Made by a program: the position numbers and the translations under genes
Shown: one piece after another, positions 1 to 62,685 of the stretch
Position numbering within the stretch: the first letter of the stretch is position 1
Layout of the letters: the number at the start of each line of letters is the position of its first letter
Notes under the pieces: model-generated
What the model was told of the DNA's origin: nothing
Database searches by the model: none
What the model saw: the letters and a program-made list of their open reading frames with translations, nothing else
Origin: a bacterium
GTDB lineage: Bacteria; Patescibacteriota; Microgenomatia; JAADGY01
DNA: 62,685 bases
Direction: 5' to 3'
NCBI GenBank assembly: GCA_027028625.1
Contig: JALVIH010000036.1
Location: 1 to 62,685 of the forward strand

Positions 1-192
1 ACGGTTCCATTGCTTATTTAAAAACTTTATTACGCATCCATAAAGGTATGAATTTATCCTTACGACATAAAATTACAGATGAGGTTCTGAGAGAATTACC
101 AACTAAAAAATTTCATTAAGTCTAAAAATAAAAACTATTAATCTCCCAAGATTAACGGAGATAACCAACTTCGGAGGTTGATTAATTATGGC

Positions 193-795
193 TTACTCAA
201 ACTTCCTTTCGTCTTGGCGCTCGTGCTCGAAGCGGGCCGAGGTTAGGCCAACTTTTAATTCTCGGCGGGCGGTTTCCCACCAGCTTTGTTTCTTTCCCTC
301 CTGCCACAATTGTTGAAGATCTGCTAACTTTTTAGCAGATAGCCCTTTCAACTTAGCTTGGTCCCACTCCTGACTAGTGAAGGTAAAGATGAGAAAACGG
401 CTTTTCACCGGGCGGCGGAACTCCTCCGCTTCAGCCTCAACCTTTTTGAATAAATCGCGGGCTGGATTGAGGCTGCCGCTGGCTAGAGCCAGCTGGCGGA
501 TCCAACGGCGCAAAGTCGTTTCCTCTCTGGGAAGGTGGTCCACTAAAAACTGACTAAAAGGCGGCAAATCATCTTTAAACCCCAAACCGCGAACGATGAT
601 TTTTTGGTCCTTCTCCACCAAAGCGATTACCTTTTTCTTAACCAGCCAATAAATCTGGCTGAGAAATGCCTCTTCAAACATCAAATCGCCATTAATCATT
701 GTCCCTTGAGGAGAGCGCCAGTTAGATGGCTGAGAGCCCTTTAGCAGCTCGCCGGAAAGGAGATAAAAATAGGTAGCTACTGACTTGTCCTCCAT
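193..795 (-). CDS. hypothetical protein (200 aa)
   Basis: Uninterrupted 200-codon ORF with an ATG start. I recognise no domain. A TAAAAT -10-like hexamer lies 6 nt upstream of the ATG. Confidence 0.55.
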   Translation of the reverse strand: MEDKSVATYFYLLSGELLKGSQPSNWRSPQGTMINGDLMFEEAFLSQIYWLVKKKVIALVEKDQKIIVRGLGFKDDLPPFSQFLVDHLPREETTLRRWIRQLALASGSLNPARDLFKKVEAEAEEFRRPVKSRFLIFTFTSQEWDQAKLKGLSAKKLADLQQLWQEGKKQSWWETARRELKVGLTSARFEHERQDERKFE

Positions 796-819
796 AAGCT
801 TATTTTATATCATAAAATT
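796..819. promoter_or_regulatory. 24-bp divergent gap with back-to-back -10-like hexamers (minus TAAAAT at 802-807, plus TATCAT at 808-813)
   Basis: Each hexamer lies 6 nt from its ATG (795 on minus, 820 on plus). There is no room for a Shine-Dalgarno leader. Confidence 0.35.
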
Positions 820-1119
820 ATGTTGCTCAAAATCTTTCGCCCCGGCCTCAACCGTCAAATCCTCATCGGCTTTGGAGTAGTTATCTTGGGTATTTTTCTC
901 ACCCCTTTCCTCATCGGCGTACCCATCTTCATTCTCGGTTGGCTAATTATCCTTCAAGGCTTCTTCGTCGAACTCTTCAATCGCTGGCGGCAAGCGGCCA
1001 ACTGGCTCGAGTTACTCGGCCTCAGCCAGTTGCCGGAAGAAGCCCAAAACAAAATCCGAGCTTATCTTCTCGTGATAGTGGTAGCAATTTCTTTGGCTGC
1101 TCTCTTCCTTCTCCGCTAG
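820..1119 (+). CDS. small integral membrane protein (99 aa, about 3 hydrophobic segments)
   Basis: ATG-started ORF with hydrophobic stretches GFGVVILGIFLTPFLIGVPIFILGWLIIL and LLVIVVAISLAALFLL. Confidence 0.5.
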   Translation: MLLKIFRPGLNRQILIGFGVVILGIFLTPFLIGVPIFILGWLIILQGFFVELFNRWRQAANWLELLGLSQLPEEAQNKIRAYLLVIVVAISLAALFLLR

Positions 1120-1793
1120 TCGGCAAAGTAGGCTTTCATCTTTCTTTGGACCTCTTTCACCAATGGTTGGACATCAGGCTGGTTGTTAATCGCTTCTTGG
1201 GCATATTTAGGCGGAAACATCTGCTTAATCGAGGTAACATATTTATCCCCTTCCTTCGGCTGGTAAACATCCTGGACTTTCAACTGGTCTCCTTTTCGTT
1301 CAAGAACAAAGAGAACCGGCTCGCTAACTCCGGCTCCTTCCTCAATTTTGCCCTCCGGAGTGTGGGTATATTCTTGGCAATAAATCCAAGCATAAGCGCG
1401 GACGGCATCGGGTTTTTCATTCCACCCATAAAGGTAATGGGCACAAAAGACCTCGCCCTTGCCGCTGGTAAGGCTAAACAATGACTCCTGAGATAAAAAG
1501 TCATCAATGGCCTTCTTTATTTTTCCCTCTGGAGAATGAGAAGTAGGGGTCGGCGAGAGACTAGAGGCGGGAGAAATGTGTCCCAAAGTAGGAGTAGGCT
1601 GGGGTGAAGAAATAGGAGAATGTTCCCTTTTGAGCGATAGTTTCTTAGACCTTGAGAATAAACCGATGCCAACAACCACTCCAAGAAAAACAATGCTGGC
1701 TATCAGCCCGCTTATCCACAAAAGCTTTGTTATAATTCCGCCTTTCATCATTGCTGTTAAGATTATTATAACCAAAAATCTCAAATAAAACAC
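1116..1793 (-). CDS. membrane-anchored hypothetical protein
   Basis: 225-codon ORF with a GTG start at 1793; ATG alternatives at 1751 and 1748. It has an N-terminal TM segment followed by a Pro/Ser/Thr linker and a globular C-terminal part. Confidence 0.55.
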   Translation of the reverse strand: MFYLRFLVIIILTAMMKGGIITKLLWISGLIASIVFLGVVVGIGLFSRSKKLSLKREHSPISSPQPTPTLGHISPASSLSPTPTSHSPEGKIKKAIDDFLSQESLFSLTSGKGEVFCAHYLYGWNEKPDAVRAYAWIYCQEYTHTPEGKIEEGAGVSEPVLFVLERKGDQLKVQDVYQPKEGDKYVTSIKQMFPPKYAQEAINNQPDVQPLVKEVQRKMKAYFAD

Positions 1794-1864
1794 TGAGGGC
1801 AGAGCTGGAATTGGCCTAATTATTGACTAAAGAAAAAAAGGACATTAGAATAATAATTGAACTA

Positions 1865-2572
1865 ATGAAAAATAAACAGGCCGTCATTTTAGCTCTAGTT
1901 TTAGTTTTGCTAGGGGGTTTGTTCTTAGTCACTAAAAACAGAAGTAAGCCGCCTTCTTCCAAAACCCAGCAAACAGCCTTGGACCTAGCCCATAAAAACT
2001 TGAGGGAACTTACTGGAGAAAAAGAAAAAAGTTCTTTTGATGGTGAGATTAAGAAAGAGCAAGAAGTTACCCTTAAGTTTCTAATGCACGATTACAGCCA
2101 GGTCCCTAAAAATGCCAAGTCATTCCAAGAAATAAAAGAGAGCTTAAAACCATTAGAGGGGCAGGCCAGTTTTAAGATTAAAGAAATAGGCGAAACTACT
2201 CAGGTAAGTGCTTTAAATAAAGCTAGGCAGGGAAAGAAATTTTATTACCTTATCTTTGAGTTTAAAGGAGACCCTTCAATTCCCCAAAATGGTTTAGTCC
2301 ATCCTCAGTTTCTCCAGGAAACCGGCTGGGATCCAGCCCCTCAGTTCGTAGCTATTATCAACGGCAAGGACCATTATTCTAAATCTCTTTACGCCAGATC
2401 ACTCCTTAAAAGCAAGGGCTATAACCCACCCTTAGGTAGTACTCCTCTAAATTCGTCAGAGTGGACTACTCAAGCAGCGGTCTGGATAGTTGAGGACAAA
2501 AGCCAGCCAACCTTAGCTCTTAAATACATCGCCCCTGACAAGAGCGTCCATTATCTCAAGGTAAAAGAATAA
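1865..2572 (+). CDS. membrane-anchored hypothetical protein
   Basis: The ORF is open from 1823 (TTG). The first ATG at 1865 gives MKNKQAVILALVLVLLGGLFLV, a signal anchor. No known domain. Confidence 0.55.
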   Translation: MKNKQAVILALVLVLLGGLFLVTKNRSKPPSSKTQQTALDLAHKNLRELTGEKEKSSFDGEIKKEQEVTLKFLMHDYSQVPKNAKSFQEIKESLKPLEGQASFKIKEIGETTQVSALNKARQGKKFYYLIFEFKGDPSIPQNGLVHPQFLQETGWDPAPQFVAIINGKDHYSKSLYARSLLKSKGYNPPLGSTPLNSSEWTTQAAVWIVEDKSQPTLALKYIAPDKSVHYLKVKE

Positions 2573-2613
2573 GAACTTAGCTTCTCTCCCCCATATTTTG
2601 TTATGATATTAGA

Positions 2614-3762
2614 GTGAAGAAGAAAACTCGAATCAAAGTTGACATTCGTTCCCTCTTTTTAAGTGGAACCAATGTTCGAGGTATTGGCCGCTACACCAAC
2701 TTTCTGGAAAAAATAGCCCATCCTGAGATAAGTTTCATTCCTCATCAGCCTAGTATTGATTACTATTTTCTCAAATTTTTAAAAGAGGCTGAAAGAACAC
2801 TTCCTAAAAACCGGCTTACTTTCAAAATCTTCCATTCTAGCCAACTAGCCACCATCACCCTAGAAAATCTGGTTTTAAGTTTAACATCCCAATCTTCTTA
2901 CCTTTATCACTTCCCAAATATCTACCTGGCTCCGCCAATCCTCCCCAGAGGTAAAATTATCCTCACTCTCCATGATCTTATTCCCCTCGAGTATCCGGAA
3001 GAACATCTCAAGGGGGGTTTATTCAACAAAACTATCTACCTTCATAACCTCAAGCTTTATTCTCAAAAGGCAACAGTAATTTTAACCGTTTCCTACGCTA
3101 GCAAAAAGCACCTCTTAAACCACCTCAAAATTCCTCCAGAGAAAATAAAGGTTGTTTACAACTCTATTGAGGATATTTTTTTCACTCCCAATCCCTACAG
3201 AAAACCCAAACCTTACATCTTATACGTTGGTGGGGTTGACTATCGAAAAAACATCCCAACTATTATTAAAGTATTTCATCGGTTAAAAAAGGCTGGGTTA
3301 ACACAACATCTTATCTTAGTTAGCGCCGATATGCTCTCCCAACGCAACTCGGAAACCACAAAAATCTGGAGATTAATTCGAAAGCTGAACCTTAAAAACT
3401 CGGTTATTATCAAGTCCCACTTACCAGATCATCAACTTCTCAAACTCTACCAACAGGCCCAACTCCTTCTTTTCCCCAGCTTAGCTGAGGGCTTTGGCTA
3501 CCCCCTAGTTGAGGCAATGGCCAGCGGCTGCCCCGTAGTAGCCTCCAAGATCGACGTCTTTCAAGAAATAAGCCAGGGAACAGTCCTTTTAGCTCCACCT
3601 CAAGATGAAGAAGCCTTAAGCCAAGAAGCTAAAAAAATTATCCAACAACCCCAGCTTCGAGAAAAACTAAGCCAAGAAGCTAAAAAGAAAGCCCGAAAAT
3701 ATTCCTTTGCCCAGTTCCAAAAAGAGATGGTTAAGTTATACTTTCAACTTCTGAATCAATAA
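2614..3762 (+). CDS. glycosyltransferase family 1 (GT4-type)
   Basis: C-terminal GT1 motif FPSLAEGFGYPLVEAMASGCPVVAS. GTG start. 382 aa. Confidence 0.85.
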   Translation: MKKKTRIKVDIRSLFLSGTNVRGIGRYTNFLEKIAHPEISFIPHQPSIDYYFLKFLKEAERTLPKNRLTFKIFHSSQLATITLENLVLSLTSQSSYLYHFPNIYLAPPILPRGKIILTLHDLIPLEYPEEHLKGGLFNKTIYLHNLKLYSQKATVILTVSYASKKHLLNHLKIPPEKIKVVYNSIEDIFFTPNPYRKPKPYILYVGGVDYRKNIPTIIKVFHRLKKAGLTQHLILVSADMLSQRNSETTKIWRLIRKLNLKNSVIIKSHLPDHQLLKLYQQAQLLLFPSLAEGFGYPLVEAMASGCPVVASKIDVFQEISQGTVLLAPPQDEEALSQEAKKIIQQPQLREKLSQEAKKKARKYSFAQFQKEMVKLYFQLLNQ

Positions 3763-5178
3763 CCGCCAACGATACTCGCCAAACTCTCGAAGTCGTTTAA
3801 ATAAATTCTCTCTGGTTAAACTTTTCAAGAAAATTCTTACGGCCAATCTTTCAGAACGGCGGGGGTTTAATAACTCTTTCTCCAAACGCTTAAGTAAGCT
3901 CTGTTGCCACTTTAAAAACATCTTGAAAAGCTCAAGAACTTCCTCCCTTTTCATCTTTTTATCCTCTACATACTTATTCCCTATCTTCCGGAAACCTTTA
4001 AGCCAAAGCCGAGACTTAAAGTTCTTGTAATCCCGCAAGATCTTATCTAAACCTCGGCTAGAAACAGGAAAGATATCCTCTTGAGTAGTTTCTATATCAC
4101 TGAACTCACCATTATGGACCACTATATATTTGCCACTCCACATTACCCCGATGCTCTTAGGATGAAAAGTGAAGGTAACTGGCCGAGGAGAAAGTTGTTT
4201 TCTCCCAGCAACTATCGCCGGCATAATATCTATTAAAGAAACAGCCTCTTTATTTACAATCCTTTTTGCTTGTTTGGGTTGTTTAATTATCAACGGCACT
4301 AAACTTAAAACCGGATGCGCTAAAATCCCATGACTAAAGAATATATTTTCCTCTCCCATTAACTCTCCATGATCAGCCGTAAAAACCAGTTGACTGTTAT
4401 TAAAAAGAGCTTCCTTTTCTAGAAAGTGGCAAAAAGCACCAACATTTTTATCTAGTTGATAAATTCCCATATCGTACTTGGCTATATACTCAGCCACTCG
4501 CCTCTCGTAATCTTCTCCCTGCATTATAGCTTGATACTTAGGCATAACTTTGAATGTTTCCAAGGTTTCGGCTGTCACCCCACGAAAAGTAGTTGGAACC
4601 AACTTGTCTACCATCCGATTATCTTGGCGGTAAAGCTCATCGCCTTTAAAAATAGAATCCAACTGAGGCACATAAGGACCATGAGCTTCCATTAAGTGAA
4701 TGACTACAAACAACTTATCTTTTTTATGCTTTTTAACAAAATCCTCAACTGCTGTCAAAACTACCTCTGCTTTTTGGTATAACCAAGCTGGCCGGTTTAA
4801 TTCTTCCTCTGTTAAATTATCCCAAAAATAATCAAAAAACTCATTGAGGTTAGTTTTGAGGCTTGAAGTAACGATATTAGCTGTAAACATAGCGGTGGTG
4901 TAGCCTTGTTTCTTCAACTCTAGTAGGGTAGGGAAGTCATCCTCTTCAAATCGGCCACTGGTGAAGGCATTGGACAACTCAATCGGGTACTTGCCAGCAA
5001 GGATTGAAGGCACTGAGGCTAAGGTGTAAGGAGCTGGAGCAAAAGCCCAGTTATACACCTCAGCCTGTTTAGCCAACTTGTCGATATTAGGAGTTGTTTT
5101 TCTCTGATATCCATACAAACTCAAATGATCCTTCCTGACCGCATCCAAGATAAAAAGAAAAATATGTTTTGGACCCAT
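3736..5178 (-). CDS. sulfatase-like hydrolase/transferase (alkaline-phosphatase superfamily)
   Basis: N-terminal FILDAVRKDHLSLYGYQRKTTPNIDKLA, plus TADHGE and MEAHGPY metal-site motifs. The Cys/Ser-x-P-x-R FGly motif is not canonical (SVPSI). Confidence 0.75.
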   Translation of the reverse strand: MGPKHIFLFILDAVRKDHLSLYGYQRKTTPNIDKLAKQAEVYNWAFAPAPYTLASVPSILAGKYPIELSNAFTSGRFEEDDFPTLLELKKQGYTTAMFTANIVTSSLKTNLNEFFDYFWDNLTEEELNRPAWLYQKAEVVLTAVEDFVKKHKKDKLFVVIHLMEAHGPYVPQLDSIFKGDELYRQDNRMVDKLVPTTFRGVTAETLETFKVMPKYQAIMQGEDYERRVAEYIAKYDMGIYQLDKNVGAFCHFLEKEALFNNSQLVFTADHGELMGEENIFFSHGILAHPVLSLVPLIIKQPKQAKRIVNKEAVSLIDIMPAIVAGRKQLSPRPVTFTFHPKSIGVMWSGKYIVVHNGEFSDIETTQEDIFPVSSRGLDKILRDYKNFKSRLWLKGFRKIGNKYVEDKKMKREEVLELFKMFLKWQQSLLKRLEKELLNPRRSERLAVRIFLKSLTRENLFKRLREFGEYRWRLLIQKLKV

Positions 5179-5251
5179 GTTAATTATTTAATTTAACTCC
5201 TCATTAAAATGTTTAAATTAAAAATTTCAAATTTCAAATTAAAAATTATCC

Positions 5252-5944
5252 CTACCAATACCCTAACTTCCTTAATCTTTGCATTATCTTTTCTTTGGTG
5301 GCTTCCCGTCCAGCTCGCTCTGGGGCATTAGGATCATCTACTGGTTTGGTAAAAGGAGCTTCTCCTAGTGATTTATAGCCTTTATCATACAAAGAAACAT
5401 AGGGTACATTGTAGGTTTTTATGTACTGCCATATATCATCTAAAGTAAAGTGAAGAATAGGATGGACCCGAGTATGGGTTGATCGAGGAGAAAAATATCT
5501 TTCCTTTGAACGAGCAGGATGTTCATCCCAGCGGATGCCAGAAATAAAAGCCTTAATCTTGTATTTATCTAAAGCATAGTTGATAGCATTGATCTTGGCT
5601 ATTCGCATTATCTCCATAGCCTCATCTTTGTTACCTTCTTCCATAGCTTGATGATAAGCAGTCAGATCTTCATCAAGATGTTTTATCCATAACAAGTCTA
5701 GATTCCATTCTTTTTGATATTTTTTAATAAACTCATAGATTTCTTTAAACTCAATAGTTGAGTCATTAAACATTACCTTAAAGGGTACCTTGCCATCAAA
5801 CACCTCCCTTACCAAATGTAAAACCACTGTTGAGTCTTTGCCTCCAGTCCAGGCTACAGCAATCTGATCATGGGGCCATTTATTAGCTGCTTGTTTTATG
5901 ATTTCGAGGGATTTTTGGATTTTGTCGGCTAAGGTCATCTTCAT
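5252..5944 (-). CDS. PAPS-reductase/CysD-like ATP pyrophosphatase family protein
   Basis: PP-loop-type WTGGKDSTVVLHL and a C-terminal ERAGR...LRKLGYW tail resembling CysD/FAD-synthetase-like members. Confidence 0.75.
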   Translation of the reverse strand: MKMTLADKIQKSLEIIKQAANKWPHDQIAVAWTGGKDSTVVLHLVREVFDGKVPFKVMFNDSTIEFKEIYEFIKKYQKEWNLDLLWIKHLDEDLTAYHQAMEEGNKDEAMEIMRIAKINAINYALDKYKIKAFISGIRWDEHPARSKERYFSPRSTHTRVHPILHFTLDDIWQYIKTYNVPYVSLYDKGYKSLGEAPFTKPVDDPNAPERAGREATKEKIMQRLRKLGYW

Positions 5945-5974
5945 AAGGTATTATAGCGTAGATTTAAGTAAGGA

Positions 5975-7831
5975 TTATCTAATCTTAAGATACTCTTTCT
6001 GGCAGGCATCTCGCAAGATAATAACGTCAGTATACTTATACATCCATCTCAAGGCCCTGAAGGCTTTATCTTTGGGAAAGGCCTGATAGGCGCATCGGTA
6101 AAAAACATCCTTGGCCTTTCTTTTTTGGTTATGGCGGAGATAAAAGGCAGCTAATTTTAGATAGGGCCGCGGCGAAACTAAAGGATTAATCTCCACCGCC
6201 TGCCGATATCTTTTCTCCGCCTCTCGGGGCCGACCCTTTGCCTCAGCAATAATTCCCAAGTTATACTCTATCTCTCCCAAGTAAGGGTAGATCTTCTCCG
6301 CCCGCCTCAACCAGTATGAGGCTTTATCCAAATCTTTCAGCCTCATATAACCAAGACCGGTAAGAAAATAGTTGCGGTAGTTGAAAGGATAATATTTAAT
6401 AGCCAACTGGCTTTTTTCTAGCCATTGCTTTCTATTTAATTGCCGCTGACCTAGTTCTGCCCGCAGTTGGGAGGAAAGCCTCATCCCTAAAATCACATAA
6501 ATAACCACCAGACCAATTAAACCGATACTACTCTTCATTAAAAGAGGAGAAACATTTTTGGCTTTTTTCTTATCTTCACTCAGGCCTATAATTACCCCCC
6601 CTATGACTACATACCAAAATACAAGGGAAACGAGAGACAAGTCCATATCAATCAGTGAATGAAGGCTCTCAGATAAAAATCCCCAAGTTAACAAAAAAGC
6701 CAGCATTCTTTTATCTCTGCTTCCTCGACCACTAGTTACAAAACTCAGACCACACCATATAATCCATCCTACCCAAACTAGCCACAACAAGCCTACTACC
6801 ACTCCTCCTTCGGCTGCTAACTGCAAAGGCTGACTGTGAACAAAATTAACCATAATCCAGGGATGGTTCTGAATCAAACGGTAGTAGTAACGAAAATCAC
6901 CCAGGCCAACCCCCAATAATGGCCGCTGGCGAATAACCCTTAAAGTATCTCTAAAAGCAATTAACCGATACTCCCAACTAATCGAGGCCGGACCTCGCGA
7001 TTGGTTCTGGCCTTTAGATTCTTCTATTAGAACCTCAGTATGACCAGTAACCATCTTAACAATATGGCGGTTAAAAATAAGCATAAAGGAAAAAGTAAGA
7101 ATAAATGCTAATCCCACTTCCTTCCAACTGAGAAAAAAGTATTCTCTTACTTTCTTCTTAAGCCCCAACCAAAATAACAAAAAGAACAGAGAGATCAACC
7201 AAGCCAGCCAGCTGCCGCGAGAAAGGGTCATACTCAATAAAGCCAAACTAGTAGCGTAAACTAAAATGTAAACCAAGCGGGCAGATTCCTCCTTTTTCTT
7301 ATAAGCCAACCATAAGAGGGTAGGGGAGACCATTAGCAACCAGCCACCCATTTGGTTATGCCAATAAAAAGGGCCGCTTATCCGAGGAATTCTACCTAAC
7401 CCATAAGCTTGAAGGTTAAACCAGCTGATTAAGAAAAAAATAGCTAAATAAATTAGCATTCCAACCGCTGCAAAAGAAAAAATGTCTTTACCTTTCCATT
7501 CCTTACTTATTTCTTTCATTTCTAGGAAAACAAGAAAAAGTAAGCTATAGACCAATCCCCACTTTAAGGTGGTCCACTTATCGATGGCAGCCGCGATCAA
7601 ATTGGCAATTACCAAAAAATTAAAGCCCAGCCAAATTAAAAAATCTCTTTTTCTCCATTCTCTTACAAAAAGAGCGCCTATCCCCACACTTAGCCAAAGA
7701 CCTAACAAAAGTTGTGAGTTAAGATCTCCAGCTCTGGACCAAAACCAGATAGAGACGACTAAAGCTACACCTAGAAGGAGTTGGAATAAAAAGCTTTTTT
7801 TCAACTTAATCAACAAACTTACGGCAGACAA
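5975..7831 (-). CDS. O-antigen ligase/polymerase-like (Wzy_C) polytopic membrane protein with C-terminal TPR repeats
   Basis: At least 10 hydrophobic segments, an LSRGSWLAWLISLFF motif typical of the Wzy_C family, and C-terminal TPR-like repeats (YNLGIIAEAKGRPREAEKRYRQAVEINP). Its start overlaps the pilin stop by 13 nt. Confidence 0.7.
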   Translation of the reverse strand: MSAVSLLIKLKKSFLFQLLLGVALVVSIWFWSRAGDLNSQLLLGLWLSVGIGALFVREWRKRDFLIWLGFNFLVIANLIAAAIDKWTTLKWGLVYSLLFLVFLEMKEISKEWKGKDIFSFAAVGMLIYLAIFFLISWFNLQAYGLGRIPRISGPFYWHNQMGGWLLMVSPTLLWLAYKKKEESARLVYILVYATSLALLSMTLSRGSWLAWLISLFFLLFWLGLKKKVREYFFLSWKEVGLAFILTFSFMLIFNRHIVKMVTGHTEVLIEESKGQNQSRGPASISWEYRLIAFRDTLRVIRQRPLLGVGLGDFRYYYRLIQNHPWIMVNFVHSQPLQLAAEGGVVVGLLWLVWVGWIIWCGLSFVTSGRGSRDKRMLAFLLTWGFLSESLHSLIDMDLSLVSLVFWYVVIGGVIIGLSEDKKKAKNVSPLLMKSSIGLIGLVVIYVILGMRLSSQLRAELGQRQLNRKQWLEKSQLAIKYYPFNYRNYFLTGLGYMRLKDLDKASYWLRRAEKIYPYLGEIEYNLGIIAEAKGRPREAEKRYRQAVEINPLVSPRPYLKLAAFYLRHNQKRKAKDVFYRCAYQAFPKDKAFRALRWMYKYTDVIILRDACQKEYLKIR

Positions 7832-8355
7832 ATGTAGTAGTTACCATTATTTATCTCGTCTTCAACAAAAGACCAATCTGCCGCATGCTTAGCCGATTCC
7901 TTTTTGAAGGAATTGGAGGATGGTTTGAAACAAGCATAAACACCTTCTACATCGCCATCGCTTTGGGCGCCGGCTGGGTCAACATAGATATAAATATGAT
8001 TTTCTGGCTTAGAAGCATCGTTTACTAGTCGGGTCTTAAAACCTTTTTTAATTTCCTTGGTATCCACTAAGTTCTTTAATAGGGAATTAGCAAGTTCTGT
8101 GTTAACTGCATGTAGACCTCCATCCGCTACTGCTTGAACATCAAAGGGGTATTCCTCTTGGGAAGCATAATACCTATCTATGGCATTTAAGATTTGGGCT
8201 GCATCTGACCTCTTCTTAGTGTCTCGACCTTTATTTATTTGTTCAAGAGGGTTAATAGAAGAAAGCACCGCCACTGCTAAAACACCGATCACTGCAATCA
8301 CTACTAATAACTCAATCATTGTAAAACCTGGCATTTTTATTTTTTTAAGTAGCAT
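7819..8355 (-). CDS. type IV pilin (prepilin with class III signal peptide)
   Basis: N-terminus MLLKKIKMPG/FTMIELLVVIAVIGVLA, with the G|F cleavage site and Glu5. Two C-terminal Cys. Strong AGGAGG Shine-Dalgarno upstream. Confidence 0.85.
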   Translation of the reverse strand: MLLKKIKMPGFTMIELLVVIAVIGVLAVAVLSSINPLEQINKGRDTKKRSDAAQILNAIDRYYASQEEYPFDVQAVADGGLHAVNTELANSLLKNLVDTKEIKKGFKTRLVNDASKPENHIYIYVDPAGAQSDGDVEGVYACFKPSSNSFKKESAKHAADWSFVEDEINNGNYYICLP

Positions 8356-8396
8356 AAGCTCCTCCTAAACTCTTTCTATATTACCAATGTAAATCA

Positions 8397-9602
8397 TTAA
8401 AACTGACTTGTCAAGTTGTAAATTGGGGTAATTATCGAAAAGACTAAGAAGCCAACCCCTAAACTAAGGATAATGATGATAATTGGTTCGATGCTAGTAG
8501 TTAGGTTCTTGACCTTTTGGGAAGCCTCAACCTCAAAGTAGTGGGCTAATTTATAGAGCACTTTATCCAGCTCTCCTGTTTGTTCTCCTATACTAACCAT
8601 TTGAGAAAGAATTCGAGGAAAAACGTCGCTTATCTCCATCGCCGTTGACATCGGAATACCTTTTTCCACTTGGCTCATAACCGCCTTTACTTCCTCACTA
8701 TAGTACTTATTCCCAGTTGTCTCAGCACTGATATCTAAGGCAGTAATTAAGGGCACTCCCGCCTCCAATAACATAGAGAGAGTATAACTAAAATTAGTCC
8801 AGATTACCTCCTGTTGCAAACTTCCCCAAACTGGCAGCTCAACTATCATTTTGTCCCACAAATAGCTTCCCCAAGGAGTCCTTCTCACCCACTGAATAAG
8901 ATTAATTAAGCCAATCAAACCAATGAGAAACAACCACCAGAAATGGACCATAAAATCAGAAAAAGTAATCAGGATACGGGTAGAAAGAGGTAGTTGGGTA
9001 TGAAAACTCTGATAAAGCACATTGAGCTTCGGAATAACCACCACCATCATTACTGCTGCCACTAAGACCATAGCAATAATGACAATTGCCGGGTAAATTA
9101 AAGCGCCTTTGACCTTGCTCATAAAGTCACGGTTCTTCTCCAGATTATCAGCCAGACGTTCCAGTACTTTATCTAAGGCCCCCGCCGCTTCTCCTGAACG
9201 AACGAGAGAAATATAAACCCGACTAAAGATACTTGGATAATGGGAAAGAGCTGATCCTAAAGATGACCCTTCTCGGATGTCTACTAGAATTTGCTCCAAA
9301 ACTTTTTTCATTGGACCGCTGGCTTGGGAAGCAAGAATTTCTAGGGCATTGGTTAGAGGCAGACCAGCATTGAGCATAGTTGAGAGCTGGCGGGTAAAGT
9401 TAGTCAACTCATTCTGACTAACCTTTCTATGCAATCCCAATCGGCTAAAAAGGTTCGTTTTCTTTTCCTTTTCCGACAGCTTGATAATGTGGTAACCTCG
9501 TTTGAGAAGAAGGTTCTTAGCCCCTTCAAGAGAAATAGCTTCAATAACCCCCTTTACTTTTTGTCCCTCATCACTTCTGGCTACAAAAGCAAATTTCTTC
9601 AT
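8397..9602 (-). CDS. pilC: type IV pilus assembly platform protein PilC (GspF family)
   Basis: 401 aa with a duplicated GspF-type domain and three TM segments; it follows pilT and pilB. Confidence 0.9.
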   Translation of the reverse strand: MKKFAFVARSDEGQKVKGVIEAISLEGAKNLLLKRGYHIIKLSEKEKKTNLFSRLGLHRKVSQNELTNFTRQLSTMLNAGLPLTNALEILASQASGPMKKVLEQILVDIREGSSLGSALSHYPSIFSRVYISLVRSGEAAGALDKVLERLADNLEKNRDFMSKVKGALIYPAIVIIAMVLVAAVMMVVVIPKLNVLYQSFHTQLPLSTRILITFSDFMVHFWWLFLIGLIGLINLIQWVRRTPWGSYLWDKMIVELPVWGSLQQEVIWTNFSYTLSMLLEAGVPLITALDISAETTGNKYYSEEVKAVMSQVEKGIPMSTAMEISDVFPRILSQMVSIGEQTGELDKVLYKLAHYFEVEASQKVKNLTTSIEPIIIIILSLGVGFLVFSIITPIYNLTSQF

Positions 9603-9609
9603 CCTTCTT

Positions 9610-10662
9610 TTAGAGTAACTTTTCTAGATTCTCCGGCTTTAGGGCATAAGACAGAGCCACTTCTCTATCAACAGCCCCTGACTTAACTAGGGAGGCCAAG
9701 GACATTTCCAAACTCATCATTCCTTCTTGCACCGAAGTACTAATAATGTTATCCAACATTGTTACTTTTCCTTCCCGAACAGTATTTCTGACAGCAGGGT
9801 TGGCAATTAAAATCTCCGTTGCTGGTAAGCGGCCACCTTGGGTAGCCGGAACTAAACGTTGGGAGATCACCATTTCCAAAGTAGTAGAAAGCTGCAACTT
9901 CACTTGATCCTGTTGTTCTTCAGGAAAAACATCGACAATTCGATTAACTGTCTGGGCGGCAGAGTTAGTGTGTAAAGTAGCTAAAACCAGGTGGCCTGTC
10001 TCAGCGATAGTCAAGGCAGCAGCAATTGTTTCATAATCCCTCATTTCTCCAATAAGAACGATGTCTGGATCTTCTCTAAGGGCGCTTCGCAGAGCCGCTG
10101 ACCAAGAAAGGGTATCGTTATACATCTCTCGCTGAGAAATAATGGAAATGTCAGAATAATAAACATACTCTATTGGATCCTCAATGGTAATGACATGAAC
10201 CGGCCGGGTTTTGATTATTTGATCAATAACTGAGGCAAGAGTTGTTGACTTACCATGGCCAGTTGGGCCAGTCACCAAAACCAAACCCTGGCGAAGATCA
10301 AAGATCCGCCGCAGCACTGGAGGTAGATGTAATTCAGTCAAGGTGGGAATCTTACTAGGAATTGCCCGAGCAGCCAGGGCCGGCTGGCCTTGTTGATAGT
10401 AAATATTAACCCGAAAACGGACCTTGTTAAGATAAGAAAAAGAAAAATCCAGCTCTTTTTTCTTCTCAAAAATCTTCTCTTGTTCTGAAGTAGTAACTGC
10501 CTTTATGCATTCTTCTACCTCTCCTTTAGTTAACGCTTGGGAATATTTCTTAAAAAAACTGAGTTGGCCATCTATCCGCCACATTGGTGGCTTACCTACT
10601 AAAAGATGAAGATCACTAGCTTGATGTTGAAGAGTTTCTTCTAAAAGTGCTTTTAGTTCCAT
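9610..10662 (-). CDS. pilT: twitching-motility retraction ATPase PilT
   Basis: 350 aa. Walker A GPTGHGKST, and an AIRAALRHDPD-like SALREDPDIVLIGEMRD box; size is typical of PilT. Confidence 0.9.
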   Translation of the reverse strand: MELKALLEETLQHQASDLHLLVGKPPMWRIDGQLSFFKKYSQALTKGEVEECIKAVTTSEQEKIFEKKKELDFSFSYLNKVRFRVNIYYQQGQPALAARAIPSKIPTLTELHLPPVLRRIFDLRQGLVLVTGPTGHGKSTTLASVIDQIIKTRPVHVITIEDPIEYVYYSDISIISQREMYNDTLSWSAALRSALREDPDIVLIGEMRDYETIAAALTIAETGHLVLATLHTNSAAQTVNRIVDVFPEEQQDQVKLQLSTTLEMVISQRLVPATQGGRLPATEILIANPAVRNTVREGKVTMLDNIISTSVQEGMMSLEMSLASLVKSGAVDREVALSYALKPENLEKLL

Positions 10663-10674
10663 TTTTTCCTTTTC

Positions 10675-12459
10675 TTAACTTTCTAATGTATCTGATTGGG
10701 ATATCTGGGCTACTCTGAGTACCTCTTCGATAGAGGTTATTCCTTGTAAAGCCTTAAGATAACCATCTTGTTTCATTAAGATCATTCCCTCTTTTAAGGC
10801 AGCTTCTTCTATCTCCCCTGAAGAGGCTCTTTTTAAGATTAGCTTAGTAATAGTTTCAGTAACATAAAGAACCTCAAATATGCCAATTCTTCCCATATAG
10901 CCGGTGTTGTTGCATTTAGAACAACCTTGAGGCTCCCAAACCTTAATCTTATCCTCAGAAGGATATATAGACTTATACATATCTCCTAATACATTAATAA
11001 TATCTTTTTTGACTTCTGGGGAAGGATTGTCTATTTCTTTTTTACAGTGGTTACACAATCTCCGAACTACCCGCTGGCCAACTACACAAGTCATTGAGGA
11101 AGCTAACAAAAAGGGTTCCGCTCCCATATCTAACAAACGAGGGAGGGCTCCAGCCGCTGAGTTAGTATGTAAAGTTGAGAAAACCAGGTGGCCTGTCAAG
11201 GCAGCTTGAATGGCTAGCTCAGTAGTCTCCCGATCACGAATCTCTCCAACGAGAATAATATCCGGGTCTTGACGGAGGAAGGAACGCAAAGCAGTGGCAA
11301 AGGTAAGACCAGCTTGAGGATTCACCTGAACCTGAGTTACTCCAGGAATCTCATACTCAACCGGGTCCTCAACTGTCATTATATTTACTTTTGGAGAGTT
11401 AATCTTGGAGATTATTGAGTAAAGGGTGGTTGTTTTACCTGAACCAGTTGGACCAGTAATTAGAATAATTCCATGAGGAACCTGAATAGCCTTTTCCAAA
11501 CGCTTGAGACCAATCCCGCTTAGGCCCAGCTGGGGGAGGGTAGGGGCAGCTGTCGATTTATCCAGCAACCGCATTACTATCTTTTCCCCATGGATAGTAG
11601 GAAGACAAGAAACACGGAGATCAATCTCTTTGTCTCCTCGGCGATAAGTAAATCGCCCATCTTGAGGCACCCGCTTTTCATCTATCTTCATATCAGACAG
11701 AATCTTGATGCGCGAAACCAAAGCATCATGAAGACTTTTAGGAAAAACTGTCTTTTCCCTCAAAATTCCATCAATTCGGTACCTAACCCTTGTTTTATCC
11801 TCCAACGGCTCGATGTGAATATCTGAAGCCCGACTGTTAATAGCCAGATCGATTATCGAGTTGATAATGTTAGCAATGGGCATATCCTTAATAAAGGTTG
11901 TCTTCCCGTTCTTATTCTTAATAGTTACTTCACTTTGAGTCTTCTTCTGATTAATAGACTTTACCTCAGCTAAAACCTTACTGACATCTCCAAGCATCTC
12001 CTGAGTGTAGTTATTAGAGATAGCTAGATCTATTTGTTGGAGAGGGGCAAAGTAGGGCTTAATCTTGACATTTAATTTCCGAGAGAGGAAGTTTATCAAA
12101 TCCAGATCTAAGGGGTCAGCCATTGCCAAAGAAAGAGTGTTGTTTTTCTCATCATAATCAAAAGCAACAACATGGTAGTGGCTAGCCAAATCCCCCGACA
12201 ACTTCTTAACTGCCTCATAGTTGAAAGCAACATTGTTCAGATCAACTTTGGGAATGTTGAAAAGCTCGGCCTTGGCTTCAGCTATATCTTCTGGAGTAAC
12301 CAGATTAGTCTGCTCCTTCAGATAATCTTCAACCGTTATCCCCTTCAGAGCAGCTTCCATTTCTATCTTTTTCGCCTCTTCTGGCTGTATCTTCCCCTTG
12401 GCCACTAAGATGCTCAGGAGAGTTTTTGGTTGCTGCTGTTTCTTCTCATCCTTTCCCAT
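10675..12459 (-). CDS. pilB: type IV pilus assembly ATPase PilB (GspE family)
   Basis: Walker A GPTGSGKTT, RSFLRQDPDIILVGEIRD, and a tetra-Cys motif CNHC...CSKC. 594 aa. Confidence 0.9.
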   Translation of the reverse strand: MGKDEKKQQQPKTLLSILVAKGKIQPEEAKKIEMEAALKGITVEDYLKEQTNLVTPEDIAEAKAELFNIPKVDLNNVAFNYEAVKKLSGDLASHYHVVAFDYDEKNNTLSLAMADPLDLDLINFLSRKLNVKIKPYFAPLQQIDLAISNNYTQEMLGDVSKVLAEVKSINQKKTQSEVTIKNKNGKTTFIKDMPIANIINSIIDLAINSRASDIHIEPLEDKTRVRYRIDGILREKTVFPKSLHDALVSRIKILSDMKIDEKRVPQDGRFTYRRGDKEIDLRVSCLPTIHGEKIVMRLLDKSTAAPTLPQLGLSGIGLKRLEKAIQVPHGIILITGPTGSGKTTTLYSIISKINSPKVNIMTVEDPVEYEIPGVTQVQVNPQAGLTFATALRSFLRQDPDIILVGEIRDRETTELAIQAALTGHLVFSTLHTNSAAGALPRLLDMGAEPFLLASSMTCVVGQRVVRRLCNHCKKEIDNPSPEVKKDIINVLGDMYKSIYPSEDKIKVWEPQGCSKCNNTGYMGRIGIFEVLYVTETITKLILKRASSGEIEEAALKEGMILMKQDGYLKALQGITSIEEVLRVAQISQSDTLES

Positions 12460-12465
12460 ATTTCA

Positions 12466-12495
12466 ATAATAAAGAAAGTGAGAGACAAAAGTCAA
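12466..12495 (-). promoter_or_regulatory. sigma70-type promoter abutting the pilB ATG (TTGACT-18-TATTAT-6-ATG)
   Basis: On the minus strand, -35 TTGACT is at 12490-12495 and -10 TATTAT is at 12466-12471. The ATG is at 12459, 6 nt downstream. Confidence 0.5.
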
Positions 12496-12545
12496 CATTA
12501 AGAATAACAAATAGAGATAAGAAAAATGTATGGTATTATAAGGTA

Positions 12546-12623
12546 ATGAAAAAGGCGGCCAAAGTTTTTGGCTTTATAGCTGTAATTTTGGTAATTCTTG
12601 CTGTTATTGGTTTTTTTTGTTAA
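12546..12623 (+). CDS. 25-aa signal-anchor fragment (MKKAAKVFGFIAVILVILAVIGFFC), probably the true N-terminus of the next ORF
   Basis: The ATG is preceded by TGgTATTAT (12532-12540) 5 nt upstream. The frame ends just after a T8 run (12611-12618), and the downstream ORF continues in the +1 frame. Confidence 0.5.
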   Translation: MKKAAKVFGFIAVILVILAVIGFFC

Positions 12624-14019
12624 TAAAACCCTCACTAAAATCATTAATGCTCAGCTGAATGCCATCAAGGCCGGAAAGTTAGAGGAAGCATATTATGCCT
12701 ACACCTCTAGTCAGTTTCAAAAAAACGTTAGTTTAGAAGAATTTAAACATTTTGTTCAACAGTACCCCGCTTTAAGCAAGAATAAAAAAGCCCACTTTAC
12801 CAGTTGGAAAATCGAAAACAACCGGGGCTATGTTAAAGGAACTCTAACAGGAGAAGATGGCTCTACTTTACCAATAGAATATCGAATGGTAAAAGAAAGT
12901 GGCCAGTGGAAAATTTTGTCAATCAAAACTGAAGAGGGCGGAATTGTTAGTAGTAGAAAAAGCGAAGGCAAAAAAGGATCAACAATAGGAGACTGGAAGA
13001 CTTTTTCCGATCCTTCTTTAGGCTACCGCATCCAATATCCTGCTGACTGGATATGGAAAAAAGATTCTGAAACAACAATAATCTTTAGCGGCGAAGAGGG
13101 CACAGATGCATATTATTCAACTGTGACAATTCAAAATTTGGCTTCAACCAAGATGGGTGGAGTTTATCAATCGGTTGACGAAGTCGTCAAAAGAATTCAA
13201 GACCAACTTTCTCAAGCAGAAAACTCAACTGTCACTTCATCAGAAAAGATAGATTTTCAAGCAGAAGGAGGGGAAACAGTTGAAGGAAAAATGTTTTTGA
13301 CTCAATATAAAATGCAAGGCGAAGATTTTAAACAATTGGTTATTGTTGTCCCAAGAGCAGACGGAAAAATATTTTATACCTTCACTTATACTTCTCCAGT
13401 TGACCAATACGATAAGTTTTACAAAAATGCCGATGCGATGTTTAAAACTTGGGAAATTTTGCCTGCAAATGCAGGCGGTACAGAAGAGAAGAGCAAAACT
13501 TCAAATGCAGATAGCAGCTTGCCTGTTGAGTTAAGCCTCGTTAAAAAGCAAGATGTGATAGATGATTACGATAAACCTTATTCTGTAACTCTCAAACTTA
13601 CAAATAAAGGAAGTGAGACAATTAATGCTCAAAGATTTTTGCCCTTTGATAAAAGCTGGAATAAAGATGATATTTACTTTTTTAGCTTTTGTTGTCAAAG
13701 ACCCAATGGCGAGTCTTCTTGCTGGACTACAGCTGATCGTGGAGCCAAGTGCTCCGCAACAAGAGGCTATAACGCAGCCAAATTTGATTCTTTCGAATCA
13801 ATCCCAACTGGAAAAGAAGGACAAGTTACCTTCCACTTTTGCGGCAGTGCTTTTTCTGAACTTTTGTTAAATCAAGGAAAAATAGTTCCAACCATTCAAC
13901 CACCAAAAACCCTTACTTGCCAAATCTCCCTTTATCATCGCGGAACATCTGCAGAAGGCGATAAACTCATAGGCCAAACCCAACCTTTTGGTTTAGATTT
14001 TGGGTTCAATTTAGATTAA
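12598..14019 (+). CDS. secreted/membrane-anchored protein with DUF4864-like N-domain and Cys-rich C-terminal domain
   Basis: 473-codon ORF. AIKAGKLEEAYYAYTSSQFQKNVSLEEFKHFVQQYPAL resembles DUF4864. As drawn it starts at TTG; see the frameshift finding. Confidence 0.7.
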   Translation: MLLLVFFVNKTLTKIINAQLNAIKAGKLEEAYYAYTSSQFQKNVSLEEFKHFVQQYPALSKNKKAHFTSWKIENNRGYVKGTLTGEDGSTLPIEYRMVKESGQWKILSIKTEEGGIVSSRKSEGKKGSTIGDWKTFSDPSLGYRIQYPADWIWKKDSETTIIFSGEEGTDAYYSTVTIQNLASTKMGGVYQSVDEVVKRIQDQLSQAENSTVTSSEKIDFQAEGGETVEGKMFLTQYKMQGEDFKQLVIVVPRADGKIFYTFTYTSPVDQYDKFYKNADAMFKTWEILPANAGGTEEKSKTSNADSSLPVELSLVKKQDVIDDYDKPYSVTLKLTNKGSETINAQRFLPFDKSWNKDDIYFFSFCCQRPNGESSCWTTADRGAKCSATRGYNAAKFDSFESIPTGKEGQVTFHFCGSAFSELLLNQGKIVPTIQPPKTLTCQISLYHRGTSAEGDKLIGQTQPFGLDFGFNLD

Positions 14020-14033
14020 GTTAAGAAAGGAAA

Positions 14034-14069
14034 AAGAATTGGGTGTTAAAAAGCACCATCTCAATTCTT
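14034..14069. terminator. hairpin between convergent genes (possible bidirectional terminator)
   Basis: aagaattg(ggtg ttaaaaag cacc)atctcaattctt has 8-bp outer and 4-bp inner stems. It lies between the 14019 stop and the holB stop at 14109. Confidence 0.4.
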
Positions 14070-14108
14070 AGAATTTCAACCCTTAGAAACGTTTTCTTGT
14101 TCTAAAGC

Positions 14109-14795
14109 CTAATAATTATCTTTAATTTCCTTGGCCTGCCAGAATAGATGGATGAGGAGATGTTTGAGGTTGAGGTTGTGATTTAACCCTTTAAGGGTAA
14201 AAGAGAATAATCCAAAGAGCTCACCCTGTTTAGGAAGATCCCTTTTCTCCAAAATTTCTCGCTGGCATTCTTGGAGAAAAAGTTTTACTTTTTCTCTATC
14301 TTGGAGAGCTAAGCGCTCGGCTACCAAGCGAAGCTGGGGGTAGGGGAGGGTTAAGTTTTTAGCTAACCAGCTCCAGCCTTTAGTTTGTTGAGGCACATCA
14401 TTTGACAAAGAAATAACTTCCACTCGGGAGATAATGGTTGGTAGGAGTTGGTCCGGGCTTTCTGCTTCTAAAATAATGTAGCGCTGGGGGAGTGGTTCTT
14501 CCAAAGTTTTAAGAAGAGTATTTTGGGCAGGAATACTTAACAACGGGGCTTGATAGATAAGCCAAACCTTAATTCCCCCCTGGTTGTGAGCTGACAGATT
14601 CAACCACTGAATTTGTTTCTTGATCATTGAGACGACACTTTCTTTCTTCTGTGATTCCTTTATCTCCTTTACTGACCAACTGACAACATCAGCTAACTCT
14701 ACATTAGAGGGGGCAAAGATTCTCTCAACTAACCTTTTTATTTCTTTCTGTCGGTTATCAAAGTTAGAACCAGTAACCAGAATAGCGGAAAGCAT
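14109..14795 (-). CDS. holB: DNA polymerase III delta-prime subunit (short form)
   Basis: IPAQNTLLKTLEEPLPQRYIILEAESPDQLLPTIISRVEVI, the sensor/SRC region typical of clamp-loader delta-prime. Confidence 0.75.
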   Translation of the reverse strand: MLSAILVTGSNFDNRQKEIKRLVERIFAPSNVELADVVSWSVKEIKESQKKESVVSMIKKQIQWLNLSAHNQGGIKVWLIYQAPLLSIPAQNTLLKTLEEPLPQRYIILEAESPDQLLPTIISRVEVISLSNDVPQQTKGWSWLAKNLTLPYPQLRLVAERLALQDREKVKLFLQECQREILEKRDLPKQGELFGLFSFTLKGLNHNLNLKHLLIHLFWQAKEIKDNY

Positions 14796-14806
14796 TCTCT
14801 TAACTT

Positions 14807-15037
14807 TTAAATCTTTTCACTCGACTCAACCTCAAGTTCTTCACTTATTTCTTCTATCTCCAACTTTACCTTCTTCAACTGTTCTTTCAATCGCTTAACA
14901 ATAGCCACTCCTTCCTTAAAAAGACTGATTGAACTTTCCAAGTCCTCTTGCTCTCCACTCAGTTGGGTAATTATCTCTTCTAAATGCTTAAAGTCTTGGC
15001 TGATAGAGGTCTTCTCTTCTTTTTTGCTTGCTTTCAT
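14807..15037 (-). CDS. xseB: exodeoxyribonuclease VII small subunit
   Basis: 76 aa. FKHLEEIITQLSGEQEDLESSISLFKEGVAIVKRL matches the XseB helical hairpin pattern. Confidence 0.8.
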   Translation of the reverse strand: MKASKKEEKTSISQDFKHLEEIITQLSGEQEDLESSISLFKEGVAIVKRLKEQLKKVKLEIEEISEELEVESSEKI

Positions 15038-15154
15038 CTTACTTTAATATTAGCACAACATTACCCTCTTCCTACGTGTTATAATCAAAAGGTATTTTAA
15101 GAGGTAGTAAGTTCAAAAGGAAAAAATTTCCGACTATAAAAAAGGTAGTCTTAA

Positions 15155-17119
<1,965 letters not shown>

Positions 17120-17171
17120 AAAGTTAGAAAGTTCATAAAGTTTATAAAGTTAAAAAGCAAAAGGAGGAAAA

Positions 17172-17693
17172 ATGTTACAAAAATTAACCACGGGCAAAAA
17201 CCCGCCTCAAGAAATTAATGTGGTTATCGAAATCCCAGCTGGATCGAATATTAAGTATGAAATAGATGAAGAGACTTTATGCCTTTTCGTTGACCGTTTC
17301 CTTTACACCTCAATGAGTTATCCTTTCAATTATGGCTTCATTCCCAAAACAGCCGGAGAGGACCACGACCCCTTGGATGTTATGGTCCTTTCATCTTTAC
17401 CAGTAGTTCCTCGGTCTGTCTTACGAGCCAAACCAGTGGGGATGCTCAAGATGAAGGACGAAGAAGGCATTGATACCAAGATCTTAGCCGTCCCAATTCC
17501 CAAGATAGATCCAGTTTACGGGGCTATCGAAAGTGTAGAAGAGGTAGCCGAGATAACCAAGCAAAAAATCGAGCATTTCTTTAAGCATTACAAAGAGTTG
17601 GAGAAAAACAAGTGGGTAGAAACAGCTGGCTGGGACTCTAAGGAGGCGGCTGAGGAGAAAATCCGCCAGGCTATCCAACGCTTCAATAAATAA
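17172..17693 (+). CDS. ppa: inorganic pyrophosphatase (family I)
   Basis: NVVIEIPAGSNIKYEID...YPFNYGFIP...DHDPLDVMVL. AAGGAGG Shine-Dalgarno upstream. Confidence 0.93.
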   Translation: MLQKLTTGKNPPQEINVVIEIPAGSNIKYEIDEETLCLFVDRFLYTSMSYPFNYGFIPKTAGEDHDPLDVMVLSSLPVVPRSVLRAKPVGMLKMKDEEGIDTKILAVPIPKIDPVYGAIESVEEVAEITKQKIEHFFKHYKELEKNKWVETAGWDSKEAAEEKIRQAIQRFNK

Positions 17694-17709
17694 CCAATAA
17701 GTAAAAAGT

Positions 17710-20322
17710 ATGGCTGAAAAAAAGAAACTTATCAGACTTGGCAAGGTCATTCCTCGGGAAATAACCGAGGAGATGAAGCAAGCATACCTTGATTATGCGA
17801 TGAGTGTCATTGTGGCTCGGGCCTTACCTGACGTCCGGGATGGCTTAAAACCTGTTCATCGGCGGATCCTTTACGCCATGAAGGAACTAGGGTTGTCTTA
17901 CAAATCAGCCTATAAAAAGTCGGCTCGTATCGTTGGTGAGGTCTTAGGTAAATATCATCCTCACGGTGATCAGTCAATCTATATGGCTCTGGTCCGTATG
18001 GCTCAAGACTTTTCGATGCGTTATCCCCTCGTTGACGGCCAAGGAAACTTCGGTTCCATCGATGGCGACAGCCCAGCAGCTATGCGATACACCGAGGCTC
18101 GTTTGGCTCGGATAGCTGAGGAAATGTTGGAGGACATTGATAAAGAAACTATCGACTTTATCGATAATTTTGACGCTTCCCATCAAGAACCAGTAGTTCT
18201 ACCCACCAAGATTCCTAACCTCCTCCTCAATGGCTCAGAAGGAATTGCCGTCGGGATGGCTACTAAGATTCCTCCCCACAACTTAACCGAGGTTGTCTCT
18301 GCTTTAGAACATATGGTTAATCAGAGCCAAATTATCGACCTTACACCAGAGGAAAAAAGGTTTAAGGGGGACCTAAAGGCTTATCTTGAGGACATCTCAG
18401 AAAAGGCTCGGGTAGATTATCACTACTTTATCCACCGCCAATTTCAATCAGAAGTCAGCCTAGAGGAGCTCTTGAAATTTATTAAAGGTCCTGACTTCCC
18501 CACAGGAGCCAACATTTATGACATAAACCAAATAAAGACGGCTTACGCTACTGGACGAGGACAGATTCCTATTCGAGCAACTACCGAAATTGAGACTGAG
18601 GGCAATAAAAGCCGAATTATCATCACCGAGATACCTTATCAAGTAAACAAATCTCAGCTCATCAAAAAAATTGCCCAACTTGTTAAGTCCAAAGTTATCG
18701 AAAATATTAGTGAGATCCGCGACGAATCTGATCGCCAAGGGATGCGTATAGTCATTGAGGTCAAGAAAAATGGCCGGCCGAAAGTCGTTCTCAATCGTCT
18801 CTTCAAGCATACTCAGTTGCAAACCAGCTTCCCGGTTAACTTGGTGGCCTTAGTTAATGGCGTCCCTCAAACCCTAACCTTAAAAGAAATTCTTCTTCAT
18901 TTTCTCAACCATCGGCTGGTTACTGTTAGTCGGCGCCAAGTTTATCTTCTCAACCAAAACAAGGCTCGAGCCCACATCTTAGCTGGCTTAAAGAAGGCTC
19001 TTGATAACTTAGATGCTGTTATCGAAACAATCAAGGCCTCGAAAACTGCAGAAACAGCTAAAACAAACTTAATGGAAAAGTTCTCTTTCTCAGCAACTCA
19101 GGCCCAAGCTATCCTAGATATGCAACTTCGCCGTCTAGCCGCCCTGGAAAGGCAAAAGATAGAGGATGAGTACAATCAAGTTTTAAAGGTAATAGAAGAG
19201 TTGAGCCTAAGCCTGATTAAGCCAGAAAAACTGACAGCTATTATTCAAAAGGAGCTTAAGGATATAAAAGCAAAATACGGCGATGACCGGCGGACCAAGG
19301 TCCATAAACAAAGTTTATCAAACCTCTCAGTTGAAGACCTTATTCCAAGTGAAGATAACATCATTACTATTACTAAAGACGGTTATGTTAAACGGCTACC
19401 TCTAGACACCTACCGTCTCCAGCGGCGAGGTGGCAAAGGAGTCTCCGGACTCCAACGGAAAAAGGAAGATGAGGTGGCCTTTATTATGGTAGCCAACACT
19501 CATGATAAGATTCTTTTCTTTACTAACAAAGGACGAGTCTTTTCCTTAGATTGCTGGCAGATACCCAAAACCAGCCGTCAAGCCAAAGGAATGGCTGTAA
19601 TCAACCTCATTAATATTCACCCCGACGAAAAAGTCCAGGCTGTTCTCCCCCTGGAAAAGGATAAACTATCAGGCTATATCGCTCTTATCACCAAGAAAGG
19701 AATTATCAAGAAAACCTCTCTAGATAAATTTAAAAACATTCGCTCTAACGGGATAATGGCTATAAAGTTAGACCAGGGGGATGAGCTAATCAACGCTCGT
19801 TTAACCAGTGGCGACGATGATATTATCGTTGTTAGCTTAAGAGGTAAAGCCATCCGTTTTAGCGAGAAAGATGTCAAAGCTACCGGCCGAGCCAGCCGAG
19901 GAGTAAAAGCCATCCACCTCAAACCAAATGATGAGGTTACTGTTTTTGAGGTTTTCTCTCCTCTTTACAGTCGGCCGAAGGACAAACGGCGAAAGTTTTT
20001 CCGAGATATCCTAGTTGTCTCTCAAAATGGTCTAGGCAAGCGGACGCCTTTAGAGTATTTCCACAACCAAAAGCGGGGTGGGGTAGGGGTAAAGATAATG
20101 AAGATCAATCAAAAAACTGGGCTAGTGGCTAAAGCTAGAATTGTAACTGAAAAGGATGACTACCTAATAATTACCTCTAAAAAGGGCCAGATAATTAAAC
20201 TTCCTCTAAAAAACATCCCCCAACTTAAGAGAGATGCTCAAGGAGTTATCTTAATGCGTTTCTCAGACAAAGAGGATAAAATTGCCAACATCGCCGTCGT
20301 TCAGAAAGAAGAAAACTCTTAA
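17710..20322 (+). CDS. gyrA: DNA gyrase subunit A
   Basis: [32 protein letters not shown] (active-site Tyr) and a C-terminal beta-pinwheel. 870 aa. Confidence 0.97.
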
Positions 20323-20424
20323 TATCCATCTCCTTTTTCCCGAGGTTGACAGAGATATTCAACCTCCGAGGTTGGTTTTCTCCATTAACCTCGGGAGAGC
20401 GGGGATCTGTTATTATAATCTTGT

Positions 20425-21012
20425 ATGCTTGATTTAAGTTACTTAATTCCCTCAGCCATTGCTGTTGGTTCAACTAATCCAGTCAAGATTAATGCTGTCA
20501 AAACAATCCTGGACAAACTAACTCCTAATCAAATTACTATCCTATCCACCGAGGTAGAGTCGGATGTTTCCCATCAACCTCGATCAGATAAAGAAACCCG
20601 CCAAGGAGCTATCAACCGAGCTCTTAAGGCTCTGGAACATATCCCTAGAGCTGAATGGGGGATAGGCCTAGAGGGCGGAGTTAGAGACATTAAATACAAC
20701 TATCAAGGTAAGGAAAAAGAAGAACTAATCGAAGTAGCTTGGTGTGCTATAACCGACAGGCAGGGTAACCTTGCTCTCGGCGGCGGGGCAGAATTTCAAC
20801 TACCGAAATTAATTCGTCAAAAATTAAAAGCCGGTGGCGAGCTTGGGCCCATTATGGATGAACTTCTTAACGACCACGATGTCAAGAAAAAGGAAGGGGC
20901 CATTGGCACCCTCTCAGCTAACCTTCTGACTCGCCAGGGCATCTACGAACAGTTAGTCAAGTTAGCTCTGACTAAATTCATCAGCCTAACTAAACAGCCT
21001 CAGTGGTGGTGA
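20425..21012 (+). CDS. inosine/xanthosine triphosphatase-like NTPase (DUF84/YjjX family)
   Basis: N-terminal IAVGSTNPVKINAVK with acidic/His motifs typical of YjjX. TATAAT at 20414-20419 lies 5 nt before the ATG. Confidence 0.65.
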   Translation: MLDLSYLIPSAIAVGSTNPVKINAVKTILDKLTPNQITILSTEVESDVSHQPRSDKETRQGAINRALKALEHIPRAEWGIGLEGGVRDIKYNYQGKEKEELIEVAWCAITDRQGNLALGGGAEFQLPKLIRQKLKAGGELGPIMDELLNDHDVKKKEGAIGTLSANLLTRQGIYEQLVKLALTKFISLTKQPQWW

Positions 21013-21567
21013 TAAAATCTGGAACTAGGAACTAGGTTAGAAAATAACAAATCATAAATACCAAGTTCTAAACAAATCCTAAATCCTAAACTCTAATATC
21101 TAAACAAATCCTAAATTCAAATGACCCAAATTCTAAACCTTGTTTCTTGGGTCACCCTGAACGAGCCGTCAGGCGAAGTGAAGGCCCCCCTTCGGTAGGG
21201 GTAAAATCTAGCGAGCGGAGCGAGTGCAAGGATTAGCACCAACGTTCAGAAACACATACATGCGTCTCCGGCTAGACCCCGACAAGTCGGGATGACATGG
21301 AAAAAAGGAAACATGAATTCTTCTCTCTGAGTCATTCTGACCCTCCGGGGCGGAGGGGAAGAATCTAGCGAAGCGCTCTTATTGGTATCTTGTTTGAAAT
21401 TTGATAATTGGAACTTGTTTGAAAATTGGTCATTTTTAACCTAGTTCTTAGTTCCATTTGTGTCCTTGGAATTTATGTTTTAGTGCTTTCTTGCCAAGTT
21501 CTAAGTTCTGAGTTCTGAGTTCCAATAACTAAGTTCCAAGCTCCAAGTTCTAAGTTCTATTTCCAAT
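21013..21567. repeat. mosaic palindromic intergenic cassette A
   Basis: Left GGAACTAGGAACTAGG at 21021-21036, arm-core-arm hairpin at 21151-21296, a truncated second unit from 21331, and a right 9x heptamer array at 21496-21558. Confidence 0.9.
21496..21558. repeat. tandem heptamer array, 9 units (AAGTTCT AAGTTCT GAGTTCT GAGTTCC AATAACT AAGTTCC AAGCTCC AAGTTCT AAGTTCT)
   Basis: Strict 7-nt periodicity read directly from the sequence. Arrays of the complementary GGAACTW orientation bound the left side of cassettes. Confidence 0.9.
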
Positions 21568-22515
21568 TCACTCCTTCAAGGAATGAAATTTCTGATATAC
21601 GTCCCGAAGGCGCTTGTTGGTTACATGGGTGTAAATCTGGGTAGTAGCCAGATTCTTATGCCCCAACAATTCTTGGACAGCCCGGATATCAGCTCCCTGG
21701 GAAAGAAGGTCAGTAGCGAAACTATGCCGCAGACTATGGGGAGTTATCTTCTTGGCCAAACCAGCTTGAAGAGCGTACCTACGGACTATTCTCTCCACAC
21801 TCCGAACTGACAAACGCATCTTCTCCCCTCGATTATAAGGAATAACTTTGCCTCTATGACGAATAAAAAGAGGCTTCCAATCATCTTCCCGCATAAGGAG
21901 GTACTTCTTCAACCACTCTAAGGCTCGAGGCGATAAAAAAACTAAGCGAACCTTCCGCCCTTTGCCAACCACACTAAACTCTCCGGTCTTGAGATCTACA
22001 CTGTCCCTATCTAAACCAACTAACTCTGAAACCCGCAGTCCAGAAGAAAATAAAACCTCTAAAATTGCCTTGTCCCGCACCCCAGATAAAGTAGTAACAT
22101 CCGGACCAGCCAGGAGTTTCTCCACTTCATCTAAACTCAAAAAATTGGGGAGGTGAGGCGATGTTTTGGCTAAAGTTATCTGATCCGGAGTTATCTTAGG
22201 CTTCACTCCCTTTTTAATTAGGAAGCGGAGCAGTCCTCGAAGGGCGATTAAGTAGTAATTCTGAGTCTTAGCGGAAAGAAAAATCTTCCGCCGTTCGTCC
22301 AACATCTTATTAGATAAAAATACCCGGTAAGAATCAATATTCTCCAAGGTGAGATTAGCTAGGGTGGGGGTGTTTACTTTTTTTTCTCCAACTAAAAAAT
22401 CATAAAACTCTCCTAAGTAAGCGCGATAATTCCTTACTGTAAGAGGAGAGTAATTCCGCTCAACTTGAAGATACAAGACAAACTGTTCTATCCAGTAATC
22501 CAACTCTTTAATCAT
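21568..22515 (-). CDS. xerC: tyrosine site-specific recombinase XerC/XerD family
   Basis: C-terminal RHSFATDLLSQGADIRAVQELLGHKNLATTQIYTHV (R-H-R-Y catalytic set) and an N-terminal SAM-like domain. TATAAT at 22521-22526 (minus) lies 5 nt before the ATG. Confidence 0.9.
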   Translation of the reverse strand: MIKELDYWIEQFVLYLQVERNYSPLTVRNYRAYLGEFYDFLVGEKKVNTPTLANLTLENIDSYRVFLSNKMLDERRKIFLSAKTQNYYLIALRGLLRFLIKKGVKPKITPDQITLAKTSPHLPNFLSLDEVEKLLAGPDVTTLSGVRDKAILEVLFSSGLRVSELVGLDRDSVDLKTGEFSVVGKGRKVRLVFLSPRALEWLKKYLLMREDDWKPLFIRHRGKVIPYNRGEKMRLSVRSVERIVRRYALQAGLAKKITPHSLRHSFATDLLSQGADIRAVQELLGHKNLATTQIYTHVTNKRLRDVYQKFHSLKE

Positions 22516-22988
22516 ATCTCATTATATAATCCCCTGAAGGGTGAAGAACTTGGAATAATTGGAACTAGGAACTAGGGGGTTGATTAATTTTAAATTTGAA
22601 ATTTTTAACCTGCCTGCCGGCAGGCAGGTTTTTAATCAAATCAAATTTTAAAATCTTAATATCAAAATTCAATGCCTTCTTTATCGGGTCATCCTGAGGA
22701 GCTGGGGCGACGAAGCCCCCCTTCGGTAGGGGTAAAATCTAGCGAGCAGTAGCGAGCGCAAGGATTAGTACTCAGGCTTGAGTTTACTCTCGTGCGCCTT
22801 CGGCTAGATTCTTCGTCACTTTGGCTCCTCAGGATGACACGAAGAATTATACCCATTATAAAGGTCTAATTACTCGAAAGACAAAAACAAGCACTCACCG
22901 CTCCCGGCTGCTAAAAACACCACCATCAATCGCCTTACATTTTTAGCTTATAATAAAAGAGTATCGCCTGTCAAGAACAAGGGAAATT
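22516..22988. repeat. mosaic palindromic intergenic cassette B
   Basis: Heptamers at 22546-22577, a 24-nt perfect palindrome at 22607-22630, and an arm-core-arm hairpin at 22688-22838. Confidence 0.9.
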
Positions 22989-23504
22989 ATGAATAAAATT
23001 AAACGGCCAGATCTCAAATTATTCTTAATTTTAGAAAACATCAGAAGCCTCTTTAATGTAGGAGCCCTTTTTAGAACAGCTGATGGGGTAGGGGTGTCTA
23101 AAATTCTTCTGGTAGGCTACTCAGGAGTAAAGTTAAACCCCAAGACTAACCAAGCTCAACTTCATCCTCATCTTCATAAAACAGATATGGGGACAACTAA
23201 ATTTGTTCCTTGGCAACACTTTTCCTCCATTCAGGAAGCCATTGATACTCTAAGAAACCAAGAAAAGGAAATAACCATCGCTTCTTTAGAGCAGAACCCT
23301 CAAAGCCACAATCTCCTTACCTATTCACCAACATCACCGGCCTTAGCCCTAATCTTAGGCAATGAAATTATGGGGGTTTCTTCAACAGCCCTCCAGCTTA
23401 GCGATATTATCCTGGAGATCCCCCAATGGGGTAAACACAACTCCCTTAATGTAGCCGTTGCTGGCTCAATCGCTCTCTATCAACTGCTCCGAAATAGTCT
23501 ATAA
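22989..23504 (+). CDS. TrmH/SpoU-family RNA 2'-O-methyltransferase
   Basis: LILGNEIMGVS ... IPQWGKHNSLNVAVAGSIALYQL, the SPOUT knot motifs. Confidence 0.85.
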   Translation: MNKIKRPDLKLFLILENIRSLFNVGALFRTADGVGVSKILLVGYSGVKLNPKTNQAQLHPHLHKTDMGTTKFVPWQHFSSIQEAIDTLRNQEKEITIASLEQNPQSHNLLTYSPTSPALALILGNEIMGVSSTALQLSDIILEIPQWGKHNSLNVAVAGSIALYQLLRNSL

Positions 23505-23511
23505 TCTAAAT

Positions 23512-24180
23512 ATGCAAAAACCAGTTATTGAGTTCCAGGATGTCAGCTTTACCCACCAAAGCAAGGACCAGAAGAAGGTAATCCTCGAACACTTTAACCT
23601 TAAAATTTATCCTCAAGATAAAGTCATCATCTACGGCCGATCAGGTTCTGGTAAAACCACTCTTTTCTCCCTTCTTTTAGGCTTTAACCAACCCGACAAG
23701 GGAAAGATCTTAATAAATGGGCAGCCGCTTGACTGTCATCGCATTTGGGAACTCCGAAAGCAGTTTGCTTACGTCGATCAAGACAGCATCTTAGGGCAGG
23801 GGAGAGTCAAAAAAATAATTCAGGAATATCTCCATTTTAAAGTAAACAGATCACGTTTTCCTGAGTCGTGGAAAAAATTCAAATTTTTTCTCCGCCAATT
23901 CAACTTAACTCCGGATATACTCGAGAAAAAGGTGGAGAATGTCTCTGGCGGCGAACGCCAACGTCTCGCTCTAGCCTTAGCCCTTTCCCTTAACCGCCCT
24001 ATTCTTCTCCTAGATGAGGTTACTTCCTCTCTCGACCCTAATAATAAGAAGGTTGTAACTCAGACCATCTTGAAAGAGAAGGATAAAACTCTGTTAGTTG
24101 TTACTCACGATGCTCTTTGGCTTAAACAACCAGAGGTAAAAATATTCAATTTCGAGGAGAAAAGATGGCAGTTGAGATAA
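23512..24180 (+). CDS. fetA: ABC transporter ATP-binding protein, FetA/YbbL-like
   Basis: Walker A GRSGSGKTT, signature VSGGERQRLALA, and Walker B LLLDEVTS. ATG at 23512 within the longer ORF 23458-24180. Confidence 0.8.
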   Translation: MQKPVIEFQDVSFTHQSKDQKKVILEHFNLKIYPQDKVIIYGRSGSGKTTLFSLLLGFNQPDKGKILINGQPLDCHRIWELRKQFAYVDQDSILGQGRVKKIIQEYLHFKVNRSRFPESWKKFKFFLRQFNLTPDILEKKVENVSGGERQRLALALALSLNRPILLLDEVTSSLDPNNKKVVTQTILKEKDKTLLVVTHDALWLKQPEVKIFNFEEKRWQLR

Positions 24181-24950
24181 CCTTAATAAGATTCTTTTGG
24201 GTTTTCCTTCTTCTCCTTATTCCTTTAGGAGTAAGTAGATACCTCCAACTCAACCTTAGTAAAGCTATCCTTGTCGCCGTCTCCCGAATGACAATTCAAC
24301 TCTTTCTCGTAGGCATCTTTCTTAAGTACATCTTCTACATTAACAATATGTGGCTTAACTTAGGTTGGCTGTTACTAATGACCTTTACAGCTGTCTTTTC
24401 CGCTCTTCACCGTTCAAAACTAAAACTGACTTTTATATTTCTCCCTGTCTTCATCTCTTTCATTATCTCTACCTTTAGCATTCTCTTTTACTTTAATTTC
24501 TTCGTCCTACGTCTCGACTACCTTTTTGACGCTCGATACTTAATCGCCTTGGGAGGCATGCTTCTAGGCAATGTTTTAAGCGTTAATATCATCGCTATTA
24601 ACTCCTTTTATCAATCTCTCCGCTCATCGACTAAGGTCTATCTCTACCGCTTGGCTTTAGGAGCCAGCCAGCTTGAGGCTTTATTACCTTTCATCAGAAG
24701 CAGCTTCCGTTTGACTCTTATTCCTGTCTTGGCTAAAACAGCCACTATGGGGATTGTTTCCTTACCCGGAATGATGACCGGCCAAATTCTCGGCGGTTCA
24801 TCACCCGAGACAGCTATTCGCTATCAAATCGCTATTATGGTAGCCATCTTTACAGCCGGTGTCTTAAGCATCGTCCTCACTTTTGTCTTAGCTACCCGAA
24901 AAAGCTTTAACCATTGTGGCATTTTGAAGCCAAATATCCTCAAAAAGTAA
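24165..24950 (+). CDS. fetB: ABC transporter permease, FetB/YbbM (UPF0014) family
   Basis: 261-aa polytopic protein overlapping the ATPase stop by 16 nt. GIVSLPGMMTGQILGG is a motif typical of UPF0014. Confidence 0.75.
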   Translation: MAVEITLIRFFWVFLLLLIPLGVSRYLQLNLSKAILVAVSRMTIQLFLVGIFLKYIFYINNMWLNLGWLLLMTFTAVFSALHRSKLKLTFIFLPVFISFIISTFSILFYFNFFVLRLDYLFDARYLIALGGMLLGNVLSVNIIAINSFYQSLRSSTKVYLYRLALGASQLEALLPFIRSSFRLTLIPVLAKTATMGIVSLPGMMTGQILGGSSPETAIRYQIAIMVAIFTAGVLSIVLTFVLATRKSFNHCGILKPNILKK

Positions 24951-25501
24951 CATTCTATCTCTGTTAAATCGCATAATCGCTTCATTTTGGACCGTTTTTA
25001 AAAAGTAACTATAAACTTAATTATCTTATTTAAAATGGTTTTTAGCATTTTCGGCCAGTTTGACCTTCTTGGCCACATCCGCCAACCAACCCAACCAAAG
25101 GTAGACAAAAAAGATCAACTGGAGAAGAGTTGGAAGAGGAGAAAAAAGAAAAAAAGAAAAATATTTTTGAAAATTCTTTTAATTAAAACAAAAAATAAAC
25201 AATTAATAAAGGCAATCCCCCTTAAGAGGGATCTTGCTATTCGTTCGTAAAATGTATCTTGTGCGACATATTGTTTCTCCTAACCTACTCCCACTAATTG
25301 AACTATTTAAAATAGAGGAGCGGTCAAGGAAAATAAAAAAGAAAATAATTTTAATCGAAGAAAAAGGAAAATTTAGCAAACATTTAAAACTCAATTCCAG
25401 AACTCTCCAACAGTTCCTACAGTTTTACCGCAGCCTTTCACTCGAGAAACTATATCAAAGTATGACAAGAGTTAGCCTTTTAGATTTATAATTAGTAAGT
25501 C

Positions 25502-25575
25502 CGGGGATTAGCTCAGATGGCTAGAGCGCTACGTTCGGGACGTAGAGGTCGGCGGTTCAAGTCCGCCATCCCCGA
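25502..25575 (+). tRNA. tRNA-Pro (anticodon CGG)
   Basis: Cloverleaf read by hand: acceptor CGGGGAT/ATCCCCG, anticodon stem CTACG/CGTAG with loop TTCGGGA, and T-arm GGCGG TTCAAGT CCGCC. No encoded CCA. Confidence 0.9.
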
Positions 25576-25712
25576 CTAAAAAGAAAACTAAAAAAAGTTT
25601 TCCACAATAAGGATAAAGGGTAATTGCGTTGCATTTTTCTTCACGATCCAAAAGATCACTTCTCTCATTCTAGGCACTTCCTACTTTTTATTTTCACAAG
25701 CCGCGTGAAAAT

Positions 25713-25772
25713 ACTATAGGAACATATCCTCCCCACACTATAGGTACATATATTTACTATAGGAACTTATCC
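25713..25772 (+). repeat. three direct repeats ACTATAGGWACWTATMY (25713, 25737, 25756)
   Basis: actataggaacatatcc / actataggtacatatat / actataggaacttatcc, read directly. They lie 70-130 nt upstream of the island promoter. Confidence 0.85.
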
Positions 25773-25844
25773 ATTCTCCCCCCTACCCTCTACAGAGCCG
25801 ACTAAAAAATTTCTCCTTCCGCGAAATCATAAAAAACCATAAAA

Positions 25845-25873
25845 TTGACATATTTAAAAAGGCAAATTATCAT
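25845..25873 (+). promoter_or_regulatory. sigma70-type promoter TTGACA-17-TATCAT, with the ATG 5 nt downstream
   Basis: TTGACA at 25845-25850, TATCAT at 25868-25873, ATG at 25879. Predicts a leaderless transcript. Confidence 0.5.
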
Positions 25874-25878
25874 AATTT

Positions 25879-27180
25879 ATGCCCAGACAACAGGAAGAGG
25901 GCTTGTCTTACCTCAAAACCGAAGAAGTATTAAGCCAAGAGCTAGGAGATAACAAAATTACGGAAGAGTATTCTTGGCTAGCAGCTATCAAAGCTATAGC
26001 TAAGGAAATAAACAGCTTAACAATAAAAGAAGCTAAAGAAGGAGAACCTAAATTTGACTCTGAAGCTTTAACTTTTTATTTAAAACACAACCCTACCCTC
26101 CAGGAAGTAATGATGGTTACTCGTCAGTTCATGGAGAAAAGACAAGAAGAAGGAAAAAAGACTAAAGAGGATATAACCAGGGTCGGTATAACCCTTCAAG
26201 ACATCACTATTCTCTTAGCCAAAGAACTGAAAAACACAAAAATCACAGACAACCAAACCAGAAAAAAATTAGAAGAAACCTTAGTAGAGATATATAGACT
26301 CGGAGTAGTCATTCAAACCCTCGAACTTAAGAAGGAAAGAATACCCTTTGAAGACCTAACAAAGAAAACACTCCATTATCCTCAAGGTGACGAGGAATCA
26401 AAAAAGGTATATGAAAGAGAGCTATGGTTTTTCATCTTAGGCAAGTATCATCCTACCATCGCTTTAAGAAGTGAGTATGATATGTCCTCGTATAAACTGA
26501 GAAAAAAACCACCGCCGAGAAACTACTGGGATATGTATGAGGATTGGTCAGAACGATTCCTTAAAACCAAATTAAGAAGAGTGGAAACAAAACAATTAGG
26601 TATGCCTCACTTATTTTCTGATGAAATTAACCCCCAACTTAGAAAACTCCATGAAGCAATAACAGCTATTGAAAGTGGAGATATGACAGGGCAAAAAGAC
26701 AAAACTAGGGAAGCTGAGATTGCTATTACTCAATATATCCTAAACAAATTAGAGGATGAAACTTTTAGAGTGATTGATACTATCATTGATAGATGCCCAT
26801 CACCAAATCTAGAAACAATTCTTCAAACCCTTAGCAAGACAATTAATATTCTAATGAGTCATCAAAAAGAATTACTTACTCAGGTCTTTGAGACTAAAAT
26901 CTGGAGAAAGAGAAATTTAATTAAACAACAAGCACTCAGATTCATTTTAGAGAGAAACTCTTTGTCCCCTCACACCGACGAGGCTTTAAAAGAAGTAAGC
27001 CGCACTGGCATAGAAGGACAATTTCTATCTACCTTTTTAGAGCATGGTTTGGATGAAGTAGAAGAAAAAATGAAACTACCAAAACAAAGCTTCACTGCTT
27101 TTTTAAGACTTCTTAAGGAATATGCTCCAATTCAAGCGATAAAAATCCTCAAAAATAACTATGGTGAACATTATTTTTAA
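25879..27180 (+). CDS. hypothetical protein (433 aa, predicted mostly helical, Lys/Glu-rich)
   Basis: Long uninterrupted ORF. I recognise no motif. Confidence 0.65.
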   Translation: MPRQQEEGLSYLKTEEVLSQELGDNKITEEYSWLAAIKAIAKEINSLTIKEAKEGEPKFDSEALTFYLKHNPTLQEVMMVTRQFMEKRQEEGKKTKEDITRVGITLQDITILLAKELKNTKITDNQTRKKLEETLVEIYRLGVVIQTLELKKERIPFEDLTKKTLHYPQGDEESKKVYERELWFFILGKYHPTIALRSEYDMSSYKLRKKPPPRNYWDMYEDWSERFLKTKLRRVETKQLGMPHLFSDEINPQLRKLHEAITAIESGDMTGQKDKTREAEIAITQYILNKLEDETFRVIDTIIDRCPSPNLETILQTLSKTINILMSHQKELLTQVFETKIWRKRNLIKQQALRFILERNSLSPHTDEALKEVSRTGIEGQFLSTFLEHGLDEVEEKMKLPKQSFTAFLRLLKEYAPIQAIKILKNNYGEHYF

Positions 27181-28090
27181 AAAAGCTGGCGATGAAATTA
27201 AAAGGAGAGAGAAAAAAGAAGGAAAACTCACTCCCCATCAAAAAGCTAAAATAATTTTCCAATTAGTTGCTCATTATCCCTATAAATTAACTTATTCCCT
27301 AACTGAAGCTATCAAGAGCCGAGGGTTTGAATGTAACTTAAAAGCTATTATCGCTGCCAGCCTTCTAAGGAAATTAGTCCCTGAAATAAAGGTATTTGGA
27401 GTATTGTCTTTTGGACATGTTTTTTTAGGCTTACAAATAGGGAAAGATATATATATTTTTGACCCCACTAATCACATATTTGAATCGGCACCATCCAGTT
27501 TATCTCAAACAGTACATCAATATATAAAAAGTGGCCAAATAGCTTCTAGGCGAACCACTTATATAATCCCTCCTTCTTATCGTTACATATACTATGAGGT
27601 AGGCCAACCAGAAAAAATATTCTTGAGCTCTCTACTTTATAATATTTCCTCCCTAAATTCAGCCCCCTACCTACAAAAGCAGATTACAGAGTCGAGCATA
27701 AGAATTAATCCACTTCTTGATCTGCCTCTCAATACATTGGGGACTATGTTTTTCGACACAGCCCAGTTCCAGAAAGCGCAAGATTATTACAGAAAAAGTA
27801 CAAGTATAAATCCTCAATACTATAATCCTTATAATAATATTGGTGTTATCTACGATGAGTGAGGAAGATATAATGAAGCAATTAAGTATTATAAAATGGC
27901 CTTGATTCTCAAACCTGCATACTCTTCCCCTTGGGAAAACTTAGCTGATCTTTTCCTTTCTCTTAATGAATATCAGAAAGCGACCATTTGTTATCAAATG
28001 GCACTAAGATATACAAAAGATCCAACCATTAAACAAAACATTTTAGAAAAACTTAAACAAGCAAAGGAAGGCTTACAACATTCTTCTTAA
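27161..28090 (+). pseudogene. transglutaminase-like Cys-His-Asp domain + TPR protein interrupted by an in-frame TGA (27860-27862)
   Basis: A C...H...D spacing (GFECNLKAIIAASLLRKL ... FGHVFLGLQ ... IYIFDPTNH). A TPR repeat runs through the stop in the same frame: NNIGVIYDE*GRYNEAIKYYKMALILKP. Confidence 0.6.
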
Positions 28091-28905
28091 ACACTAATTC
28101 CTACAGGATAAAAAATGTGAGTAAGGTAGTGGTACTCATTGTCCGTATTGAATGGACCCTTGAGATACATCTCAAAGACTGGCGGACTAATAGGTAGCTT
28201 ATTCTTTCTAAAGTAAAGATCCAATTTCCGATAAACCATTGCCAAAAAGCGGTATGGACCAAGAAAGGAAAACCTGTAAGCCGGCCGCCGCTGATATCTT
28301 TCTACTTTAAAACCAGAAGGTAGCTTCTCCTCCTTTACCCTCCCCCCTTTGATGATTAAACCTATCTTCAAATCAGCCTCCAAAGGACTAAAATAAGGCG
28401 TTTGATAAAAGGTAATTTCTAAAGGTTCAAACTTCGCTCCACTTCTATCAGCTACCTCCCATAATAACTTAACATAGTCATTTATCTGATAATAACTCCC
28501 CTTTACTTTATAGGTTAGAAGCTGCCAACCACCAATCCACACCTTCTTTAAGGCTGGCCGTCGACTATTCAAAAATTTATTAAAGGAAAGAATAAAATCT
28601 CTCTTAGCTTGGAGAAGTTTTATCTCCTCATCTAAATTAGCTACCATATCTGAAACTTTTACCTTTCCCCTGCCCTGTTCACCTATCTCCTTTAACCCTA
28701 ACCCTAGCTCTTGTAACCACTTAATCTTTAATACCTTCTCTATTTGATCCAACCGATAATAACGATAGCCAGTCCACTTATCTTGATAATCAGGTTCAAG
28801 AAGTCCTTTTTCCTGCCACAAGCGTAAAGCCCGAGGAGTAGTTAGAGCTACTTTAGCAAACTCTGCTATCCTTAAAAGTTTGACTTGACTTTGACCCTGC
28901 GTCAT
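28087..28905 (-). CDS. MerR-family transcriptional regulator with GyrI-like/effector-binding C-terminal domain
   Basis: N-terminal HTH LLRIAEFAKVALTTPRALRLWQEKGLLEP...GYRYYRLDQIEKVLKIKWLQELGLGLKEI. 272 aa, as in BmrR/TipA-type regulators. Confidence 0.85.
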   Translation of the reverse strand: MTQGQSQVKLLRIAEFAKVALTTPRALRLWQEKGLLEPDYQDKWTGYRYYRLDQIEKVLKIKWLQELGLGLKEIGEQGRGKVKVSDMVANLDEEIKLLQAKRDFILSFNKFLNSRRPALKKVWIGGWQLLTYKVKGSYYQINDYVKLLWEVADRSGAKFEPLEITFYQTPYFSPLEADLKIGLIIKGGRVKEEKLPSGFKVERYQRRPAYRFSFLGPYRFLAMVYRKLDLYFRKNKLPISPPVFEMYLKGPFNTDNEYHYLTHIFYPVGISV

Positions 28906-28942
28906 AGTTTATTATACTCCCACTATGACAGCTATCTATCAA
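28891..28942. promoter_or_regulatory. symmetric bidirectional promoter in a 19-bp divergent gap (core ATTATACT at 28911-28918)
   Basis: Plus strand: TTGACC (28891-96)-16-TATACT (28913-18)-6-ATG (28925). Minus strand: TTGATA (28937-42)-20-TATAAT (28911-16)-5-ATG (28905). An 8-bp dyad GTCATAGT/ACTATGAC (28901-08 / 28922-29) embeds both start codons. Confidence 0.5.
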
Positions 28943-30640
28943 ATTTTAGCCAAAAATGAAAATTTAACTCTGGCCGACTGGCAGGAGTTGGAAAGAAAAA
29001 TAAAACCGTTCACTCGGTCCTTTTCCCTTTTTATCGACATTAAGGATTACAAATTCCATTTCTACCTTTTAACTCCAAAAGATATCTCTTCCTCTCTAGC
29101 TGATCAGTCTCACCTTTTCTTTAAAAAGATTACCGCCCTTCCTCTGCCCCATCATCGACTTCCTCATATTTTCCGCTTGCCTAAGAAAAATCTTTTTGAT
29201 CTTATTACCTATTACCAGTTAAGGAAAAAGGAACAACTAAACCAACTTCTTATCACTTACCATAACTTTCCCTGGCCGTTCTATTTAACTACCTTCTTCC
29301 TAGGCAATTCTTCCAGCACCTTTTTTACCTTTTCTCCTCCCTACCATCTTCTTCAACTCAACTTCAAAAACCACCACACTTTCAAACTCAAGAAGTTGCC
29401 AGACTTTCTCAATCCAGACAAAATACAAACTCTTCTTACCTTCGACTCGAAACTAGCCTTAGCCAAAGTAGACCTCTTCCCATATTTAACTAAACCCGCT
29501 TTCTTCCCTGTTTCTAGTCTTGATTTAGCCAAACACTCCCTCATTGTTGGCCAAACAGGTACTGGTAAATCAAAACTTATCCAACTGATAATCAGCCAAC
29601 TTCTGAATTTTCAGTCTCAGCCTTTTCATATAATTCTTATTGATCCCCACCTAAGGTTAGCTCAACAGCTCCATCTCAACTTTCCTCAGAGAAGCCAGCT
29701 GATTGATTTTATCCACCAAACTGTACCCCTTCTCTCTAGTCTCCATCAACCTCAAACCGCTACGGAACTAACTATTCTTCTTTTTAAAACTTTACTAGCC
29801 AACCAGTTTAATTCTTACCTCCAACGTCTTCTCCGCTACACTCTCTTTACTCTTTACACCACTCAGTCGGCCTCCCTAACCAACCTTTACAAATTTTTAA
29901 CAGATGAGGAATATAAAAACCAGTTAACCAACAAGCTTCCTCAAGATTATCAACATCTAAAACACTTCTTCGACACCGATTTTATTAAGTATCAAACCGC
30001 CTACTATGACATTACTTTTATGCCCCTTATCTCTCTTCTAGAGGAGCTTAATTTTCTCCCCTCCTTCACCTCCTCCAAATCCAAATTATTACCCCTTGAC
30101 AAGACAATCAACACCTACCCTCTGACCCTCTTTGCTCTCGACCAACTGTATCTGGGAAATGCTAACTCCAAACTTATTTCCGGCCTCATTGTTCAACAAA
30201 TCTTCCTCCTGGCTCAGAAAGGAGGACTAACTCACCCAACTCTCCTAATTATTGATGAAGCCCCCTTAGTCGAAAACGAGGCTTTAGCCACCATTCTTTC
30301 CCAGTCACGAAAGTTTAAGCTCTCTATGATTCTCTCCTACCAGTACCTTAGCCAGACTAAACCTAACATCCTTGAATCTATAAAGACAAATGTCTACAAC
30401 TATTTTATCTTCAAAACTTCTGATAACGATGCCAAACTCTTAACTAATCTTATCGAGTTAGACCTAAAAAACAAAACCACTAACCCTATTCATCAAGATC
30501 GCTTTCGAACTCAGATTATCACCTCTCTCAACCCCCGCCAACTGCTTATTCGCCCTTTTTTCGAAAACAAATTTTATCCAGCTTTCAAAGCCGAAACTAT
30601 TGACATTAAAAACTTATTTCCATCAAAAGATGCTAGCTAA
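28925..30640 (+). CDS. FtsK/HerA/TraG-superfamily P-loop NTPase (571 aa) with an unknown 200-aa N-domain
   Basis: Walker A VGQTGTGKS (29549-), Walker B LLIIDEA (30242-30262), then SQSRKFKLSMILSYQYLSQ (the Arg/Gln-rich motif of this superfamily). Amino-acid composition is highly unusual. Confidence 0.75.
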   Translation: MTAIYQILAKNENLTLADWQELERKIKPFTRSFSLFIDIKDYKFHFYLLTPKDISSSLADQSHLFFKKITALPLPHHRLPHIFRLPKKNLFDLITYYQLRKKEQLNQLLITYHNFPWPFYLTTFFLGNSSSTFFTFSPPYHLLQLNFKNHHTFKLKKLPDFLNPDKIQTLLTFDSKLALAKVDLFPYLTKPAFFPVSSLDLAKHSLIVGQTGTGKSKLIQLIISQLLNFQSQPFHIILIDPHLRLAQQLHLNFPQRSQLIDFIHQTVPLLSSLHQPQTATELTILLFKTLLANQFNSYLQRLLRYTLFTLYTTQSASLTNLYKFLTDEEYKNQLTNKLPQDYQHLKHFFDTDFIKYQTAYYDITFMPLISLLEELNFLPSFTSSKSKLLPLDKTINTYPLTLFALDQLYLGNANSKLISGLIVQQIFLLAQKGGLTHPTLLIIDEAPLVENEALATILSQSRKFKLSMILSYQYLSQTKPNILESIKTNVYNYFIFKTSDNDAKLLTNLIELDLKNKTTNPIHQDRFRTQIITSLNPRQLLIRPFFENKFYPAFKAETIDIKNLFPSKDAS

Positions 30641-31370
30641 AGAAGCCTTCCAATTAGTAGATCATGTTTGGAGTTCAATCTTTAACCAGCCAATGCCTTT
30701 TAAACACCTCGAGGAGGTCAAAACAATCCTAGCTGCTTCTATCCCTTTACCTACCCAGGTGAAAACTATCCGCAAGACCACTGCTTATCTTACCCCTACC
30801 TACTTTCCCATACCCAACACCTACTTGGATTATCAAGACCTCAAACCAGCTTCTGTCAAATCCCAACCATCCCCACTTCCTTCACCAGACCAATTTATCA
30901 AGGCTTGGCAGGAAAAAAAGATCTGGGTGGTTAATAAAAACATCAGCTCAGCCAAGATCAGCCAGTCCGATAATGTTTACCAAAGCCAAAATGTTTACAA
31001 CTCTTGTTATGTTTTTAATTCTAAAGACATCATCTTCAGCCGCCAGTTGGGTTCTTGCCAGCGGCTTATTGCCAGTTACAACAATGACTCTTGTACCTCC
31101 AGTATTCGCTTAAGTGACAGTCTCAACTCCTCTTACTGTTTTGAAGTTTCTTGGTCCAATAAAGTTTCCCATTCGATGTTTATCCACAATGGTTACAATC
31201 TTTATGAATGCCTTTTCTGCCAGAATCTCTATTCTAAAAAATACTGCATCGCCAACATCCAGTTTTCCCCTACTGATTACTTCACCCTTAAAGAACAAAT
31301 TATTGCCTACCTAGCTAAAGATAACTGGTCCAACCTTATTCCTTTAATCTCCCCTGCTCGCCGCCGCTAG
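30630..31370 (+). CDS. Cys/Ser/Asn-rich repeat protein (about 246 aa), unknown function
   Basis: The ATG at 30630 overlaps the ATPase stop by 11 nt. The C-terminal half has repeated S/N-x-Y/C patterns with 9 Cys (…NSCYVFNS…GSCQRL…DSCTSS…SSYCFEV…YECLFCQNLYSKKYC…). Confidence 0.55.
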   Translation: MLAKEAFQLVDHVWSSIFNQPMPFKHLEEVKTILAASIPLPTQVKTIRKTTAYLTPTYFPIPNTYLDYQDLKPASVKSQPSPLPSPDQFIKAWQEKKIWVVNKNISSAKISQSDNVYQSQNVYNSCYVFNSKDIIFSRQLGSCQRLIASYNNDSCTSSIRLSDSLNSSYCFEVSWSNKVSHSMFIHNGYNLYECLFCQNLYSKKYCIANIQFSPTDYFTLKEQIIAYLAKDNWSNLIPLISPARRR

Positions 31371-31857
31371 ATAGTTTCCCTAAGAAACGAGCTAAGATAC
31401 CTTTTTTGGGGCTCTCTGGCAAGTGGACAGCTTGTCTTTTCTTAGCCTCCTCTTCCTTCTTTTTTCTTTCTTTCTCTTGCTCTTCAGCCAAACGTTTTCT
31501 CTCTTCTTCTTGAGCTTTCCGCTTTCTATAAGCCTTAATTTCTTCCTGGATTCTGTTGTAGCGGGCAATAATCTGTTTCAAGCGGGCTTCCAACTCAGCC
31601 TTCTTTCTTCTTTGTTCCTCTTGTCTCTTCCTTTCTTCGGGTGATAAAACCTTTTGAGATGTACTACTTCTACTTTTCCCCTGCCCTACTCCTTCCTGAC
31701 CACCTCCACCTTGACTATTACTTTTTTCCATTAACTCACTCAAGAGTTTATTCAAATCAGCTGGCGGTTGGTTTTGGCCACCAGAAGAATCGCTCTTCCC
31801 CTCTTCAATCGCTGTCGGCGGCTTCAAACCACCGCCCCCCATCGTCCCATTAGTCAT
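31336..31857 (-). CDS. low-complexity protein: Gly/Ser/Gln-rich N-terminal half plus Lys/Glu/Arg coiled-coil
   Basis: 173-codon ORF directly downstream of the 429-aa gene. Composition is biased, so the coding status is less certain. Confidence 0.45.
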   Translation of the reverse strand: MTNGTMGGGGLKPPTAIEEGKSDSSGGQNQPPADLNKLLSELMEKSNSQGGGGQEGVGQGKSRSSTSQKVLSPEERKRQEEQRRKKAELEARLKQIIARYNRIQEEIKAYRKRKAQEEERKRLAEEQEKERKKKEEEAKKRQAVHLPESPKKGILARFLGKLSSGGEQGRLKE

Positions 31858-31863
31858 AGTTCA

Positions 31864-33153
31864 TTATATCTGTTTCCAACGTAAGGGCAAACACCTAGTT
31901 TTAAAATTAACCAATACTTCGTCATTTGGCTTAAAAGTATAATATCCGCTTAATCCACCTGCTGTTTTTTCCTGTCCCCACTGAGCCAGGGAAAAATTAT
32001 CTGTATAGCTATCTATATGAGTTCTGCCCCAATCCTCTCTCCCCGCCCGTTTAGCTATCTCTTCCCATTCTTCCTTTTCTTTTTCTGGAACTACTAATCG
32101 CAAATGGCGTAATGGTATTTCGCAACCACGTGGGTTTTCTTCTCTGTAGCTATCCGCAAAAATATGGATCTCGGGTGTAGAATTATGACCTGTAGTATTA
32201 GGAAAATAAACAAATTTATAATCTTCTGCTAATTGAGGAATCGTAGTTGTAAAAAATATAATAGGAATACTCTCTCTAGCAAATTTACCATAAGGCATAA
32301 CACTACCAAATGAAAAAGAAATATGTGGTAAAACCCTCCCCTCATATTTATCTTTAATAGGCGCAGTTTGAATTACTTTTCCACCCATTTCTCTCTGTCG
32401 GAGAGCGGATTTTAAAGAACCTTCTTCAATAACCCGTCTAACTATTTCTTCATCTCCAGGAACATGGATCAAAGGCGTTTCCTGAAACCTTTTACACCAC
32501 TCAAAAAAATTTCTTCTATATCCTTCCCATGCCCAATCTTCATTGTTAATTCTTTTAAGAAACCTAATAATCAACTGATCATCGTCATCACCTAATACTT
32601 TATATAACCTTTGTATCTCTTGAGATAATTTATTCAATTCCTTTATTTGCTGTTCTGAAGGAACAATAATTGGAGGATGTCGATAAATTCCTTCCCCATG
32701 CACATCTAAATTAAAAAAGCGATTTTGAAGATCAGTCACTTTATGCGACGGCCAATAACTCCATTCTTCATCTGAAAGGAATTTTCTCAACCGTTTCCAA
32801 AAAATAAAATTAAGACGACTTTGTAATTGTTTTAATACTTCTTCCTTTCTTCCCCTAGTAAGAAATAACTTTTCTTTCCAACTCCTTGGATGAATTTCCC
32901 TTTTTAACAAAATTCCAACAGCTCTTTTTAGAATGGCGTCAGAAAAGCCATTTCCCCATAACTTCTCTGCAATATTTTCCACTTCTTTTTTACCTACCTG
33001 GGTATTATAATCAGGAGACAAAAATGGTTCAAAAATAGCTCTAATCCTCTGTACAAAAAGCTCCGCCGGCATACTAAGCGGCTCCGATCCAATTAAAAGT
33101 TCTATCTTTTCCTCCCCTTTTACTTCCTCTGGGTATTCACTCCTTTTTATCAT
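31864..33153 (-). CDS. hypothetical protein (429 aa)
   Basis: Long uninterrupted ORF with balanced composition. No recognisable motif. Confidence 0.65.
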   Translation of the reverse strand: MIKRSEYPEEVKGEEKIELLIGSEPLSMPAELFVQRIRAIFEPFLSPDYNTQVGKKEVENIAEKLWGNGFSDAILKRAVGILLKREIHPRSWKEKLFLTRGRKEEVLKQLQSRLNFIFWKRLRKFLSDEEWSYWPSHKVTDLQNRFFNLDVHGEGIYRHPPIIVPSEQQIKELNKLSQEIQRLYKVLGDDDDQLIIRFLKRINNEDWAWEGYRRNFFEWCKRFQETPLIHVPGDEEIVRRVIEEGSLKSALRQREMGGKVIQTAPIKDKYEGRVLPHISFSFGSVMPYGKFARESIPIIFFTTTIPQLAEDYKFVYFPNTTGHNSTPEIHIFADSYREENPRGCEIPLRHLRLVVPEKEKEEWEEIAKRAGREDWGRTHIDSYTDNFSLAQWGQEKTAGGLSGYYTFKPNDEVLVNFKTRCLPLRWKQI

Positions 33154-33719
33154 TACCTTAAATTTTACACCGATAATATCTTTTCCTCCATTTCATCCTG
33201 AGTTATCGGGATGTAGCCAAAGGCGCGGGGGATTGGAACTTGGAGCTTGGAATTCAGAACCTAGTCGAAAAGAAGAAGACTTAGCCAGTCTAGAGTAAGT
33301 AAGAGCTTAGAAAAAACTTGGATACCAGTACCTTTGCGCTCGCTTCCGCTCGCTAGATCCCGACAAGTCGGGATGACATGGAGAAATAGGTATGCCTTCT
33401 CCTCGAGTCATCCTGAACGAGCCGTCAGGCGAAGTGAAGGATCTAGCCGAAGGCGCACGAGAGTAAACCAAAGCCTGAGTGCTAATCCTTGCGCTCGCTA
33501 TTGCTCGCTAGATCCTTCGTCGCTCTGGCTCCTCAGGATGACTTCCTAAAAAAGGTTTTTATTTGGTTGTTGGAATTTATGTTTTAGTGCTTTCTTGCCA
33601 AGTTCTAAGTTCTAAGTTCCAAGCTTTAAGATCATCACACTCTCGAAGAGTGATAAATCACACTTCGGGAGAGTGATTTATTCAAGTTCCAAGTTCCGAT
33701 TACCTAGTTCCTAGTTCCT
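33154..33719. repeat. mosaic palindromic intergenic cassette C
   Basis: Heptamers at 33231-33262, a variant core at 33288-33377, an arm-core-arm hairpin at 33407-33542, heptamers at 33598-33630, a 46-bp palindrome at 33631-33682, and heptamers at 33684-33719. Confidence 0.9.
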
Positions 33720-34373
33720 TCAATACCCTTCGCTGTGAATGTCTATGGAATTAAGGCCGGCCTGGCGGACGAGTTGGCCAATCTGGCGGACAAAGGACAA
33801 AGAACCAACGATATAATAAACCGTCTCATCTGTTAGCCAGGAAGAGAGATAATCCTCAATATGACCATTCTTAATCCCAGCTACTTTCTGCCGAGACAAA
33901 ACCGGCTGGTAATCAGCATACTTCCGAAATAAATTAGCCCAAACCAGATATTCCTGGTAACGTTCCTGATGAACTACTCGTTGTTTTCTCCTCTTTTTAA
34001 ACTCTAGGACTAAACTCCTCACCCCAGCCACGCCGCATCCTGCCACCAAATAAGTAATCCTAGGCAGATCTTGAAAATGACCGCTATGGTGGACTCCCAT
34101 TGGCCCAGAAATCTCCACCTCACTCCCTATCTCTTTATTAAAAAGATGATTGGACATCTTCCCTCCAGGCACCCGGCGGATATAAAACATTAAGAAGTCT
34201 TCACTTGGATGGGAAGATAAAGTATAAGCCCGGCGAACAAACTGACCATTAATAGTGTCGCCTATCATCACAAACTGGCCAGGATGATAAGTAAAACCTG
34301 CCGGCCGATTGGTAGTCAAGATATACTTCTCCTCCCCTACCGGCCGGCGGTCTTGAATAATTACTTTACTCAT
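33720..34373 (-). CDS. ferredoxin-NADP reductase-type FAD/NAD(P)-binding oxidoreductase (217 aa)
   Basis: RRAYTLSS (RxYS FAD motif), GGKMSNHL, ISGPMG, LVAGCGVAGV, and a terminal aromatic residue (…HSEGY). Confidence 0.8.
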   Translation of the reverse strand: MSKVIIQDRRPVGEEKYILTTNRPAGFTYHPGQFVMIGDTINGQFVRRAYTLSSHPSEDFLMFYIRRVPGGKMSNHLFNKEIGSEVEISGPMGVHHSGHFQDLPRITYLVAGCGVAGVRSLVLEFKKRRKQRVVHQERYQEYLVWANLFRKYADYQPVLSRQKVAGIKNGHIEDYLSSWLTDETVYYIVGSLSFVRQIGQLVRQAGLNSIDIHSEGY

Positions 34374-35045
34374 CTACTTTTTCTTAGGAGTTAGTTTCTT
34401 ATGGCAAAACCACCAATCAAAGCAGTCGTACTTTTTACTCCTCTCCCCTGCTGTCTTAACATCCTCAGCTGGCGGAACAATACCTTCATCTTTAATCAAT
34501 TCGTTATTCGGCCAGTTGGCTGGTAAAGCCACTTTCTGAGCATCGCTTGTCTGCAAAGCTTTGACAGCCCGAAGAATCTCATCTACATTTCTCCCAATCT
34601 CTTGGGGGTAAAAGAGAATAAGGCGTATTACTCCCTTCGGATCGATGATGAAAACTGCCCGAACTGTATTAGTCCCTTTGGCTGGATGAAGCATTCCCAA
34701 ACTGTCAGCTACCCACCCCATATCATCAGCAATTATGGGAAAAGGAATCGTAACTCCTAACTTCTCTTCAATCCACTCTACCCACTTAATATGGGAAAAA
34801 ACTTGGTCAATTGACAAACCCAAGAGTTCGGTATTTAATTTTTTAAACTGGGAATAACGCTTGGCGAAGGCAACAAACTCAGTAGTGCAAACCGGAGTAA
34901 AGTCAGCTGGATGGGAGAATAACACCAACCATTTGCCTTTGTAATCATCAGGTAAGACCTTTTTGCCATGAGTGGTTTTCACCTCCATAAAAGGAAATTG
35001 GTCACCAATTAAAGGAAATTCATTTATTACTATCTCATCCTCCAT
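34374..35045 (-). CDS. peroxiredoxin (Prx6/archaeal-type)
   Basis: Peroxidatic site [12 protein letters not shown] and a C-terminal CFDWWFC pair of Cys. GGGAGG Shine-Dalgarno upstream. Confidence 0.92.
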
Positions 35046-35481
35046 CTCTGCCTCCCTATCAATTTTATTAATTTATTAACTACCATTAGTTTAACACAAA
35101 ACGGAACTTGGTTATCAGAACTTAGAACTCGAATAAATCACTCTCCCGAAGTGTGATTTATCACACTTCGGGAGCGTGATGAACTTGGAGCTTGGAACTT
35201 AGAACTCAGTAAAAATAACCAATTATCAATGATCAATTTTCAGACAAACTCCAAGCACCAATGATCCAACTTCTAAACCTTGTCTATCAAGTCATTCTGA
35301 GTGTTAACGAAGAATCTAGCGAGCAGCGCGAGCGCAAGGATTAGCACCCAAGTTTGAGAGCACTCTCATGCGCCTTCGGCTAGATTCCGACAAGTCGGGA
35401 TGACCCGAGAGGAGGTTGTACTTTATAACTTTATGAACTTTATGAACTTTCTAACTTCATAAACTAAGTTCTAATCTCGTG
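35046..35481. repeat. mosaic palindromic intergenic cassette D
   Basis: Heptamers at 35101-35130, a 46-bp palindrome at 35131-35181, heptamers at 35181-35208, an arm-core-arm unit at 35290-35403, and a ctttatgaa-type repeat at 35420-35474. Confidence 0.9.
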
Positions 35482-35552
35482 TTGCCGGGCAGGGATTCGA
35501 ACCCCGAATGACTGGTCCAGAGCCAGCCGTGATACCATTTCACCACCCGGCA
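35482..35552 (-). tRNA. tRNA-Gln (anticodon CTG)
   Basis: Minus-strand cloverleaf: acceptor TGCCGGG/CCCGGCA (U1:A72, typical of bacterial tRNA-Gln), anticodon stem GCTGG/CCAGT with loop CTCTGGA, and T-loop TTCGAAT. Confidence 0.85.
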
Positions 35553-35575
35553 GGATATTCTATTATACTTAAAAG

Positions 35576-35650
35576 CGTCCCTGGCAGGATTTGAACCTGC
35601 GACCTCACCGTCCGGAGCGGTGCGCTCTATCCAAACTGAGCTACAGGGAC
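35576..35650 (-). tRNA. tRNA-Arg (anticodon CCG)
   Basis: Minus-strand cloverleaf: acceptor GTCCCTG/CAGGGAC, D-arm GCTC...GAGC, anticodon stem CACCG/CGGTG with loop CTCCGGA, and T-arm GCAGG TTCAAAT CCTGC. Confidence 0.9.
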
Positions 35651-36159
35651 ATCCGAACTCATTTATTTTACTACACCCCAGGAATAAATCCTAAACCTGC
35701 CTGTCGGCAGACGGGTCCGAAATCCTAAGCTCCAAACCCCCCTTCGGTAGGGGCAGGCAAATCCTAAATTCTAAACTCTTCCGCCACGGCGGATCCGCCT
35801 TAGGCGGAAAATCCTAATGATCAAAATATAAGACTTCTTAAGAGATGTCATCCTGAGGAGCCAGAGCGACGAAGGCCCCCCTTTGGTAGGGGTAAAATCT
35901 AGCGAAGCGCAAAGTCGCTGGCATCCAAGCTTAAGTAGACACTCATGCGCCTATCGGCTAGATCCTTCACTTCGCCTCTCGGCTCGTTCAGGATGACTCC
36001 CTAAACAGAGTTTTGATTATTGGGATTTGGAATTTGTTTGGATACTTGGAATTTGCTATTTGGCGCTTTCCTACCAAGTTCCAAGCTCCAAGTTCATCAC
36101 TCTCCCGAAGAGTGATAAATCACACTTCGGGAGAGTGATTTATTCCAAGTTCTAAGTTC
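35651..36159. repeat. mosaic palindromic intergenic cassette E
   Basis: A degenerate GC palindrome at 35694-35717, C(UUCG)G stems, an arm-core-arm hairpin at 35847-35997, heptamers at 36074-36095, a 46-bp palindrome at 36095-36144, and heptamers at 36144-36166. Confidence 0.9.
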
Positions 36160-36900
36160 CTAGTTCCGATTGCCTGACAATCTCTTAAGGACAGCTTCAA
36201 GGTCTGGAGGTAAAGGAGAAGTAAAGGTAACCTCTTTTTTACTTGAAGGATGGCGAAAGGTTAAGGAGGCGGCATGAAGAAAGATACGTGGCGTCAGGTC
36301 AGAGGTAGTTTGGAATTTCTTCCTCCCACTATAAAATGAGTCGCCCACCAAAGGATGCCCAAGATAACGAAAATGGACTCTCACCTGATGAGTCCGCCCC
36401 GTTTGAGGAAAGACTTCAACCAAAGAGTACCACTTTCCTTGATAAGAAAAACTTTCTTTCAAACGATATTTTGTTTTGGACGGCCGGCCACCAATAAAAA
36501 CAGTGAAGCGCCGCCGATTAAAGGGGTTGCGTTGAATCGGAGCATCAATCACTCCTTCTTCCGGCACTGAACCATGAACTAAGGCCAAATACTTCTTTTT
36601 TACTCTCCGTTCTTTGAACTCAGCTAACAAAAACTCTAAAGCCGACGGAGTCCGCCCAATAAGAAGAACTCCGCTAGTATCCTTATCTAAACGATGAGCC
36701 AAACCAGACCGCTGAGCGAACACCTCATTCCCCTCTCCTGGTTTTACCCAACCTTCTTCTTCTAACCAGTCTTGGAGTGTTTTTGTCTTCACCGACTCTG
36801 CCCGATTGACCACCAATCCAGCTGGTTTATCAACTACCAAGATATAATCATCCCAATAGATTGGCCGAATGTTTAACTTACTTTCTTCACTAGCCACCAT
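36160..36900 (-). CDS. RluA/RluD-family pseudouridine synthase (no S4 domain)
   Basis: Catalytic HRLDKDTSGVLL and GRTHQVRVH motifs. Confidence 0.88.
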   Translation of the reverse strand: MVASEESKLNIRPIYWDDYILVVDKPAGLVVNRAESVKTKTLQDWLEEEGWVKPGEGNEVFAQRSGLAHRLDKDTSGVLLIGRTPSALEFLLAEFKERRVKKKYLALVHGSVPEEGVIDAPIQRNPFNRRRFTVFIGGRPSKTKYRLKESFSYQGKWYSLVEVFPQTGRTHQVRVHFRYLGHPLVGDSFYSGRKKFQTTSDLTPRIFLHAASLTFRHPSSKKEVTFTSPLPPDLEAVLKRLSGNRN

Positions 36901-37235
36901 AAAACTCCTCCACTAATTAAAAGATCAGCTAGGTTAAGATTGATAATCCCTAATCTAATATAATCCACTACTCCACCCCACATAAATCTATCTAAAATAT
37001 TACTCAAACCGCCAATTAAGATAGCTCCTTTAGCGGCTTCAGGCCGGCGATAAAAAAAGAGAAAAATTATCAACCAAACAACTACCAAGCTGCCATTAAG
37101 AAGGTAACTGGGGTAAGGTAAGGAAAAGCTGATTACCCTATTTAAGTCCTGAGACAAGAACTGGCTTTTAAGAAAGCGGTCAAGGATAAAAACAACTCCC
37201 CCTACACTTAAACACCACCAATCCTTCTTCCTCAT
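36873..37235 (-). CDS. lspA: lipoprotein signal peptidase (signal peptidase II)
   Basis: GGLSNILDRFMWGGVVDYI (LspA catalytic Asp motifs). 120 aa, 4 TM. Confidence 0.85.
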   Translation of the reverse strand: MRKKDWWCLSVGGVVFILDRFLKSQFLSQDLNRVISFSLPYPSYLLNGSLVVVWLIIFLFFYRRPEAAKGAILIGGLSNILDRFMWGGVVDYIRLGIINLNLADLLISGGVLWWLVKKVS

Positions 37236-37603
37236 TACTTCTTCTCTAATTGCCGCTCACAATCAATACACAACTCCGCTGTTGGCCGAATAGCCAGGCG
37301 GTCAGTGTTAATCATCTTGCCACAACGGCGGCAAAATCCATAACTGCCATCATCTATTCGCTGAAGGGTCCGCTTAATCTCCTCCAAACTTTTGATTATT
37401 TGTTTTTTAAGAGCAGTTATTTTATCATGCTCATTATTCTCGTAACTGTCATCTCCAGCTTCGTTATCACTTATTCGCCCCGGCTCATTATAAGGATCAC
37501 CAGACTCTAACTCGGCTAACTGTTTAGTTAACTCTTCCTCCTCAGCTTGAAGATACTCTTTAAGTGGCTGAAGCACTTTACTGGGATATCTTTTAAAACT
37601 CAT
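37235..37603 (-). CDS. DksA/TraR-family C4 zinc-finger protein
   Basis: C-terminal CRRCGKMINTDRLAIRPTAELCIDC preceded by a coiled-coil. Confidence 0.8.
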   Translation of the reverse strand: MSFKRYPSKVLQPLKEYLQAEEEELTKQLAELESGDPYNEPGRISDNEAGDDSYENNEHDKITALKKQIIKSLEEIKRTLQRIDDGSYGFCRRCGKMINTDRLAIRPTAELCIDCERQLEKK

Positions 37604-37604
37604 C

Positions 37605-38438
37605 TTAACCTTTCTTTTTACCTTGATAATCAGTCCTCTTTTTATCCTTCTTCTTCAATTTTAGCAGACTTATGCTGGACCAATGGAGAAGATTAGCCCA
37701 AAAAGCAAAAACTACCCATAAACTTAAACCACTAATCAGCCAAAGAAAAGCAGTAAGATCAAGGCCAAAAACTAGAGGAGAAGGGTTTACTCTCCATAGA
37801 TCAATAAAAAGAAAATGCCCTAGGGCGTAACTGGCTTGGCTAAGCCAGAAAACAAAACCCATCCGACCACTAGGATACCACTTCAGAGTTTTATAACGAA
37901 AACGAAGCTTACTAAAGAGAGTCAACAAACCTAAGGTAAAGAGAAGATGGAACAAACTAAGAGGATAGCGTCGGCCAGGCTGCCCCAACACTGGCCAAGC
38001 AAGAGGAAAGGAAGTTATCTTCCCCAACCAACACCAACCACCGAAACAGGCTAAAGACAACCAAAAAAGGAAAACTAAACTCACCCAGGCCAAAATATCT
38101 AGAAACTGCCACTCAGGCCAGCCAGTTTTTTTGACTTGGTACCAACTTAAGAGCCAGAAAACAAACCAAAATGCCCAGCCATTCACTCCAGGATAACTGC
38201 CCCACTTAAAGAAATACTGCCAACCTAGATGATAACTTAAAACCAACTGAATCAAGCGGCCGAGAACAAAAGCCCAAAAAAGGGACTTAATAACCAAAGA
38301 AAAAGCTGCATCTTCATCCCAGCTAGTATGGCTCAACTCCCGCCAAAAAATAAAAGCAGCTACTAAGATCCCCAAGCTTAAGATAACCCCATAAGAAAAA
38401 ACTGAGATAAAACCTAGGTTAAAGAGTAAACCGAACAT
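37605..38438 (-). CDS. Trp-rich polytopic membrane protein, function unknown (Lgt-like position next to lspA but no Lgt signature seen)
   Basis: The ORF is open to 38513, but the ATG at 38438 (MFGLLFNLGF...) starts 1 nt after the proS stop and removes a 74-nt overlap. About 7 hydrophobic segments. Confidence 0.55.
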   Translation of the reverse strand: MFGLLFNLGFISVFSYGVILSLGILVAAFIFWRELSHTSWDEDAAFSLVIKSLFWAFVLGRLIQLVLSYHLGWQYFFKWGSYPGVNGWAFWFVFWLLSWYQVKKTGWPEWQFLDILAWVSLVFLFWLSLACFGGWCWLGKITSFPLAWPVLGQPGRRYPLSLFHLLFTLGLLTLFSKLRFRYKTLKWYPSGRMGFVFWLSQASYALGHFLFIDLWRVNPSPLVFGLDLTAFLWLISGLSLWVVFAFWANLLHWSSISLLKLKKKDKKRTDYQGKKKG

Positions 38439-38439
38439 C

Positions 38440-39855
38440 CTAGTAGGCCCGAGCAAACAAAGTAACTTTTCCTTCGCCTTTTCGGGTGTAAAAATCTCTT
38501 CCCTTTTCTTCAAAAGTGCCCAAAGGAATGCATCTGGCAGTGGCTTTAGTCTCTTCTTTTATCTTGGCTTCTATCTCAGGGTTATCCTGGTAAAAAACTT
38601 GGACTAAATTACCCTTCTTAACCTCTTCTTTGAAAGCGGAATAAGAATCAACTTTAACGATATGGTCCAAAGTAAAGCGGCGGTGCTCTTCTAATAAATT
38701 ATCTTGAATCTCCACCAAAAGGTTACTCAGGAAAGTATAATTAAGCTGACCAGTTAGACGTTCATTTTTATCCCGCCGGAGGAGCGTTAAACTCTTTTCC
38801 TTAACTTCCTTCTGGCCTATCTCCACCCTCAGAGGAACCCCTTTCATCTCCCAGTGGTTAAATTTATACCCCGGAGTGTGATCACTCTCATCTAGGAAAA
38901 CCCGAAAACCCATTCGTTTTAACTCCTGATAAACTTGCCGAGACCAGTCAATTACTTCCTTCTTCCCTTTTCCTTTAGGAATGGGAACTATAACTATCTG
39001 AATGGGGGCAATTCGCGGCGGCAGGCGCAAGCCCTTATCGTCACCCAAAGCTAGGATTAAACCGCCGATTATTCGAGTCGATAACCCCCAGCTAGTTTGC
39101 CAAGGATATCTTAATTCCCCTTTTTCATCTAAAAACTGGAGCTGAAAACTCTTGGCGAAATTCTGCCCCAACATATGACTAGTCCCTGCTTGCAAGGCCT
39201 TACCATCTTTGAGAAGAATCTCAATCGAGGTAGTATAAACTGCCCCGGCAAACTTCTCACTTTCAGTTTTAAAACCAGCAATCGAGTAAAGAGCCAACTC
39301 TTCTTGAACAAAATCTCTATACATTAAAAGGGCAGCTTTAACCAACTCATCAGCTTCTTTTTTAGTCTGATGAACGGTATGCCCCTCTTGCCACAAAAAC
39401 TCCAGGCCCCGAATGAAGGGTAAAGTTCTCTTCTCCCAACGGACTACATTGGCCCACTGGTTAATCTTCAGAGGCAGATCCCGATAGGATTGAATCCAAC
39501 GAGCAAAAGCAGCATACATTATAGTCTCACTCGTCGGCCTGACTACCAAAGGTTCTTCTAACTTCTTGCCACCACCATAAGTGACCAAAGCTAGTTCAGG
39601 AGAAAAACCAGCTATATGCTCTTTTTCTTTTTTTAGGAAGGAATAAGGAATAAAAAGAGGAAAATAAACGTTCTCTACTCCCAATTCTTTAATCCGCTCG
39701 TCTAGTTTTTTTTGAATCATCTCCCACAAAGCGTAACCATAGGGGCGAAAGATTATTGTTCCTCTTACTGGGCCATAATCAGCCAACTCTGCTTTTTGGA
39801 CCACTTCTTGATACCATTTAGCCTGGTCTTTACTCCGTGGAGTTAAGCCTTTCAT
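38440..39855 (-). CDS. proS: proline-tRNA ligase (archaeal/eukaryotic-type, no INS editing domain)
   Basis: KWYQEVVQKAELADYGPVRGTIIFRPYGYALWE and class II motifs. 471 aa, with a C-terminal Zn-domain-type tail. Confidence 0.93.
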   Translation of the reverse strand: MKGLTPRSKDQAKWYQEVVQKAELADYGPVRGTIIFRPYGYALWEMIQKKLDERIKELGVENVYFPLFIPYSFLKKEKEHIAGFSPELALVTYGGGKKLEEPLVVRPTSETIMYAAFARWIQSYRDLPLKINQWANVVRWEKRTLPFIRGLEFLWQEGHTVHQTKKEADELVKAALLMYRDFVQEELALYSIAGFKTESEKFAGAVYTTSIEILLKDGKALQAGTSHMLGQNFAKSFQLQFLDEKGELRYPWQTSWGLSTRIIGGLILALGDDKGLRLPPRIAPIQIVIVPIPKGKGKKEVIDWSRQVYQELKRMGFRVFLDESDHTPGYKFNHWEMKGVPLRVEIGQKEVKEKSLTLLRRDKNERLTGQLNYTFLSNLLVEIQDNLLEEHRRFTLDHIVKVDSYSAFKEEVKKGNLVQVFYQDNPEIEAKIKEETKATARCIPLGTFEEKGRDFYTRKGEGKVTLFARAY

Positions 39856-39972
39856 AAACCAATTTTAGCAGATTAGTGCTTCTTTACCTACTAAAAAGAG
39901 CTACCTCCCAGTTGGATTACCATAAGGAAAAGAATCAGCCACAAGACAAGAAAAATTAAGAAAAACTCCAAC

Positions 39973-41313
39973 CTATCCTTCATCTTCTTGACGATAACCT
40001 TCATAGTTGCGGAACTTAATTAGCTTGTCTTCAAAAAGAAGCTTTATCTTCCCCACTGGGCCATTACGGTGCTTGGCTATTTCTAAAGTTCGAACACTCT
40101 TGTTCTCATCCTCATCATCATGGTAAAGGAACATAACTACATCGGCATCCTGCTCAATAGCTCCTGATTCTCGAAGATCCGCTAACTGAGGCCGATTGCC
40201 TCCTCGATGTTCGACTGCCCGAGAAAGTTGAGAAAGGGCTAAAAGCGGCACCTTCAACTCCCGGGCTAGATTCTTTAATTCTTGGGAAATATAAGAAACT
40301 TCTTGAACCCGCCCCTCAAAACGGCGGCGAGGTTTAATAAGTTGGAGATAGTCTACAACTATTAAATCTAATCCTTTTTCAGCTTGAAGACGACGAGCTT
40401 TAGTCCGCATATCGATAATGCTTAACCCAGGAGTATCATCAATAAAGAGATTAGCCTCAGCCAAAATACTCATAGCCTCCATCAATTTCTGCCAGTCACC
40501 TTCTGAGAAGTTTCCCACTTTCAACCGCCAAGCATCAATGTCAGCCTGAGCTACCAATAAGCGGTCCACTAATTCCTCATGACTCATTTCTAAGGAAAAA
40601 AAGCCGACATTCTTTCGGCCAACCACACTTGCATAATGGGAGATATTCAAAGCCAAAGCTGTCTTCCCCTGCCCTGGCCGAGCGGCTAAGATAATCAAAT
40701 TACTCTTTTGTAAGCCAGACAATTTTTTATCCAGATCGACAAAACCAGTCTCCAAGCCCCGCATCTGGCTCTGGTTTTTATGGAGCTCATCCAACCTATC
40801 AAATGAGTCTGTCAAAAGGTCACGGATGGTTACAAAATCCTGGCGAATGCTTTCCTTAGATAAAGAAAAAATCATTCCTTCGGCTTCATCCAAAAGCTTC
40901 TTGGTGTCACTTTGAACATCAAAAGCTTTTTCCACCAACTGGCCGGCCATATTTATTAGTTTTCGCCTGAGATAAAGGCCTTTAATTATCTCGGCGTAGT
41001 CCTCAATATGGGCCGAGGTGGGAACCGCCTCAGCTAGACCGGCTAAAAAAACACTGCCTCCAACTTTTTTTAGAGCTCGATGTTTCTTTAATTGTTCACT
41101 CAGGGTGACCACATCAACCGCCTGGCGGTTGGAGTATAGCTCAACAATGCTGGTATAGATTAACTTTAGTTTTTGGTTATAAAAATGATCTGGGGAAAGC
41201 TTGCCTACTACTAAAGATAAAGCCTCAGGATCAATTAAAATAGCTCCAATGAGGGAGCGTTCCGCTTCTTCAGAGTGCGGCGGTACCCGGCTAGGATTAT
41301 CAGTAGATAGCAT
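39973..41313 (-). CDS. dnaB: replicative DNA helicase DnaB
   Basis: PPHSEEAERSLIGAILID, Walker A ARPGQGKTA, and SLEMS. 446 aa with no intein. Confidence 0.95.
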   Translation of the reverse strand: MLSTDNPSRVPPHSEEAERSLIGAILIDPEALSLVVGKLSPDHFYNQKLKLIYTSIVELYSNRQAVDVVTLSEQLKKHRALKKVGGSVFLAGLAEAVPTSAHIEDYAEIIKGLYLRRKLINMAGQLVEKAFDVQSDTKKLLDEAEGMIFSLSKESIRQDFVTIRDLLTDSFDRLDELHKNQSQMRGLETGFVDLDKKLSGLQKSNLIILAARPGQGKTALALNISHYASVVGRKNVGFFSLEMSHEELVDRLLVAQADIDAWRLKVGNFSEGDWQKLMEAMSILAEANLFIDDTPGLSIIDMRTKARRLQAEKGLDLIVVDYLQLIKPRRRFEGRVQEVSYISQELKNLARELKVPLLALSQLSRAVEHRGGNRPQLADLRESGAIEQDADVVMFLYHDDEDENKSVRTLEIAKHRNGPVGKIKLLFEDKLIKFRNYEGYRQEDEG

Positions 41314-41315
41314 CT

Positions 41316-41969
41316 TTACTTCTGTCTTTCTAAAACAACTACCTGAGTCGGCTGATCTTTTTCTATTGTTTTGAGAACTAATTGAGACTGTGTTACCTCC
41401 TCTTTCTTTACTCCCATTTCTTTAAGAAAAGCATCTAAGGGTTGGATTTTGGCAAATTTATCACTATGTTCGGTTGTTCGATAATGCATAGGAACAACAT
41501 AATGAGGTTCTAACTGATCAATGACTTTAATCACATCCTCGAGAGGTAAGGTGTAAAAGCCACCAACTGGAATAAAAAGAACATCTACCTGACCAATCTC
41601 CTCAACCAATTTATCCTCGAGAGGATGGCCTAAATCACCTAAATGAAGAAGAGAAAGATTATCCTCCACCAACTGATAAATGGTATTCACCCCTCTCTCT
41701 TGGCCTTTTTTCTTATCATGATAAGTTGGCCAACCATTAATTCTCACTTGATGAAATTCATACTCGCCCGGCCCGTTTATTAACATAAAATCACCTTTCA
41801 CTCCCTCGATGTAAGAATGGTCAAAATGATTATGGGTCACTAAAACTAAGTCAGCTTCTACCTTCTTCATCTTAAAGCCTACACTTGGAGGAAAGGGGTC
41901 AATAACCGCCCGCAGTTTAGGAAAACGGAAATAAAAAGCCGAATGTCCAAGCCACTGTACCTTGATCAT
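41316..41969 (-). CDS. metallo-beta-lactamase-fold hydrolase (UPF0173-like)
   Basis: THNHFDH metal-binding motif. 217 aa. Confidence 0.8.
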   Translation of the reverse strand: MIKVQWLGHSAFYFRFPKLRAVIDPFPPSVGFKMKKVEADLVLVTHNHFDHSYIEGVKGDFMLINGPGEYEFHQVRINGWPTYHDKKKGQERGVNTIYQLVEDNLSLLHLGDLGHPLEDKLVEEIGQVDVLFIPVGGFYTLPLEDVIKVIDQLEPHYVVPMHYRTTEHSDKFAKIQPLDAFLKEMGVKKEEVTQSQLVLKTIEKDQPTQVVVLERQK

Positions 41970-42482
41970 ATTCCTATTTTACAACACTCGTGGGTTGCTG
42001 AAGGGAAACTGGAACTAGGAACTAAGAACTAGGAGCTAGGTTAGAAAAAAGCACTAAATCCGAAACCTGCCTGCCGGCAGGCAGGTTCGAAATCCTAAGC
42101 TCCAAATAAATTCTAATCTCTAAATCCTAAATTTTAAACAACTAAAAAGGAGTCATTCTGAGGAGTCAGAGCGACGAAGAATCTAGCGAGCGATAGCGAG
42201 CGCAAGGATTAGCTCTCAAGTTTGGGTTTACTCTCGTGCGCCTATCGGCTAGATCCTTCACCTCGCCTATCGGCTCGTTCAGGATGACTCGAGGAGGAGG
42301 CATACCTCTCTCTCCATGTCATCCCGACTTGTCGGGATGACACAATACTAAACCCCAAGCACCAAATTCCAAGTATCCAAACCCCCCTTCGGTAGGGGCA
42401 GGCAAATTCCAATACCAATGATCAAAATATTAAGAGGAGGAATTAAAAATTAAGAATTAAAAATTTCAAATTTTAAACTCCC
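41970..42482. repeat. mosaic palindromic intergenic cassette F
   Basis: Heptamers at 42009-42042, a 24-nt palindrome at 42064-42087, an arm-core-arm hairpin at 42152-42288, a perfect 24-nt palindrome gtcatcccgacttgtcgggatgac at 42318-42341, and an A/T module at 42441-42477. Confidence 0.9.
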
Positions 42483-43274
42483 CTATCCTCCTCCCCAGCG
42501 AGTGACTAAAAAGACACTTCCAGTAATTAAAAGCATCAACCACCAGAGTTCGTTTTCCGTCTGTTTAAAAACTTTTTCTAAGAAATGAGCTTGATAAAGA
42601 CCTCCTAAAGCATAGACCAACGAAGCTACAAAGATGGCTTTTACTGTTAGAGGGGTCGGCCAGAAAGAAATAACCAATGACCCTTCACTCACTAAGAGAG
42701 TAAGAATAAAGGCATAATACCAGTAAATCTTTTTAAAGCTGTCAGACAGATCCACGATCCAGATAAGATAAAGGCTTATAGGGAAAACTAGGATAAAAGT
42801 AAGGAGAGCATTCAACCAGGCTGAGAATCGAAAGACCAAGACTGCATCCATAACCAAAAAACAACCAACTATTACCAAAAAAAGGCTGATACCGAGAGCG
42901 GCTTGAAAAAGTTTAATTGTCCGCTGGCTGGAAACTAAAAATATATTGCTGTCTAAAAAAGAGGCGTAGAGAAAAATAAAGACCATTATAGCTTCTAAAA
43001 GGTGGAGCCAAACCAAGGAAGGAAGAACCAACTCAAACATCAAACTTCCCCCTAAGATGTAAGCTGGAACAAAAGCCAAAAGCCAGTAGCCTACCAAATG
43101 GCGATGATGCCAAAAAATGAGCCCAAAAGTTATAAATGTTAGGAAAAAGAGGAAGGGCAAAAAGTAAAGACGGCTATAATAATCCCTAAGACTCAGCCCG
43201 TAGAAGAAAATTAGACTCAAAAAAAGCGAACCTAACAAAAATCTCTGACGGTAACCAAGATAAGATAATCTCAT
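42483..43274 (-). CDS. polytopic membrane protein (263 aa), unknown function
   Basis: At least 7 hydrophobic segments. It overlaps the yebC stop by 4 nt. Confidence 0.6.
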   Translation of the reverse strand: MRLSYLGYRQRFLLGSLFLSLIFFYGLSLRDYYSRLYFLPFLFFLTFITFGLIFWHHRHLVGYWLLAFVPAYILGGSLMFELVLPSLVWLHLLEAIMVFIFLYASFLDSNIFLVSSQRTIKLFQAALGISLFLVIVGCFLVMDAVLVFRFSAWLNALLTFILVFPISLYLIWIVDLSDSFKKIYWYYAFILTLLVSEGSLVISFWPTPLTVKAIFVASLVYALGGLYQAHFLEKVFKQTENELWWLMLLITGSVFLVTRWGGG

Positions 43275-43993
43275 TGTTCCTGCTCTACCCCACTATGGTA
43301 AAGAGCATAAACATCATCAATATTTTCCAGTTGCTCCAATAGGTTGACTAACCGCAACCATTCTTTTTCTTCTAAATGAAGTGGGTTTTTAGCTAGAAAA
43401 CCAAGCTGCTCTTTACTCAAAGGATAGCCTGTTTGAACTAATTTTTCTCTCAAATTACTTAGTTGCTCAGGCTTGACATAAAGGATAGTTTTCCCTCCAT
43501 CAAAACGGAAGTCAACTAAACCCAATTCACTCCATTCTAAAATCTCCTCATCACTAATCTTCTTGTCAACTTCTATAATCACTACCTCCTCAAACATATA
43601 ACTTACCGCTCCACTCTGCCCTAAACTCCCCCCATGTTTTCCTAAAACGTTTTTGACTTCTCCTACAAAACGGCGGCGGTTATCAGTTAAACCTTGGACT
43701 ATAATTCCTACCCCAGCCGGTCCAAAAACTTCTAAGGTTACATTCTCAATCTTGTCTTTTTCCTTACCGTAGACTCGATCAATTGCCTTTTTAATTTTTT
43801 CTAGGGGCATATTAGCCTTCTTAGCCTGCTCCACCGCTAACCTTAATTTATAGTTGGTCTCCGGATCAGGACTTCCCCCTCCCCGGGCAGCTATACTTAT
43901 CATCCGTGATAACTTAGTAAAAACTTTACCCCGTTTTGCATCCTGTGCTTCCTTCTTGTGTTTTATAGTCGCCCACTTAGAATGTCCAGACAT
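43271..43993 (-). CDS. yebC: YebC/PmpR-family DNA-binding transcriptional regulator
   Basis: MSGHSKWATIKHKKEAQDAKRGKVFTKL, the invariant family N-terminus. Confidence 0.93.
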   Translation of the reverse strand: MSGHSKWATIKHKKEAQDAKRGKVFTKLSRMISIAARGGGSPDPETNYKLRLAVEQAKKANMPLEKIKKAIDRVYGKEKDKIENVTLEVFGPAGVGIIVQGLTDNRRRFVGEVKNVLGKHGGSLGQSGAVSYMFEEVVIIEVDKKISDEEILEWSELGLVDFRFDGGKTILYVKPEQLSNLREKLVQTGYPLSKEQLGFLAKNPLHLEEKEWLRLVNLLEQLENIDDVYALYHSGVEQEQ

Positions 43994-44002
43994 TTCTTCC
44001 TC

Positions 44003-44893
44003 CTAAAAATTTAAAGACTGAATAATTAAACCAAGGTCAGATCGAAAATCAGCTCTTTTTACCTCTGTCAGCAGACAATTAAAAAGAAGATCGATCTTCA
44101 TCTCTTTCCTTAACTTAGCGGCGGCTGGGCCAAAACAATAATTAACCTCCTCTCCATTATAGTCCATCTCCGCTTCAACTGGAGCAGTAAGAACTTTTTC
44201 CTGAGCCACTTGCCAACCTAAATTTCTAACCAAGCGATGGTAATAACGGCGGAGAGGAAGGTTATCAAAACGATAAAAAAGAGCCACCCGGTAACTAGAT
44301 GACGAATCATTATATTTCTGCCAAAGAGTGTCCCACTCAGAACGATTAATTCTCCCTTCTTTATCAGGCCTTACTTTTACCACCGCCATTTCTTGACCTC
44401 CAAAGCGCTGCCAGTAGGCAATCGATTGCCACCACTTTTTATGGAAAAGATGCTTATGAGGCAGATAGTTTTGCTTCAAACACTTTTCAGCCAATAAAGG
44501 ACATTCTCCTTTTTCTTGGCTAAGGTAAAAATTGCTTAAAGGAATAGCTAGGTTCATTTTAATTATTTTTCTTGCCTCCTCCGGCTGACGAATCAATTGG
44601 TCAAGGCCAATATATTGATGAGAAAAATAAGAGTACCACTTCACTTGAGGAGGAAAGAAAAAAATAACTCCCTTTTCTTGAGAAGATGAAGAAGTAAAAA
44701 GGACCAAACCATTCCGATTTAAAGAAACTAAATTAAAGTTATTCTGATGGGACCACTGCCAAAAAGTTCTAGCTTCAAGCCCAAAACGAACTAAAAAGAT
44801 AATGAGAATCAAACTAACCAATCCCAACAACCAAAAGGAAAAAAGCTGCCAGGCAGAAAAACGCCCTTTTATCCTCTTTTTTTTCTTCAACAT
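44003..44893 (-). CDS. membrane-anchored hypothetical protein (296 aa)
   Basis: An N-terminal basic stretch plus a TM anchor. No motif recognised. Confidence 0.55.
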   Translation of the reverse strand: MLKKKKRIKGRFSAWQLFSFWLLGLVSLILIIFLVRFGLEARTFWQWSHQNNFNLVSLNRNGLVLFTSSSSQEKGVIFFFPPQVKWYSYFSHQYIGLDQLIRQPEEARKIIKMNLAIPLSNFYLSQEKGECPLLAEKCLKQNYLPHKHLFHKKWWQSIAYWQRFGGQEMAVVKVRPDKEGRINRSEWDTLWQKYNDSSSSYRVALFYRFDNLPLRRYYHRLVRNLGWQVAQEKVLTAPVEAEMDYNGEEVNYCFGPAAAKLRKEMKIDLLFNCLLTEVKRADFRSDLGLIIQSLNF

Positions 44894-44914
44894 ATAACTA
44901 TTATACTTATTAAT
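44894..44914. promoter_or_regulatory. symmetric bidirectional promoter in a 21-bp divergent gap (core ATTATACT at 44900-44907)
   Basis: Minus strand: TATAAT (44900-05)-6-ATG (44893). Plus strand: TATACT (44902-07)-7-ATG (44915). It has the same 8-mer core as the merR/ATPase gap. Confidence 0.45.
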
Positions 44915-45988
44915 ATGGAGTTGACGACAAAAGACTTCGATTACTCCCTCCCTTCAGAATTAATAGCTCAAAAGCCAGCTCAGCCAGCTGACTCAGCCAA
45001 GTTAATGGTCCTCGACCGTCGTCAACAAAAAATCAACCAAACTCATTTTTATGATTTAGCTAAATTCCTTCCCCCTGGATCCATTTTCGTTTTTAATAAA
45101 ACCCGTGTTCAGCCAGTCCGCCTTTTTGGCTACAAACCCAGTGGCGGGAGAGTCGAGATTTTTATCCTTAGTTTGTCTCCTAAGTTAAAAGCTTGGCTCC
45201 ACCCAGGACTAAAAGTCGGCCAAACTGTCACCATCCCCACTAACTCCCTTGGAAAAGATGTCGTCTTAAGCGTCGGCCATCAAGAAGAAAAAGAATTCAC
45301 TTTAGAAGTTGTTAAGGGGAAACTTGATCTCCAGTTTCTTCGTCAGTACGGCCACACTCCCCTTCCCCCTTACATCCATTCTTCCGAAAAAGAGTCACTC
45401 CTTCGCCGCTGGTACCAACCTGTTTTTGCTAAAGAGGGCTTTTCAGTAGCCAGTCCAACCGCTTCTCTTCACTTCACCCCTCCTCTTCTTGAAGAACTTA
45501 AGAAAAAAGGCTTTTCTTTCGCTTTTGTCCGCTTAGATGTTGGCCGAGGAACTTTTGAACCAGTAAGAAGGGAAAAAATAAAAGAACACCAGATGCACTC
45601 AGAATTTTTTACCCTCTCAAAACGGACAGCCCATCTCCTCAACCAAGCTAAAAAGAATAAACAACCTATCATTGCTGTAGGAACTACTGTAGCCCGTACC
45701 CTCGAATCCAGTTATTCCCCCAAGGATGGTTTTATAGCCCAAAAAGGAGCTACAACCAACCTTTTTATCTACCCGCCTTACCAATTCCACTCCTTCGATA
45801 TCCTGATTACCAACTTTCATCTGCCCCGTTCTACCCTCCTTATGTTAGTTTCAGCTTTTGTTAGCTGGCCAAATACCTCAACTCCTTTTACCACTTTCTC
45901 TCAAAGTCTTTTGGGGAAAGCTTATCATCTAGCTATTGAAGAGAATTACCGCTTTTATTCATTTGGCGACGCTATGCTTATTCTTTAA
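44915..45988 (+). CDS. queA: S-adenosylmethionine:tRNA ribosyltransferase-isomerase
   Basis: FDYSLPSELIAQKPAQP..., GHTPLPPYI, VGTTVARTLES and LITNFHLPRSTLLMLVSAF. Confidence 0.93.
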   Translation: MELTTKDFDYSLPSELIAQKPAQPADSAKLMVLDRRQQKINQTHFYDLAKFLPPGSIFVFNKTRVQPVRLFGYKPSGGRVEIFILSLSPKLKAWLHPGLKVGQTVTIPTNSLGKDVVLSVGHQEEKEFTLEVVKGKLDLQFLRQYGHTPLPPYIHSSEKESLLRRWYQPVFAKEGFSVASPTASLHFTPPLLEELKKKGFSFAFVRLDVGRGTFEPVRREKIKEHQMHSEFFTLSKRTAHLLNQAKKNKQPIIAVGTTVARTLESSYSPKDGFIAQKGATTNLFIYPPYQFHSFDILITNFHLPRSTLLMLVSAFVSWPNTSTPFTTFSQSLLGKAYHLAIEENYRFYSFGDAMLIL

Positions 45989-45994
45989 CAACTA

Positions 45995-46024
45995 TTGACA
46001 ATCCTAAGAAGGTAGTTCTAATAT
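45995..46024 (+). promoter_or_regulatory. sigma70-type promoter TTGACA-18-TAATAT, with the ATG 5 nt downstream (lepB)
   Basis: TTGACA at 45995-46000, TAATAT at 46019-46024, ATG at 46030. Confidence 0.5.
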
Positions 46025-46029
46025 GGGTT

Positions 46030-46596
46030 ATGCTTGGTCACATTTTAAAAGAGTTTTGGGCTTTTATTCTTGATCTTTTTGAAACAACAGTCCTAGCCCT
46101 AGTTATTTTCCTTCTTATTTATCTCTTTCTTTGGCAACCTCATCGAATCAAGGGACACTCTATGGAACCTAATTTCCATGACGGTGAGCTTATTTTAACT
46201 AATAAGATCTCTTATCAACTTCATCCTCCTCAGCGAGGGGATGTCATCGTCTTTCGGGCTCCGATGGAAGAGGACAAAGATTACATTAAAAGAATCATCG
46301 GCCTACCTGGTGAAAAAGTAATGGTTAAAGACGGTTCTGTATATATTAACGGTAAACTCCTTAAAGAACCTTACTTAGCTCCTGAGGTACGGACTAAAGG
46401 TAGTTATTACCTGCCAGATGGGCAAGAAAAAATTGTCCCCCCAAATAGTTACATCGTGATGGGTGATAACCGACCGTACTCCAGTGATTCCCGCGAGTGG
46501 GGTCCCGTGCCGGAAAAGAATATTATTGGAAAAACCTGGTTGCGCTATTGGCCTTTCTCCCGTTTCGGCCTCATCAAAAATCCTTTTCTTAATTAG
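46030..46596 (+). CDS. lepB: signal peptidase I
   Basis: GHSMEPNF (catalytic Ser), YIKRIIGLPGE (Lys box) and GDNRPYSSDSR. Confidence 0.92.
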   Translation: MLGHILKEFWAFILDLFETTVLALVIFLLIYLFLWQPHRIKGHSMEPNFHDGELILTNKISYQLHPPQRGDVIVFRAPMEEDKDYIKRIIGLPGEKVMVKDGSVYINGKLLKEPYLAPEVRTKGSYYLPDGQEKIVPPNSYIVMGDNRPYSSDSREWGPVPEKNIIGKTWLRYWPFSRFGLIKNPFLN

Positions 46597-47072
46597 AACT
46601 TAGAACTCAGAACTTGGAGCTTGGAGCTTGGTACTCAGTCGGAAAGAAGAAAACTTAGGCAGTCTAGAGTGAGTAAGAGCTTAGAAAAAACTTGACTGCC
46701 AATACCTTTTGCGCTCGCTTACCGCTCGCTAGATCCCGACAAGTCGGGATGACGCGGGGGGCAGGAAAACAGCTTCTTAGGATGACACAGAAGCACGACC
46801 CTCTCTTCGAGTCATTCTGAGCCCTGCGAAGAATCTAGCCGATAGGCGCACGAGTGTGCTCCTAAATGTTGGTGCCAATACTTTTGCGCTACGCTAGATC
46901 CTTCGTCGCCTTGGCTCCTCAGGATGACCCGAGAAAGAAGATTTTGGATTTTGGTAATTAAGATTTTGATATTGTTTAGAATTTAGGATTTAGAGTTTAG
47001 TGCTTCCTTTAACCTAGTTCCAAGTTCCAATTCCCTCTTGCCTCTTACCACTATTTTTTGCTAAGCTAAGGT
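46597..47072. repeat. mosaic palindromic intergenic cassette G
   Basis: Heptamers at 46594-46637, a variant core shared with cassette C at 46640-46753, an arm-core-arm hairpin at 46811-46928, and heptamers at 47011-47034. Confidence 0.9.
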
Positions 47073-48800
47073 ATGCTTCAAGAAATGGGGTTAGCGGTTG
47101 ACCTGGTTACTCTCTTTAGTCTAGCTTTAATTGGAGGTATTTTAGCCAAACGCTTCAAACAACCCATCATCCTCGGCTACCTAATAATTGGCCTTCTTTT
47201 TTCCCTCATTCCCCACCACTTCCTCGACTGGAAAAACCTCAAGGTAATGGCTGATATAGGGGTCGCTTTCCTTATGTTTACTCTAGGACTAGAGTTCTCT
47301 TTCAATCGTTTCCGAAAGATAAAAGATGTTGTTCTCTGGGGAGGAATTCTCCAAATCACTCTTGTCCTAGCTATTTTTCTAGTTATTCTTCCTCTCCTTG
47401 GTTTTTCTTTTGCTGACAGCTTTTACATCGCCGCCGCTTTTTCCTTATCATCTACTGCTGTAGTAGTTAAAATTCTCTCCGATAAGGGACAACTTTTAAC
47501 TCTACCTGGACAGATAATGGTTGGTTGGCTTCTTCTTCAAGACTTAGCTGTCTTGCCGATGATGATTCTTCTCCCTTCTTTTGCCAGAGCTGAATCAGCG
47601 GGCTGGAGTCAGGTTTTACCCTCTCTTGGACGGAGTATTGTTGTTCTTTATGTTGTTCTCATCTTAGCTAAAAAAATAGTCCCTAAACTGGTAGACTGGG
47701 TTGCTTCTTTCAATAGCCGTGAGCTTCTTCTTCTTTTTGTCGTTTCTCTCGCCCTTCTGGCCGCTTTCTTTACCTACTCGCTAGGAATGTCTTTTGCCAT
47801 TGGAGCCTTTATTGCCGGCCTTATCATTTCTTCAACGGTCGAATCATACGCTATCTTTGCTGAGATCAGGCCCCTCCGCGACTTATTCATAACCGTCTTC
47901 TTCCTCATCTTAGCTATGACTACCAATCCTCTCCAATGGCTTATTCACTGGCAATTAATCTTGGAATTGGTTTTAATTCTTATCTTAGTCAAATTACTAG
48001 TGGTTTCCGGCCTCATCTTCTACTTTGGTTACCATTCAAAAGTAGCCTTCTTAGTTGGTGTAGGTCTGGTCCAAGTAGGTGAATTTGGTTTTGTTTTGGC
48101 TCAGGAAGGATTACATCAAAGTTTAATAACCCCCACCAGCTACTCAACTATTATTGCTGTTACCCTCCTAACCATTATTCTTACTCCTTTTCTTTTTGAC
48201 AGTGGAACAAAAGTATATGAGGCCATCCGCCGTTTTACCCACCGCTACCTACCCCAGTTAGCTGTCTTTCTCTTTCCTGAATACCAGGAGGACAAAGCTG
48301 AGGAAGAGCTGGATATTAAAAATCACATCATTATCTGCGGCTACGGCCGAATGGGGCGATATATTGGCCGAGCTCTTCAACTAAGCAAAATCCCCTTCAT
48401 CGTCATCGATTACAACAAACAAGTAGTCGCTCAGCTTGAACAAGCTTCCATCCCTGTCATCTACGGAGATCCGGCTGAGTTTGAGGTTTTAAAGCGGGCT
48501 CAAGTAAAAACAGCTAAGGCCATTGTTATTGCTATTCCTGATTTTTACACCCAATCCAGGATAATCACTCAAGCCAAGACATTGAACCCTCAGGTTAAAA
48601 TTCTCTGCCGAACTCACCAGGAAGGAGATGTTCCCCGACTGCGGACTTTGGGAGCCGAGATAATCGTCCAACCCGAGTTCGAAGCCGGCGTCTATGTGGT
48701 CAACAAACTAGCCCATCTTTTTCATTTCTCAGAGGACCCAAGGCAACACATCCACCGCTTGCGGATCGAACACGGAATCATCGCTAATACGGTAACTTAG
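47073..48800 (+). CDS. Kef-type cation:proton antiporter (CPA2) with C-terminal TrkA-N/RCK domain
   Basis: About 12 TM segments followed by a HIIICGYGRMGRYIGRAL Rossmann motif. Confidence 0.88.
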   Translation: MLQEMGLAVDLVTLFSLALIGGILAKRFKQPIILGYLIIGLLFSLIPHHFLDWKNLKVMADIGVAFLMFTLGLEFSFNRFRKIKDVVLWGGILQITLVLAIFLVILPLLGFSFADSFYIAAAFSLSSTAVVVKILSDKGQLLTLPGQIMVGWLLLQDLAVLPMMILLPSFARAESAGWSQVLPSLGRSIVVLYVVLILAKKIVPKLVDWVASFNSRELLLLFVVSLALLAAFFTYSLGMSFAIGAFIAGLIISSTVESYAIFAEIRPLRDLFITVFFLILAMTTNPLQWLIHWQLILELVLILILVKLLVVSGLIFYFGYHSKVAFLVGVGLVQVGEFGFVLAQEGLHQSLITPTSYSTIIAVTLLTIILTPFLFDSGTKVYEAIRRFTHRYLPQLAVFLFPEYQEDKAEEELDIKNHIIICGYGRMGRYIGRALQLSKIPFIVIDYNKQVVAQLEQASIPVIYGDPAEFEVLKRAQVKTAKAIVIAIPDFYTQSRIITQAKTLNPQVKILCRTHQEGDVPRLRTLGAEIIVQPEFEAGVYVVNKLAHLFHFSEDPRQHIHRLRIEHGIIANTVT

Positions 48801-49367
48801 GCTTTGTTCAAAACGTAGCTTTTCTTCTAATAACCAAGAGAGGTACTCTACCCCCCGCCGCCAGTTGTGGTTACTGTGGTAAGAGATAGGATTATAACGC
48901 CTCTCAATAGAAGCTAGGTGAATCAAACCATGATTCAAATAGCTCCGCCTCAGGCCCGCACCAACTGTCCAGATGGCCTCCGACCAAGAATTAAAAACTA
49001 TCACCTGTCCTTTAGTTACCCCCCAACCAAAAGGATTATAAGAATTCCTTCCTCGAACATAAGGAACGTGCTTACCAAAAGAGGATTCCTTTCCTGCGAT
49101 GGCTGGGAGCAAAGTCCATGGCAAATGGTATTCATCGGCTGCCTCCACAAACTGAGGAGCATAAGGCGCTAAGGGCGAGTTCCGTTCTTCTAAAAAATGA
49201 TGGAGAGCTGCTATCTTCTTTTCTCTCTCATCTGAGGTCTGATTCTCCACCTGCTGAAACTTAACTATCTGAAAATGATAGTCTTGCCAATGATGAAGAA
49301 AAGGAAACAAGGAAAAAACAAGACCAAGATACAAGCTATAGAAATAGATTCTTTTGGAAAATGGCAT
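48729..49367 (-). CDS. secreted protein, possible glucosaminidase/muramidase-like peptidoglycan hydrolase
   Basis: LPAIAGKESSFGKH ... NPFGWGV resembles the ES-x-G / N-x-FG pattern of glucosaminidase domains. N-terminal hydrophobic anchor. Confidence 0.45.
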   Translation of the reverse strand: MPFSKRIYFYSLYLGLVFSLFPFLHHWQDYHFQIVKFQQVENQTSDEREKKIAALHHFLEERNSPLAPYAPQFVEAADEYHLPWTLLPAIAGKESSFGKHVPYVRGRNSYNPFGWGVTKGQVIVFNSWSEAIWTVGAGLRRSYLNHGLIHLASIERRYNPISYHSNHNWRRGVEYLSWLLEEKLRFEQSLSYRISDDSVFDPQAVDVLPWVL

Positions 49368-49380
49368 AGGAAAGAAGTTT

Positions 49381-50352
49381 TTACTTAATTAAGCTTATCT
49401 CTGGAGAAGCAATCATTAACTTAGGTTGATTATCTAGAAAAACCACTAAAACCTGAGTCTCCAAACCAATATCAGTTATCTTTAAAGGCTTAGCATTCAG
49501 ATCTACCACCTTCAGTTCATTCAATTTTATCTCTTTGACTTTGTTCTTCAGATCAGCTAGCTGGCATATTTTTTTAACATCATCAACCTTTGTTATCTTT
49601 CCTTTAAACCAACTAAGGTCAGGCCAATCTAGATGGGGAGTGATAAGAAGCTTAATTAACTCCCCTTCGTTCTTTCCTTCGCCCAATGGCTTGAAAATAA
49701 CCAAAGCTTTCTTTCCTTCTAGGCTCTTATCTAACTCAGTTAAGGTTACTCGGCGGCCATCTTCTTTGAAAGCATAAAGTTGGCTTTGCGGTAACACTTT
49801 CAACTCTAATCTACCACTTGGAGTAATAAGTTCCACCCTTCTCTCCTCCACCGTTTTAAGGAGACCAAAACTACCCCCAGCGGATTGAGGATATTTTTTA
49901 TTCGATAAAACCCCACTTAAGGTAGCTACAAGAGAAGGTTGGAGCTCATCAGAAATTTGAAAAACTCGCACTAAGTTACTGCCACTTTCTAGAGAGAGAG
50001 GATAAGAAAAATCACTCTTAGTAGCATTAGTAAGATAAACTTTATCTCCATTTTGAATAAGAAAAACAGCCCCAGGGCTAGTCTTCAACTCCAATTTTAT
50101 CTTTCCTTCTTTTACTAAAAAGTAATTAGAGGGAGAAATAAGATGGGTGGATGTTACCTCTGGAGTGGGAGTAACTGAAGAAACAATAACTGTCGGTTTT
50201 TCCATCTTGGTAGGTGTATTAGAAATATTAGAAGTCATTGGCTGTCGATAATGAAGCCAGTGAATAATAACTGGAAAATGGCTCACAATCATAAAAATAG
50301 CTAAACCAACAATTAAGCCAAAGATAATAGCTAAAAGACTTTCCTTATTCAT
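49381..50352 (-). CDS. membrane-anchored hypothetical protein (323 aa)
   Basis: An N-terminal TM anchor followed by a beta-rich ectodomain. No motif recognised. Confidence 0.55.
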
Positions 50353-51385
50353 ACAACTCCTCTTTTAAAGACATTATAACTTCATCTAGATCACCTGCCA
50401 AAATATCTTCTAGATTATACCAGGACTTACTTATTCGGTGGTCAGTCACCCGGTTTTGGGGGAAGTTATAGGTTCGAATCTTCTCAGCTCGCATAGCCCG
50501 GCCAATAGCTTTTCTAGCTTGAGCTATCTCAGCCAAACGCTTTTCTTCCTCTATCTGCCACAAACGGCCCCGAAGTAACTCTAAGGCTATTCTCCTATTT
50601 TGCAACTGGCTTCTTTCCCGTTGGCAGGTAACTGTGATGCCTGTTGGCTTATGAATCAAACGGACAGCCGTATTAACCTTATTAACATTCTGCCCCCCAT
50701 GGCCACCGGAGCGGTAAAACTGCCACTCCAAATCTTCTTCTTTTATAACTACTTCTTCTGCTTTTACCTCTGGAATGACTGAGACGGTGGCGGTTGAGGT
50801 ATGAATTCGTCCTTGGGCTTCAGTAACCGGCACCCTCTGAACCCGATGGACTCCGGACTCATAGCGGAATAAATCATAAACTTCTTTCCCTTTTATCTCC
50901 AAAACGTTCTCCTCCAACAAACGAAACTTGAGACCTTTTTTCTCAGCATACCGCTGGTACATTCGTAAAAGGTCCCCCGCCCAAATTTTAGCCTCTTCTC
51001 CTCCCACTCCCGGCCTGATTTCTAAAGTTATGGAACGTATTTGGCTGCCTCCTCCATCCTTAAGCATCTTTTTTACTTCCTTTTCTAACTCCCCTTCTAA
51101 ATCTCTCAACTCCTTTTGAATGATTGTTACCTCGGCCTTAGCCATCTTCTTTAATTCTTCATCTTCACTATCCAAGAGCCCTTTAGCCGACTGGAGCTGG
51201 GCCTTCTTCTCTTTAATCTCAACAGCCACTTCATAAGCAGACCGATACTGGCTCTCTACTTGGCCAGCTTGAGACAACTCTTCAGGAGTAGCCTCAGCCG
51301 GCTGGTTAAGAACCTTTAAGGCTTGCTGATATTTATCAATAATTTGTTTGGGGGTAATCATATTACTGTCCGATAAATTAAACAA
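50345..51385 (-). CDS. prfA: peptide chain release factor 1
   Basis: [19 protein letters not shown] (GGQ) and [20 protein letters not shown] (PxT tripeptide of RF1). TTG start at 51385; alternative ATG at 51361. Confidence 0.92.
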
Positions 51386-51389
51386 GAGG

Positions 51390-51689
51390 CTAGCGGGACT
51401 TCGATTTTAGCTTAGCTATAGCTTCTTTGTAGGAGCCAATCACCGGCTTTTTCTTCTTAGTCTTAGCTTTCTTCTGTTTAAACTGTTGAGCTAACTTCAT
51501 CCTTCTCTGGAACTTCTCAACCTTCCCCATCGTGTCCACATACTTCATCTCCCCTGTAAAGAAAGGATGACATTTGGAACAAATATCCACCTGTATCTCA
51601 GGAACAGTGGAGCCAACATAGAAGGTATTCCCACAAGCACAAACAACCTTAGCTTGAGGGTAATACTTAGGATGTATACCTTTTTTCAT
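51390..51689 (-). CDS. rpmE: 50S ribosomal protein L31 (Zn-binding type) with a Lys-rich C-terminal extension
   Basis: [10 protein letters not shown]...CACGNTF...[10 protein letters not shown]. Confidence 0.92.
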
Positions 51690-52220
51690 AACTTCTTATT
51701 TTAACAAAGAAATCAACTTTCAGCTACAAGAAATCAGAACTTGGAACTTGGAGCTTGGAACTCGGTAAAAAAATGACCAATTATCAATGATCAATTTTCA
51801 AACAAATTCCAAGCACCAATAATCAAAGTTCAAAACCTTTTTAGGGGGTCATTCTGAGCCCCAGCGAAGAATCTAGCGAAGCGCAAAGTTGCTGGCATCC
51901 AAGCTTAAGTAGACACTCGTGCGCCTATCGGCTAGATTTTACCCCTACCGAAGGGGGGCTTCGTCGCCTCAGCTCCTCAGGATGACTCAGTATTAAATTC
52001 CAAGCACCAAATTCCAAGAAACAAACCCCCCTTCGGTAGGGGTAAAATCTAGCCGATAGGCGCATGAGAGTGAACTCAAGCGTTGGAGCTGATCCTTGCG
52101 CTCGCTCCGCTCGCTAGATCCCGACAAGTCGGGATGAGGCGGGGGGACAAGAAAGCAGCTTCTTAGGATAATGGGGAAACAAGCCAAAAAAATACCGATA
52201 GAGGCTATAATAAAGGAGTT
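51690..52220. repeat. mosaic palindromic intergenic cassette H
   Basis: Heptamers at 51734-51765, an arm-core-arm hairpin at 51848-51986, and a second inverted core unit at 52026-52136. Confidence 0.9.
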
Positions 52221-52613
52221 ATGGAGTGTAAATTCTGTCAGATAGCTAACCATCAGGCTCCAGCTTTTGTTGTTTATGAAGATGAGAACTTTATAGCTTT
52301 TCTAGACCTTTACCCTTGGGTTGAAGGGCATACTTTGGTTATCCCTAAAAAACATTACCGCTGGGTTTGGGATATGCCTCCTAAACTAGCTGGAGAATAC
52401 TTTCAAGTAGTCCACAAAATCGCCAACCATTACCGCCAAGTATTCCAAACTGAGTTTGTGATGAGCCGTATCTATGGTTACGATGTCCCTCATGCCCACA
52501 TCCACCTCTTTCCGGATGCCAGAGGAAAAATAGCTTTTTACCCTAAACAGCGTTTGGGGCGTCTTTCTCTTGAAAAGGGAAACGAGCTAAGCCAAAAGCT
52601 ACGCCTTAAGTAA
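52221..52613 (+). CDS. HIT-family nucleotide hydrolase/transferase
   Basis: Histidine triad HAHIHLFP and an N-terminal C-x-x-C. Confidence 0.88.
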   Translation: MECKFCQIANHQAPAFVVYEDENFIAFLDLYPWVEGHTLVIPKKHYRWVWDMPPKLAGEYFQVVHKIANHYRQVFQTEFVMSRIYGYDVPHAHIHLFPDARGKIAFYPKQRLGRLSLEKGNELSQKLRLK

Positions 52614-53816
52614 TTTTGCTTGACGAATAACTGCCTTCAGGTGAGCCTGCAAGGCAGTTAGGGAGTTGTACTTCTGAGCTATTCTTAAGTTCTTTTCCCC
52701 CACCCTTTTCAACTTCCCTTCTTTCCGCCAACTAAGGTAGGTATCCACTGCTCTTTTTATCTTCTGAGAACTCACTTTTCTCAGACCACTCTCAGTTAAA
52801 CGACTCTGACTGCCTAATGAAATTACCTCATACCCCTTTGGTTTTATATCCGCTCTAAAAACAGGATACTCAAAAACAAGGATAGGCTTTTTAAAGAAAA
52901 CTGCCTCCAAAAACTGGTTTCCATACCCTTCCCATAAGCTGGGGTAACTGATAATATCAGCCAAGTGATAATTATCCCAAAAGGAAAAATCGTCACCCAA
53001 AATTTTTGGCAAATAAAGCATCTCTACCCCTAATCCTTGAGCATATTTGACCAATTTCTCATAATAACTTTTTGATTGGGGAACAGCTTCATCTAAGTAA
53101 TTGCCTATTAGAAATGCTACTCTCTTACTCAGCCGTTGTTGGAGCTGGGCGGCGAAACTTAAGCCTAACTCTATTCCTTTTCGAGGTACTACCCGAGTAG
53201 CTTGGAGAATAACTATTGCACCATCCAGACCTAAACGCTTTCTAAGAGATAGAGCATCAAAAGAAGAACTAACCTCCATCTGAAAGTCAAAAACATCCGG
53301 AAAAACAAGGGAATGAATTCGGCGGCGGCGCCAGAGCTCAGTGGCGGCTAAGGAGTTGATAACCACCTGCTGAAGATAGGACCGCCGAGGCAGCTGCCAC
53401 TTTTGCCAAAACTGTTTGAGCTGGCGGCTGGCAGAACTAACTAAATCCTTTCTTTCCCAATAAAAATCATGATGAACAGCCACCGCTGGCCGTCTTAACT
53501 CATCTAAAAACTCAACCACCTCTTTAGCTGCCAGGGGGTGACGGCCCAGGCTGAGAATATTATGAATAAACCATAACTCTATCTTCTCCCGCCGCTGAAT
53601 CTGCCAAAGTCGGCGTTTAATTTTTACCTTTTGGGTTAGGGAAATAGAAGGAGGAATCTGCAGATCCGGAATAACATAGTCGGCTCCTTGTTGAAGAGGT
53701 CCCGAAACCAAAACAACTTGATGGCCCATTTTTTCTAGAAGGCGTTGCCGCTTGGCAATTTCTAAAGATACTCCATCGGTTTTCCCTACCCGGTGATGAA
53801 GAATGCCTATCTTCAT
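52599..53816 (-). CDS. glycosyltransferase family 1
   Basis: 405 aa. YPSLWEGYGNQFLEAVFFKKPILV (an E-x7-E-like GT1 C-terminal motif). Confidence 0.75.
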   Translation of the reverse strand: MKIGILHHRVGKTDGVSLEIAKRQRLLEKMGHQVVLVSGPLQQGADYVIPDLQIPPSISLTQKVKIKRRLWQIQRREKIELWFIHNILSLGRHPLAAKEVVEFLDELRRPAVAVHHDFYWERKDLVSSASRQLKQFWQKWQLPRRSYLQQVVINSLAATELWRRRRIHSLVFPDVFDFQMEVSSSFDALSLRKRLGLDGAIVILQATRVVPRKGIELGLSFAAQLQQRLSKRVAFLIGNYLDEAVPQSKSYYEKLVKYAQGLGVEMLYLPKILGDDFSFWDNYHLADIISYPSLWEGYGNQFLEAVFFKKPILVFEYPVFRADIKPKGYEVISLGSQSRLTESGLRKVSSQKIKRAVDTYLSWRKEGKLKRVGEKNLRIAQKYNSLTALQAHLKAVIRQAKLLKA

Positions 53817-53822
53817 CGTCTC

Positions 53823-54347
53823 TCAGGTATACTTACTAACATCGGCTAGTTTGAAACGTAATAATTTATCCTTCCACTCTCCAGCGTACTCCACCCCCAC
53901 ACGAGGGAGAATAAGAATATCCTTCTGGTCTACATCTACTCCTTTTTCTAGCCACAAGCCACTCCTTTTAGCTGCTGGTTGGCCATTGAAACTTTTATCT
54001 ATCTCCAAACTTCGAGTTAAGCGGCCCGGTCCCTCTACCCCCTTAAGTCCTCGAAAAAGAACCGCCTGGGGATCGTTGACTGGTGAGGTAACCAGATTTA
54101 ACATATAGTACATCCCGTAGATAAGATAAACATACCAGTAACCGGCCGGTCCATACATTACTTCCGTCCGCTTGGTCCGCCCCTTAGAAGAATGGCAGGC
54201 TTTATCCTTCTCCCCTAAGTAGGCTTCTACCTCGGTAATAAGGTACTTTTTAACCTGGCCATTAGGAAAACGCCGACAAAGATAGTAGCCTAAAAGTTGG
54301 CGGGCCACTTTATCAGCATCCAAGTTCAAATCTAGAGGCCAACTCAT
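53823..54347 (-). CDS. mpg: DNA-3-methyladenine glycosylase (Mpg/AAG family)
   Basis: ITEVEAYLGEKDKACHSSKGRTKRTEVMYGPAGYWYVYLIYGMYYMLNLV, the family core. Confidence 0.88.
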   Translation of the reverse strand: MSWPLDLNLDADKVARQLLGYYLCRRFPNGQVKKYLITEVEAYLGEKDKACHSSKGRTKRTEVMYGPAGYWYVYLIYGMYYMLNLVTSPVNDPQAVLFRGLKGVEGPGRLTRSLEIDKSFNGQPAAKRSGLWLEKGVDVDQKDILILPRVGVEYAGEWKDKLLRFKLADVSKYT

Positions 54348-54349
54348 AT

Positions 54350-54913
54350 CTAGTCTTCCTCTAAATGGTTAAGTTTGGGGTAACATTTCGGGCAACAAGC
54401 TCCATAGAGATCAGCCCCACCAACTACCACTTGGCCTTGGCGTGGCTTCTTCCGATAACTTAAAGTTGCCTTACCACCGCAGCCATCACAAATAGCATAG
54501 AGCTGGACTACCTCATCAGCATACCGCCGCAGATGGTGAATGGGGCCGAAAACCTGGCGGCGATAATCATACTCTAGTCCGGCTAGAAAAACAGTTCTTC
54601 CTTTTTCTAGCCAAAACTGCAGTTGGGGCCATAGATTAGAAAAAGAAAAGAAGTTAACCTCATCTAGAAAAAGATACTCATATTTGGAATCATAAAGCTG
54701 AATCAAGTCACTTCTACTCTTTTCATCAACTATCTGGGCAGATAACTTAAGGTGGTCGTGGCTGACTATTGCCTTTTTGCTATAACGACTGTCCAGTTGC
54801 GGCTTAACAATCAGTACCTTCTCTTCCCCCAATTTGGTAGCTTGATTAATAAGATAGGTGGTCTTGCCAGCAAACATTGGCCCAATAATTAAAACAAGCT
54901 TCCCTTTTTTCAT
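54350..54913 (-). CDS. tdk: thymidine kinase
   Basis: Walker A GPMFAGKTT, with C-terminal Zn ribbon CDGCGG...CCPKC. The ATG at 54913 is preferred over the TTG at 54949. Confidence 0.9.
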   Translation of the reverse strand: MKKGKLVLIIGPMFAGKTTYLINQATKLGEEKVLIVKPQLDSRYSKKAIVSHDHLKLSAQIVDEKSRSDLIQLYDSKYEYLFLDEVNFFSFSNLWPQLQFWLEKGRTVFLAGLEYDYRRQVFGPIHHLRRYADEVVQLYAICDGCGGKATLSYRKKPRQGQVVVGGADLYGACCPKCYPKLNHLEED

Positions 54914-54949
54914 TCCTTTTATTATGAAAAAGCCCCCTCCAAAAGTCAA

Positions 54950-55232
54950 TTATTGAAGCTGGAACTAGGAGCTAGGTTAAAAAATAACCAAATTCCAAAT
55001 TCCAAGAAACAAACAAGGTCTAAATCTCAATGTTCCAAACTTAACTTAATTTTCATTATTTTTGATCATTGGTTATTGTTATTTGTTTGTATCCTTGGAG
55101 TTTGATACTTGGAATTTAATACTGAGTCATCCTGAACGAGCCGCCAGACGAAGTGAGGACCCCCTTCGGTAGAGGTAAAATCTAGGCTGAAGGCGCAGGG
55201 GTTGGAACTTAATCTTGAAGCCTAGAACTTAT
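54950..55232. repeat. mosaic palindromic intergenic cassette I (truncated)
   Basis: Heptamers at 54959-54977, inverted A/T modules, and a left arm plus partial core at 55126-55200. Heptamers at 55202-55231 are in the same orientation as the left end. Confidence 0.85.
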
Positions 55233-56009
55233 CTACACAGATACCTGCACTATGTAGCCCTTATTGCCATCCAAAAGGCCTTCTCTTATTTTATCAAGTG
55301 CTTCTTCTAAAGCTCTCTTAGCAATCTCCACGTCTTCCAATGGCTTTTCACCCGAATAAACTGCTTGAATAACTACACCTTCCTTAGGTAAAATTCCATT
55401 CGCATCCACATTTTCATCAGAAGAGACAAGTATTGACCATGTCGTTCCTGCATAAGTAGCTACACCATTCCCTTCATAAATTTCTCTTTTAGGAGAATTA
55501 TCTCTCAAGGTTACTGCTGTTCCCAATTGACGAGCAGCCTCTACCTTTTTATACGCATATTCTTTATAATCCGCAGGCGAAAGGGGTGGTTCTGTCGGAT
55601 CCTCAGGCCATCGACTTGTCGCACCCTCTTTATTCACTGGTAAAATCACAATTACTTCACCCAACTTTCTTTCGTTATATGCTGATACTCTGATACCTAT
55701 AGCTCCGTAATGTCCATCTTGTCCAGTCACTCCTTTCATTACCTCATAAGCTACTTCTTGCATAACCATTGCTAACCCCAAAACTTTTCCAACATCAACT
55801 CTTCTTTCAATACCTCCATTAACTTCTTCTTCTACAATAACCCCTCTGAAAAACCTCCCTAACTCCGGATCTTTTATAATAAATTCCTTTATCATTCCAA
55901 AAGTTCTCAAAATATCTCTTGGATTAGGGCATCGCTTTTCATCTTTTATCCCCTTCTCACACCCACTTAAATCACCAACGCTAGGAACAATTAATCGTTC
56001 TGAGTTCAT
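55233..56009 (-). CDS. hypothetical protein (258 aa)
   Basis: Uninterrupted ORF with balanced composition. It has only a faint resemblance to GlcG/DUF336-type proteins (…VIQAVYSGEKPLEDVEIAKRALEEAL). TATAAT at 56017-56022 (minus) lies 7 nt before the ATG. Confidence 0.6.
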   Translation of the reverse strand: MNSERLIVPSVGDLSGCEKGIKDEKRCPNPRDILRTFGMIKEFIIKDPELGRFFRGVIVEEEVNGGIERRVDVGKVLGLAMVMQEVAYEVMKGVTGQDGHYGAIGIRVSAYNERKLGEVIVILPVNKEGATSRWPEDPTEPPLSPADYKEYAYKKVEAARQLGTAVTLRDNSPKREIYEGNGVATYAGTTWSILVSSDENVDANGILPKEGVVIQAVYSGEKPLEDVEIAKRALEEALDKIREGLLDGNKGYIVQVSV

Positions 56010-56381
56010 ATAGTATATTATATATAAATTGTCAAAAGGGAGTCATTCTCAGAAACCAGAGCGACGAAGGATCTAGCAAAACGCAAAGATTTTGAATCCT
56101 ACACCTAGGAATACACTCATGCGCCTCCGGCTAGATTCTTCCCCTCCGCTTCGGGGGGTCAGAATGACACAAAAGACAAAGTTTTGGAGCTAATAGCAAA
56201 AATGTGTTGATTTTTTGCTATTAGCTCAAGTTTTGGATTTTGGTATTTGTGTTTTGGTGCTTTCTTACTGAGTTCCAAGTTCCGAGTTCCAAGTGCTGTT
56301 TTATTTGAAAATTGGTCATTGATAATTGGTCATTTTTACTGAGTTCTATTTCCCCCAGTGTTGTAAAATTAGGTATTGCTA
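56010..56381. repeat. mosaic palindromic intergenic cassette J
   Basis: An arm-core-arm hairpin at 56052-56168, a hairpin gctaatagcaaaaa...tttttgctattagc at 56189-56226, and heptamers at 56269-56296. Confidence 0.9.
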
Positions 56382-56466
56382 GCCGCGGTGGCGGAACTGG
56401 TAGACGCGCACGCTTGAGGTGCGTGTGAGGAAACTCGTGTGGGTTCAACTCCCACCCGCGGCACCA
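56382..56466 (+). tRNA. tRNA-Leu (anticodon GAG), CCA encoded
   Basis: Acceptor GCCGCGG/CCGCGGC, anticodon stem CACGC/GCGTG with loop TTGAGGT, a long variable arm, T-arm GTGGG TTCAACT CCCAC, and a terminal ACCA. Confidence 0.9.
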
Positions 56467-56479
56467 AAAAGAGGAAGGT

Positions 56480-57154
56480 ATGCTAACTAAATTACTAGGA
56501 ATAAAAGAGTTTAAATTCCCCTACTCTGACTTTGATTTCCCTGGCAAACACAGTCAGGAGAAAGTTCTCTTTGTTACTCGAGAATCAGAAAAAATCCTCT
56601 TCATCCGCCTCTTCTTAGTTTTCCTCGCCACTTTATTTTTCTTTCTCTCTCTTCTTTTTAGCCTAAAAGTAGTCCAAACATTCATCTTTATTTCTCCCTC
56701 ACTTCTCCGATCTATAATCTTCTACTCAATAGTAATCACCCTTACCTTCTTCTTATTAGCGGTATGGTGGTTTATCACTTTATGGGAAAAGTCAGTTTTT
56801 ATCGTCACCAATCGACGCCTGACCAAGATTATCTACACTAGTCCTTGGAATAAATACCATCTCTCCCTTAATTTGGATAAAATCGTTGATGGAGGAGCTT
56901 ACCAAAAAGGTTTCCTCCAACCCCTCCTTGGCCTAGGTTACTTCGTGGCCCGTTCCTCAGCCGGCAACATCAAAAACTTTAAGATCGTCAACATTGATTT
57001 TGCCGAAGACCTACATAACTACTTAACCAAACTTCTTTATACCTTCAACACCCATAAACAACAATTAGAAAATTTCCGCCCCTTTATTCCTTATATGAAA
57101 GGAGAGGAACGGCGGAGATTCGCCCCAGAGTATTACCAAGAAGAGAATAATTAA
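56480..57154 (+). CDS. membrane protein with bacterial PH-like (YdbS/YdbT-type) domain
   Basis: Two TM segments followed by VFIVTNRRLTKIIY..., a pattern typical of bPH_2 proteins. Confidence 0.45.
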   Translation: MLTKLLGIKEFKFPYSDFDFPGKHSQEKVLFVTRESEKILFIRLFLVFLATLFFFLSLLFSLKVVQTFIFISPSLLRSIIFYSIVITLTFFLLAVWWFITLWEKSVFIVTNRRLTKIIYTSPWNKYHLSLNLDKIVDGGAYQKGFLQPLLGLGYFVARSSAGNIKNFKIVNIDFAEDLHNYLTKLLYTFNTHKQQLENFRPFIPYMKGEERRRFAPEYYQEENN

Positions 57155-58317
57155 CTCTTACTAGCCTCTAAACGGACAGTTACTGTTTTAGTTTGGCCAT
57201 CCCGCCACAGCTCTACTTTTATTTCTTGGCCAACTTTCTTGTGTTGAATTATTCGGACCAAACCACCATTTTTCTCCCGCACCGGCTGGCCATCAACTTT
57301 GGTAATGATATCACCCTTCTCAATGCCTGCTTTGGCAGCTGGCGAGTCCTCCAAAACATCCACCACATAAGCCCCTTCCGGCACCTCGTTGAGGATAGCC
57401 AACCGTTGGCTAATCATTTTGTACCTCACTCCTAGATAAGGCCGGTTAAACTTGCCGGTTGTCTCGAAGGTTTTTAGCACCTCTTTAACAGTATTGATAG
57501 GAATAGCAAAACCAATATTCTGCGCCCCCGCAGCCATAGCCACATTGACTCCAATAACTTGGCCAGCTGAGTTTAAGAGAGGACCACCAGAGTTGCCTGG
57601 ATTAATGGCGGCATCGGTCTGAATAACATTATCAAGCTTCTCAGCAAATTCTCCCATACCATCTCCAGCCACAATTCCCCGACCTAAACCAGAAATAACC
57701 CCAACCGTAACTGTGTTCTTAAACTGGCCCAGAGCCGTCCCGATAGCAATAGCCATCTGACCAAGCTTCAACTTATCCGAATCACCTAACTCCAACGGCT
57801 TAAGGTTAGTGGCATTAATCTTTAAAATAGCCAAATCAAAGAGAGGATCCCGATATATTTTTTCTACTTTGTACTCCTTGTTATCGTTAGTAATCACCTT
57901 GTAACTAGCTTGAGTATCGGAAACCACATGCTTATTGGTGATAATTAAGCCATCTTTAGAGACAATAAAACCAGAACCAATATTTTGTTCGACTTTCTTC
58001 TTTTTAATTGAAGGAGGAGCTAAATTAAAGGGATCAAATAAATCCTCAAAGGGGTCAAAAACGATTGTTGTTTTTTTAATGCCTACGGTGACTACTGAAG
58101 GGGTGGTTTTGGCCACTACATCAGTAATAACCGACTCTTGATAAACCACTCTCTCATTTTCAACTATCTTTTTAGAAGTATTTTGACTCCTTAACCAACT
58201 AACATTCCAATGAAGTTTGTTTCCAATTTTACTTAGAAGCTGATTTTGGCTAGCCCCACCTGCAAAGGCAGCCACAATTACTAAGAGCAGTGCTAAAAAC
58301 CAAAATATTTTCTTCAT
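57151..58317 (-). CDS. htrA: HtrA/DegP-family serine protease with PDZ domain
   Basis: Catalytic [15 protein letters not shown] (His) and DLAILK (Asp), plus a C-terminal PDZ domain. Confidence 0.92.
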
Positions 58318-58721
58318 TTTATCTTTACCTCAAAATCAATCTTAACTTTTTCCTTCCCTATCTTTATCTCTACTGTATACTTCCCGACCTTCTTAATCGG
58401 TTGTTTTAGTTTAATATCTTTTTTATCAACTTGCAACTTGTCAGCTAAAACCTTCGCCGTAAGAGCCTTAAATAACTTGCCGCTCTCCTTATTTCCATCC
58501 AATTTAAAAGTTACTCTTTCCTTTTTTAATCTCTCAATTATCTTCTTAGCTTCTTTTTCTTTCTTTTCTTCTTCAGTTTGCCTCTCTGCTTTTAACTTTT
58601 CCAACTTCCTAAGGTTCGCTGGCGTGGCCGCTACTGCTAAACCTCGTGGAAAAAGATAGTTAAAAGCATAACCAGATTTAACCTCCTTTACCTGACCACT
58701 ATCTTTGATTATTACCTTCAT
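58314..58721 (-). CDS. rplI: 50S ribosomal protein L9
   Basis: [30 protein letters not shown]. Confidence 0.9.
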
Positions 58722-59985
58722 AGAACTCTTTCAAGTAATGAGAGTAATTTAATAAAACTTTTTCAGCTTTTTCTAGATAAAGCTCTTCTATTTGATTATA
58801 ATCTTTCCCTTTCATCTCTTCTTCTTTTACCTCTATCTGTGGTTTTATCCCTCGATTATGAACCCACTCTCCAGTCGGCGTCAACCATTTAGCGATGGTA
58901 ATATGAAGACCAGCTCCTCCAGCCAAGTCCTTAACTTCTTGAATAGTTCCCTTACCAAAAGTTGTTTGGCCAACAATAATAGCTCGGTGGTGATCACGTA
59001 AAGCACCAGTAACAATTTCTGAGGCTGAAGCACTTCCTTTGTTTACTAAAACCACTAATGGTTGATTAATTAACCTACCCTGGCGATTGACCTTACTTAA
59101 CTGCCGACTACCATCCCGATTTTCTTCTATTACTATAGTTCCTTTATCGATGAACTCAGAGGCTATATAGATGGCACCATCAAGATAACCACCAGGGTTA
59201 TTTCTCAAATCTAAAATCACCCCTTTAAATTCTTGAGGATGTAACCTCTGATAATTAATTATCTTATCCACTGCCTGACGCCACTGGCCATCAGTTAAGT
59301 CACCAAATTTATAAAGGCTTAGATGGGCAAAACTACCCTCTGAGGTTTGAAGAATCTTCAACTCAACGGTGGGGACAGTAATGGTATCTCGAACAATTTT
59401 AATATTTAAAGGTTGAGAAACACCTTGACGAATTATAGTCAGAACAACTGGTGTTCCTTTAGGCCCGCGGATTTTTTTAACTGCTTCTGGCAAGGACATA
59501 TGGAGAGAATCTTGACCATCAATGGCAGCTATAACATCTCCTGCTTTTATTCCTGCTCTATAAGCTGGAGTATTAGGCAAAGGCGAAATAACGCTTAGTT
59601 TATTATCTCGATATCCAAGCTGAATCCCTACCCCTTCAAATTGTCCTTTCAAATTATCCTTACTCTCTTTGTTTTCTTGGGGGGGAAGGTAAGCGGTGTA
59701 AGGGTCCCCTAAAGAAGCCACCATTCCTTGAATCGCTCCTTGAACCATTTTTTTAGGTTGGACTTTATCTTGAAAGAGGAAATCACTTTTGATTAATCCC
59801 CAAACCTGCCAAAAACTCGACATATCCACCTTGTCCTGGTGGCATAGTTGGGAAACAGAGGTAATCTTATTTGTTTCTAGATTATATCTTTTCCAATTAA
59901 GGGATGGGTAATAGCTAGCCGCCCCGCTTCCAAGAACAAAGCCGATGAGTAAAAGAAGAATTATCTGTAGTTTTTTAAGCTTCAT
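58699..59985 (-). CDS. ctpA: carboxy-terminal processing protease (S41 family)
   Basis: A PDZ domain followed by [19 protein letters not shown] and FGKGTIQ motifs. Confidence 0.9.
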
Positions 59986-60701
59986 TAAATAACCCCCAAT
60001 TTACTCTTGTTGATAATCAACCATTTATCCTCAAAATGAGGCAGATTTCCTTTTTTAATCTTCACCTCCCAGCCTAATCCAGAACAAAGGTTTTTTGGGA
60101 CTTTACTTGAGTTTAACACTACTCCAGTTGCTGATAAAGCCTTAATTAACAAACATACTTCTTGGCTTGGCTTATCAACTATTACCCCCCTACCCTCAAT
60201 TCTTAACCTATCCATTAACTCCACTTGCTCGGGATATGTTCCTTTGATGATTATATCCTCTTTATAAGGAGTTAACCACTCTATCTCTATTTCTTGCCAA
60301 CATTCGCTTCGACACCACAAACCTTCTTTTTCCTCCCTTTCAATCACTACTGGAAAGGGGAGCTGATAAGTTACCTTCTTCCCTTTTTGGGGCTGAATAA
60401 CTACTTCACCTTGACTTACTTCTTCAATAACACCGCTTAAGGGCATAACTAACTGGTAAGCATTTTTACTTAAAAAACGCCTCTTTTCCCAAATTACTTC
60501 TCCTTCGGTTAACTGGCGACCAATAAGAGGTTGAAAAATCTTTTTTACTTCCTGATAATTCAAATCTAATTCAGCCACCACATCCCAGATGAATTTCTCT
60601 CCTCCTATCTCTCCTATAGCAATTGGTTCATTAGGAGAAATCTTCTCCCCCTTTTTGGCCTTAAGTTCTAATTTGCCGGGGGTTGACCAAAAGAAGCGCA
60701 T
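59985..60701 (-). CDS. hypothetical protein (238 aa)
   Basis: ORF embedded in the rpsR-ctp-rplI operon. No motif recognised. Confidence 0.55.
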   Translation of the reverse strand: MRFFWSTPGKLELKAKKGEKISPNEPIAIGEIGGEKFIWDVVAELDLNYQEVKKIFQPLIGRQLTEGEVIWEKRRFLSKNAYQLVMPLSGVIEEVSQGEVVIQPQKGKKVTYQLPFPVVIEREEKEGLWCRSECWQEIEIEWLTPYKEDIIIKGTYPEQVELMDRLRIEGRGVIVDKPSQEVCLLIKALSATGVVLNSSKVPKNLCSGLGWEVKIKKGNLPHFEDKWLIINKSKLGVI

Positions 60702-60703
60702 AA

Positions 60704-60958
60704 CTATCTCATTCGGTAACTCTTCGGGTGGGTAAATGGTAAAAGAGCTAACATCCGAGCCCGTTTAATCTCTCGGCTAAGACGGCGCTGATGCTTAGCG
60801 CACACTCCAGTCAGGCTTCGGGGCAGAATCTTCCCTTGAAGGGAAATAAATTTTTTTAAAGTCTCCACATCTAAGTAGTAAGGTTCCTTCTTTTGACTAC
60901 AAAAGGGGCATTTTTTGAATCGCCGGTTCTTGGTTGTTTTACTCCTCTTTGGTTTCAT
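60704..60958 (-). CDS. rpsR: 30S ribosomal protein S18
   Basis: CPFC...[48 protein letters not shown]. Confidence 0.93.
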
Positions 60959-61487
60959 CTTTCTTCTCCTTTTCTTCTTCTTTTACCGTCTCACTTTTCC
61001 CTTTCTCCTCTTCCGCCGCCTCAAATGGCAGGTCATCATCAGGTAACTCAATAACATCCAATTCATCTTCTTGAGGCACATCTAAGGGCATATCTCCAGG
61101 AGCTGTAGAAGGAGATGATGGCTGAGAAGTAGAAACAGCTGCTTCATAAGGCTTTCCTCCAGCTAAAAGAATCATATCAGTAATAATAATTTCAGCAACA
61201 TCCCGCCGAACATTTTCAGCAGTTGTCCAACTTCGGTAATGAAGCCGACCTTCAACATAAACCTTACTCCCCTTGACTAAGAGTTGGGAACAGATCTCAG
61301 CTAACTTATCCCAAGCCACAATCCGATGGAACTCTGTCTCTTCCTTCTTAGTCCCATTGGTAGTCCAACGGCGGCTGGTAGCCACAGTAAAAGAAACAAC
61401 TGCTTTATTATTTGGGGTATACCGGAGTTCCGGATCCCGGGTTAAGTTACCTATTAATTGAATACGGTTAAGCGATCGAGACGCCAT
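60939..61487 (-). CDS. ssb: single-stranded DNA-binding protein with a C-terminal extension beyond the DDDLPF tip
   Basis: OB-fold [30 protein letters not shown]...[13 protein letters not shown] occupies residues 150-155 and is followed by 27 acidic/Lys residues. Confidence 0.9.
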
Positions 61488-61497
61488 ACTACCTCCT

Positions 61498-61779
61498 TTA
61501 ATCTTCCTTTGTTACTAACAAATGACGCAAATATCCCTTATTATTTAGATAAAAGAAACGGTTTATTTTAGCTGCTAAATCCATATCCTTCTTCGTCTGA
61601 AGGGAAAAGAAAGAATAATTAGCTTTTAGCTGCTTTTTTATTGGGTAAGCAAGAGACTTCACTCCTAATGACCGAGTTTCTTTTATCTCTACTTTTTCCT
61701 TAGCCAATTCTGTTTTTAATTGTTCAATTAACCCCTTGCTGTTGACGGTGGTTAAAACAACTAATTCATATTTTTTCAT
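61498..61779 (-). CDS. rpsF: 30S ribosomal protein S6
   Basis: MKKYELVVLT..., 93 aa, first gene of the rpsF-ssb-rpsR order. GGAGGA Shine-Dalgarno upstream. Confidence 0.88.
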   Translation of the reverse strand: MKKYELVVLTTVNSKGLIEQLKTELAKEKVEIKETRSLGVKSLAYPIKKQLKANYSFFSLQTKKDMDLAAKINRFFYLNNKGYLRHLLVTKED

Positions 61780-61832
61780 TCAATCCTCCAACTCACACAT
61801 AGAGAGTATATCATAGCCTAGCAAAATACTAC

Positions 61833-62483
61833 CTAAGCCAATCCAAAAAAGATAACTACTCCTAAACCAATTAACAAAATACTCCAGCTAAGCGTCGAGG
61901 TAAATAAGGATGATGGCCCTGTAACTGGCAAAGTTGGGGTCGCTGAGGCTGAACTAGTTGGCGAGGCTGAAGCAGTGCTTAAGCTAGATGTGGAGGAAGT
62001 AGTAATAGTATAAGTTCCGCCACTTACTGTTGCCAGAATGTCCTGATTATTTGAGGTAACATTAGAGTCATCTGTTGAACCCTGAGTAAAAACAAAAGTT
62101 ACCGGAGCTTGACCAGTTGCTAGAGCCTTAAAAGTAATAGTAGCTATCTTATCTACTCCCGTAAATGTTCCTGATGAAGTAGTTAAGTTAATATGTAAGG
62201 TCCCTTTAGGGCTGTCTTGAACCGAAACATTAGGAAAACTAGTGGTAGCTGTAGTTTTAATGTACTCTAACTTCGTAGTGGGATAGTTTAAAACAACATC
62301 AACACTTGAAACAGCTGCTCCATCAGTGTCTAGATTAACATCAACAGCTAAATTATCTCCTACTTCTACTGTTTTAGTTTTGGGTGACAAGGAAAGAGAA
62401 GCATCCGCAGCTAGAGCTGCCGAAGCAAAAGAAGTAAGAAATAAAAATACCAAGGCTAATCCAAAAACAAACTTTCTTTTCAT
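61833..62483 (-). CDS. secreted cohesin-domain surface protein with LPVTG sorting-like motif
   Basis: A signal peptide, a cohesin-like beta domain (LAVDVNLDTDGAAVSSVDVVLNYPTTKLEY...), a Ser/Thr linker, and LPVTG followed by a hydrophobic tail with no basic end. Confidence 0.6.
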   Translation of the reverse strand: MKRKFVFGLALVFLFLTSFASAALAADASLSLSPKTKTVEVGDNLAVDVNLDTDGAAVSSVDVVLNYPTTKLEYIKTTATTSFPNVSVQDSPKGTLHINLTTSSGTFTGVDKIATITFKALATGQAPVTFVFTQGSTDDSNVTSNNQDILATVSGGTYTITTSSTSSLSTASASPTSSASATPTLPVTGPSSLFTSTLSWSILLIGLGVVIFFGLA

Positions 62484-62685
62484 TCAACCACCTATTAGTT
62501 TTAATCTACCTTCTTTTAATAATATCGTCAAGACCCCCCCTTACTTAATTTTTAATTTGAAATTTGAAATTTTTAATTACCTAATTATCAAAGCTCGGAA
62601 CTCAGTCTCAGAACTTGGAACTCAGTTTATCTGGAACTAGGAACTAGGTAATCGGAACTTGGAACTTATAACTTAGCTTGTTAGG
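62484..62685. repeat. mosaic palindromic intergenic cassette K (cut by the window end)
   Basis: An A/T module aatttttaatttgaaatttgaaatttttaatt at 62545-62578 and GGAACT-type heptamers at 62593-62675. Confidence 0.85.

Follow-up and report, generated by a model that had tools for sequence, protein, structure and literature searches.

Hairpins of the Ssn-related motif class as probable building blocks of mosaic intergenic cassettes in a Microgenomates bacterium

Single-strand nuclease targets and eleven filled gaps

Ssn-related motifs (SRM), which include NTS/dRS3 of Neisseria, serve as targets for Ssn, a GIY-YIG single-strand nuclease (Chenal et al. 2025, PMC11893778). [quoted passage not shown] The Neisseria NTS reads CGTCATTCCCGCGMAVGCGGGAATCYRG and NTSvar reads CGTCATACTCGGGNNNNNCCCGAGTATC, the GTC upstream being critical for cleavage and the C after the palindrome for binding (PMC11893778). 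SRM measure 20–50 nt and occur in clusters between genes; an SRM adjoins 71% of ssn genes, and 42% are flanked by SRM on both sides, symbionts are over-represented among SRM-rich genomes, and in Neisseria transformation cutting by Ssn has been shown to limit or pattern homologous recombination (PMC11893778). The same paper underlines a parallel with REP/REPIN elements, for which the definition in PMC3116915 and PMC3337134 was used when architectures were compared.

The stretch of DNA analysed here (the window; 62,685 nt) comes from an ultra-small CPR bacterium of the Microgenomates. CPR bacteria are generally held to be episymbionts. The window's genes are as tightly packed as a preceding sequence-only reading had claimed, with 32 of 58 junctions overlapping or shorter than 25 bp and a median intergenic distance of ~6–7 bp; type IV pilus or competence-type genes lie at 7819–12459. 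The eleven mosaic-filled gaps reported to interrupt this arrangement were all recovered at their coordinates by an ORF map combined with tRNA calls, and their sum, given as ~4.9 kb or ~8% of the window, was measured at 4,916 bp (7.84%). When the gaps were compared with the window by self-BLAST, their repeats recurred only inside gaps, bar two tiny A/T-rich matches (5216–5248 and 17121–17157), and the repeat observation is confirmed as real. According to the ORF map, the cassettes filling the gaps are placed between transcription units only, and occupy divergent promoter gaps as well as 3' ends.

Such mosaics might arise if collapsed repeats had been joined into chimeras during assembly of a short-read MAG, and a Logan contig (L001) does end inside cassette 8, as many contigs of a related MAG, S014_63, terminate in the repeat units described below. 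However, a second assembly (ENA scaffold JOHN19-1_SAMN10217872 scaffold_460) was gapless and 99.945% identical to window positions 27720–40373, a span that includes three cassettes and in which only one of seven mismatches falls in a cassette. Furthermore, S014_63, which derives from another sample, bears cassettes at orthologous sites whose edges are the same, and an assembly artefact is accordingly considered extremely improbable.

Anatomy and composition of the cassettes

The units of 115–150 nt found in the cassettes consist of two inverted hairpins, here called arms, flanking a core of ~65 nt. Across 144 arms from the window and Microgenomates loci, the consensus is (T)GTC-AT[Y]CT-GA-[variable stem-loop]-GA-AG[R]AT-CTAG(C), that is, (T)GTC, a 5-bp stem half AT[Y]CT, a GA/GA internal loop around a variable inner stem-loop, AG[R]AT and C-TAG(C). 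Folded singly, each arm type gave one common shape (5-bp stem, 2x2 GA loop, inner stem), and both GTC and ATCTAG were present in 22/22 window arms. The window holds 10 full cores; no two of the 49 cores compared were identical in sequence, which indicates that most copies are not recent. The features are listed below, with strands for units and the solo arm; arm types are lettered a to e.

21013–21567, cassette 1: between convergent genes, NTPase (+) and Xer-like integrase (-); outer GGAACTA heptamers, A-rich heptamers, full unit, truncated unit, then T-rich and AAGTTCY arrays; orthologous cassette present in S014_63
21151–21296, +, unit: core 21208–21275 (+); left arm b with inserted mini-hairpin (21151–21211), right arm e (CCCGACAAGTCGGGATGAC)
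21331–21376, +, solo arm d in cassette 1: GTCATTCTGA-CCCTCCG..CGGAGGG-GAAGAATCTAG, truncated core
22516–22988, cassette 2: divergent gap, integrase/SpoU methylase; half-cassette with heptamers, 24-nt GC palindrome (22607–22630) and one unit; unique promoter-side stretch retained beside SpoU
22688–22838, +, unit: core 22739–22807 (+); arms a and a, mini-hairpin in the left; ssDNA fold z = -7.0
33154–33719, cassette 3: between tandem minus-strand genes; heptamers at both edges, half core with arm e (33353–33377), full unit, ATCAC double hairpin (33634–33680); identical sequence in the second assembly
33407–33542, -, unit: left arm b, core 33443–33511 (-), right arm a
35046–35481, cassette 4: between a peroxiredoxin gene and tRNA-Gln; heptamers, ATCAC double hairpin (35137–35180), one unit, 9-mer array ACTTTATGA (35420–35465)
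35291–35404, +, unit: arm c, core 35316–35383 (+), arm e
35651–36159, cassette 5: between tRNA-Arg and RluA; GC palindrome (35696–35715), mini-hairpin (35738–35753), second GC hairpin (35782–35806), one unit, ATCAC double hairpin (36096–36139), edge heptamers
35847–35997, +, unit: arm a with mini-hairpin, short-type core 35899–35961 (+), arm b
41970–42482, cassette 6: between tandem minus-strand genes; GGAACTA heptamers (42007–42040), GC palindrome (42064–42087), one unit, solo palindromic arm e (42317–42342), mini-hairpin (42383–42398)
42152–42288, +, unit: arm a, core 42183–42252 (+), arm b; arm types unlike, long hairpin weak (z = -1.6)
46597–47072, cassette 7: between tandem plus-strand genes, signal peptidase and Na+/H+ exchanger; heptamers at both edges, half core with arm e (46729–46753), one unit
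46811–46928, -, unit: arm c, core 46835–46897 (-), arm a
51690–52220, cassette 8: divergent gap, L31/HIT; heptamers and A-rich blocks, then two units; synteny with S014_63 ends here
51848–51986, +, unit 1: arm c, short-type core 51873–51935 (+), arm a with mini-hairpin
52027–52138, -, unit 2: left arm replaced by a mini-hairpin (CCCCCCTTCGGTAGGGGTAAA-ATCTAGC), core 52049–52117 (-), right arm e
54950–55232, cassette 9: between tandem minus-strand genes, thymidine kinase and an unknown ORF; heptamers, ~140 bp A/T-rich palindrome, arm b with mini-hairpin (55126–55185), truncated core fused to GGAACTT
56010–56381, cassette 10: divergent gap, unknown ORF/tRNA-Leu; one unit, then T-rich and AGTTCCA arrays and a TTGAAAATTGGTCATTGATAATTGGTCA block
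56042–56168, +, unit: degenerate arm a (GTCATTCTCAGA..), core 56073–56134 (+), arm d
62484–62685, cassette 11: cut by the contig end; A/T-rich and GGAACTW heptamer arrays alone visible

The left edge of cassette 9 may start ~36 bp earlier, because the thymidine kinase homologues found are shorter (183–192 aa, the two closest both 187 aa) than the TTG-started ORF of 199 aa in the window.

A module census, counting matches within cassettes over all matches in the window, showed that the listed modules are confined to cassettes: 19/19 tandem GRARCTN heptamer pairs, 10/10 A-rich AAATYC pairs, 8/8 copies of the mini-hairpin CCCCYTTYGGTAGRGG, 5/5 GC palindromes, 9/9 ATCAC hairpins and 10/10 copies of CCCGACWWGTCGGG. 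The exception is TTGGTCA, which loses its standing as a cassette module, since 15 of its 19 window copies lie outside. The core pattern ATCTAGCCGN{2,3}GGCGCAYGAG was observed 9 times in the window (expected 0.00), and Tandem Repeats Finder bore out the period-7 arrays at the cassette edges. The proposed mosaic of shuffled palindromic modules with a BIME-like logic thus holds as a structural description, with some adjustments. One or two arm-core-arm hairpins had been assigned to every cassette; a complete unit occurs in 9 of 11, the unit at 54950–55232 being truncated and 62484–end showing heptamers only because the contig stops there. About half of the cassettes are the giant imperfect palindromes described, but four (22516–22988, 35046–35481, 54950–55232 and 56010–56381) are half-cassettes. 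The supposed C(UUCG)G-capped stem has, when folded, 5 bp and a loop of 5 nt.

Turnover between relatives and pairing within the arms

Contents of the cassettes differ between the window and S014_63 at the same sites, where the proteins are 90–97% identical: a unit is inverted and ~65% identical (hand count over aligned cores), and just one of the two genomes carries a GC palindrome and ~150 bp of arrays. The thymidine kinase site has a truncated core and a right edge common to both, with the arm type swapped. The sequence-only reading had allowed that the elements are mobile, a proposal that would have suffered had relatives carried the same cassette everywhere; given this turnover in close relatives, it is not refuted.

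S014_63 contains ~28 loci with cores, many at contig ends, and three of these (L007, L011 and L034) have identical 127-nt ends. Such near-identical copies, which break the assembly, would suit ordinary nested MITEs that descend from a DDE-type insertion sequence, younger copies having landed in older ones and the arms serving as terminal inverted repeats read as double-stranded DNA. Nested and partial copies do occur, and arm pairs enclose unrelated cores in many genomes, much as terminal inverted repeats enclose variable filler. However, no target-site duplications were seen at the units, whose flanks show a preferred T...A, and no DDE transposase was found between arm pairs at any locus or in the window. 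Moreover, the two arms of a unit often differ in type (same 36, different 41, i.e. uncorrelated), and every arm by itself forms a conserved hairpin whose stems covary, a property for which terminal inverted repeats have no need. The MITE explanation is therefore regarded as very unlikely.

This covariation is found inside the single arm and not between left and right arms; as long hairpins, units with unlike arms fold only weakly (z -1.6 to -2.5). At outer-stem position 3, the pairs were CG 61, TA 50, CA 4 and TG 1 (Fisher 7e-27), with 9 double changes within arm types, and the metagenome arms, retrieved with a search pattern that admitted all four combinations at this position, gave CG 66, TA 41, CA 2 and TG 0 (5e-28). 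In the inner stem, positions one and two were paired in 91% and 76% of arms, against at most 75% and 57% in shuffles, and several pair types occurred. Core covariation did not rise above shuffles.

Double changes that maintain hairpin pairing would also be expected of host cis elements that act through RNA or on transcription, be it as terminators, insulators, stabilisers of mRNA or small structured RNAs, and that are selected and not mobile. The restriction of cassettes to the borders of transcription units and their conserved positions in related genomes are compatible with this, and some units fold far better than shuffles (z down to -7). E. coli REP/BIME elements have such secondary roles. 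Rfam gave no match, even at E = 1, single mismatches in the arms showed no G.U strand bias, cores lie in either orientation relative to flanking genes, and the contents of cassettes change between close relatives. The structured RNA suggested earlier is not supported, as covariation confined to the arms is what a ssDNA hairpin target leads one to expect, SsnA being inactive on RNA. Nor do bidirectional terminators fit, since by inspection no consistent T-runs follow the hairpins and divergent promoter gaps are filled as well. Taken as a whole, host cis elements appear unlikely.

Likeness to Ssn targets and the small GIY-YIG genes

As in SRM/NTS, the window arms keep both the GTC preceding the palindrome and the C that follows, and arm type e (GTCATCCCGACTTGTCGGGATCTAG) is nearly the Neisseria NTS. 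Unlike published SRM, the arms are longer and their stem is interrupted, and the published degenerate SRM string HGTCWYN(0-2)YYVSBRHN(0-5)WNVSBRGN(0-2)RNCYNB had 0 matches in the window.

The same arm was found in at least 120 metagenome contigs (28–68% GC) with unrelated cores. In 150 arm-flanking ORFs, GIY-YIG ranked with the commonest Pfam families (25 families listed of 181). When 1.05 Mb of fetched DNA was searched with a profile, six small GIY-YIG ORFs emerged, none of them more than 160 bp from an arm (6/6; rough P 2e-5) and four bracketed as arm(+)...ORF...arm(-). In one of them (L087), the CTAG of the right arm supplies the stop codon, and the flanking sequences GAAGCGTAAA and TTTACGCTTC resemble the window core ends, a likeness of ~12–14 nt only. 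NCBIfam offered no name for the arm-bracketed ORFs. The earlier statement that no named family matches is thus superseded for the key module, whose arms have the defining oriented flanks of SRM and bracket small GIY-YIG genes; on sequence likeness, the best reading is that the hairpin building blocks belong to the SRM class of Ssn targets, here in an unexpected CPR host.

Inverted hairpin doublets could alternatively be copied via a single-strand intermediate by an HUH tyrosine transposase (RAYT or IS200/IS605 TnpA), domesticated and single-copy elsewhere in the genome, as for REP/REPIN-type elements. In architecture the two agree: imperfect palindromes are oriented and have a conserved 5' flank, form inverted doublets with a spacer between them, and gather in extragenic mosaic clusters. 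The window arm flank, however, is GTCAT and not GTAG, matching the NTS positions critical for Ssn, the recurring nuclease family beside arms is GIY-YIG with no Y1_Tnp among the 25 families listed of 181, and the window yielded neither a Y1 nor a HUH gene. Movement by an HUH transposase therefore seems quite unlikely.

We consider it moderately probable that the cassettes represent SRM units without an ORF, piled up in the manner of NIMEs or BIMEs within heptamer arrays specific to this lineage. In each non-coding unit, a short DNA hairpin of the SRM class would be the active part, and an inverted arm pair with its ~65-nt core may be an ORF-less miniature of the autonomous-looking arm, putative ssn gene, arm arrangement found on metagenome contigs. 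Recombination or gene conversion between copies, possibly initiated by Ssn cutting, could spread or overwrite them, swapping arm types, flipping units and adding or deleting modules, with sites staying fixed at operon borders, where a tightly packed genome would tolerate insertions. The 62.7 kb of the window contain no GIY-YIG or ssn gene, and the only small GIY-YIG gene found in S014_63 (L020), which shares 25% identity with the arm-bracketed type, adjoins tRNA-Gln without arm bracketing; the genome presumably encodes a cognate Ssn elsewhere. If the hairpin and nuclease biochemistry known from Neisseria and Wolbachia carries over, the window arms would be cut, and ssDNA, incoming or exposed in replication or repair, would be cleaved at operon borders. 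Such cleavage could limit or pattern homologous recombination, as in Neisseria transformation, and might bear on DNA uptake.

Heptamer arrays, GC palindromes and ATCAC hairpins, which make up about half of the cassette DNA, fall outside what the Ssn model accounts for, and outside the Microgenomates their association with arms is weak (7/132 vs 49/2400). The heptamer arrays are real, and are treated here as lineage-specific, slippage-prone simple repeats that may travel with, or attract, units. At one locus (L029), a solo unit stands free of heptamers.

Repeat cassettes in the intergenic gaps

The window covers a contig over its full 62,685 bp and comes from an uncultured member of the Microgenomates (CPR/Patescibacteria). 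Its gene content is that of an ordinary chromosome (gyrase, DnaB, ProRS, RF1, L31, L9, SSB, signal peptidases, thymidine kinase and peroxiredoxin), together with four tRNAs and a type IV pilus or competence-type cluster. Its GyrB shares 60-63% identity with proteins from Microgenomates, Gottesmanbacteria, Levybacteria and Beckwithbacteria, and 78-82% with those of closer relatives. The median intergenic distance is a few bases. The eleven gaps that a sequence-only reading had described as filled by one family of mosaic palindromic cassettes (here numbered 1-11 from left to right) were all found in place; together they take up 4,916 bp (7.84% of the window). CPR/Patescibacteria genomes measure about 1 Mb and are tightly packed, and because of this it is unexpected that roughly 8% of a 62-kb stretch should be spent on repeats.

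Self-BLAST placed the repeated DNA in these eleven gaps and, two tiny A/T-rich matches at 5216-5248 and 17121-17157 aside, nowhere else in the window, and in a module census every definable module proved exclusive to the cassettes.

Module census (matches in cassettes out of all matches in the window)
Tandem GRARCTN heptamers: 19 of 19
A-rich AAATYC heptamers: 10 of 10
Mini-hairpin CCCCYTTYGGTAGRGG: 8 of 8
24-nt GC palindrome: 5 of 5
ATCAC hairpins: 9 of 9
CCCGACWWGTCGGG: 10 of 10

A 19-base core pattern occurred nine times where none was expected, and the cassette edges carry arrays with a period of seven. The possibility that the cassettes are assembly chimeras is contradicted by an ENA scaffold from another assembly, which is 99.945% identical to the window with zero gaps over 12.65 kb including three cassettes, and likewise by S014_63, a related MAG from another sample, in which cassettes with matching edges occupy matching sites. 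The cassettes are thus a real and well-defined feature, although the initial description required some adjustment. It had assigned one or two arm-core-arm units to each cassette, which holds for the nine of eleven with a complete unit, while one cassette holds a truncated unit and the contig stops within the last; about half are palindromic overall, rather than every one being a giant palindrome; and the stem described as UUCG-capped folds with a loop of 5 nt.

The long gap at 24951-25878 holds tRNA-Pro and is free of any cassette module. Between 25000 and 33000 the GC content is lowered (0.34-0.39) and the GC skew strongly negative, down to -0.53; this region is a possible island and encodes a MerR-family protein, a HerA/DUF87-type ATPase and several ORFs without a Pfam match. 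The thymidine kinase ORF at 54350-54949 (minus strand) is listed with a TTG start and 199 aa. Since the homologues found are shorter (183-192 aa, the two closest both 187 aa), its start probably lies about 36 bp downstream, and cassette 9 would therefore be slightly longer than stated.

Arm-core-arm units and their hairpins

Ten units, spread over nine cassettes, were found in the window. Each measures 114-151 nt and consists of a left arm, CTAGC, a core of approximately 62-70 nt, GCTAG and an inverted right arm. The units had initially been viewed as long arm-to-arm hairpins, but the data favour the single arm as the structural unit. The two arms of a unit were of the same type in 36 cases and of different types in 41, and units with unlike arms folded barely better than shuffled sequence. 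A single arm, by comparison, folds as a hairpin of its own. It opens with (T)GTC and one half of a 5-bp stem, AT[Y]CT; next comes a variable inner stem-loop with GA on either side, and AG[R]AT and CTAG(C) close the arm. Arms are 25-56 nt long and fall into five types (a-e), set apart by the inner hairpin, and for each type the minimum-free-energy fold is a hairpin. The mini-hairpin is either inserted in an arm or substitutes for one.

The pairing of the outer stem is maintained by covariation within an arm, as the Y/R position was CG in 61, TA in 50 and mismatched in 5 cases among the Microgenomates loci, and CG in 66, TA in 41 and mismatched in 2 in an unbiased metagenome sample. Similarly, the inner stem stays paired at its first positions although the base pairs found there vary widely, pairing being preserved by double changes. 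The arms are also oriented: all 22 window arms begin with GTCA[T/C] and every one ends in TCTAG, mostly ATCTAG, while the base preceding GTC was T in 60 of 77 metagenome units. An inverted partner was present for 77 of 123 metagenome arms, giving a median unit length of 104 bp. In six metagenome loci (L140, L156, L117, L053, L081 and L114) the arms instead follow one another head to tail, with a copy every 36-70 bp or so, or are present as repeated 5' half-arms, and this tandem layout replaces the inverted pairs.

The core is conserved in sequence, yet its covariation does not exceed that of shuffles. When 49 cores were assessed as a structured RNA by RNAalifold and pair counting, the stems were invariant and the central hairpin was no better than in shuffled controls. 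A search of the whole window against Rfam at the gathering threshold returned only tRNAs and noise, as did a relaxed search of two cassette regions and nine metagenome loci, with E values up to 1 for the window and 0.1 for the loci. The absence of core covariation and the restriction of Rfam matches to tRNAs led us to reject the reading of the core as a structured non-coding RNA. Other identities were also rejected. A hammerhead or K-turn, suggested by the GUC, CUGA.GA and GAA elements of the arm, lacks stem I and a 3-nt bulge on inspection; and a sigma-E-type promoter composed of GGAACTT and TCTGA has the wrong spacing. A MITE derived from a DDE insertion sequence is unlikely, as no target-site duplication was found, the ends showing only a T...A preference, and as the two arms of a unit are often of unlike types.

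Distribution and turnover between relatives

Among 185,579 species representatives searched, the core pattern was confined to a few Microgenomates-type MAGs.

Occurrences of the core pattern
S014_63: about 28 loci, many at contig ends
S016_97: core pattern present
T11 Shapirobacteria MAG: core pattern present
L016 (JALWAP010000149, binned as Anaerolineae): complete Microgenomates-type unit with flanking heptamers

The last of these contigs is probably misbinned CPR DNA. Six further matches (L008, L017, L023, L025, L026 and L027) lie in coding DNA without arms and were set aside as chance matches. The arm pattern is much wider than the core pattern, with at least 120 metagenome loci on contigs of 28-68% GC from soil, sediment, marine and gut samples. 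These share the arm-CTAGC-core-GCTAG-arm architecture and have unrelated cores. The arm pattern gave no matches in viral contigs and the whole unit none in plasmids, and literature searches on CPR repeats and MITEs and on the arm sequence returned nothing relevant.

In the syntenic stretches of the window and S014_63, whose proteins are 90-97% identical, cassette positions persist while their content is rewritten. Cassettes stand on both sides of a Xer-like integrase in both genomes with a common outer edge, but the unit is inverted in S014_63 relative to the window and the cores are about 65% identical (manual count of aligned cores), with a GC palindrome present in S014_63 only and about 150 bp of heptamer arrays in the window only. 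The two genomes agree at the thymidine kinase site in their right edge and in having a truncated core, whereas the arm is of type c in one and of type b with a mini-hairpin in the other, and the window carries an extra palindrome of approximately 140 bp. Upstream of HIT, the break in synteny between window and S014_63 falls exactly at the cassette. More distant genomes differ further, as a relative with 73% protein identity carries heptamers and another hairpin at the orthologous site, without the arm-core-arm unit, and in a relative with 61% identity the gaps are short. S014_63 additionally holds one solo unit without heptamers, and several of its contig ends share an identical 127-nt stretch of the unit, pointing to near-identical copies.

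Mobility, as proposed from the sequence, would not leave identical cassettes at every orthologous site, and the content indeed differs between the window and S014_63. The persistence of positions combined with rewriting of content is a better fit to recombination or gene conversion among copies, possibly with fresh insertion, than to a fixed regulatory sequence. Gene order breaks exactly at cassettes or solo units, in the HIT case where the window at 51690-52220 is compared with 3696-4776 of the S014_63 locus L164, and likewise at 2614-3762 in the comparison with L029, which suggests that the repeats mediate rearrangements.

GIY-YIG genes beside the arms and comparison with known systems

A Pfam scan of 150 ORFs adjoining arms in metagenome loci revealed GIY-YIG as one of few recurring families. 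When a small-GIY-YIG profile was searched against all six-frame ORFs of 1.05 Mb of fetched DNA, six small ORFs were found, each no farther than 160 bp from an arm (approximate chance probability 2e-5), and four of the six were bracketed as arm(+)...ORF...arm(-). All arm-associated GIY-YIG proteins are single-domain and approximately 86-105 aa long. In the metagenome locus L087, GGAAGCGTAAAATAAATTTA-ATG comes after the left arm, while the right arm supplies the stop codon with its CTAG. No GIY-YIG gene was found in the window, and the one found in S014_63 (L020) shares only 25% identity with the arm-bracketed type and is not bracketed by arms. This 86-aa gene (L020 2729-3400, WFRL01000021) directly follows tRNA-Gln(ttg) and precedes a duplicated tRNA 3' half, an arrangement that resembles insertion at a tRNA gene. 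Some 160 bp farther downstream begins a cassette that includes an arm-core-arm unit.

Other candidate partner enzymes were sought around the repeats. No transposase was found between distant arm pairs and the unknown ORFs adjoining cassettes had no Pfam match. A RAYT (Y1/HUH) gene was found among none of the 59 window ORFs (the L31 ORF having been identified by comparison rather than by the scan), and Y1_Tnp was absent among the best 25 of 181 families for arm-adjacent ORFs. The XerC/D-type tyrosine recombinase at 21568-22515 (minus strand) has cassettes on both sides, an arrangement shared with S014_63, where the protein is 91.7% identical. It is a standard, syntenic enzyme of its type, no evidence pointed to a role in the system, and it was rejected as the partner. 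In Neisseria, dRS3 has been reported as a phage recombinase target (PMC11893778), and by analogy a link between a Xer-type recombinase and the arm repeats is conceivable.

The arm-bracketed GIY-YIG arrangement matches the published layout of Ssn, a small GIY-YIG single-strand-DNA nuclease, and its hairpin target, the Ssn-related motif (SRM). The Neisseria version of the target, the Neisseria Transformation Sequence (NTS) CGTCATTCCCGCGMAVGCGGGAATCYRG, contains the old dRS3 repeat; SsnA, a 94-aa GIY-YIG protein, binds it only as ssDNA and on one strand, and cuts a few nt upstream; cutting depends above all on the GTC before the palindrome, and binding above all on the C that immediately follows (PMC11893778). 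Motifs lie beside 71% of ssn genes and on both sides of 42%, symbionts are over-represented among genomes that hold more than 300 motifs, and in N. meningitidis the system lowers the integration of motif-carrying transforming DNA (PMC11893778). The main text of that study (Chenal et al., Nat Commun 2025) does not mention CPR or Microgenomates (PMC11893778).

Like SRMs, which measure 20-50 nt, the arms are short hairpin-forming inverted repeats, oriented by a 5' (C/T)GTCAT flank with GTC before the palindrome (cf. NTS CGTCAT...) and followed directly by ATC-YRG, with the C immediately after the palindrome (3' flank ATCYRG). The two further share hundreds of clustered intergenic copies, a position on one or both sides of small GIY-YIG genes, for the arms in metagenome contigs, and enrichment in symbiont genomes. 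The window arms have TGTCAT, the palindrome and ATCTAG in common, and type e (GTCATCCCGACTTGTCGGGATCTAG) is nearly an NTS. The published SRM string HGTCWYN(0-2)YYVSBRHN(0-5)WNVSBRGN(0-2)RNCYNB nevertheless had no matches on either strand of the window (null mean 0.2), because the stem is longer, interrupted by GA/GA and joined to a long variable inner hairpin in all arm types but one; that exception, type e, misses it at one position. Since the literal string fails, we file the arms as a variant SRM class rather than as plain members. Two further differences are that the arms form arm-core-arm units set in heptamer arrays, and that the window holds no ssn gene. The sequence-only reading had matched the cassettes to no named family, a view superseded by the assignment of their central module to the SRM family described in 2025. 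What is new here is the structural variant, the host group and the composite form of the cassettes.

The Neisseria intergenic mosaic elements (NIMEs), described by Parkhill and colleagues in 2000, reportedly consist of RS units of 50-150 bp between dRS3 inverted repeats. They are likewise short repeats bounded by inverted NTS/dRS3-type hairpins, stacked in intergenic mosaics beside variable genes, and the dRS3 sequence ATTCCC-N8-GGGAAT (PMC11893778) resembles the arm stem ATTCT..AGAAT. In contrast, the cassettes add heptamer arrays, GC palindromes and double hairpins and flank housekeeping rather than surface-protein genes; the cores appear unrelated in sequence. The BIME-like logic that had been proposed for the cassettes was borne out, as the units are inverted doublets with a spacer in mosaic extragenic clusters. 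E. coli REP/BIME/REPIN elements similarly comprise imperfect palindromes with an oriented flank, arranged as inverted doublets in inter-operon mosaics with other motifs (PMC3116915, PMC3337134), and in both systems one trans-acting enzyme that recognises ssDNA hairpins is presumed to be required. They differ in that REPs have a GTAG flank and a HUH/Y1 transposase (RAYT), its gene usually single-copy with repeats on its flanks, whereas the arms have GTCAT on the GA strand, GCTAG on the other strand and a GIY-YIG gene, and in that REPs are species-specific while genomes ranging from 28 to 68% GC share a conserved arm sequence. In fungal mitochondria, mobile double-hairpin elements and GC clusters are linked to GIY-YIG endonuclease ORFs. 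This resembles the present case in combining small palindromic or hairpin repeats in the intergenic DNA of a compact genome with GIY-YIG endonuclease genes, but the elements are organellar and unrelated in sequence, and the endonucleases are multi-domain homing enzymes.

Taken with the published biochemistry, these likenesses make it probable that the cassettes are NIME/BIME-like pile-ups of ORF-less SRM units at operon borders. An Ssn-type nuclease, with its gene elsewhere in the genome, would then recognise the arms as hairpins in single-stranded DNA. Leftover flanks of the ssn gene are the probable origin of the cores, with CTAGC-GAAGCG.. to one side and ..GCGCCTTCGG-CTAG opposite (cf. L087), and cuts followed by repair between copies would shuffle the arms. 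For the host, the likely effect would be ssDNA cutting at operon borders, shaping the recombination of incoming DNA; the window itself encodes competence-type pilus genes. What was observed directly is the anatomy, covariation, distribution and turnover of the repeats and their link to GIY-YIG genes. That this genome encodes a cognate Ssn-type enzyme is inferred, as is any part played in DNA uptake, and ssDNA binding and cutting by such an enzyme are drawn from the literature (PMC11893778).

If the arms are Ssn targets, the Ssn/SRM system would reach CPR bacteria. Their presumed reliance on a host cell and on taken-up DNA fits the reported symbiont enrichment of SRM-rich genomes. A large class of SRMs with GA/GA-interrupted stems, present on at least 120 metagenome contigs, would then escape the published search motif, and current censuses would therefore be underestimates. 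The arm-core-arm units, with their exchange of arm types at fixed sites, would moreover offer a concrete picture of the turnover of such repeats and explain why assemblies of these MAGs break into pieces with repeats at their ends. New pairs of Ssn and hairpin would also mean new site-specific ssDNA nucleases for biotechnology. A more far-reaching reading, which we consider unlikely, is that the cassettes are a dedicated architecture of some episymbiotic Microgenomates, placing Ssn-type cut sites at nearly every operon border so that DNA exposed during repair or imported via the competence pilus is cut into operon-sized pieces and recombines unit by unit, with the heptamers serving a second factor as platforms for binding or spacing. 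This would constitute a new Ssn variant with an interrupted-stem hairpin class that the published motif misses, and no system for controlling recombination would have been described in CPR bacteria before it.

About half of each cassette consists of heptamer arrays (GGAACTW outside, A-rich units inside), GC palindromes and ATCAC double hairpins, which the Ssn model does not explain. These modules recur in other Microgenomatia, including the Shapirobacteria MAG; outside this lineage their link to arms, including that of the heptamer arrays to SRM arms, is weak. Cyanobacterial STRRs have the units CCCCAGT, TTGGTCA (STRR2) and CAACAGT. An STRR identity was rejected, as the arrays are built from GGAACTW, AAATCCT and AATTCCA, and TTGGTCA, which is not specific to the cassettes, lies mostly outside them. 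Intergenic heptanucleotide repeats also include TAACTGA of Beggiatoaceae, Cyanobacteria and Bacteroidetes in addition to STRR, and heptamers are the commonest class of long simple sequence repeats, with polymerase slippage proposed as their source (PMC4679880 and work cited therein). The cassette heptamers resemble these repeats in kind only, being short 7-nt tandem arrays that are exclusively intergenic and sporadic across phyla. They differ in their units, in their fixed order from outside to inside and in forming inverted pairs around hairpin units.

Two further modules were observed. The S014_63 module AGTCYTACCYAATTGAAAAATCGGACTGAAATTAAT, not present in the window, lies upstream of two unrelated genes (L029 ~1855-1900 and L164 ~4690-4730). 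At window 35420-35465, L164 4720-4776 and L020 ~3360-3420, the units are accompanied by a separate 9-mer array family (ACTTTATGA / AAGTTCATAAAGT), which the window genome thus has in common with S014_63.

Follow-up and report, generated by a model that had tools for sequence, protein, structure and literature searches.

A dispensable, probably mosaic stretch beside tRNA-Pro in a patescibacterial genome, with a putative ligand-induced ATPase module as its core

In a 62,685-nucleotide stretch of patescibacterial DNA (the window), positions 25794-33153 are best read, with somewhat better than even confidence, as a mosaic and dispensable stretch of three independent units, the second of which would be a ligand-induced motor core, and not as an element linked to the neighboring tRNA-Pro. 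The units would sit in a repeat-rich, indel-prone intergenic zone. We base this reading on gene content, homology and synteny, on a deletion scar in a sister species and on the association of the central genes with one kind of regulator, all of them observed directly.

The tRNA-Pro(CGG) gene was confirmed at 25502-25576 on the plus strand (ARAGORN; 64.7 bits with Rfam) and serves as a landmark only, outside the variable DNA. Next to it eight open reading frames were found in the two convergent sets that an earlier note on this DNA had described, and none of their proteins could be given an ordinary housekeeping role. The upstream direct repeats of that note were also present, as three copies of ACTATAGGnACnTAT at 25713-25770 as compared to 0.06 expected. 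These repeats, together with a hairpin TTTTCAC...GTGAAAA, lie in a 115-nt block (25680-25794, plus strand) with a fold z-score of -2.8 and no match in an Rfam search. The block is ~99% identical in the sister locus L014, in comparison to ~85-90% around it, and the sister has no 433-aa gene; the direct repeats are therefore outside the variable DNA, and the block belongs to the conserved tRNA flank. The left limit, previously set at the end of the tRNA, is thus to be moved to 25794.

One informative relative was available for the locus, a sister species represented by three independent assemblies (loci L014, L015 and L016) and compared at the locus only; those farther away had diverged too far in the flanking gene (best 52% identity). 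Based on blastn the sister loci are collinear with the window at 85-90% nucleotide identity, and two segments are missing from them, corresponding to window positions 25794-28105 and 28179-31286. In total 5.4 kb is missing, with the genes for the 433-aa protein, the TPR protein, the MerR regulator, the ATPase and its Cys-rich partner, while the 173-aa and 429-aa genes are retained. Homology stops at 25793, which places the left breakpoint 217 nt past the tRNA, and the other breakpoints are inside merR and the partner gene. The scar there consists of a 73-nt remnant of the merR 3' end that runs, through an 8-nt microhomology (CTCAAAGA/CTTAAAGA), into the final 84 nt of the partner gene, and tblastn recovered merR residues 250-267 (94%) and partner residues 220-246 (96%), with no remnant left of the first unit. 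Since the last codons of both genes were kept and are joined at the microhomology, the central module appears to have been lost by deletion in the sister and not inserted here. It would already have been at the locus in the common ancestor of the two species, and the sister would have removed it through a 3.1-kb microhomology-mediated deletion.

The earlier note had taken the whole 7.6 kb for a single horizontally acquired island beside tRNA-Pro, with a defence, surface-interaction or symbiosis cargo. The accessory part of this claim holds, as the region is dispensable; the island part does not, as the three units appear to have different histories, and we consider a single island improbable. 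The adjacent tRNA gene, the 5.4 kb missing from the sister, one decaying gene and a DDE transposase next to the one relative known for the 433/TPR unit are consistent with it. The aberrant composition that had been pointed out is also real: in the window the 433-aa, TPR and 429-aa genes are the lowest in GC (0.346-0.359, z about -2), and the coding-strand GC skew of the ATPase gene (-0.484, z -2.9) is the most extreme among 54 ORFs. However, this skew is a trait of the ATPase's clade wherever the ATPase resides and is therefore no mark of foreign origin here. As the note had itself remarked for integrases, no integrase or recombinase domain was found among the eight ORFs, and the tRNA 3' end does not occur a second time in the window. 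A tRNA-linked import is further contradicted by breakpoints that lie away from the tRNA and inside genes, and a horizontal gain as one unit by the polarity of the central module, for which the gene-end remnants and the microhomology point to loss. The right-hand third of the region, with the 173-aa and 429-aa genes, is common to both species, and in all other lineages the central module lies on the chromosome between housekeeping genes, with none on plasmids, phages or viral contigs. Nor is the region made almost entirely of orphan genes, as had been stated. Half of them are not orphans: the ATPase and the Cys-rich protein have many relatives, MerR belongs to a standard family and the 173-aa protein has a homologue elsewhere. 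The true orphans are the 433-aa and 429-aa proteins.

Within the mosaic, Unit 1 (25879-28090) would be a lineage-restricted two-gene operon for a helical protein followed by a protein with a Cys/His/Asp motif and TPR repeats. The first gene (25879-27180, plus strand, GC 0.356) encodes the near-orphan helical protein of 433 aa, for which Pfam, NCBIfam, PHROG and PDB returned nothing. When 1.84 billion representatives were searched exhaustively with phmmer, one relative came out, P0169 (E 5e-19), whose gene is the one adjoined by the DDE transposase. The second gene (27161-28090, plus strand) overlaps the first by 20 nt and encodes 309 aa with C-terminal TPR repeats (Pfam E 1.6e-18 for the intact protein). 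By motif only, its N-terminal domain is protease/transglutaminase-like; the protein gave no Transglut_core match in Pfam and no match in PDB. P0169 is a fusion that aligns to the 433-aa protein (6e-18 and 6e-12) and, with its C-terminal half, to the 309-aa protein (7e-25), and because the two are a single polypeptide in their only known relative they probably work together. The disruption reported for the TPR gene was traced to a single nonsense change, TTA to TGA at 27860-27862 as compared to strains L002 and L004, which leaves two ORFs in one frame (27161-27862+, 233 aa, and 27896-28090+, 64 aa); the gene is whole in four near-identical strains. The near-consensus promoter was likewise found, as the best promoter-like site of the region (TTGACA-17-TATCAT, 25845-25873, plus strand, 11 of 12 matches); the total number of such sites in the region (19) is no higher than the 17.2 given by chance. 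This site is missing in the sister species and ends 5 nt ahead of the ATG of the 433-aa gene, so an mRNA from it would be leaderless or near-leaderless. Unit 1 may represent a gain here or a loss in the sister, and its low GC and the transposase beside its only relative would fit horizontal acquisition.

Unit 3 (31336-33153) would combine the 429-aa orphan with a conserved 173-aa coiled-coil protein, kept as a pair in both species. The 429-aa gene (31864-33153, minus strand, GC 0.359, GC3 0.256) encodes a genus-restricted protein with no match in the family libraries or PDB, and a search of 5.8 billion proteins yielded just two clusters, its own and that of P0122 (83% identity). It is full length in both species with a dN/dS of 0.36. 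The second gene (31336-31857, minus strand), whose 3' end overlaps that of the partner gene by 35 nt, encodes a low-complexity protein with a Gly-rich N-terminus and a Lys/Glu coiled-coil, 94% identical between the species with a dN/dS of 0.07; for comparison, the flanking genes have values of 0.02-0.13. A homologue of the 173-aa protein (72% identical over 93 aa) is found in locus L018, beside merR of the same module. The right end of the region abuts a repeat cassette at 33160-33720, in agreement with the earlier description. The cassette belongs to a family of dispersed intergenic repeats, of which the window has at least 10 other sites. Together with 35103-35404 it makes up inverted repeats (107-nt arms at 89%, 58-nt arms at 84%) around FNR-like and peroxiredoxin genes.

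Unit 2 (28087-31370), the proposed core, would consist of a MerR gene back-to-back with a bicistronic, translationally coupled operon for an ATPase and its partner. The ATPase (28925-30640, plus strand, 571 aa) is of the HerA/FtsK/VirB4/TrwB class (Pfam DUF87, 38.3 bits with a cutoff of 23.2), with Walker A GQTGTGKS and Walker B LLIIDEA motifs, a beta-rich N-domain (1-190) and an all-alpha insert (~276-397). More than 140 full-length homologues occur across Patescibacteria. With its AF2 model (pLDDT 89.6) a Foldseek search returned HerA (1.4e-11) as well as DptH-C, VirB4 and TrwB (TMt ~0.6), which establishes the HerA/VirB4/TrwB fold class; in the viral library, gp156 of Bacillus phage G matched at 1e-20. 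Once induced, the ATPase may assemble into a ring-shaped hexamer that works as a motor on DNA or some other polymer.

The partner gene (30630-31370, plus strand) overlaps the ATPase gene by 11 nt and encodes a Cys-rich protein of 246 aa with an N-terminal helical part followed by a hexapeptide-periodic region of short strands. Its family of conserved proteins of 230-250 aa comprises 45 clusters, none with a Pfam domain, and 359 genomic loci. Conservation across phyla is high (64% mean column identity in alignment A1), with an invariant block FEVSWSNK...H...LYECLFCxH...KKYCIANxQF. The AF2 model (pLDDT 70.8) left the most conserved segment, 161-203, unmodelled (pLDDT 24-31), and no PDB fold match was obtained below E=1. 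The ATPase-partner pair is present in at least 359 species genomes of Patescibacteria and Firmicutes. In 75 of 79 loci the ATPase gene is immediately upstream of the partner gene, and the two are the only universally conserved neighbors. The genes around the pair are housekeeping ones in every clade examined, and the partner was absent from plasmid, phage and IMG/VR collections. Among Saccharibacteria, 6-7 species have the pair in a uvrB/gatCAB setting, a recurrence that points to vertical inheritance. We regard the pair as an ancient module passed on with the chromosome in Patescibacteria and some Firmicutes, widespread and uncharacterised, in which the partner, by analogy with HerA-NurA or HerA-Sir2 pairs, may interact with the ATPase as an obligate adaptor or effector.

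Such stable inheritance of the pair in some clades, the housekeeping flanks and the strong purifying selection on the 173-aa gene are what could be expected if the region was a conserved core locus of ordinary housekeeping genes diverged past recognition. The sister species, however, lives without five of the genes, for which a core locus is ruled out, one gene is nonsense-mutated in this strain, the 433-aa and 429-aa proteins have essentially no relatives among billions of sequences, and the position of the module differs in every more distant relative. We therefore find a core locus very unlikely.

The regulator gene (28087-28905, minus strand) is divergent from the ATPase gene across a gap of 19 nt. 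It encodes a BmrR/EcmrR-type protein with a MerR helix-turn-helix (Pfam MerR_1, 7.9e-12) and a C-terminal GyrI-like effector-binding domain (0.0014; at 19.3 bits under the family cutoff of 26); the PDB matches were EcmrR (1.2e-6), a GyrI-like effector-binding protein (2.6e-6) and BmrR (1e-5). Orthologues adjoin the ATPase gene in loci L007, L009 and L018, and a GyrI-like regulator is next to the pair at 25 of the 79 loci, where three arrangements and two unrelated DNA-binding domains (MerR or AraC type) occur. Sequence reading and a promoter scan point to a divergent overlapping promoter region at 28880-28918. A candidate MerR-type promoter, TTGACT (28885-28890) and TATTAT (28910-28915) with 19 nt between them, carries the dyad TGACcctgcGTCA (28892-28904) in its spacer; it is one among several possible hexamer pairings, and the automatic scan preferred a 16-nt spacing. 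For merR, the promoter would be TAGATA-16-TATAAT on the other strand. Four genomes with proteins just 53-58% identical share this conserved block at the level of nucleotides. Part of this conservation reflects N-terminal codons of merR. In the proposed mechanism the regulator would bind a small-molecule ligand and activate the sub-optimally spaced promoter bearing its dyad, thereby inducing the ATPase operon.

The fold class of the ATPase also allows for other roles. That it is a VirB4- or VirD4/TrwB-like remnant or stand-alone part of a machinery for conjugation/type IV secretion or DNA uptake is highly improbable in our view: none of 79 loci has another linked T4SS or competence gene, the partner alone being conserved, the identified neighbors are uvrB, gatCAB, dnaE, truA and similar, and no hydrophobic N-terminal segment was evident when the sequence was read by eye. 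NCBIfam matches to TraD, TrbE and EccC are limited to the P-loop and far under the cutoffs. Such a role is favored by fold matches to VirB4 (4ag5) and TrwB (1e9r), a precomputed Pfam TrwB_AAD_bind on most homologues, VirB4-like 'conjugal transfer protein' entries as the best viral matches and the T4SS genes reported in Saccharibacteria (PMC12857230).

A HerA-scaffold anti-phage defence, in which a HerA-like hexamer would carry or switch on the Cys-rich partner as its toxic effector, as in Sir2-HerA (Nezha) or DUF4297-HerA, is a possible but doubtful alternative. The two-gene operon of a HerA-fold ATPase and a small partner argues for it, and so do the defence HerAs (8xau, 8wj3, 8ziq and 8j4u) among the top PDB fold matches, the loss of the dispensable module in the sister and its occurrence in scattered lineages of two phyla. 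PADLOC, however, called no system in the region and returned partial matches only, to mad8 (2.2e-14 over ATPase residues 199-512) and mad1 and weakly to HerA models, so the check did not bear out a defence cargo. The partner matched no defence model, carries no nuclease, NADase, protease or other effector signature, and is very conserved across phyla, unlike fast-evolving defence effectors. GyrI-like ligand-sensing regulators are atypical for defence systems, the recurring Saccharibacteria context suggests vertical inheritance, and the module is absent from plasmids and phages and has housekeeping neighbors in place of defence islands or mobile elements. The mosaic with a putative ligand-induced motor core is the reading we retain.

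In comparison to known systems, the region shares with tRNA-associated islands an adjacent tRNA, variability between close relatives and partly deviant composition, but it has no integrase or att repeats, its breakpoints are off the tRNA and a relative carries a loss scar. With MADS it shares the best PADLOC matches, mad8 and mad1 (6.2e-6), which provide counterparts for two of the eight named components (mad1-mad8), the mad1 match covering the MerR helix-turn-helix alone; PADLOC gave no methyltransferase or other mad-like match among the eight ORFs. VirB4 and TrwB (VirD4) show the best target-normalised structural agreement with the ATPase (TMt 0.59-0.64), yet the latter has no T4SS neighbors and no evident membrane anchor. 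Its strongest matches are to phage homologues (gp156 in the viral library and phrog_5156, 1e-21), which are 800-900 aa long as compared to 571 aa. HerA-NurA, Sir2-HerA/Nezha and DUF4297-HerA resemble the module in fold (E ~1e-11) and in that the ATPase shares a tight operon, coupled in translation, with a single smaller partner. This partner, however, differs from NurA, Sir2 and DUF4297 and shows no fold that could be recognised, TM-scores are just ~0.4, an all-alpha insert like that of TrwB/VirB4 is present in the ATPase and the context is housekeeping rather than defence islands. BmrR and EcmrR share with the window regulator the helix-turn-helix, the coiled coil and the C-terminal GyrI-like domain (here below cutoff), as well as the back-to-back position to a target operon with a candidate 19-nt-spacer promoter carrying a dyad. 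The known targets of BmrR/EcmrR-type regulators are multidrug efflux pumps, whereas the putative target here is a soluble HerA/VirB4-class ATPase together with a Cys-rich protein.

The genome studied here belongs to the Microgenomates group of the Patescibacteria, and a scan of species genomes gave MAGs of Candidatus Shapirobacteria as the nearest named relatives of the core genes of the region. The region lies next to tRNA-Pro(CGG) (25502-25576, Rfam match) and starts on the plus strand with a 433-aa ORF (25879-27180) and an interrupted TPR gene, read as ORFs of 233 and 64 aa (27161-27862 and 27896-28090). These are followed by a 272-aa MerR regulator on the minus strand (28087-28905), a 571-aa P-loop ATPase (28925-30640) and its 246-aa Cys-rich partner (30630-31370) on the plus strand, and ORFs of 173 aa (31336-31857) and 429 aa (31864-33153) on the minus strand. 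Both flanks consist of housekeeping genes, with gyrB, ppa, gyrA, an XerC-like recombinase gene, a SpoU methylase gene and an ABC/UPF0014 pair upstream, and an FNR-like reductase gene, a peroxiredoxin gene, tRNA-Gln/Arg, rluD, lspA, lgt, proS and dnaB downstream. An earlier note had described this stretch (25576-33153) as a 7.6-kb accessory island of almost only orphan genes beside tRNA-Pro. Its observations were largely right, and the interpretation only partly so. All ORFs that it listed were found, but the ATPase has more than 140 full-length homologues across the Patescibacteria and the partner belongs to a family. Searches of all eight ORFs with PADLOC, PHROGs and NCBIfam gave superfamily-level or sub-threshold matches only. 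The 433-aa and 429-aa proteins were rejected as paralogues (BLASTP E 1.6).

The physical features on which the island had been based were confirmed. The promoter-like site TTGACA-17-TATCAT (25845-25873) is the best of the region at 11/12, with the overall number of promoter-like sites at chance level, and ACTATAGGnACnTAT occurs three times within 25713-25770 where 0.06 occurrences are expected. The 433-aa, TPR and 429-aa genes have the lowest GC of the window (0.346-0.359), and the coding-strand GC skew of the ATPase gene (-0.484) is the most extreme among 54 ORFs. The predicted -10 elements stop 5-7 nt 5' of the start codons of the 433-aa gene (25873-25879) and of the divergent ATPase and merR genes (28905-28925), which suggests leaderless or near-leaderless mRNAs at these three genes. 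The repeat cassette at the right limit belongs to a family of repeats that is dispersed over intergenic regions and has at least ten sites in the window.

The single non-self relative of the 429-aa protein, P0122 (83% identity), led us to a syntenic locus of a sister species that is present in three independent assemblies (L014, L015 and L016). By blastn the window and the sister are collinear at 85-90% identity from gyrB to tRNA-Arg. The sister lacks 25794-28105 with the 433-aa and TPR genes, a position occupied there by a copy of the dispersed repeat of about 490 nt. It also lacks 28179-31286, which holds the ATPase gene in full and the greater part of both merR and the Cys-rich gene, and 34374-35480, with the peroxiredoxin gene and an adjacent 435 nt including repeats; there, tRNA-Gln directly abuts the FNR-like gene. 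Both species have the 173-aa and 429-aa genes. The second gap is a junction in the sister of 73 nt from the 3' end of merR with the final 84 nt of the Cys-rich gene, the two meeting at a microhomology of 8 nt (CTCAAAGA/CTTAAAGA), and tblastn recovered merR residues 250-267 and partner residues 220-246 from the sister. This junction is a deletion scar, which places the module of merR, ATPase and partner at the locus in the common ancestor, with later loss in the sister. One syntenic sister genome was sufficient to divide the region into three units (the 433-aa and TPR genes; the module; the 173-aa and 429-aa genes), and to show loss rather than gain. With its microhomology scar, a strain-variable nonsense allele and dispersed repeats at variable junctions, the locus presents the reductive evolution of Patescibacteria in action.

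The same comparison argued against integration at tRNA-Pro. Homology with the sister runs 217 nt beyond the tRNA, to 25793, and the remaining breakpoints cut merR and the partner gene, of which remnants are kept, leaving no empty site at the tRNA. The final 22 nt of tRNA-Pro occur once only in the window with up to three mismatches allowed, so that no direct repeat of the tRNA 3' end (attL/attR) marks the distal boundary. As had been noticed before, no integrase is recognizable: the eight ORFs have no Phage_integrase, Resolvase or transposase match in Pfam, NCBIfam or PHROGs. The nearest tyrosine recombinase is the XerC-like gene 3 kb upstream (21568-22515), which is kept in the sister with a dN/dS of 0.066. 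The region is dispensable, but homology past the tRNA, an unrepeated tRNA 3' end and ORFs free of recombinases show that no island has integrated at the tRNA. When metagenomes were scanned with the flanking UPF0014 protein for relatives of the tRNA-Pro locus, 80 loci were obtained (best 52% identical), none of them with tRNA-Pro or any gene of the region. The lesson for genome scanning is that tRNA adjacency, odd composition and hypothetical proteins together do not equal an island.

The three ACTATAGGnACnTAT repeats and a hairpin, TTTTCAC-7 nt-GTGAAAA, are found in a 115-nt block (25680-25794) just downstream of tRNA-Pro. Identity of this block with the sister, where the 433-aa gene is absent, is about 99%, as compared to about 85-90% in the surrounding sequence. 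The fold z-score of the block is -2.8 and it has no Rfam match; Rfam found tRNAs only, both across the window and, at a permissive threshold, within 25400-25900. The block is probably a functional element, such as an sRNA, a protein-binding array or a tRNA-linked signal. The dispersed repeat family includes runs of AAGTTCT-type heptamers and a GC-rich core and occupies many intergenic regions (21020-21540, 22600-22850, 33160-33720, 35100-35400, 35820-36160, 42150-42340, 46610-46930, 52050-52140, 55120-55160, 56040-56290 and 62630-62670). The genes for the FNR-like reductase and peroxiredoxin lie between inverted repeats at 33441-33711 and 35103-35385, whose arms measure 107 nt (89% complementarity) and 58 nt (84%). 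The repeat family may promote local rearrangements.

For the 433-aa protein one relative was found among 1.84 billion representatives, the 557-aa protein P0169. Its N-terminal half aligns with the 433-aa protein and its C-terminal half with the 309-aa Cys/His/Asp and TPR protein of the window. Since the 433-aa and TPR genes also overlap by 20 nt, they are the split form of one protein (or P0169 is a fusion of two), functioning together. The TPR gene is disrupted, as had been proposed, by one TTA to TGA substitution (27860-27862) in an otherwise unbroken frame of 309 codons, and it is intact in four near-identical strains from other samples. Reading of this TGA as a sense codon (code 25) was rejected, as the other strains have TTA (Leu) and the window ORFs were all called with table 11. 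The label "transglutaminase-like" given to this gene comes only from an aligned pattern of Cys (FEC), His (GHVF/SHIF) and Asp (FDP/FDA) that the window protein shares with P0169, its only homologue. The window protein has no Pfam match to Transglut_core even at E<=1 and no PDB sequence match. P0169 is encoded (175-2765 of L017, a 3.6-kb metagenome contig) immediately upstream of a DDE_Tnp_4/IS5-like transposase gene. Together with the low GC and the remnant-free absence from the sister, this makes horizontal acquisition of the 433-aa and TPR genes possible.

On the other side of the module, the 173-aa gene is under strong constraint (dN/dS 0.07). A homologue of 72% identity stands beside merR in L018 (MAG M_MetaBat.148), the closest non-self relative of the module, and the 173-aa protein may therefore be loosely associated with the module. 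In L018 a 525-aa protein (2310-3887) adjoins the 173-aa homologue and merR; by eye it is Pif1/RecD-type helicase-like, and it is unrelated to the 429-aa orphan. The 429-aa protein is a true orphan restricted to the genus, with no relative in IMG/VR. Its gene has kept its full length in the window and in the sister, and its evolution is rapid, with a dN/dS of 0.36 versus 0.02-0.13 in the flanks. In the comparison of 31864-33153 with 1448-2737 of L014, its dS was 0.245 as against 0.45-1.03 in the neighbours, with a higher dN. AT-rich codon constraint or recent interspecies exchange are possible causes of the low dS.

The pair of ATPase and Cys-rich partner has a much wider distribution. A scan of 185,579 species genomes gave at least 359 partner loci, in Shapiro-, Levyi-, Roizman- and Daviesbacteria and Saccharibacteria, and also in Bacilli, Erysipelotrichaceae, Clostridia and Tenericutes MAGs. 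Among the best 79 of the 359 loci, the ATPase gene is directly upstream of the partner on the same strand in 75, and the two genes are each other's sole universally conserved neighbours. Their start and stop overlap by 11 nt in the window and by 4 nt in loci L007 and L012, implying translational coupling. Housekeeping genes surround the pair elsewhere: rpoBC or ddl in the closest relatives, uvrB, gatCAB and dnaE in Saccharibacteria, and truA and dnaE in Clostridia. Partner genes with no detectable ATPase match were seen in L029 and L032 (both from one MAG, JASHUB01), L071 and L079, and a contig end may be the cause in some of these. With 95 members of the partner cluster in 79 loci, some genomes or loci carry more than one copy. 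A full-text literature search found nothing on this gene pair. Hundreds of uncultured species carry the pair, as do gut Firmicutes, and the latter are far easier to manipulate.

By sequence and model structure, the ATPase belongs to the DUF87 / HerA-FtsK-VirB4-TrwB class, a placement at class level and not in a functional subfamily. It matches DUF87 (PF01935) with 38.3 bits versus a cutoff of 23.2, and Walker A (GQTGTGKS) and Walker B (LLIIDEA) are invariant in the ATPase alignment. Its AlphaFold2 model (pLDDT 89.6) has the RecA-like core of HerA, VirB4 and TrwB and gave 104 PDB matches at E<=0.001, with HerA, DptH-C, VirB4 and TrwB at the top. The fold match to HerA 4d2i was 1.4e-11, HerA proteins from defence complexes with Sir2 or DUF4297 were also matched, and target-normalised TM was about 0.6 for the DptH C-domain, VirB4 and TrwB. 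In the viral library a stronger match was found to VirB4-like proteins of large Bacillus phages (1e-20), which agrees with a match to phrog_5156. A PDB profile search with the ATPase matched P-loop regions only. The sense strand of the ATPase gene is strongly depleted in G in all four genomes of the clade in which merR is linked to the pair (window, L007, L009 and L018), and so is the partner gene in both genomes measured (window and L007). The GC skew of the two genes in this clade is -0.33 to -0.48 irrespective of host GC, with Gly at about 1.4% and Val at 1-3%. The usual transcription-associated bias runs in the opposite direction. G-depletion was not seen in the more distant homologues of Daviesbacteria and Saccharibacteria. 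As the skew is common to the clade at any host GC, it is a trait of the gene lineage and not evidence of recent import.

The partner family is conserved (45 clusters), has no Pfam domain and shares the invariant block FEVSWSNK...H...LYECLFCxH...KKYCIANxQF. No PADLOC match was found for the partner, and no match to Hexapep or another Pfam family in any of 35 family members. Its AF2 model is of moderate quality (pLDDT 70.8) and shows helices in its N-terminal part and a series of short strands that have a periodicity of six residues; the most conserved segment is unmodelled. Foldseek against the PDB gave nothing below E=1 for this model, the best being LpxD/LpxA-like chains at E of about 2 and TM <0.1. 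The hexapeptide periodicity of the sequence and the predicted short strands are only suggestive of a left-handed beta-helix. PDB sequence and profile searches with the partner and with the 433-aa, 429-aa and protease-like domains gave nothing significant.

The MerR protein of the window appears to have the BmrR/EcmrR architecture, in which a MerR helix-turn-helix (PF13411, 45.6 bits versus a cutoff of 21.6) precedes a C-terminal domain, here putatively GyrI-like. The latter matched PF06445 at E 0.0014 and 19.3 bits, under the cutoff of 26. A GyrI-like effector-binding protein of known structure matches residues 192-268 (2.6e-6), and related pair-adjacent regulators in L033 (32.9 bits) and L009 pass the GyrI-like threshold. 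The merR and ATPase genes point away from each other across a gap of 19 nt, and in the closest clade (L007/L019, L009 and L018) merR orthologues are found with the pair. Four genomes, with proteins that share only 53-58% identity, conserve the putative divergent promoter block at the nucleotide level. This block contains the candidate promoter TTGACT-19 nt-TATTAT (28885-28915), which has the dyad TGACcctgcGTCA at its centre; the hexamers may alternatively pair across 16 nt. A spacer of 19-20 bp with a dyad operator is the layout expected for MerR-type activation. A regulator with a GyrI-like domain directly adjoins the pair in 25 of the 79 loci and in three configurations: MerR-GyrI upstream and divergent, MerR-GyrI downstream and convergent (Saccharimonadales), and AraC-GyrI/Cass2 upstream and co-directional (19 loci, mostly Firmicutes). 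Two unrelated DNA-binding domains with a like effector-binding domain have thus been recruited beside the pair. This independent association is good, if circumstantial, evidence for control of the pair by small molecules, and it gives an experimental handle on a family of no known function. The most useful outcome is a defined, testable module of ligand-sensing regulator, HerA/VirB4-class ATPase and conserved Pfam-less partner.

Taken together, the best-supported reading is that of a mosaic, indel-prone stretch with an ancient chromosomal operon at its core, encoding a putative ligand-induced ring ATPase and its obligate partner. Less probably, the module is a phage-defence system; in favour of this are the HerA fold, the two-gene layout, the partial mad8 match and the dispensability of the module. 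Relatives of the partner were not found in plasmid, phage or IMG/VR collections, and this absence from mobile elements, with the adjacent regulators, the housekeeping contexts and the high conservation of the partner, leads us to regard a role in the response to stress or xenobiotics as more likely than phage defence. More tentatively, and with the odds rather against it, the pair and its GyrI-like regulators of MerR or AraC type may form an undescribed ligand-inducible two-component machine, widespread among Patescibacteria and reduced-genome Firmicutes, in which a HerA/VirB4-class ring motor, coupled to a partner of new, probably metal-binding, beta-solenoid-like fold, would respond to a small-molecule signal. 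If so, a xenobiotic, a DNA-damaging toxin or a second messenger would be candidate signals, and the machine would stand either for a novel class of HerA-scaffold immunity or for a novel translocase of DNA or protein in the stress response.

Among known systems, MADS is a multi-gene set, mad1-mad8, that includes a methyltransferase, whereas the region has only partial mad8-like (2.2e-14) and mad1-like (6.2e-6) matches and none in the six other ORFs. From HerA-based defence (Sir2-HerA, DUF4297-HerA) the pair differs in that neither the partner nor any of the 35 family members has a match to a Sir2 or DUF4297/Cap4-like domain. A review of type IV secretion systems (T4SS) mentions T4SS genes in Saccharibacteria, and not this gene pair (PMC12857230). 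The pair likewise differs from the T4SS ATPases VirB4/VirD4: across the 79 loci clustered no T4SS components accompany the ATPase, and its sole conserved neighbour is the Cys-rich partner.

Follow-up and report, generated by a model that had tools for sequence, protein, structure and literature searches.

The locus holds three open reading frames whose positions, as given in an initial annotation of the window (the whole 62,685-nucleotide stretch of DNA analysed here), are borne out: a MerR-family regulator gene, an ATPase gene divergent from it across a 19-bp gap (28906-28924), and a third gene whose ATG overlaps the ATPase stop by 11 nt. Gap and overlap are both confirmed.

28087-28905, minus strand: MerR-family regulator, 272 aa, with a MerR HTH and a GyrI-like effector domain
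28925-30640, plus strand: soluble P-loop ATPase of the HerA/FtsK/VirB4/VirD4 superfamily, 571 aa, by Pfam DUF87
30630-31370, plus strand: partner protein of an uncharacterised family, 246 aa, by homologue alignment
30630-30640, plus strand: 11-nt overlap of ATPase stop and partner ATG, pointing to translational coupling

An upstream TTG at 30600 was rejected as the partner start because the homologue alignment favours the ATG at 30630.

An ATPase-partner pair inherited together

In CPR bacteria the ATPase and its partner make up a two-gene unit of ancient origin that has been inherited together. Among 38 loci, two end at a contig edge; at all 36 testable ones, a partner homologue follows the orthologue of the 571-aa ATPase as the next gene on the same strand. 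Spacing between the two genes was measured for 35 pairs and stays between -14 and +15 nt throughout, most commonly as a 4-nt ATGA overlap. The two proteins diverge at equal rates (0.58 and 0.59), and their distance matrices across the CPR loci are correlated (Mantel r = 0.92), a value that 0 of 2000 permutations reach. The translationally coupled pair of an NTPase and a Cys-rich protein, first proposed from the window alone, is thus conserved. That the adjacency is incidental, the third ORF being no real gene or having no functional link to the ATPase, has next to no likelihood: a frameshift that splits the partner gene of a near-identical strain (L003) would fit this idea, which is refuted by same-strand adjacency far beyond chance and the narrow gaps, and opposed also by the 64% mean column identity of the partner and by its archaeal homologues.

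In CPR bacteria the pair occurs in Microgenomates-type lineages, Saccharimonadales and one Uhrbacteria locus, in housekeeping neighbourhoods that vary from locus to locus. No third conserved gene and no T4SS gene, channel or relaxase lies near it among the 38 loci; consequently, neither of the outcomes named at the outset as speaking against a module, separation of the two genes and a T4SS setting, was found. The module had been described as comprising three genes, which holds for the window's clade (the window, L006, L007 and L008); MerR is absent from every other ATPase-partner locus, and the ancient unit therefore consists of two genes. At some loci, mobile or defence-like genes stand nearby (TnpB and an HTH transposase-like gene at L012, AbiEii at L059). 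Peroxiredoxin genes are close by in the window, L009 and L093, a neighbourhood that is not conserved across loci.

The module is much wider than the window shows, spanning several CPR groups and Micrarchaeota, often with partner-gene arrays. In Micrarchaeota (DPANN archaea), the same ATPase, including its N-terminal region, stands beside two to six partner genes, mostly tandem-duplicated forms of ~525 aa. An archaeal contig (L090; TBP, L21e, Rpb4, CDC48) encodes a 700-aa ATPase that aligns to positions 6-573 of the family profile at 274 bits, with two duplicated partner genes directly after it; four partner genes are present in L091 and six in L093. The window's two proteins match the archaeal ones at E 9e-47 and 8e-21 in BLASTP. 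There are more than 300 archaeal ATPase clusters; the 120 matches listed share 45-100% identity with that of L090, the named members among them belong to Micrarchaeota, Parvarchaeota and relatives, and the full-length named Micrarchaeota-group ATPases in this list are 45-85% identical. Paceibacteria carry a paralogous version of the same theme: short soluble VirD4-like ATPases with at least one large Cys-rich protein nearby, and up to three or four in tandem. These ATPases match T4SS-DNA_transf, TraG-D_C and the VirD4-like CD1115 family, and the large partner forms carry treble-clef zinc fingers. Episymbionts with reduced genomes account for nearly all lineages in which the module was found; it may therefore answer to a need common to them, e.g., handling of acquired nucleic acid.

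Architecture of the two proteins

The ATPase combines a conserved core with a domain of its own:

28925-29509, plus strand: family-specific N-terminal alpha/beta domain, residues 1 to ~195, in the AF2 model
29549-29572, plus strand: Walker A GQTGTGKS, residues 209-216; G209, G212, G214 and K215 invariant in alignment A3
29750-30115, plus strand: all-helical insertion, residues 276-397, by AF2 secondary structure and a TrwB_AAD_bind match in 36 of 41 relatives
30242-30262, plus strand: Walker B LLIIDEA, residues 440-446; D444 and E445 invariant in A3
30308-30313, plus strand: R462-K463 in SRKF, invariant in A3

Membership of the FtsK/HerA-type superfamily, as originally assigned, is supported by Pfam DUF87 (38.3 bits, cut-off 23.2), by a DUF87 match in 41 of 41 family members, and by Foldseek against the PDB, which retrieves DndH-C, HerA, VirB4 and TrwB at E 1e-11 to 1e-8. 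The Walker A, Walker B and downstream SRKF/SYQY motifs are present as first read, with key residues invariant in the 41-sequence family alignment A3; R462-K463 occupies what we take to be the arginine-finger position of HerA/VirD4-type ATPases. The likeness of the AF2 model (pLDDT 89.7) to solved structures is one of the generic ATPase core only (TM ~0.43 normalised to the query); this core fits DNA translocases (HerA, TrwB, DndH) and the assembly ATPase VirB4 alike, and thereby does not identify the substrate. The helical insertion is comparable to the all-alpha domain of TrwB. The first ~200 residues, which had been said to resemble nothing recognised, indeed have no sequence match in Pfam, NCBIfam or the PDB. 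Most 10-residue blocks of this domain average pLDDT 80-94, and it is aligned wholly or partly in all four Micrarchaeota orthologues (HMM positions 6-573, 32-573, 6-97 and 36-71). Neither ATPase nor partner has a membrane anchor or signal peptide, and the ATPase has no TM segment (maximum KD19 1.31). The protein is probably a hexameric, soluble ring ATPase of the HerA/VirB4/VirD4 branch. Assignment as a canonical coupling protein, HerA or FtsK was rejected.

Three parts are predicted for the partner, namely an alpha/beta domain at the N-terminus, a beta-solenoid of hexapeptide repeats that bears a Cys/His cluster, and a conserved cap and helix at the C-terminus:

30630-30929, plus strand: N-terminal alpha/beta domain, residues 1-100, AF2 block-mean pLDDT 62-95
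30942-31247, plus strand: hexapeptide-repeat beta-solenoid, residues 105 to ~206, by AF2 strands, hexads and autocorrelation
31209-31349, plus strand: C-terminal signature ECLFC-x4-SKKYCIANxQF-x4-Y-x3-K, then an amphipathic helix, by sequence comparison

Its family has 986 matches at E<=1e-3 among 1.84 billion representative proteins, and the protein matches nothing in Pfam, NCBIfam or PADLOC, nor in the PDB by sequence. The N-terminal domain, modelled best over residues 1-50 (pLDDT 86-95), recurs in each half of the duplicated archaeal proteins, and its residues F18 and W93 are invariant. The S/N/Y-rich repeat noted initially is real: position 3 is S or C in each of nine consecutive hexads (residues 105-158), and the autocorrelation shows peaks for lags of 6 and 12. 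A beta-solenoid, one of the folds suggested for it, is consistent with period-6 strands at residues 108-150 of the AF2 model and with its Foldseek comparison against the PDB, in which no match is significant and the weak top ones are left-handed beta-helix acyltransferases. The solenoid holds all cysteines, seven (C126, C143, C155, C170, C194, C197, C206) rather than the nine counted at first, and an invariant His186. Residues 153-203 are the most conserved stretch, yet have pLDDT <50. Within the C-terminal signature of the superfamily, F196, I207, N209, Y217 and K221 are common to the single-unit form of CPR, the duplicated form of archaea and the large form of Paceibacteria. Cysteines are kept unevenly, several archaeal duplicated proteins lacking the CxxC in their first unit; metal binding, as initially suggested, is therefore possible but not family-defining. 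No catalytic or nucleic-acid-binding domain can be recognised in the partner, nor is any effector-type domain (nuclease, Sir2, TIR or protease) detectable.

A MerR regulator in the window's clade

Judging from sequence, a MerR regulator of the BmrR/EcmrR (drug-sensor) type was acquired by the operon in the window's clade. From N- to C-terminus, the protein consists of a MerR HTH (residues 12-75), a linker helix and, at ~190-268, a GyrI-like effector domain. Pfam MerR_1 scores 45.6 bits (cut-off 21.6); the GyrI-like domain is weak in Pfam (19.3 bits, below the cut-off of 26), matches the GyrI-like domain 7zhe at E 2.6e-6 over residues 192-268, and is also called in the L007 orthologue. The nearest solved proteins by sequence are EcmrR (6xl5), 7zhe and BmrR; of the "BmrR/TipA-like" label given initially, the first half stands, and the protein is not TipA-type. 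Orthologues divergent from the ATPase are confined to L006, L007 and L008, three related loci with ATPases 52-55% identical.

28885-28915, plus strand: candidate MerR-type promoter of the ATPase operon, by conserved hexamers and spacing
28888-28908, strandless: imperfect dyad ACTTTGAC-N5-GTCATAGT, candidate MerR operator, 7/8 positions complementary
28911-28938, minus strand: promoter-like site for merR, TAGATA-16-TATAAT, a consensus scan match only

The candidate ATPase promoter has a -35 TTGACT (28885-28890), a 19-bp spacer (28891-28909) and a -10 TATTAT (28910-28915); the ATPase ATG (28925) lies 9 nt past the -10, so the mRNA would be nearly leaderless. A 19-bp spacer is a hallmark of BmrR/MerR-activated promoters. 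In the window, L006, L007 and L008, both hexamers and the exact spacing (TTGACT-N19-TATNAT) are kept despite encoded proteins that are only 52-58% identical. The dyad lies within the spacer, its right arm including the merR start codon (CAT, 28903-28905), and three of the four sequences retain its core TGAC-N5-GTCA; in L007 the left arm reads TTAC. BmrR/EcmrR-type activators use this layout, a promoter that encloses a dyad. The operator probably sits in the spacer and covers merR's own start codon; a small molecule or xenobiotic would then turn on the operon, and merR would regulate its own expression. Ligand-controlled expression, as first surmised, is plausible, and MerR control of the ATPase-partner operon is likely. 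Counting against this control, the conserved DNA at the four loci partly doubles as coding sequence for the MerR N-terminus. With spacers restricted to 16-18 nt, the consensus scan additionally gives TTGACC-16-TATACT, an overlapping site at 28891-28918, and finds 9 promoter-like sites in the region against 7.2 expected; the -10 of the merR site overlaps that of the ATPase promoter back to back.

A MerR-family regulator could also fit metal or redox handling, with the Cys/His-rich solenoid binding a metal or Fe-S-like cofactor that the ATPase loads. The CPR family conserves C155, C167, H186, C194, C197 and C206, and there are the nearby peroxiredoxin genes. This is very improbable: the MerR contains zero cysteine and has a GyrI-like small-molecule domain instead of a metal site, many archaeal first units have lost the Cys residues, the peroxiredoxin neighbourhood is not conserved and, to our knowledge, HerA/VirD4-type ATPases do not act as metallochaperones.

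Candidate functions of the pair

The ATPase-partner pair matched no library or paper searched, in keeping with the initial view that it is not a described system. The genomic and structural parts of our account, taken together, are highly probable. The whole explanation, a bicistronic operon for a soluble ring ATPase and an obligate partner that form a complex under MerR control, has a probability of roughly 0.45. ATPase and partner would form a stoichiometric complex, its ratio fixed by translational coupling, in which the partner docks onto the N-terminal domain peculiar to this ATPase family. Driven by ATP, the ring would translocate a polymer, most likely DNA, and the solenoid subunit would add a recognition or effector function coupled to this movement, a logic shared with HerA-NurA, HerA-Sir2, HerA-DUF4297 and DndFGH. 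The complex may act on DNA or protein, and a hexamer-partner complex acting on DNA is possible but doubtful. Against this reading count the partner's lack of a recognisable catalytic or nucleic-acid-binding domain, the low pLDDT of its most conserved stretch, its unevenly kept cysteines, the purely generic structural likeness of the ATPase core, and partner genes in arrays of six (L012, L093) or four (L091), which are uncommon among HerA-effector systems and look more like cargo or a diversifying family.

Alternatively, the ATPase could be an orphan type IV coupling-protein-like receptor or motor with the solenoid proteins as cargo or adaptors, reading their C-terminal motif and helix and feeding a route encoded elsewhere, e.g., a Patescibacteria T4SS, much like VirD4 with its effectors or FtsK-like EssC with T7SS substrates. 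We consider this rather unlikely. TrwB_AAD_bind and TrwB are among the ATPase matches, the Paceibacteria paralogue matches T4SS families, tandem arrays of two to six are typical of substrate families, and the C-terminus, where T4SS and T7SS signals lie, is the best-conserved part of every partner. Of 5,713 VirD4-like T4CP homologues in 2,918 Patescibacteria genomes, only 148 are near virB4, and exaptation has been raised (PMC12102498), which also favours export. Against it stand the missing membrane anchor and signal peptides, the loci free of channel, relaxase and T4SS genes, the Cys/His clusters and, in the large forms, treble-clef zinc fingers, as befits a protein of the cytoplasm, and the strict 1:1 translational coupling seen in CPR, which is more usual for subunits than for cargo. 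Micrarchaeota carry the module, and we know of no T4SS shown for them. A Southlakia t4cp homologue, which may or may not belong to this ATPase family, also speaks against export: it is reported as non-essential, whereas T4SS genes were essential.

That the pair is a defence against phages or plasmids, built like HerA-plus-effector systems and switched by MerR, is improbable, and the anti-phage theme raised initially has gained no specific support. Defence HerAs (SIR2-HerA, DUF4297-HerA, Nezha, DndH) are among the top structural neighbours, PADLOC mad8 matches the ATPase domain at 2e-14, and there are the mobile or defence-like neighbours at L012 and L059. The mad8 match is only partial, MADS requires mad6 and mad7, which are both absent, and the partner has no PADLOC match and no effector-type domain; the locus matches no catalogued defence system. 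The contexts are housekeeping and non-mobile, and co-divergence across CPR loci and the identity among archaeal ATPases look like those of a lineage core gene, not a patchy island gene.

A conserved and co-inherited gene pair

The initial annotation placed three genes at this locus, and an ORF map returns all of them at the same positions:

28087-28905, minus strand: merR, 272 aa
28925-30640, plus strand: NTPase (ATPase) gene, 571 aa
ATG at 30630, end at 31370: partner ORF, 246 aa, starting 11 nt inside the end of the NTPase stop

The 19-bp gap between the divergent merR and NTPase genes and the 11-nt overlap of the NTPase stop with the partner ATG were likewise borne out by measurement. The partner begins at ATG 30630 and not at an upstream TTG, as judged from the homologues, which begin at the ATG position. 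The Walker A (GQTGTGKS) and Walker B (LLIIDEA) motifs are present, with key residues invariant in an alignment of 41 sequences, and the small protein does have a genuine repeat in its C-terminal half, as reported; its cysteines number seven, not nine. The observation is thereby confirmed with small corrections. Its interpretation as a novel three-gene module is partly supported: the module is real and novel and consists of two genes, to which MerR has been added in one clade only.

Homologues of both proteins come mostly from Patescibacteria (CPR). Eighty loci from species-representative genomes were fetched with the ATPase alignment, and their six-frame ORFs were scanned with profiles of both families. 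Among the full-length ATPase orthologues (scores 340-860; near-identical strain contigs L001-L003 and L005, relatives L004 and L006-L009, and loci L010-L041), the partner gene is next, on the same strand, in every one except L020 and L024, both of which stop at a contig edge. The distance from the ATPase stop to the partner start ranges from -14 to +15 nt (35 pairs measured), a 4-nt ATGA overlap being commonest. Pairwise distance matrices of the two families correlate with r = 0.92, a value reached by none of 2000 permutations, and their mean divergence is equal (0.58 for the ATPase, 0.59 for the partner). Clustering of all flanking ORFs in 38 loci revealed no third recurrent gene, and no type IV secretion system (T4SS) or relaxase gene lies near the pair in these loci; annotated neighbours are housekeeping genes that vary from locus to locus, e.g., SecDF, RNA polymerase, HrcA-GrpE-DnaK and D-Ala-D-Ala ligase. 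The initial annotation had held that the module would fall if the two proteins did not co-occur elsewhere, or if the NTPase grouped with canonical coupling proteins beside full T4SS loci; since the proteins do co-occur and T4SS genes are absent around the orthologues, the pair is real. What these loci show is that a soluble ring-type ATPase and a solenoid protein are encoded by two genes that are conserved together, inherited together and translationally coupled.

Two of the near-identical strain contigs differ from the window in the partner gene. In L003 (4993-5897, a variant of window 30630-31370) the gene is broken, with profile positions 1-122 and 122-232 in different ORFs, despite an ATPase 100% identical to that of the window; in L002 the called gene begins later and encodes 225 aa.

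The ATPase, its relatives and its solenoid partner

The ATPase matches DUF87, the HerA central domain (PF01935), with 38.3 bits against a cut-off of 23.2. A DUF87 match is found in 41 of 41 family members and a TrwB_AAD_bind match in 36 of 41, and the key residues of the SRKF and SYQY motifs are invariant in the same 41-sequence alignment. An AF2 model built on the family alignment (pLDDT 89.7) matches DndH-C, archaeal and defence HerAs, VirB4 and TrwB in a Foldseek search of the PDB, all at E 1e-11 to 1e-8, with TM about 0.36-0.43 normalised to the query; judged from the predicted model, a TM of about 0.43 corresponds to the ATPase core only. Residues 1 to ~195 form a confidently modelled alpha/beta domain that has no match in Pfam, NCBIfam or a PDB sequence search, and the ATPase profile aligns to PDB sequences only around Walker A. 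The protein has no hydrophobic or transmembrane segment (maximum Kyte-Doolittle 19-residue mean 1.31).

Among the closest known systems are the HerA-partner complexes: archaeal HerA-NurA, bacterial SIR2-HerA/Nezha and DUF4297-HerA, and DndFGH/DndH. The window ATPase has the same core fold (Foldseek E 1e-11 to 1e-9) and, like them, the DUF87 central domain together with DPH and RK motifs; in both, the partner gene is adjacent or overlapping and presumably encodes one component of a stoichiometric complex. In contrast to these systems, the window ATPase has a family-specific alpha/beta domain instead of a recognisable HAS barrel, its partner is a beta-solenoid rather than a nuclease, Sir2 or DUF4297 protein, and the pair has the behaviour of a core gene of its lineage rather than that of an island gene. 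Identity as a HerA helicase is rejected: although DUF87 is matched, the full-length NCBIfam models NF040819 and NF042943 give ~12 bits against cut-offs of 970 and 800, no HAS barrel is recognisable, and the partner has no NurA, Sir2 or DUF4297 match.

Type IV coupling proteins (T4CPs; VirD4/TrwB/TraG) are similar in having a P-loop nucleotide-binding domain with an all-helical insertion; most relatives match TrwB_AAD_bind, and TrwB is a structural match. They differ from the window ATPase, which has a globular alpha/beta N-terminal domain in its AF2 model and no N-terminal transmembrane anchor, belongs to a module present in archaea too, and is accompanied by a dedicated solenoid partner that goes unmentioned in the available portion of a 2025 study of these proteins (PMC12102498). 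The window protein is not a canonical T4CP: PF10412 (TrwB_AAD_bind) scores 19.4 against 20.5, PF02534 does not match, TIGR03743 reaches 18 against 366, a membrane anchor is lacking, and linkage to a T4SS, relaxase or mobile element is absent across the 38 loci. Since the window protein falls under the cut-offs while its relatives reach E 3.8e-15 with PF10412, the family is related to T4CPs but is not a member. FtsK/SpoIIIE is also rejected, PF01580 scoring 19.6 against 24 in the Walker A region only and no transmembrane segment being present.

The 2025 study reports 5,713 VirD4-like T4CP homologues across 2,918 Patescibacteria genomes, with just 148 near virB4, and suggests exaptation as a possibility (PMC12102498). 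The predominance of homologues away from virB4 fits the present ATPase family, and T4CP profiles of the kind used there would pick up this family together with the paralogous version in Paceibacteria.

Among predicted viral structures, the best matches come from jumbo Bacillus phages (phage G gp156, phage JL): proteins of 800-900 aa, at E 1e-18 to 1e-20 and TM 0.53-0.62 normalised to the query, which are also the top structural matches of all. A phrog_5156 match at 1e-21 agrees with them, and gp156 matches the ATPase family profile at 5.7e-17. The phage proteins differ from the window ATPase in their length and in gene context, as gp156 adjoins a VirB-like gene and has no solenoid partner beside it. 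In the phage G locus (L095, 89194-93336) that neighbour is gp155, and gp156, a distant ATPase homologue among the three best structural neighbours in BFVD, is annotated as MsbA-like, which looks wrong. A phage origin of the pair is rejected, since a tblastn search of 50,697 phage records with both proteins gave no match; a relaxed phage search with a Daviesbacteria orthologue returned only noise.

A defence role of the pair is one of the less likely readings. The MADS system was considered on the basis of PADLOC and rejected, the matches being only a partial one to mad8 (51.7 bits) and an HTH-level one to mad1; none of the seven ORFs that were scanned at and near the locus matched another MADS model. 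By definition, MADS has mad6, mad7 and mad8 as mandatory genes, plus methyltransferase and restriction-like genes (bioRxiv 10.1101/2023.03.30.534895).

The partner has no match in Pfam (Hexapep included), NCBIfam or PADLOC, only a marginal, non-significant one in PHROGs (E 0.064), and its family profile finds nothing among PDB sequences even at E 10. Position 3 is S or C in each of nine successive hexads (residues 105-158), and lags 6 and 12 stand out as peaks of the autocorrelation. The AF2 model (pLDDT 70) consists of an N-terminal alpha/beta domain, period-6 beta strands at 108-150 and a C-terminal helix; residues 153-203, the most conserved stretch, are modelled with low confidence. Six-residue periodicity and, in the model, stacked strands are present, as in a hexapeptide-repeat beta-helix. 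As in the left-handed beta-helices of LpxA, PglD and gamma-carbonic anhydrase, a small residue recurs at a fixed position of the six-residue period, the modelled strands are short and stacked, and the weak top Foldseek matches are acyltransferases of that class (WeeI, PglD), the best at a non-significant E of 0.46 with residues 153-203 of the query at low confidence. Unlike these proteins, the partner has neither a Hexapep match, a significant structural match nor acyltransferase features, and its coil may differ from theirs, because the lag-12 periodicity is stronger than that at lag 6. Residues common to all partner forms (F196, I207, N209, Y217 and K221) lie in a C-terminal motif. The cysteines are not universal across forms, and a metal-handling reading of the pair is, like defence, among the less likely ones.

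Distribution across CPR and DPANN and a possible role

A search of 1.84 billion representative proteins with the partner profile gave 986 matches of two kinds: single-unit proteins of ~235 aa and proteins of ~525 aa with two complete units. Those of ~525 aa that carry a name belong to Micrarchaeota or an uncultured archaeon. The contig of one such locus, L090, is archaeal by its TBP, ribosomal L21e, Rpb4, CDC48 and NFACT genes, and encodes an ATPase of 700 aa (DUF87/TrwB_AAD) with two duplicated partner genes immediately downstream. This ATPase aligns with the CPR profile from position 6 to 573, the N-terminal domain included (274 bits). By BLASTP, the window and archaeal ATPases are 27% identical (E 9e-47), and the window partner is 26% identical to the second half and 25% to the first half of the archaeal duplicated protein. 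Archaeal ATPase clusters exceed 300; among the 120 clusters listed, identity to the L090 ATPase is 45-100%, and the named ones belong to Micrarchaeia, Anstonellaceae, Bilamarchaeaceae and Parvarchaeota. Four partner genes accompany the archaeal ATPase in L091 and six in L093; no partner match was detected in L092.

Paceibacteria have a paralogous version, in which short (~480 aa), soluble VirD4-like ATPases have at least one ~570-aa Cys-rich protein nearby, with up to three or four in tandem and treble-clef zinc fingers at both ends of the protein. These large proteins are homologous to the small partner (direct profile matches to 5e-16, hhalign E 2e-5), and jackhmmer regains the small partner family. 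Examples in which the large proteins come after the ATPase are L086 (621-7536, up to four ~570-aa proteins), L085, L053 and L059; the ~570-aa proteins have CxxC-ladder repeats ending in CFGCVGxxNKxYCIFNKQYTKEEY.

Within CPR, arrays also occur, with six tandem single-unit partners in L012 and two in L038. On L012, a 136-kb contig labelled Micrarchaeota, the array comes after an ATPase of CPR type that scores 748 bits with the CPR profile (5845-12059), and TnpB-like and HTH transposase-like genes lie just upstream; this contig is either mis-binned or a case of recent inter-domain transfer.

A ring ATPase with a dedicated partner is a known kind of machine; what is new is the unannotated partner family and its distribution over CPR and DPANN, which is unusual. 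CPR bacteria and DPANN archaea, host-dependent lineages with tiny genomes, account for a large part of microbial diversity, and for most of the genes specific to their lineages no function is known. The present analysis defines a two-gene module whose partner family is absent from Pfam, NCBIfam and PADLOC and has no solved relative. Finds of the module are nearly confined to the two radiations, in which its genes are tightly coupled and have grown into arrays. The module offers a concrete identity for some, at least, of the VirD4-like orphan ATPases that have been counted across thousands of Patescibacteria genomes, and a cross-domain case for gene sharing between episymbionts; for practical work it supplies a partner protein for co-expression together with a candidate inducible promoter and its regulator. 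Literature on Patescibacteria and Micrarchaeota, within a limited corpus that does not amount to proof, contains no description of the solenoid partner, the pairing or its presence in Micrarchaeota.

Mechanistically, the ATPase and the partner would form a complex of fixed ratio, with the partner docked on the family-specific N-terminal domain of the ATPase. ATP hydrolysis may drive a polymer through the ring-type ATPase, and HerA, TrwB and DndH suggest by analogy that this polymer is most likely DNA; its translocation would be coupled to recognition or processing by the solenoid subunit. The main rival would make the solenoids cargo or adaptors of an orphan T4CP-like motor, a reading that the partner gene arrays and the conserved partner C-terminus favour; the complete lack of a membrane link and the cytoplasmic type of the partner Cys/Zn features argue against it. 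As for the biological role of the ATPase-solenoid module, we would give a probability of roughly 15% to a dedicated machine of ultra-small episymbionts, shared by CPR and DPANN through ancient transfer, that moves or processes host-derived DNA or protein at the symbiont-host interface, its expanding solenoid paralogues conferring substrate or host specificity. A part for the module in DNA acquisition or at the interface with the host, if it has one, would bear on how CPR and DPANN organisms make a living.

The MerR regulator and the surrounding DNA

The window MerR has an N-terminal HTH (PF13411, MerR_1; 45.6 bits against a cut-off of 21.6, residues 12-75) and a divergent GyrI-like domain that falls under the Pfam cut-off (19.3 bits against 26); its residues 192-268 match the solved GyrI-like domains 7zhe and 7zhd by sequence (E 2.6e-6), and the L007 orthologue has a recorded GyrI-like match. 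The closest solved relatives by sequence are EcmrR (6xl5), the GyrI-like effector domain 7zhe and BmrR. Because it contains no cysteine, it is taken as a BmrR/EcmrR-type small-molecule sensor and not a metal sensor.

MerR homologues are found only beside the window-clade orthologues L006, L007 and L008 (ATPase 52-55% identical) and in no other locus; we conclude that MerR was acquired late, outside the ancestral module. In the window and these three relatives, conservation is unusually high in the short stretch between the two genes and in the first merR codons, and all four keep TTGACT, exactly 19 bp, and TAT(T/G)AT. The spacer holds a further feature:

28888-28908: imperfect dyad ACTTTGAC-N5-GTCATAGT, within the spacer and overlapping the merR start codon, candidate operator

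In the textbook layout for activation by BmrR, MerR and EcmrR through promoter distortion, the spacer is 19 bp long and encloses a dyad. The ATPase ATG lies 9 nt past the -10, so the ATPase transcript is nearly leaderless. A simple promoter scan also finds an overlapping site with a 16-nt spacer and a back-to-back merR promoter-like site. The architecture of HTH, coiled coil and GyrI-like domain, the length (272 aa against 268-284), the gene divergent from its target and the apparent 19-bp-spacer promoter with its dyad are all as in BmrR/EcmrR-type activators; the window MerR is unlike them in the divergence of its GyrI-like domain (19.3 bits in Pfam) and in a target that is not an efflux pump. 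From this promoter layout, MerR control of the operon in the window clade is likely. L007 carries an extra 67-aa MerR/HTH_17 gene (9478-9681) right after the partner gene, on the opposite strand.

Upstream of merR, a TPR-repeat gene is split by a stop (27161-27862, 233 aa; 27896-28090, 64 aa) and is a single intact 309-aa gene in the near-identical strain contigs L002 and L003; the split copy is either a pseudogene or an assembly error. A tRNA-Pro gene (25502-25576) is followed by a low-GC stretch (0.35) to about 33200, where ORFs of 433 aa, 429 aa and 173 aa (the last Gly/Lys/Glu-rich) have no significant family match. An integrated element or island at this tRNA is rejected, as neither an att-like repeat of the tRNA end up to 35.8 kb nor an integrase is present, and relatives have the module in unrelated contexts. 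No second paralogue or T4SS-like ATPase was found within the window.

Among the 47 ORFs in the window that reach 200 aa (median +0.08), the ATPase (-0.48) and partner (-0.33) genes have the most extreme coding-strand GC skew. The MerR-linked L006, L007 and L008 share this G-depletion (-0.34 to -0.45), which is absent (skew about 0) from other CPR and archaeal orthologues. Farther downstream, a FAD_binding_6/peroxiredoxin gene pair (33720-35045) is flanked by intergenic repeats at 33236-33677 and 35114-35404, assigned to families D1, D2, D4 and D5, with palindromic units, e.g., ATCACACTCTCGAAGAGTGAT, and a repeat of 26 nt whose copies share 96% identity.
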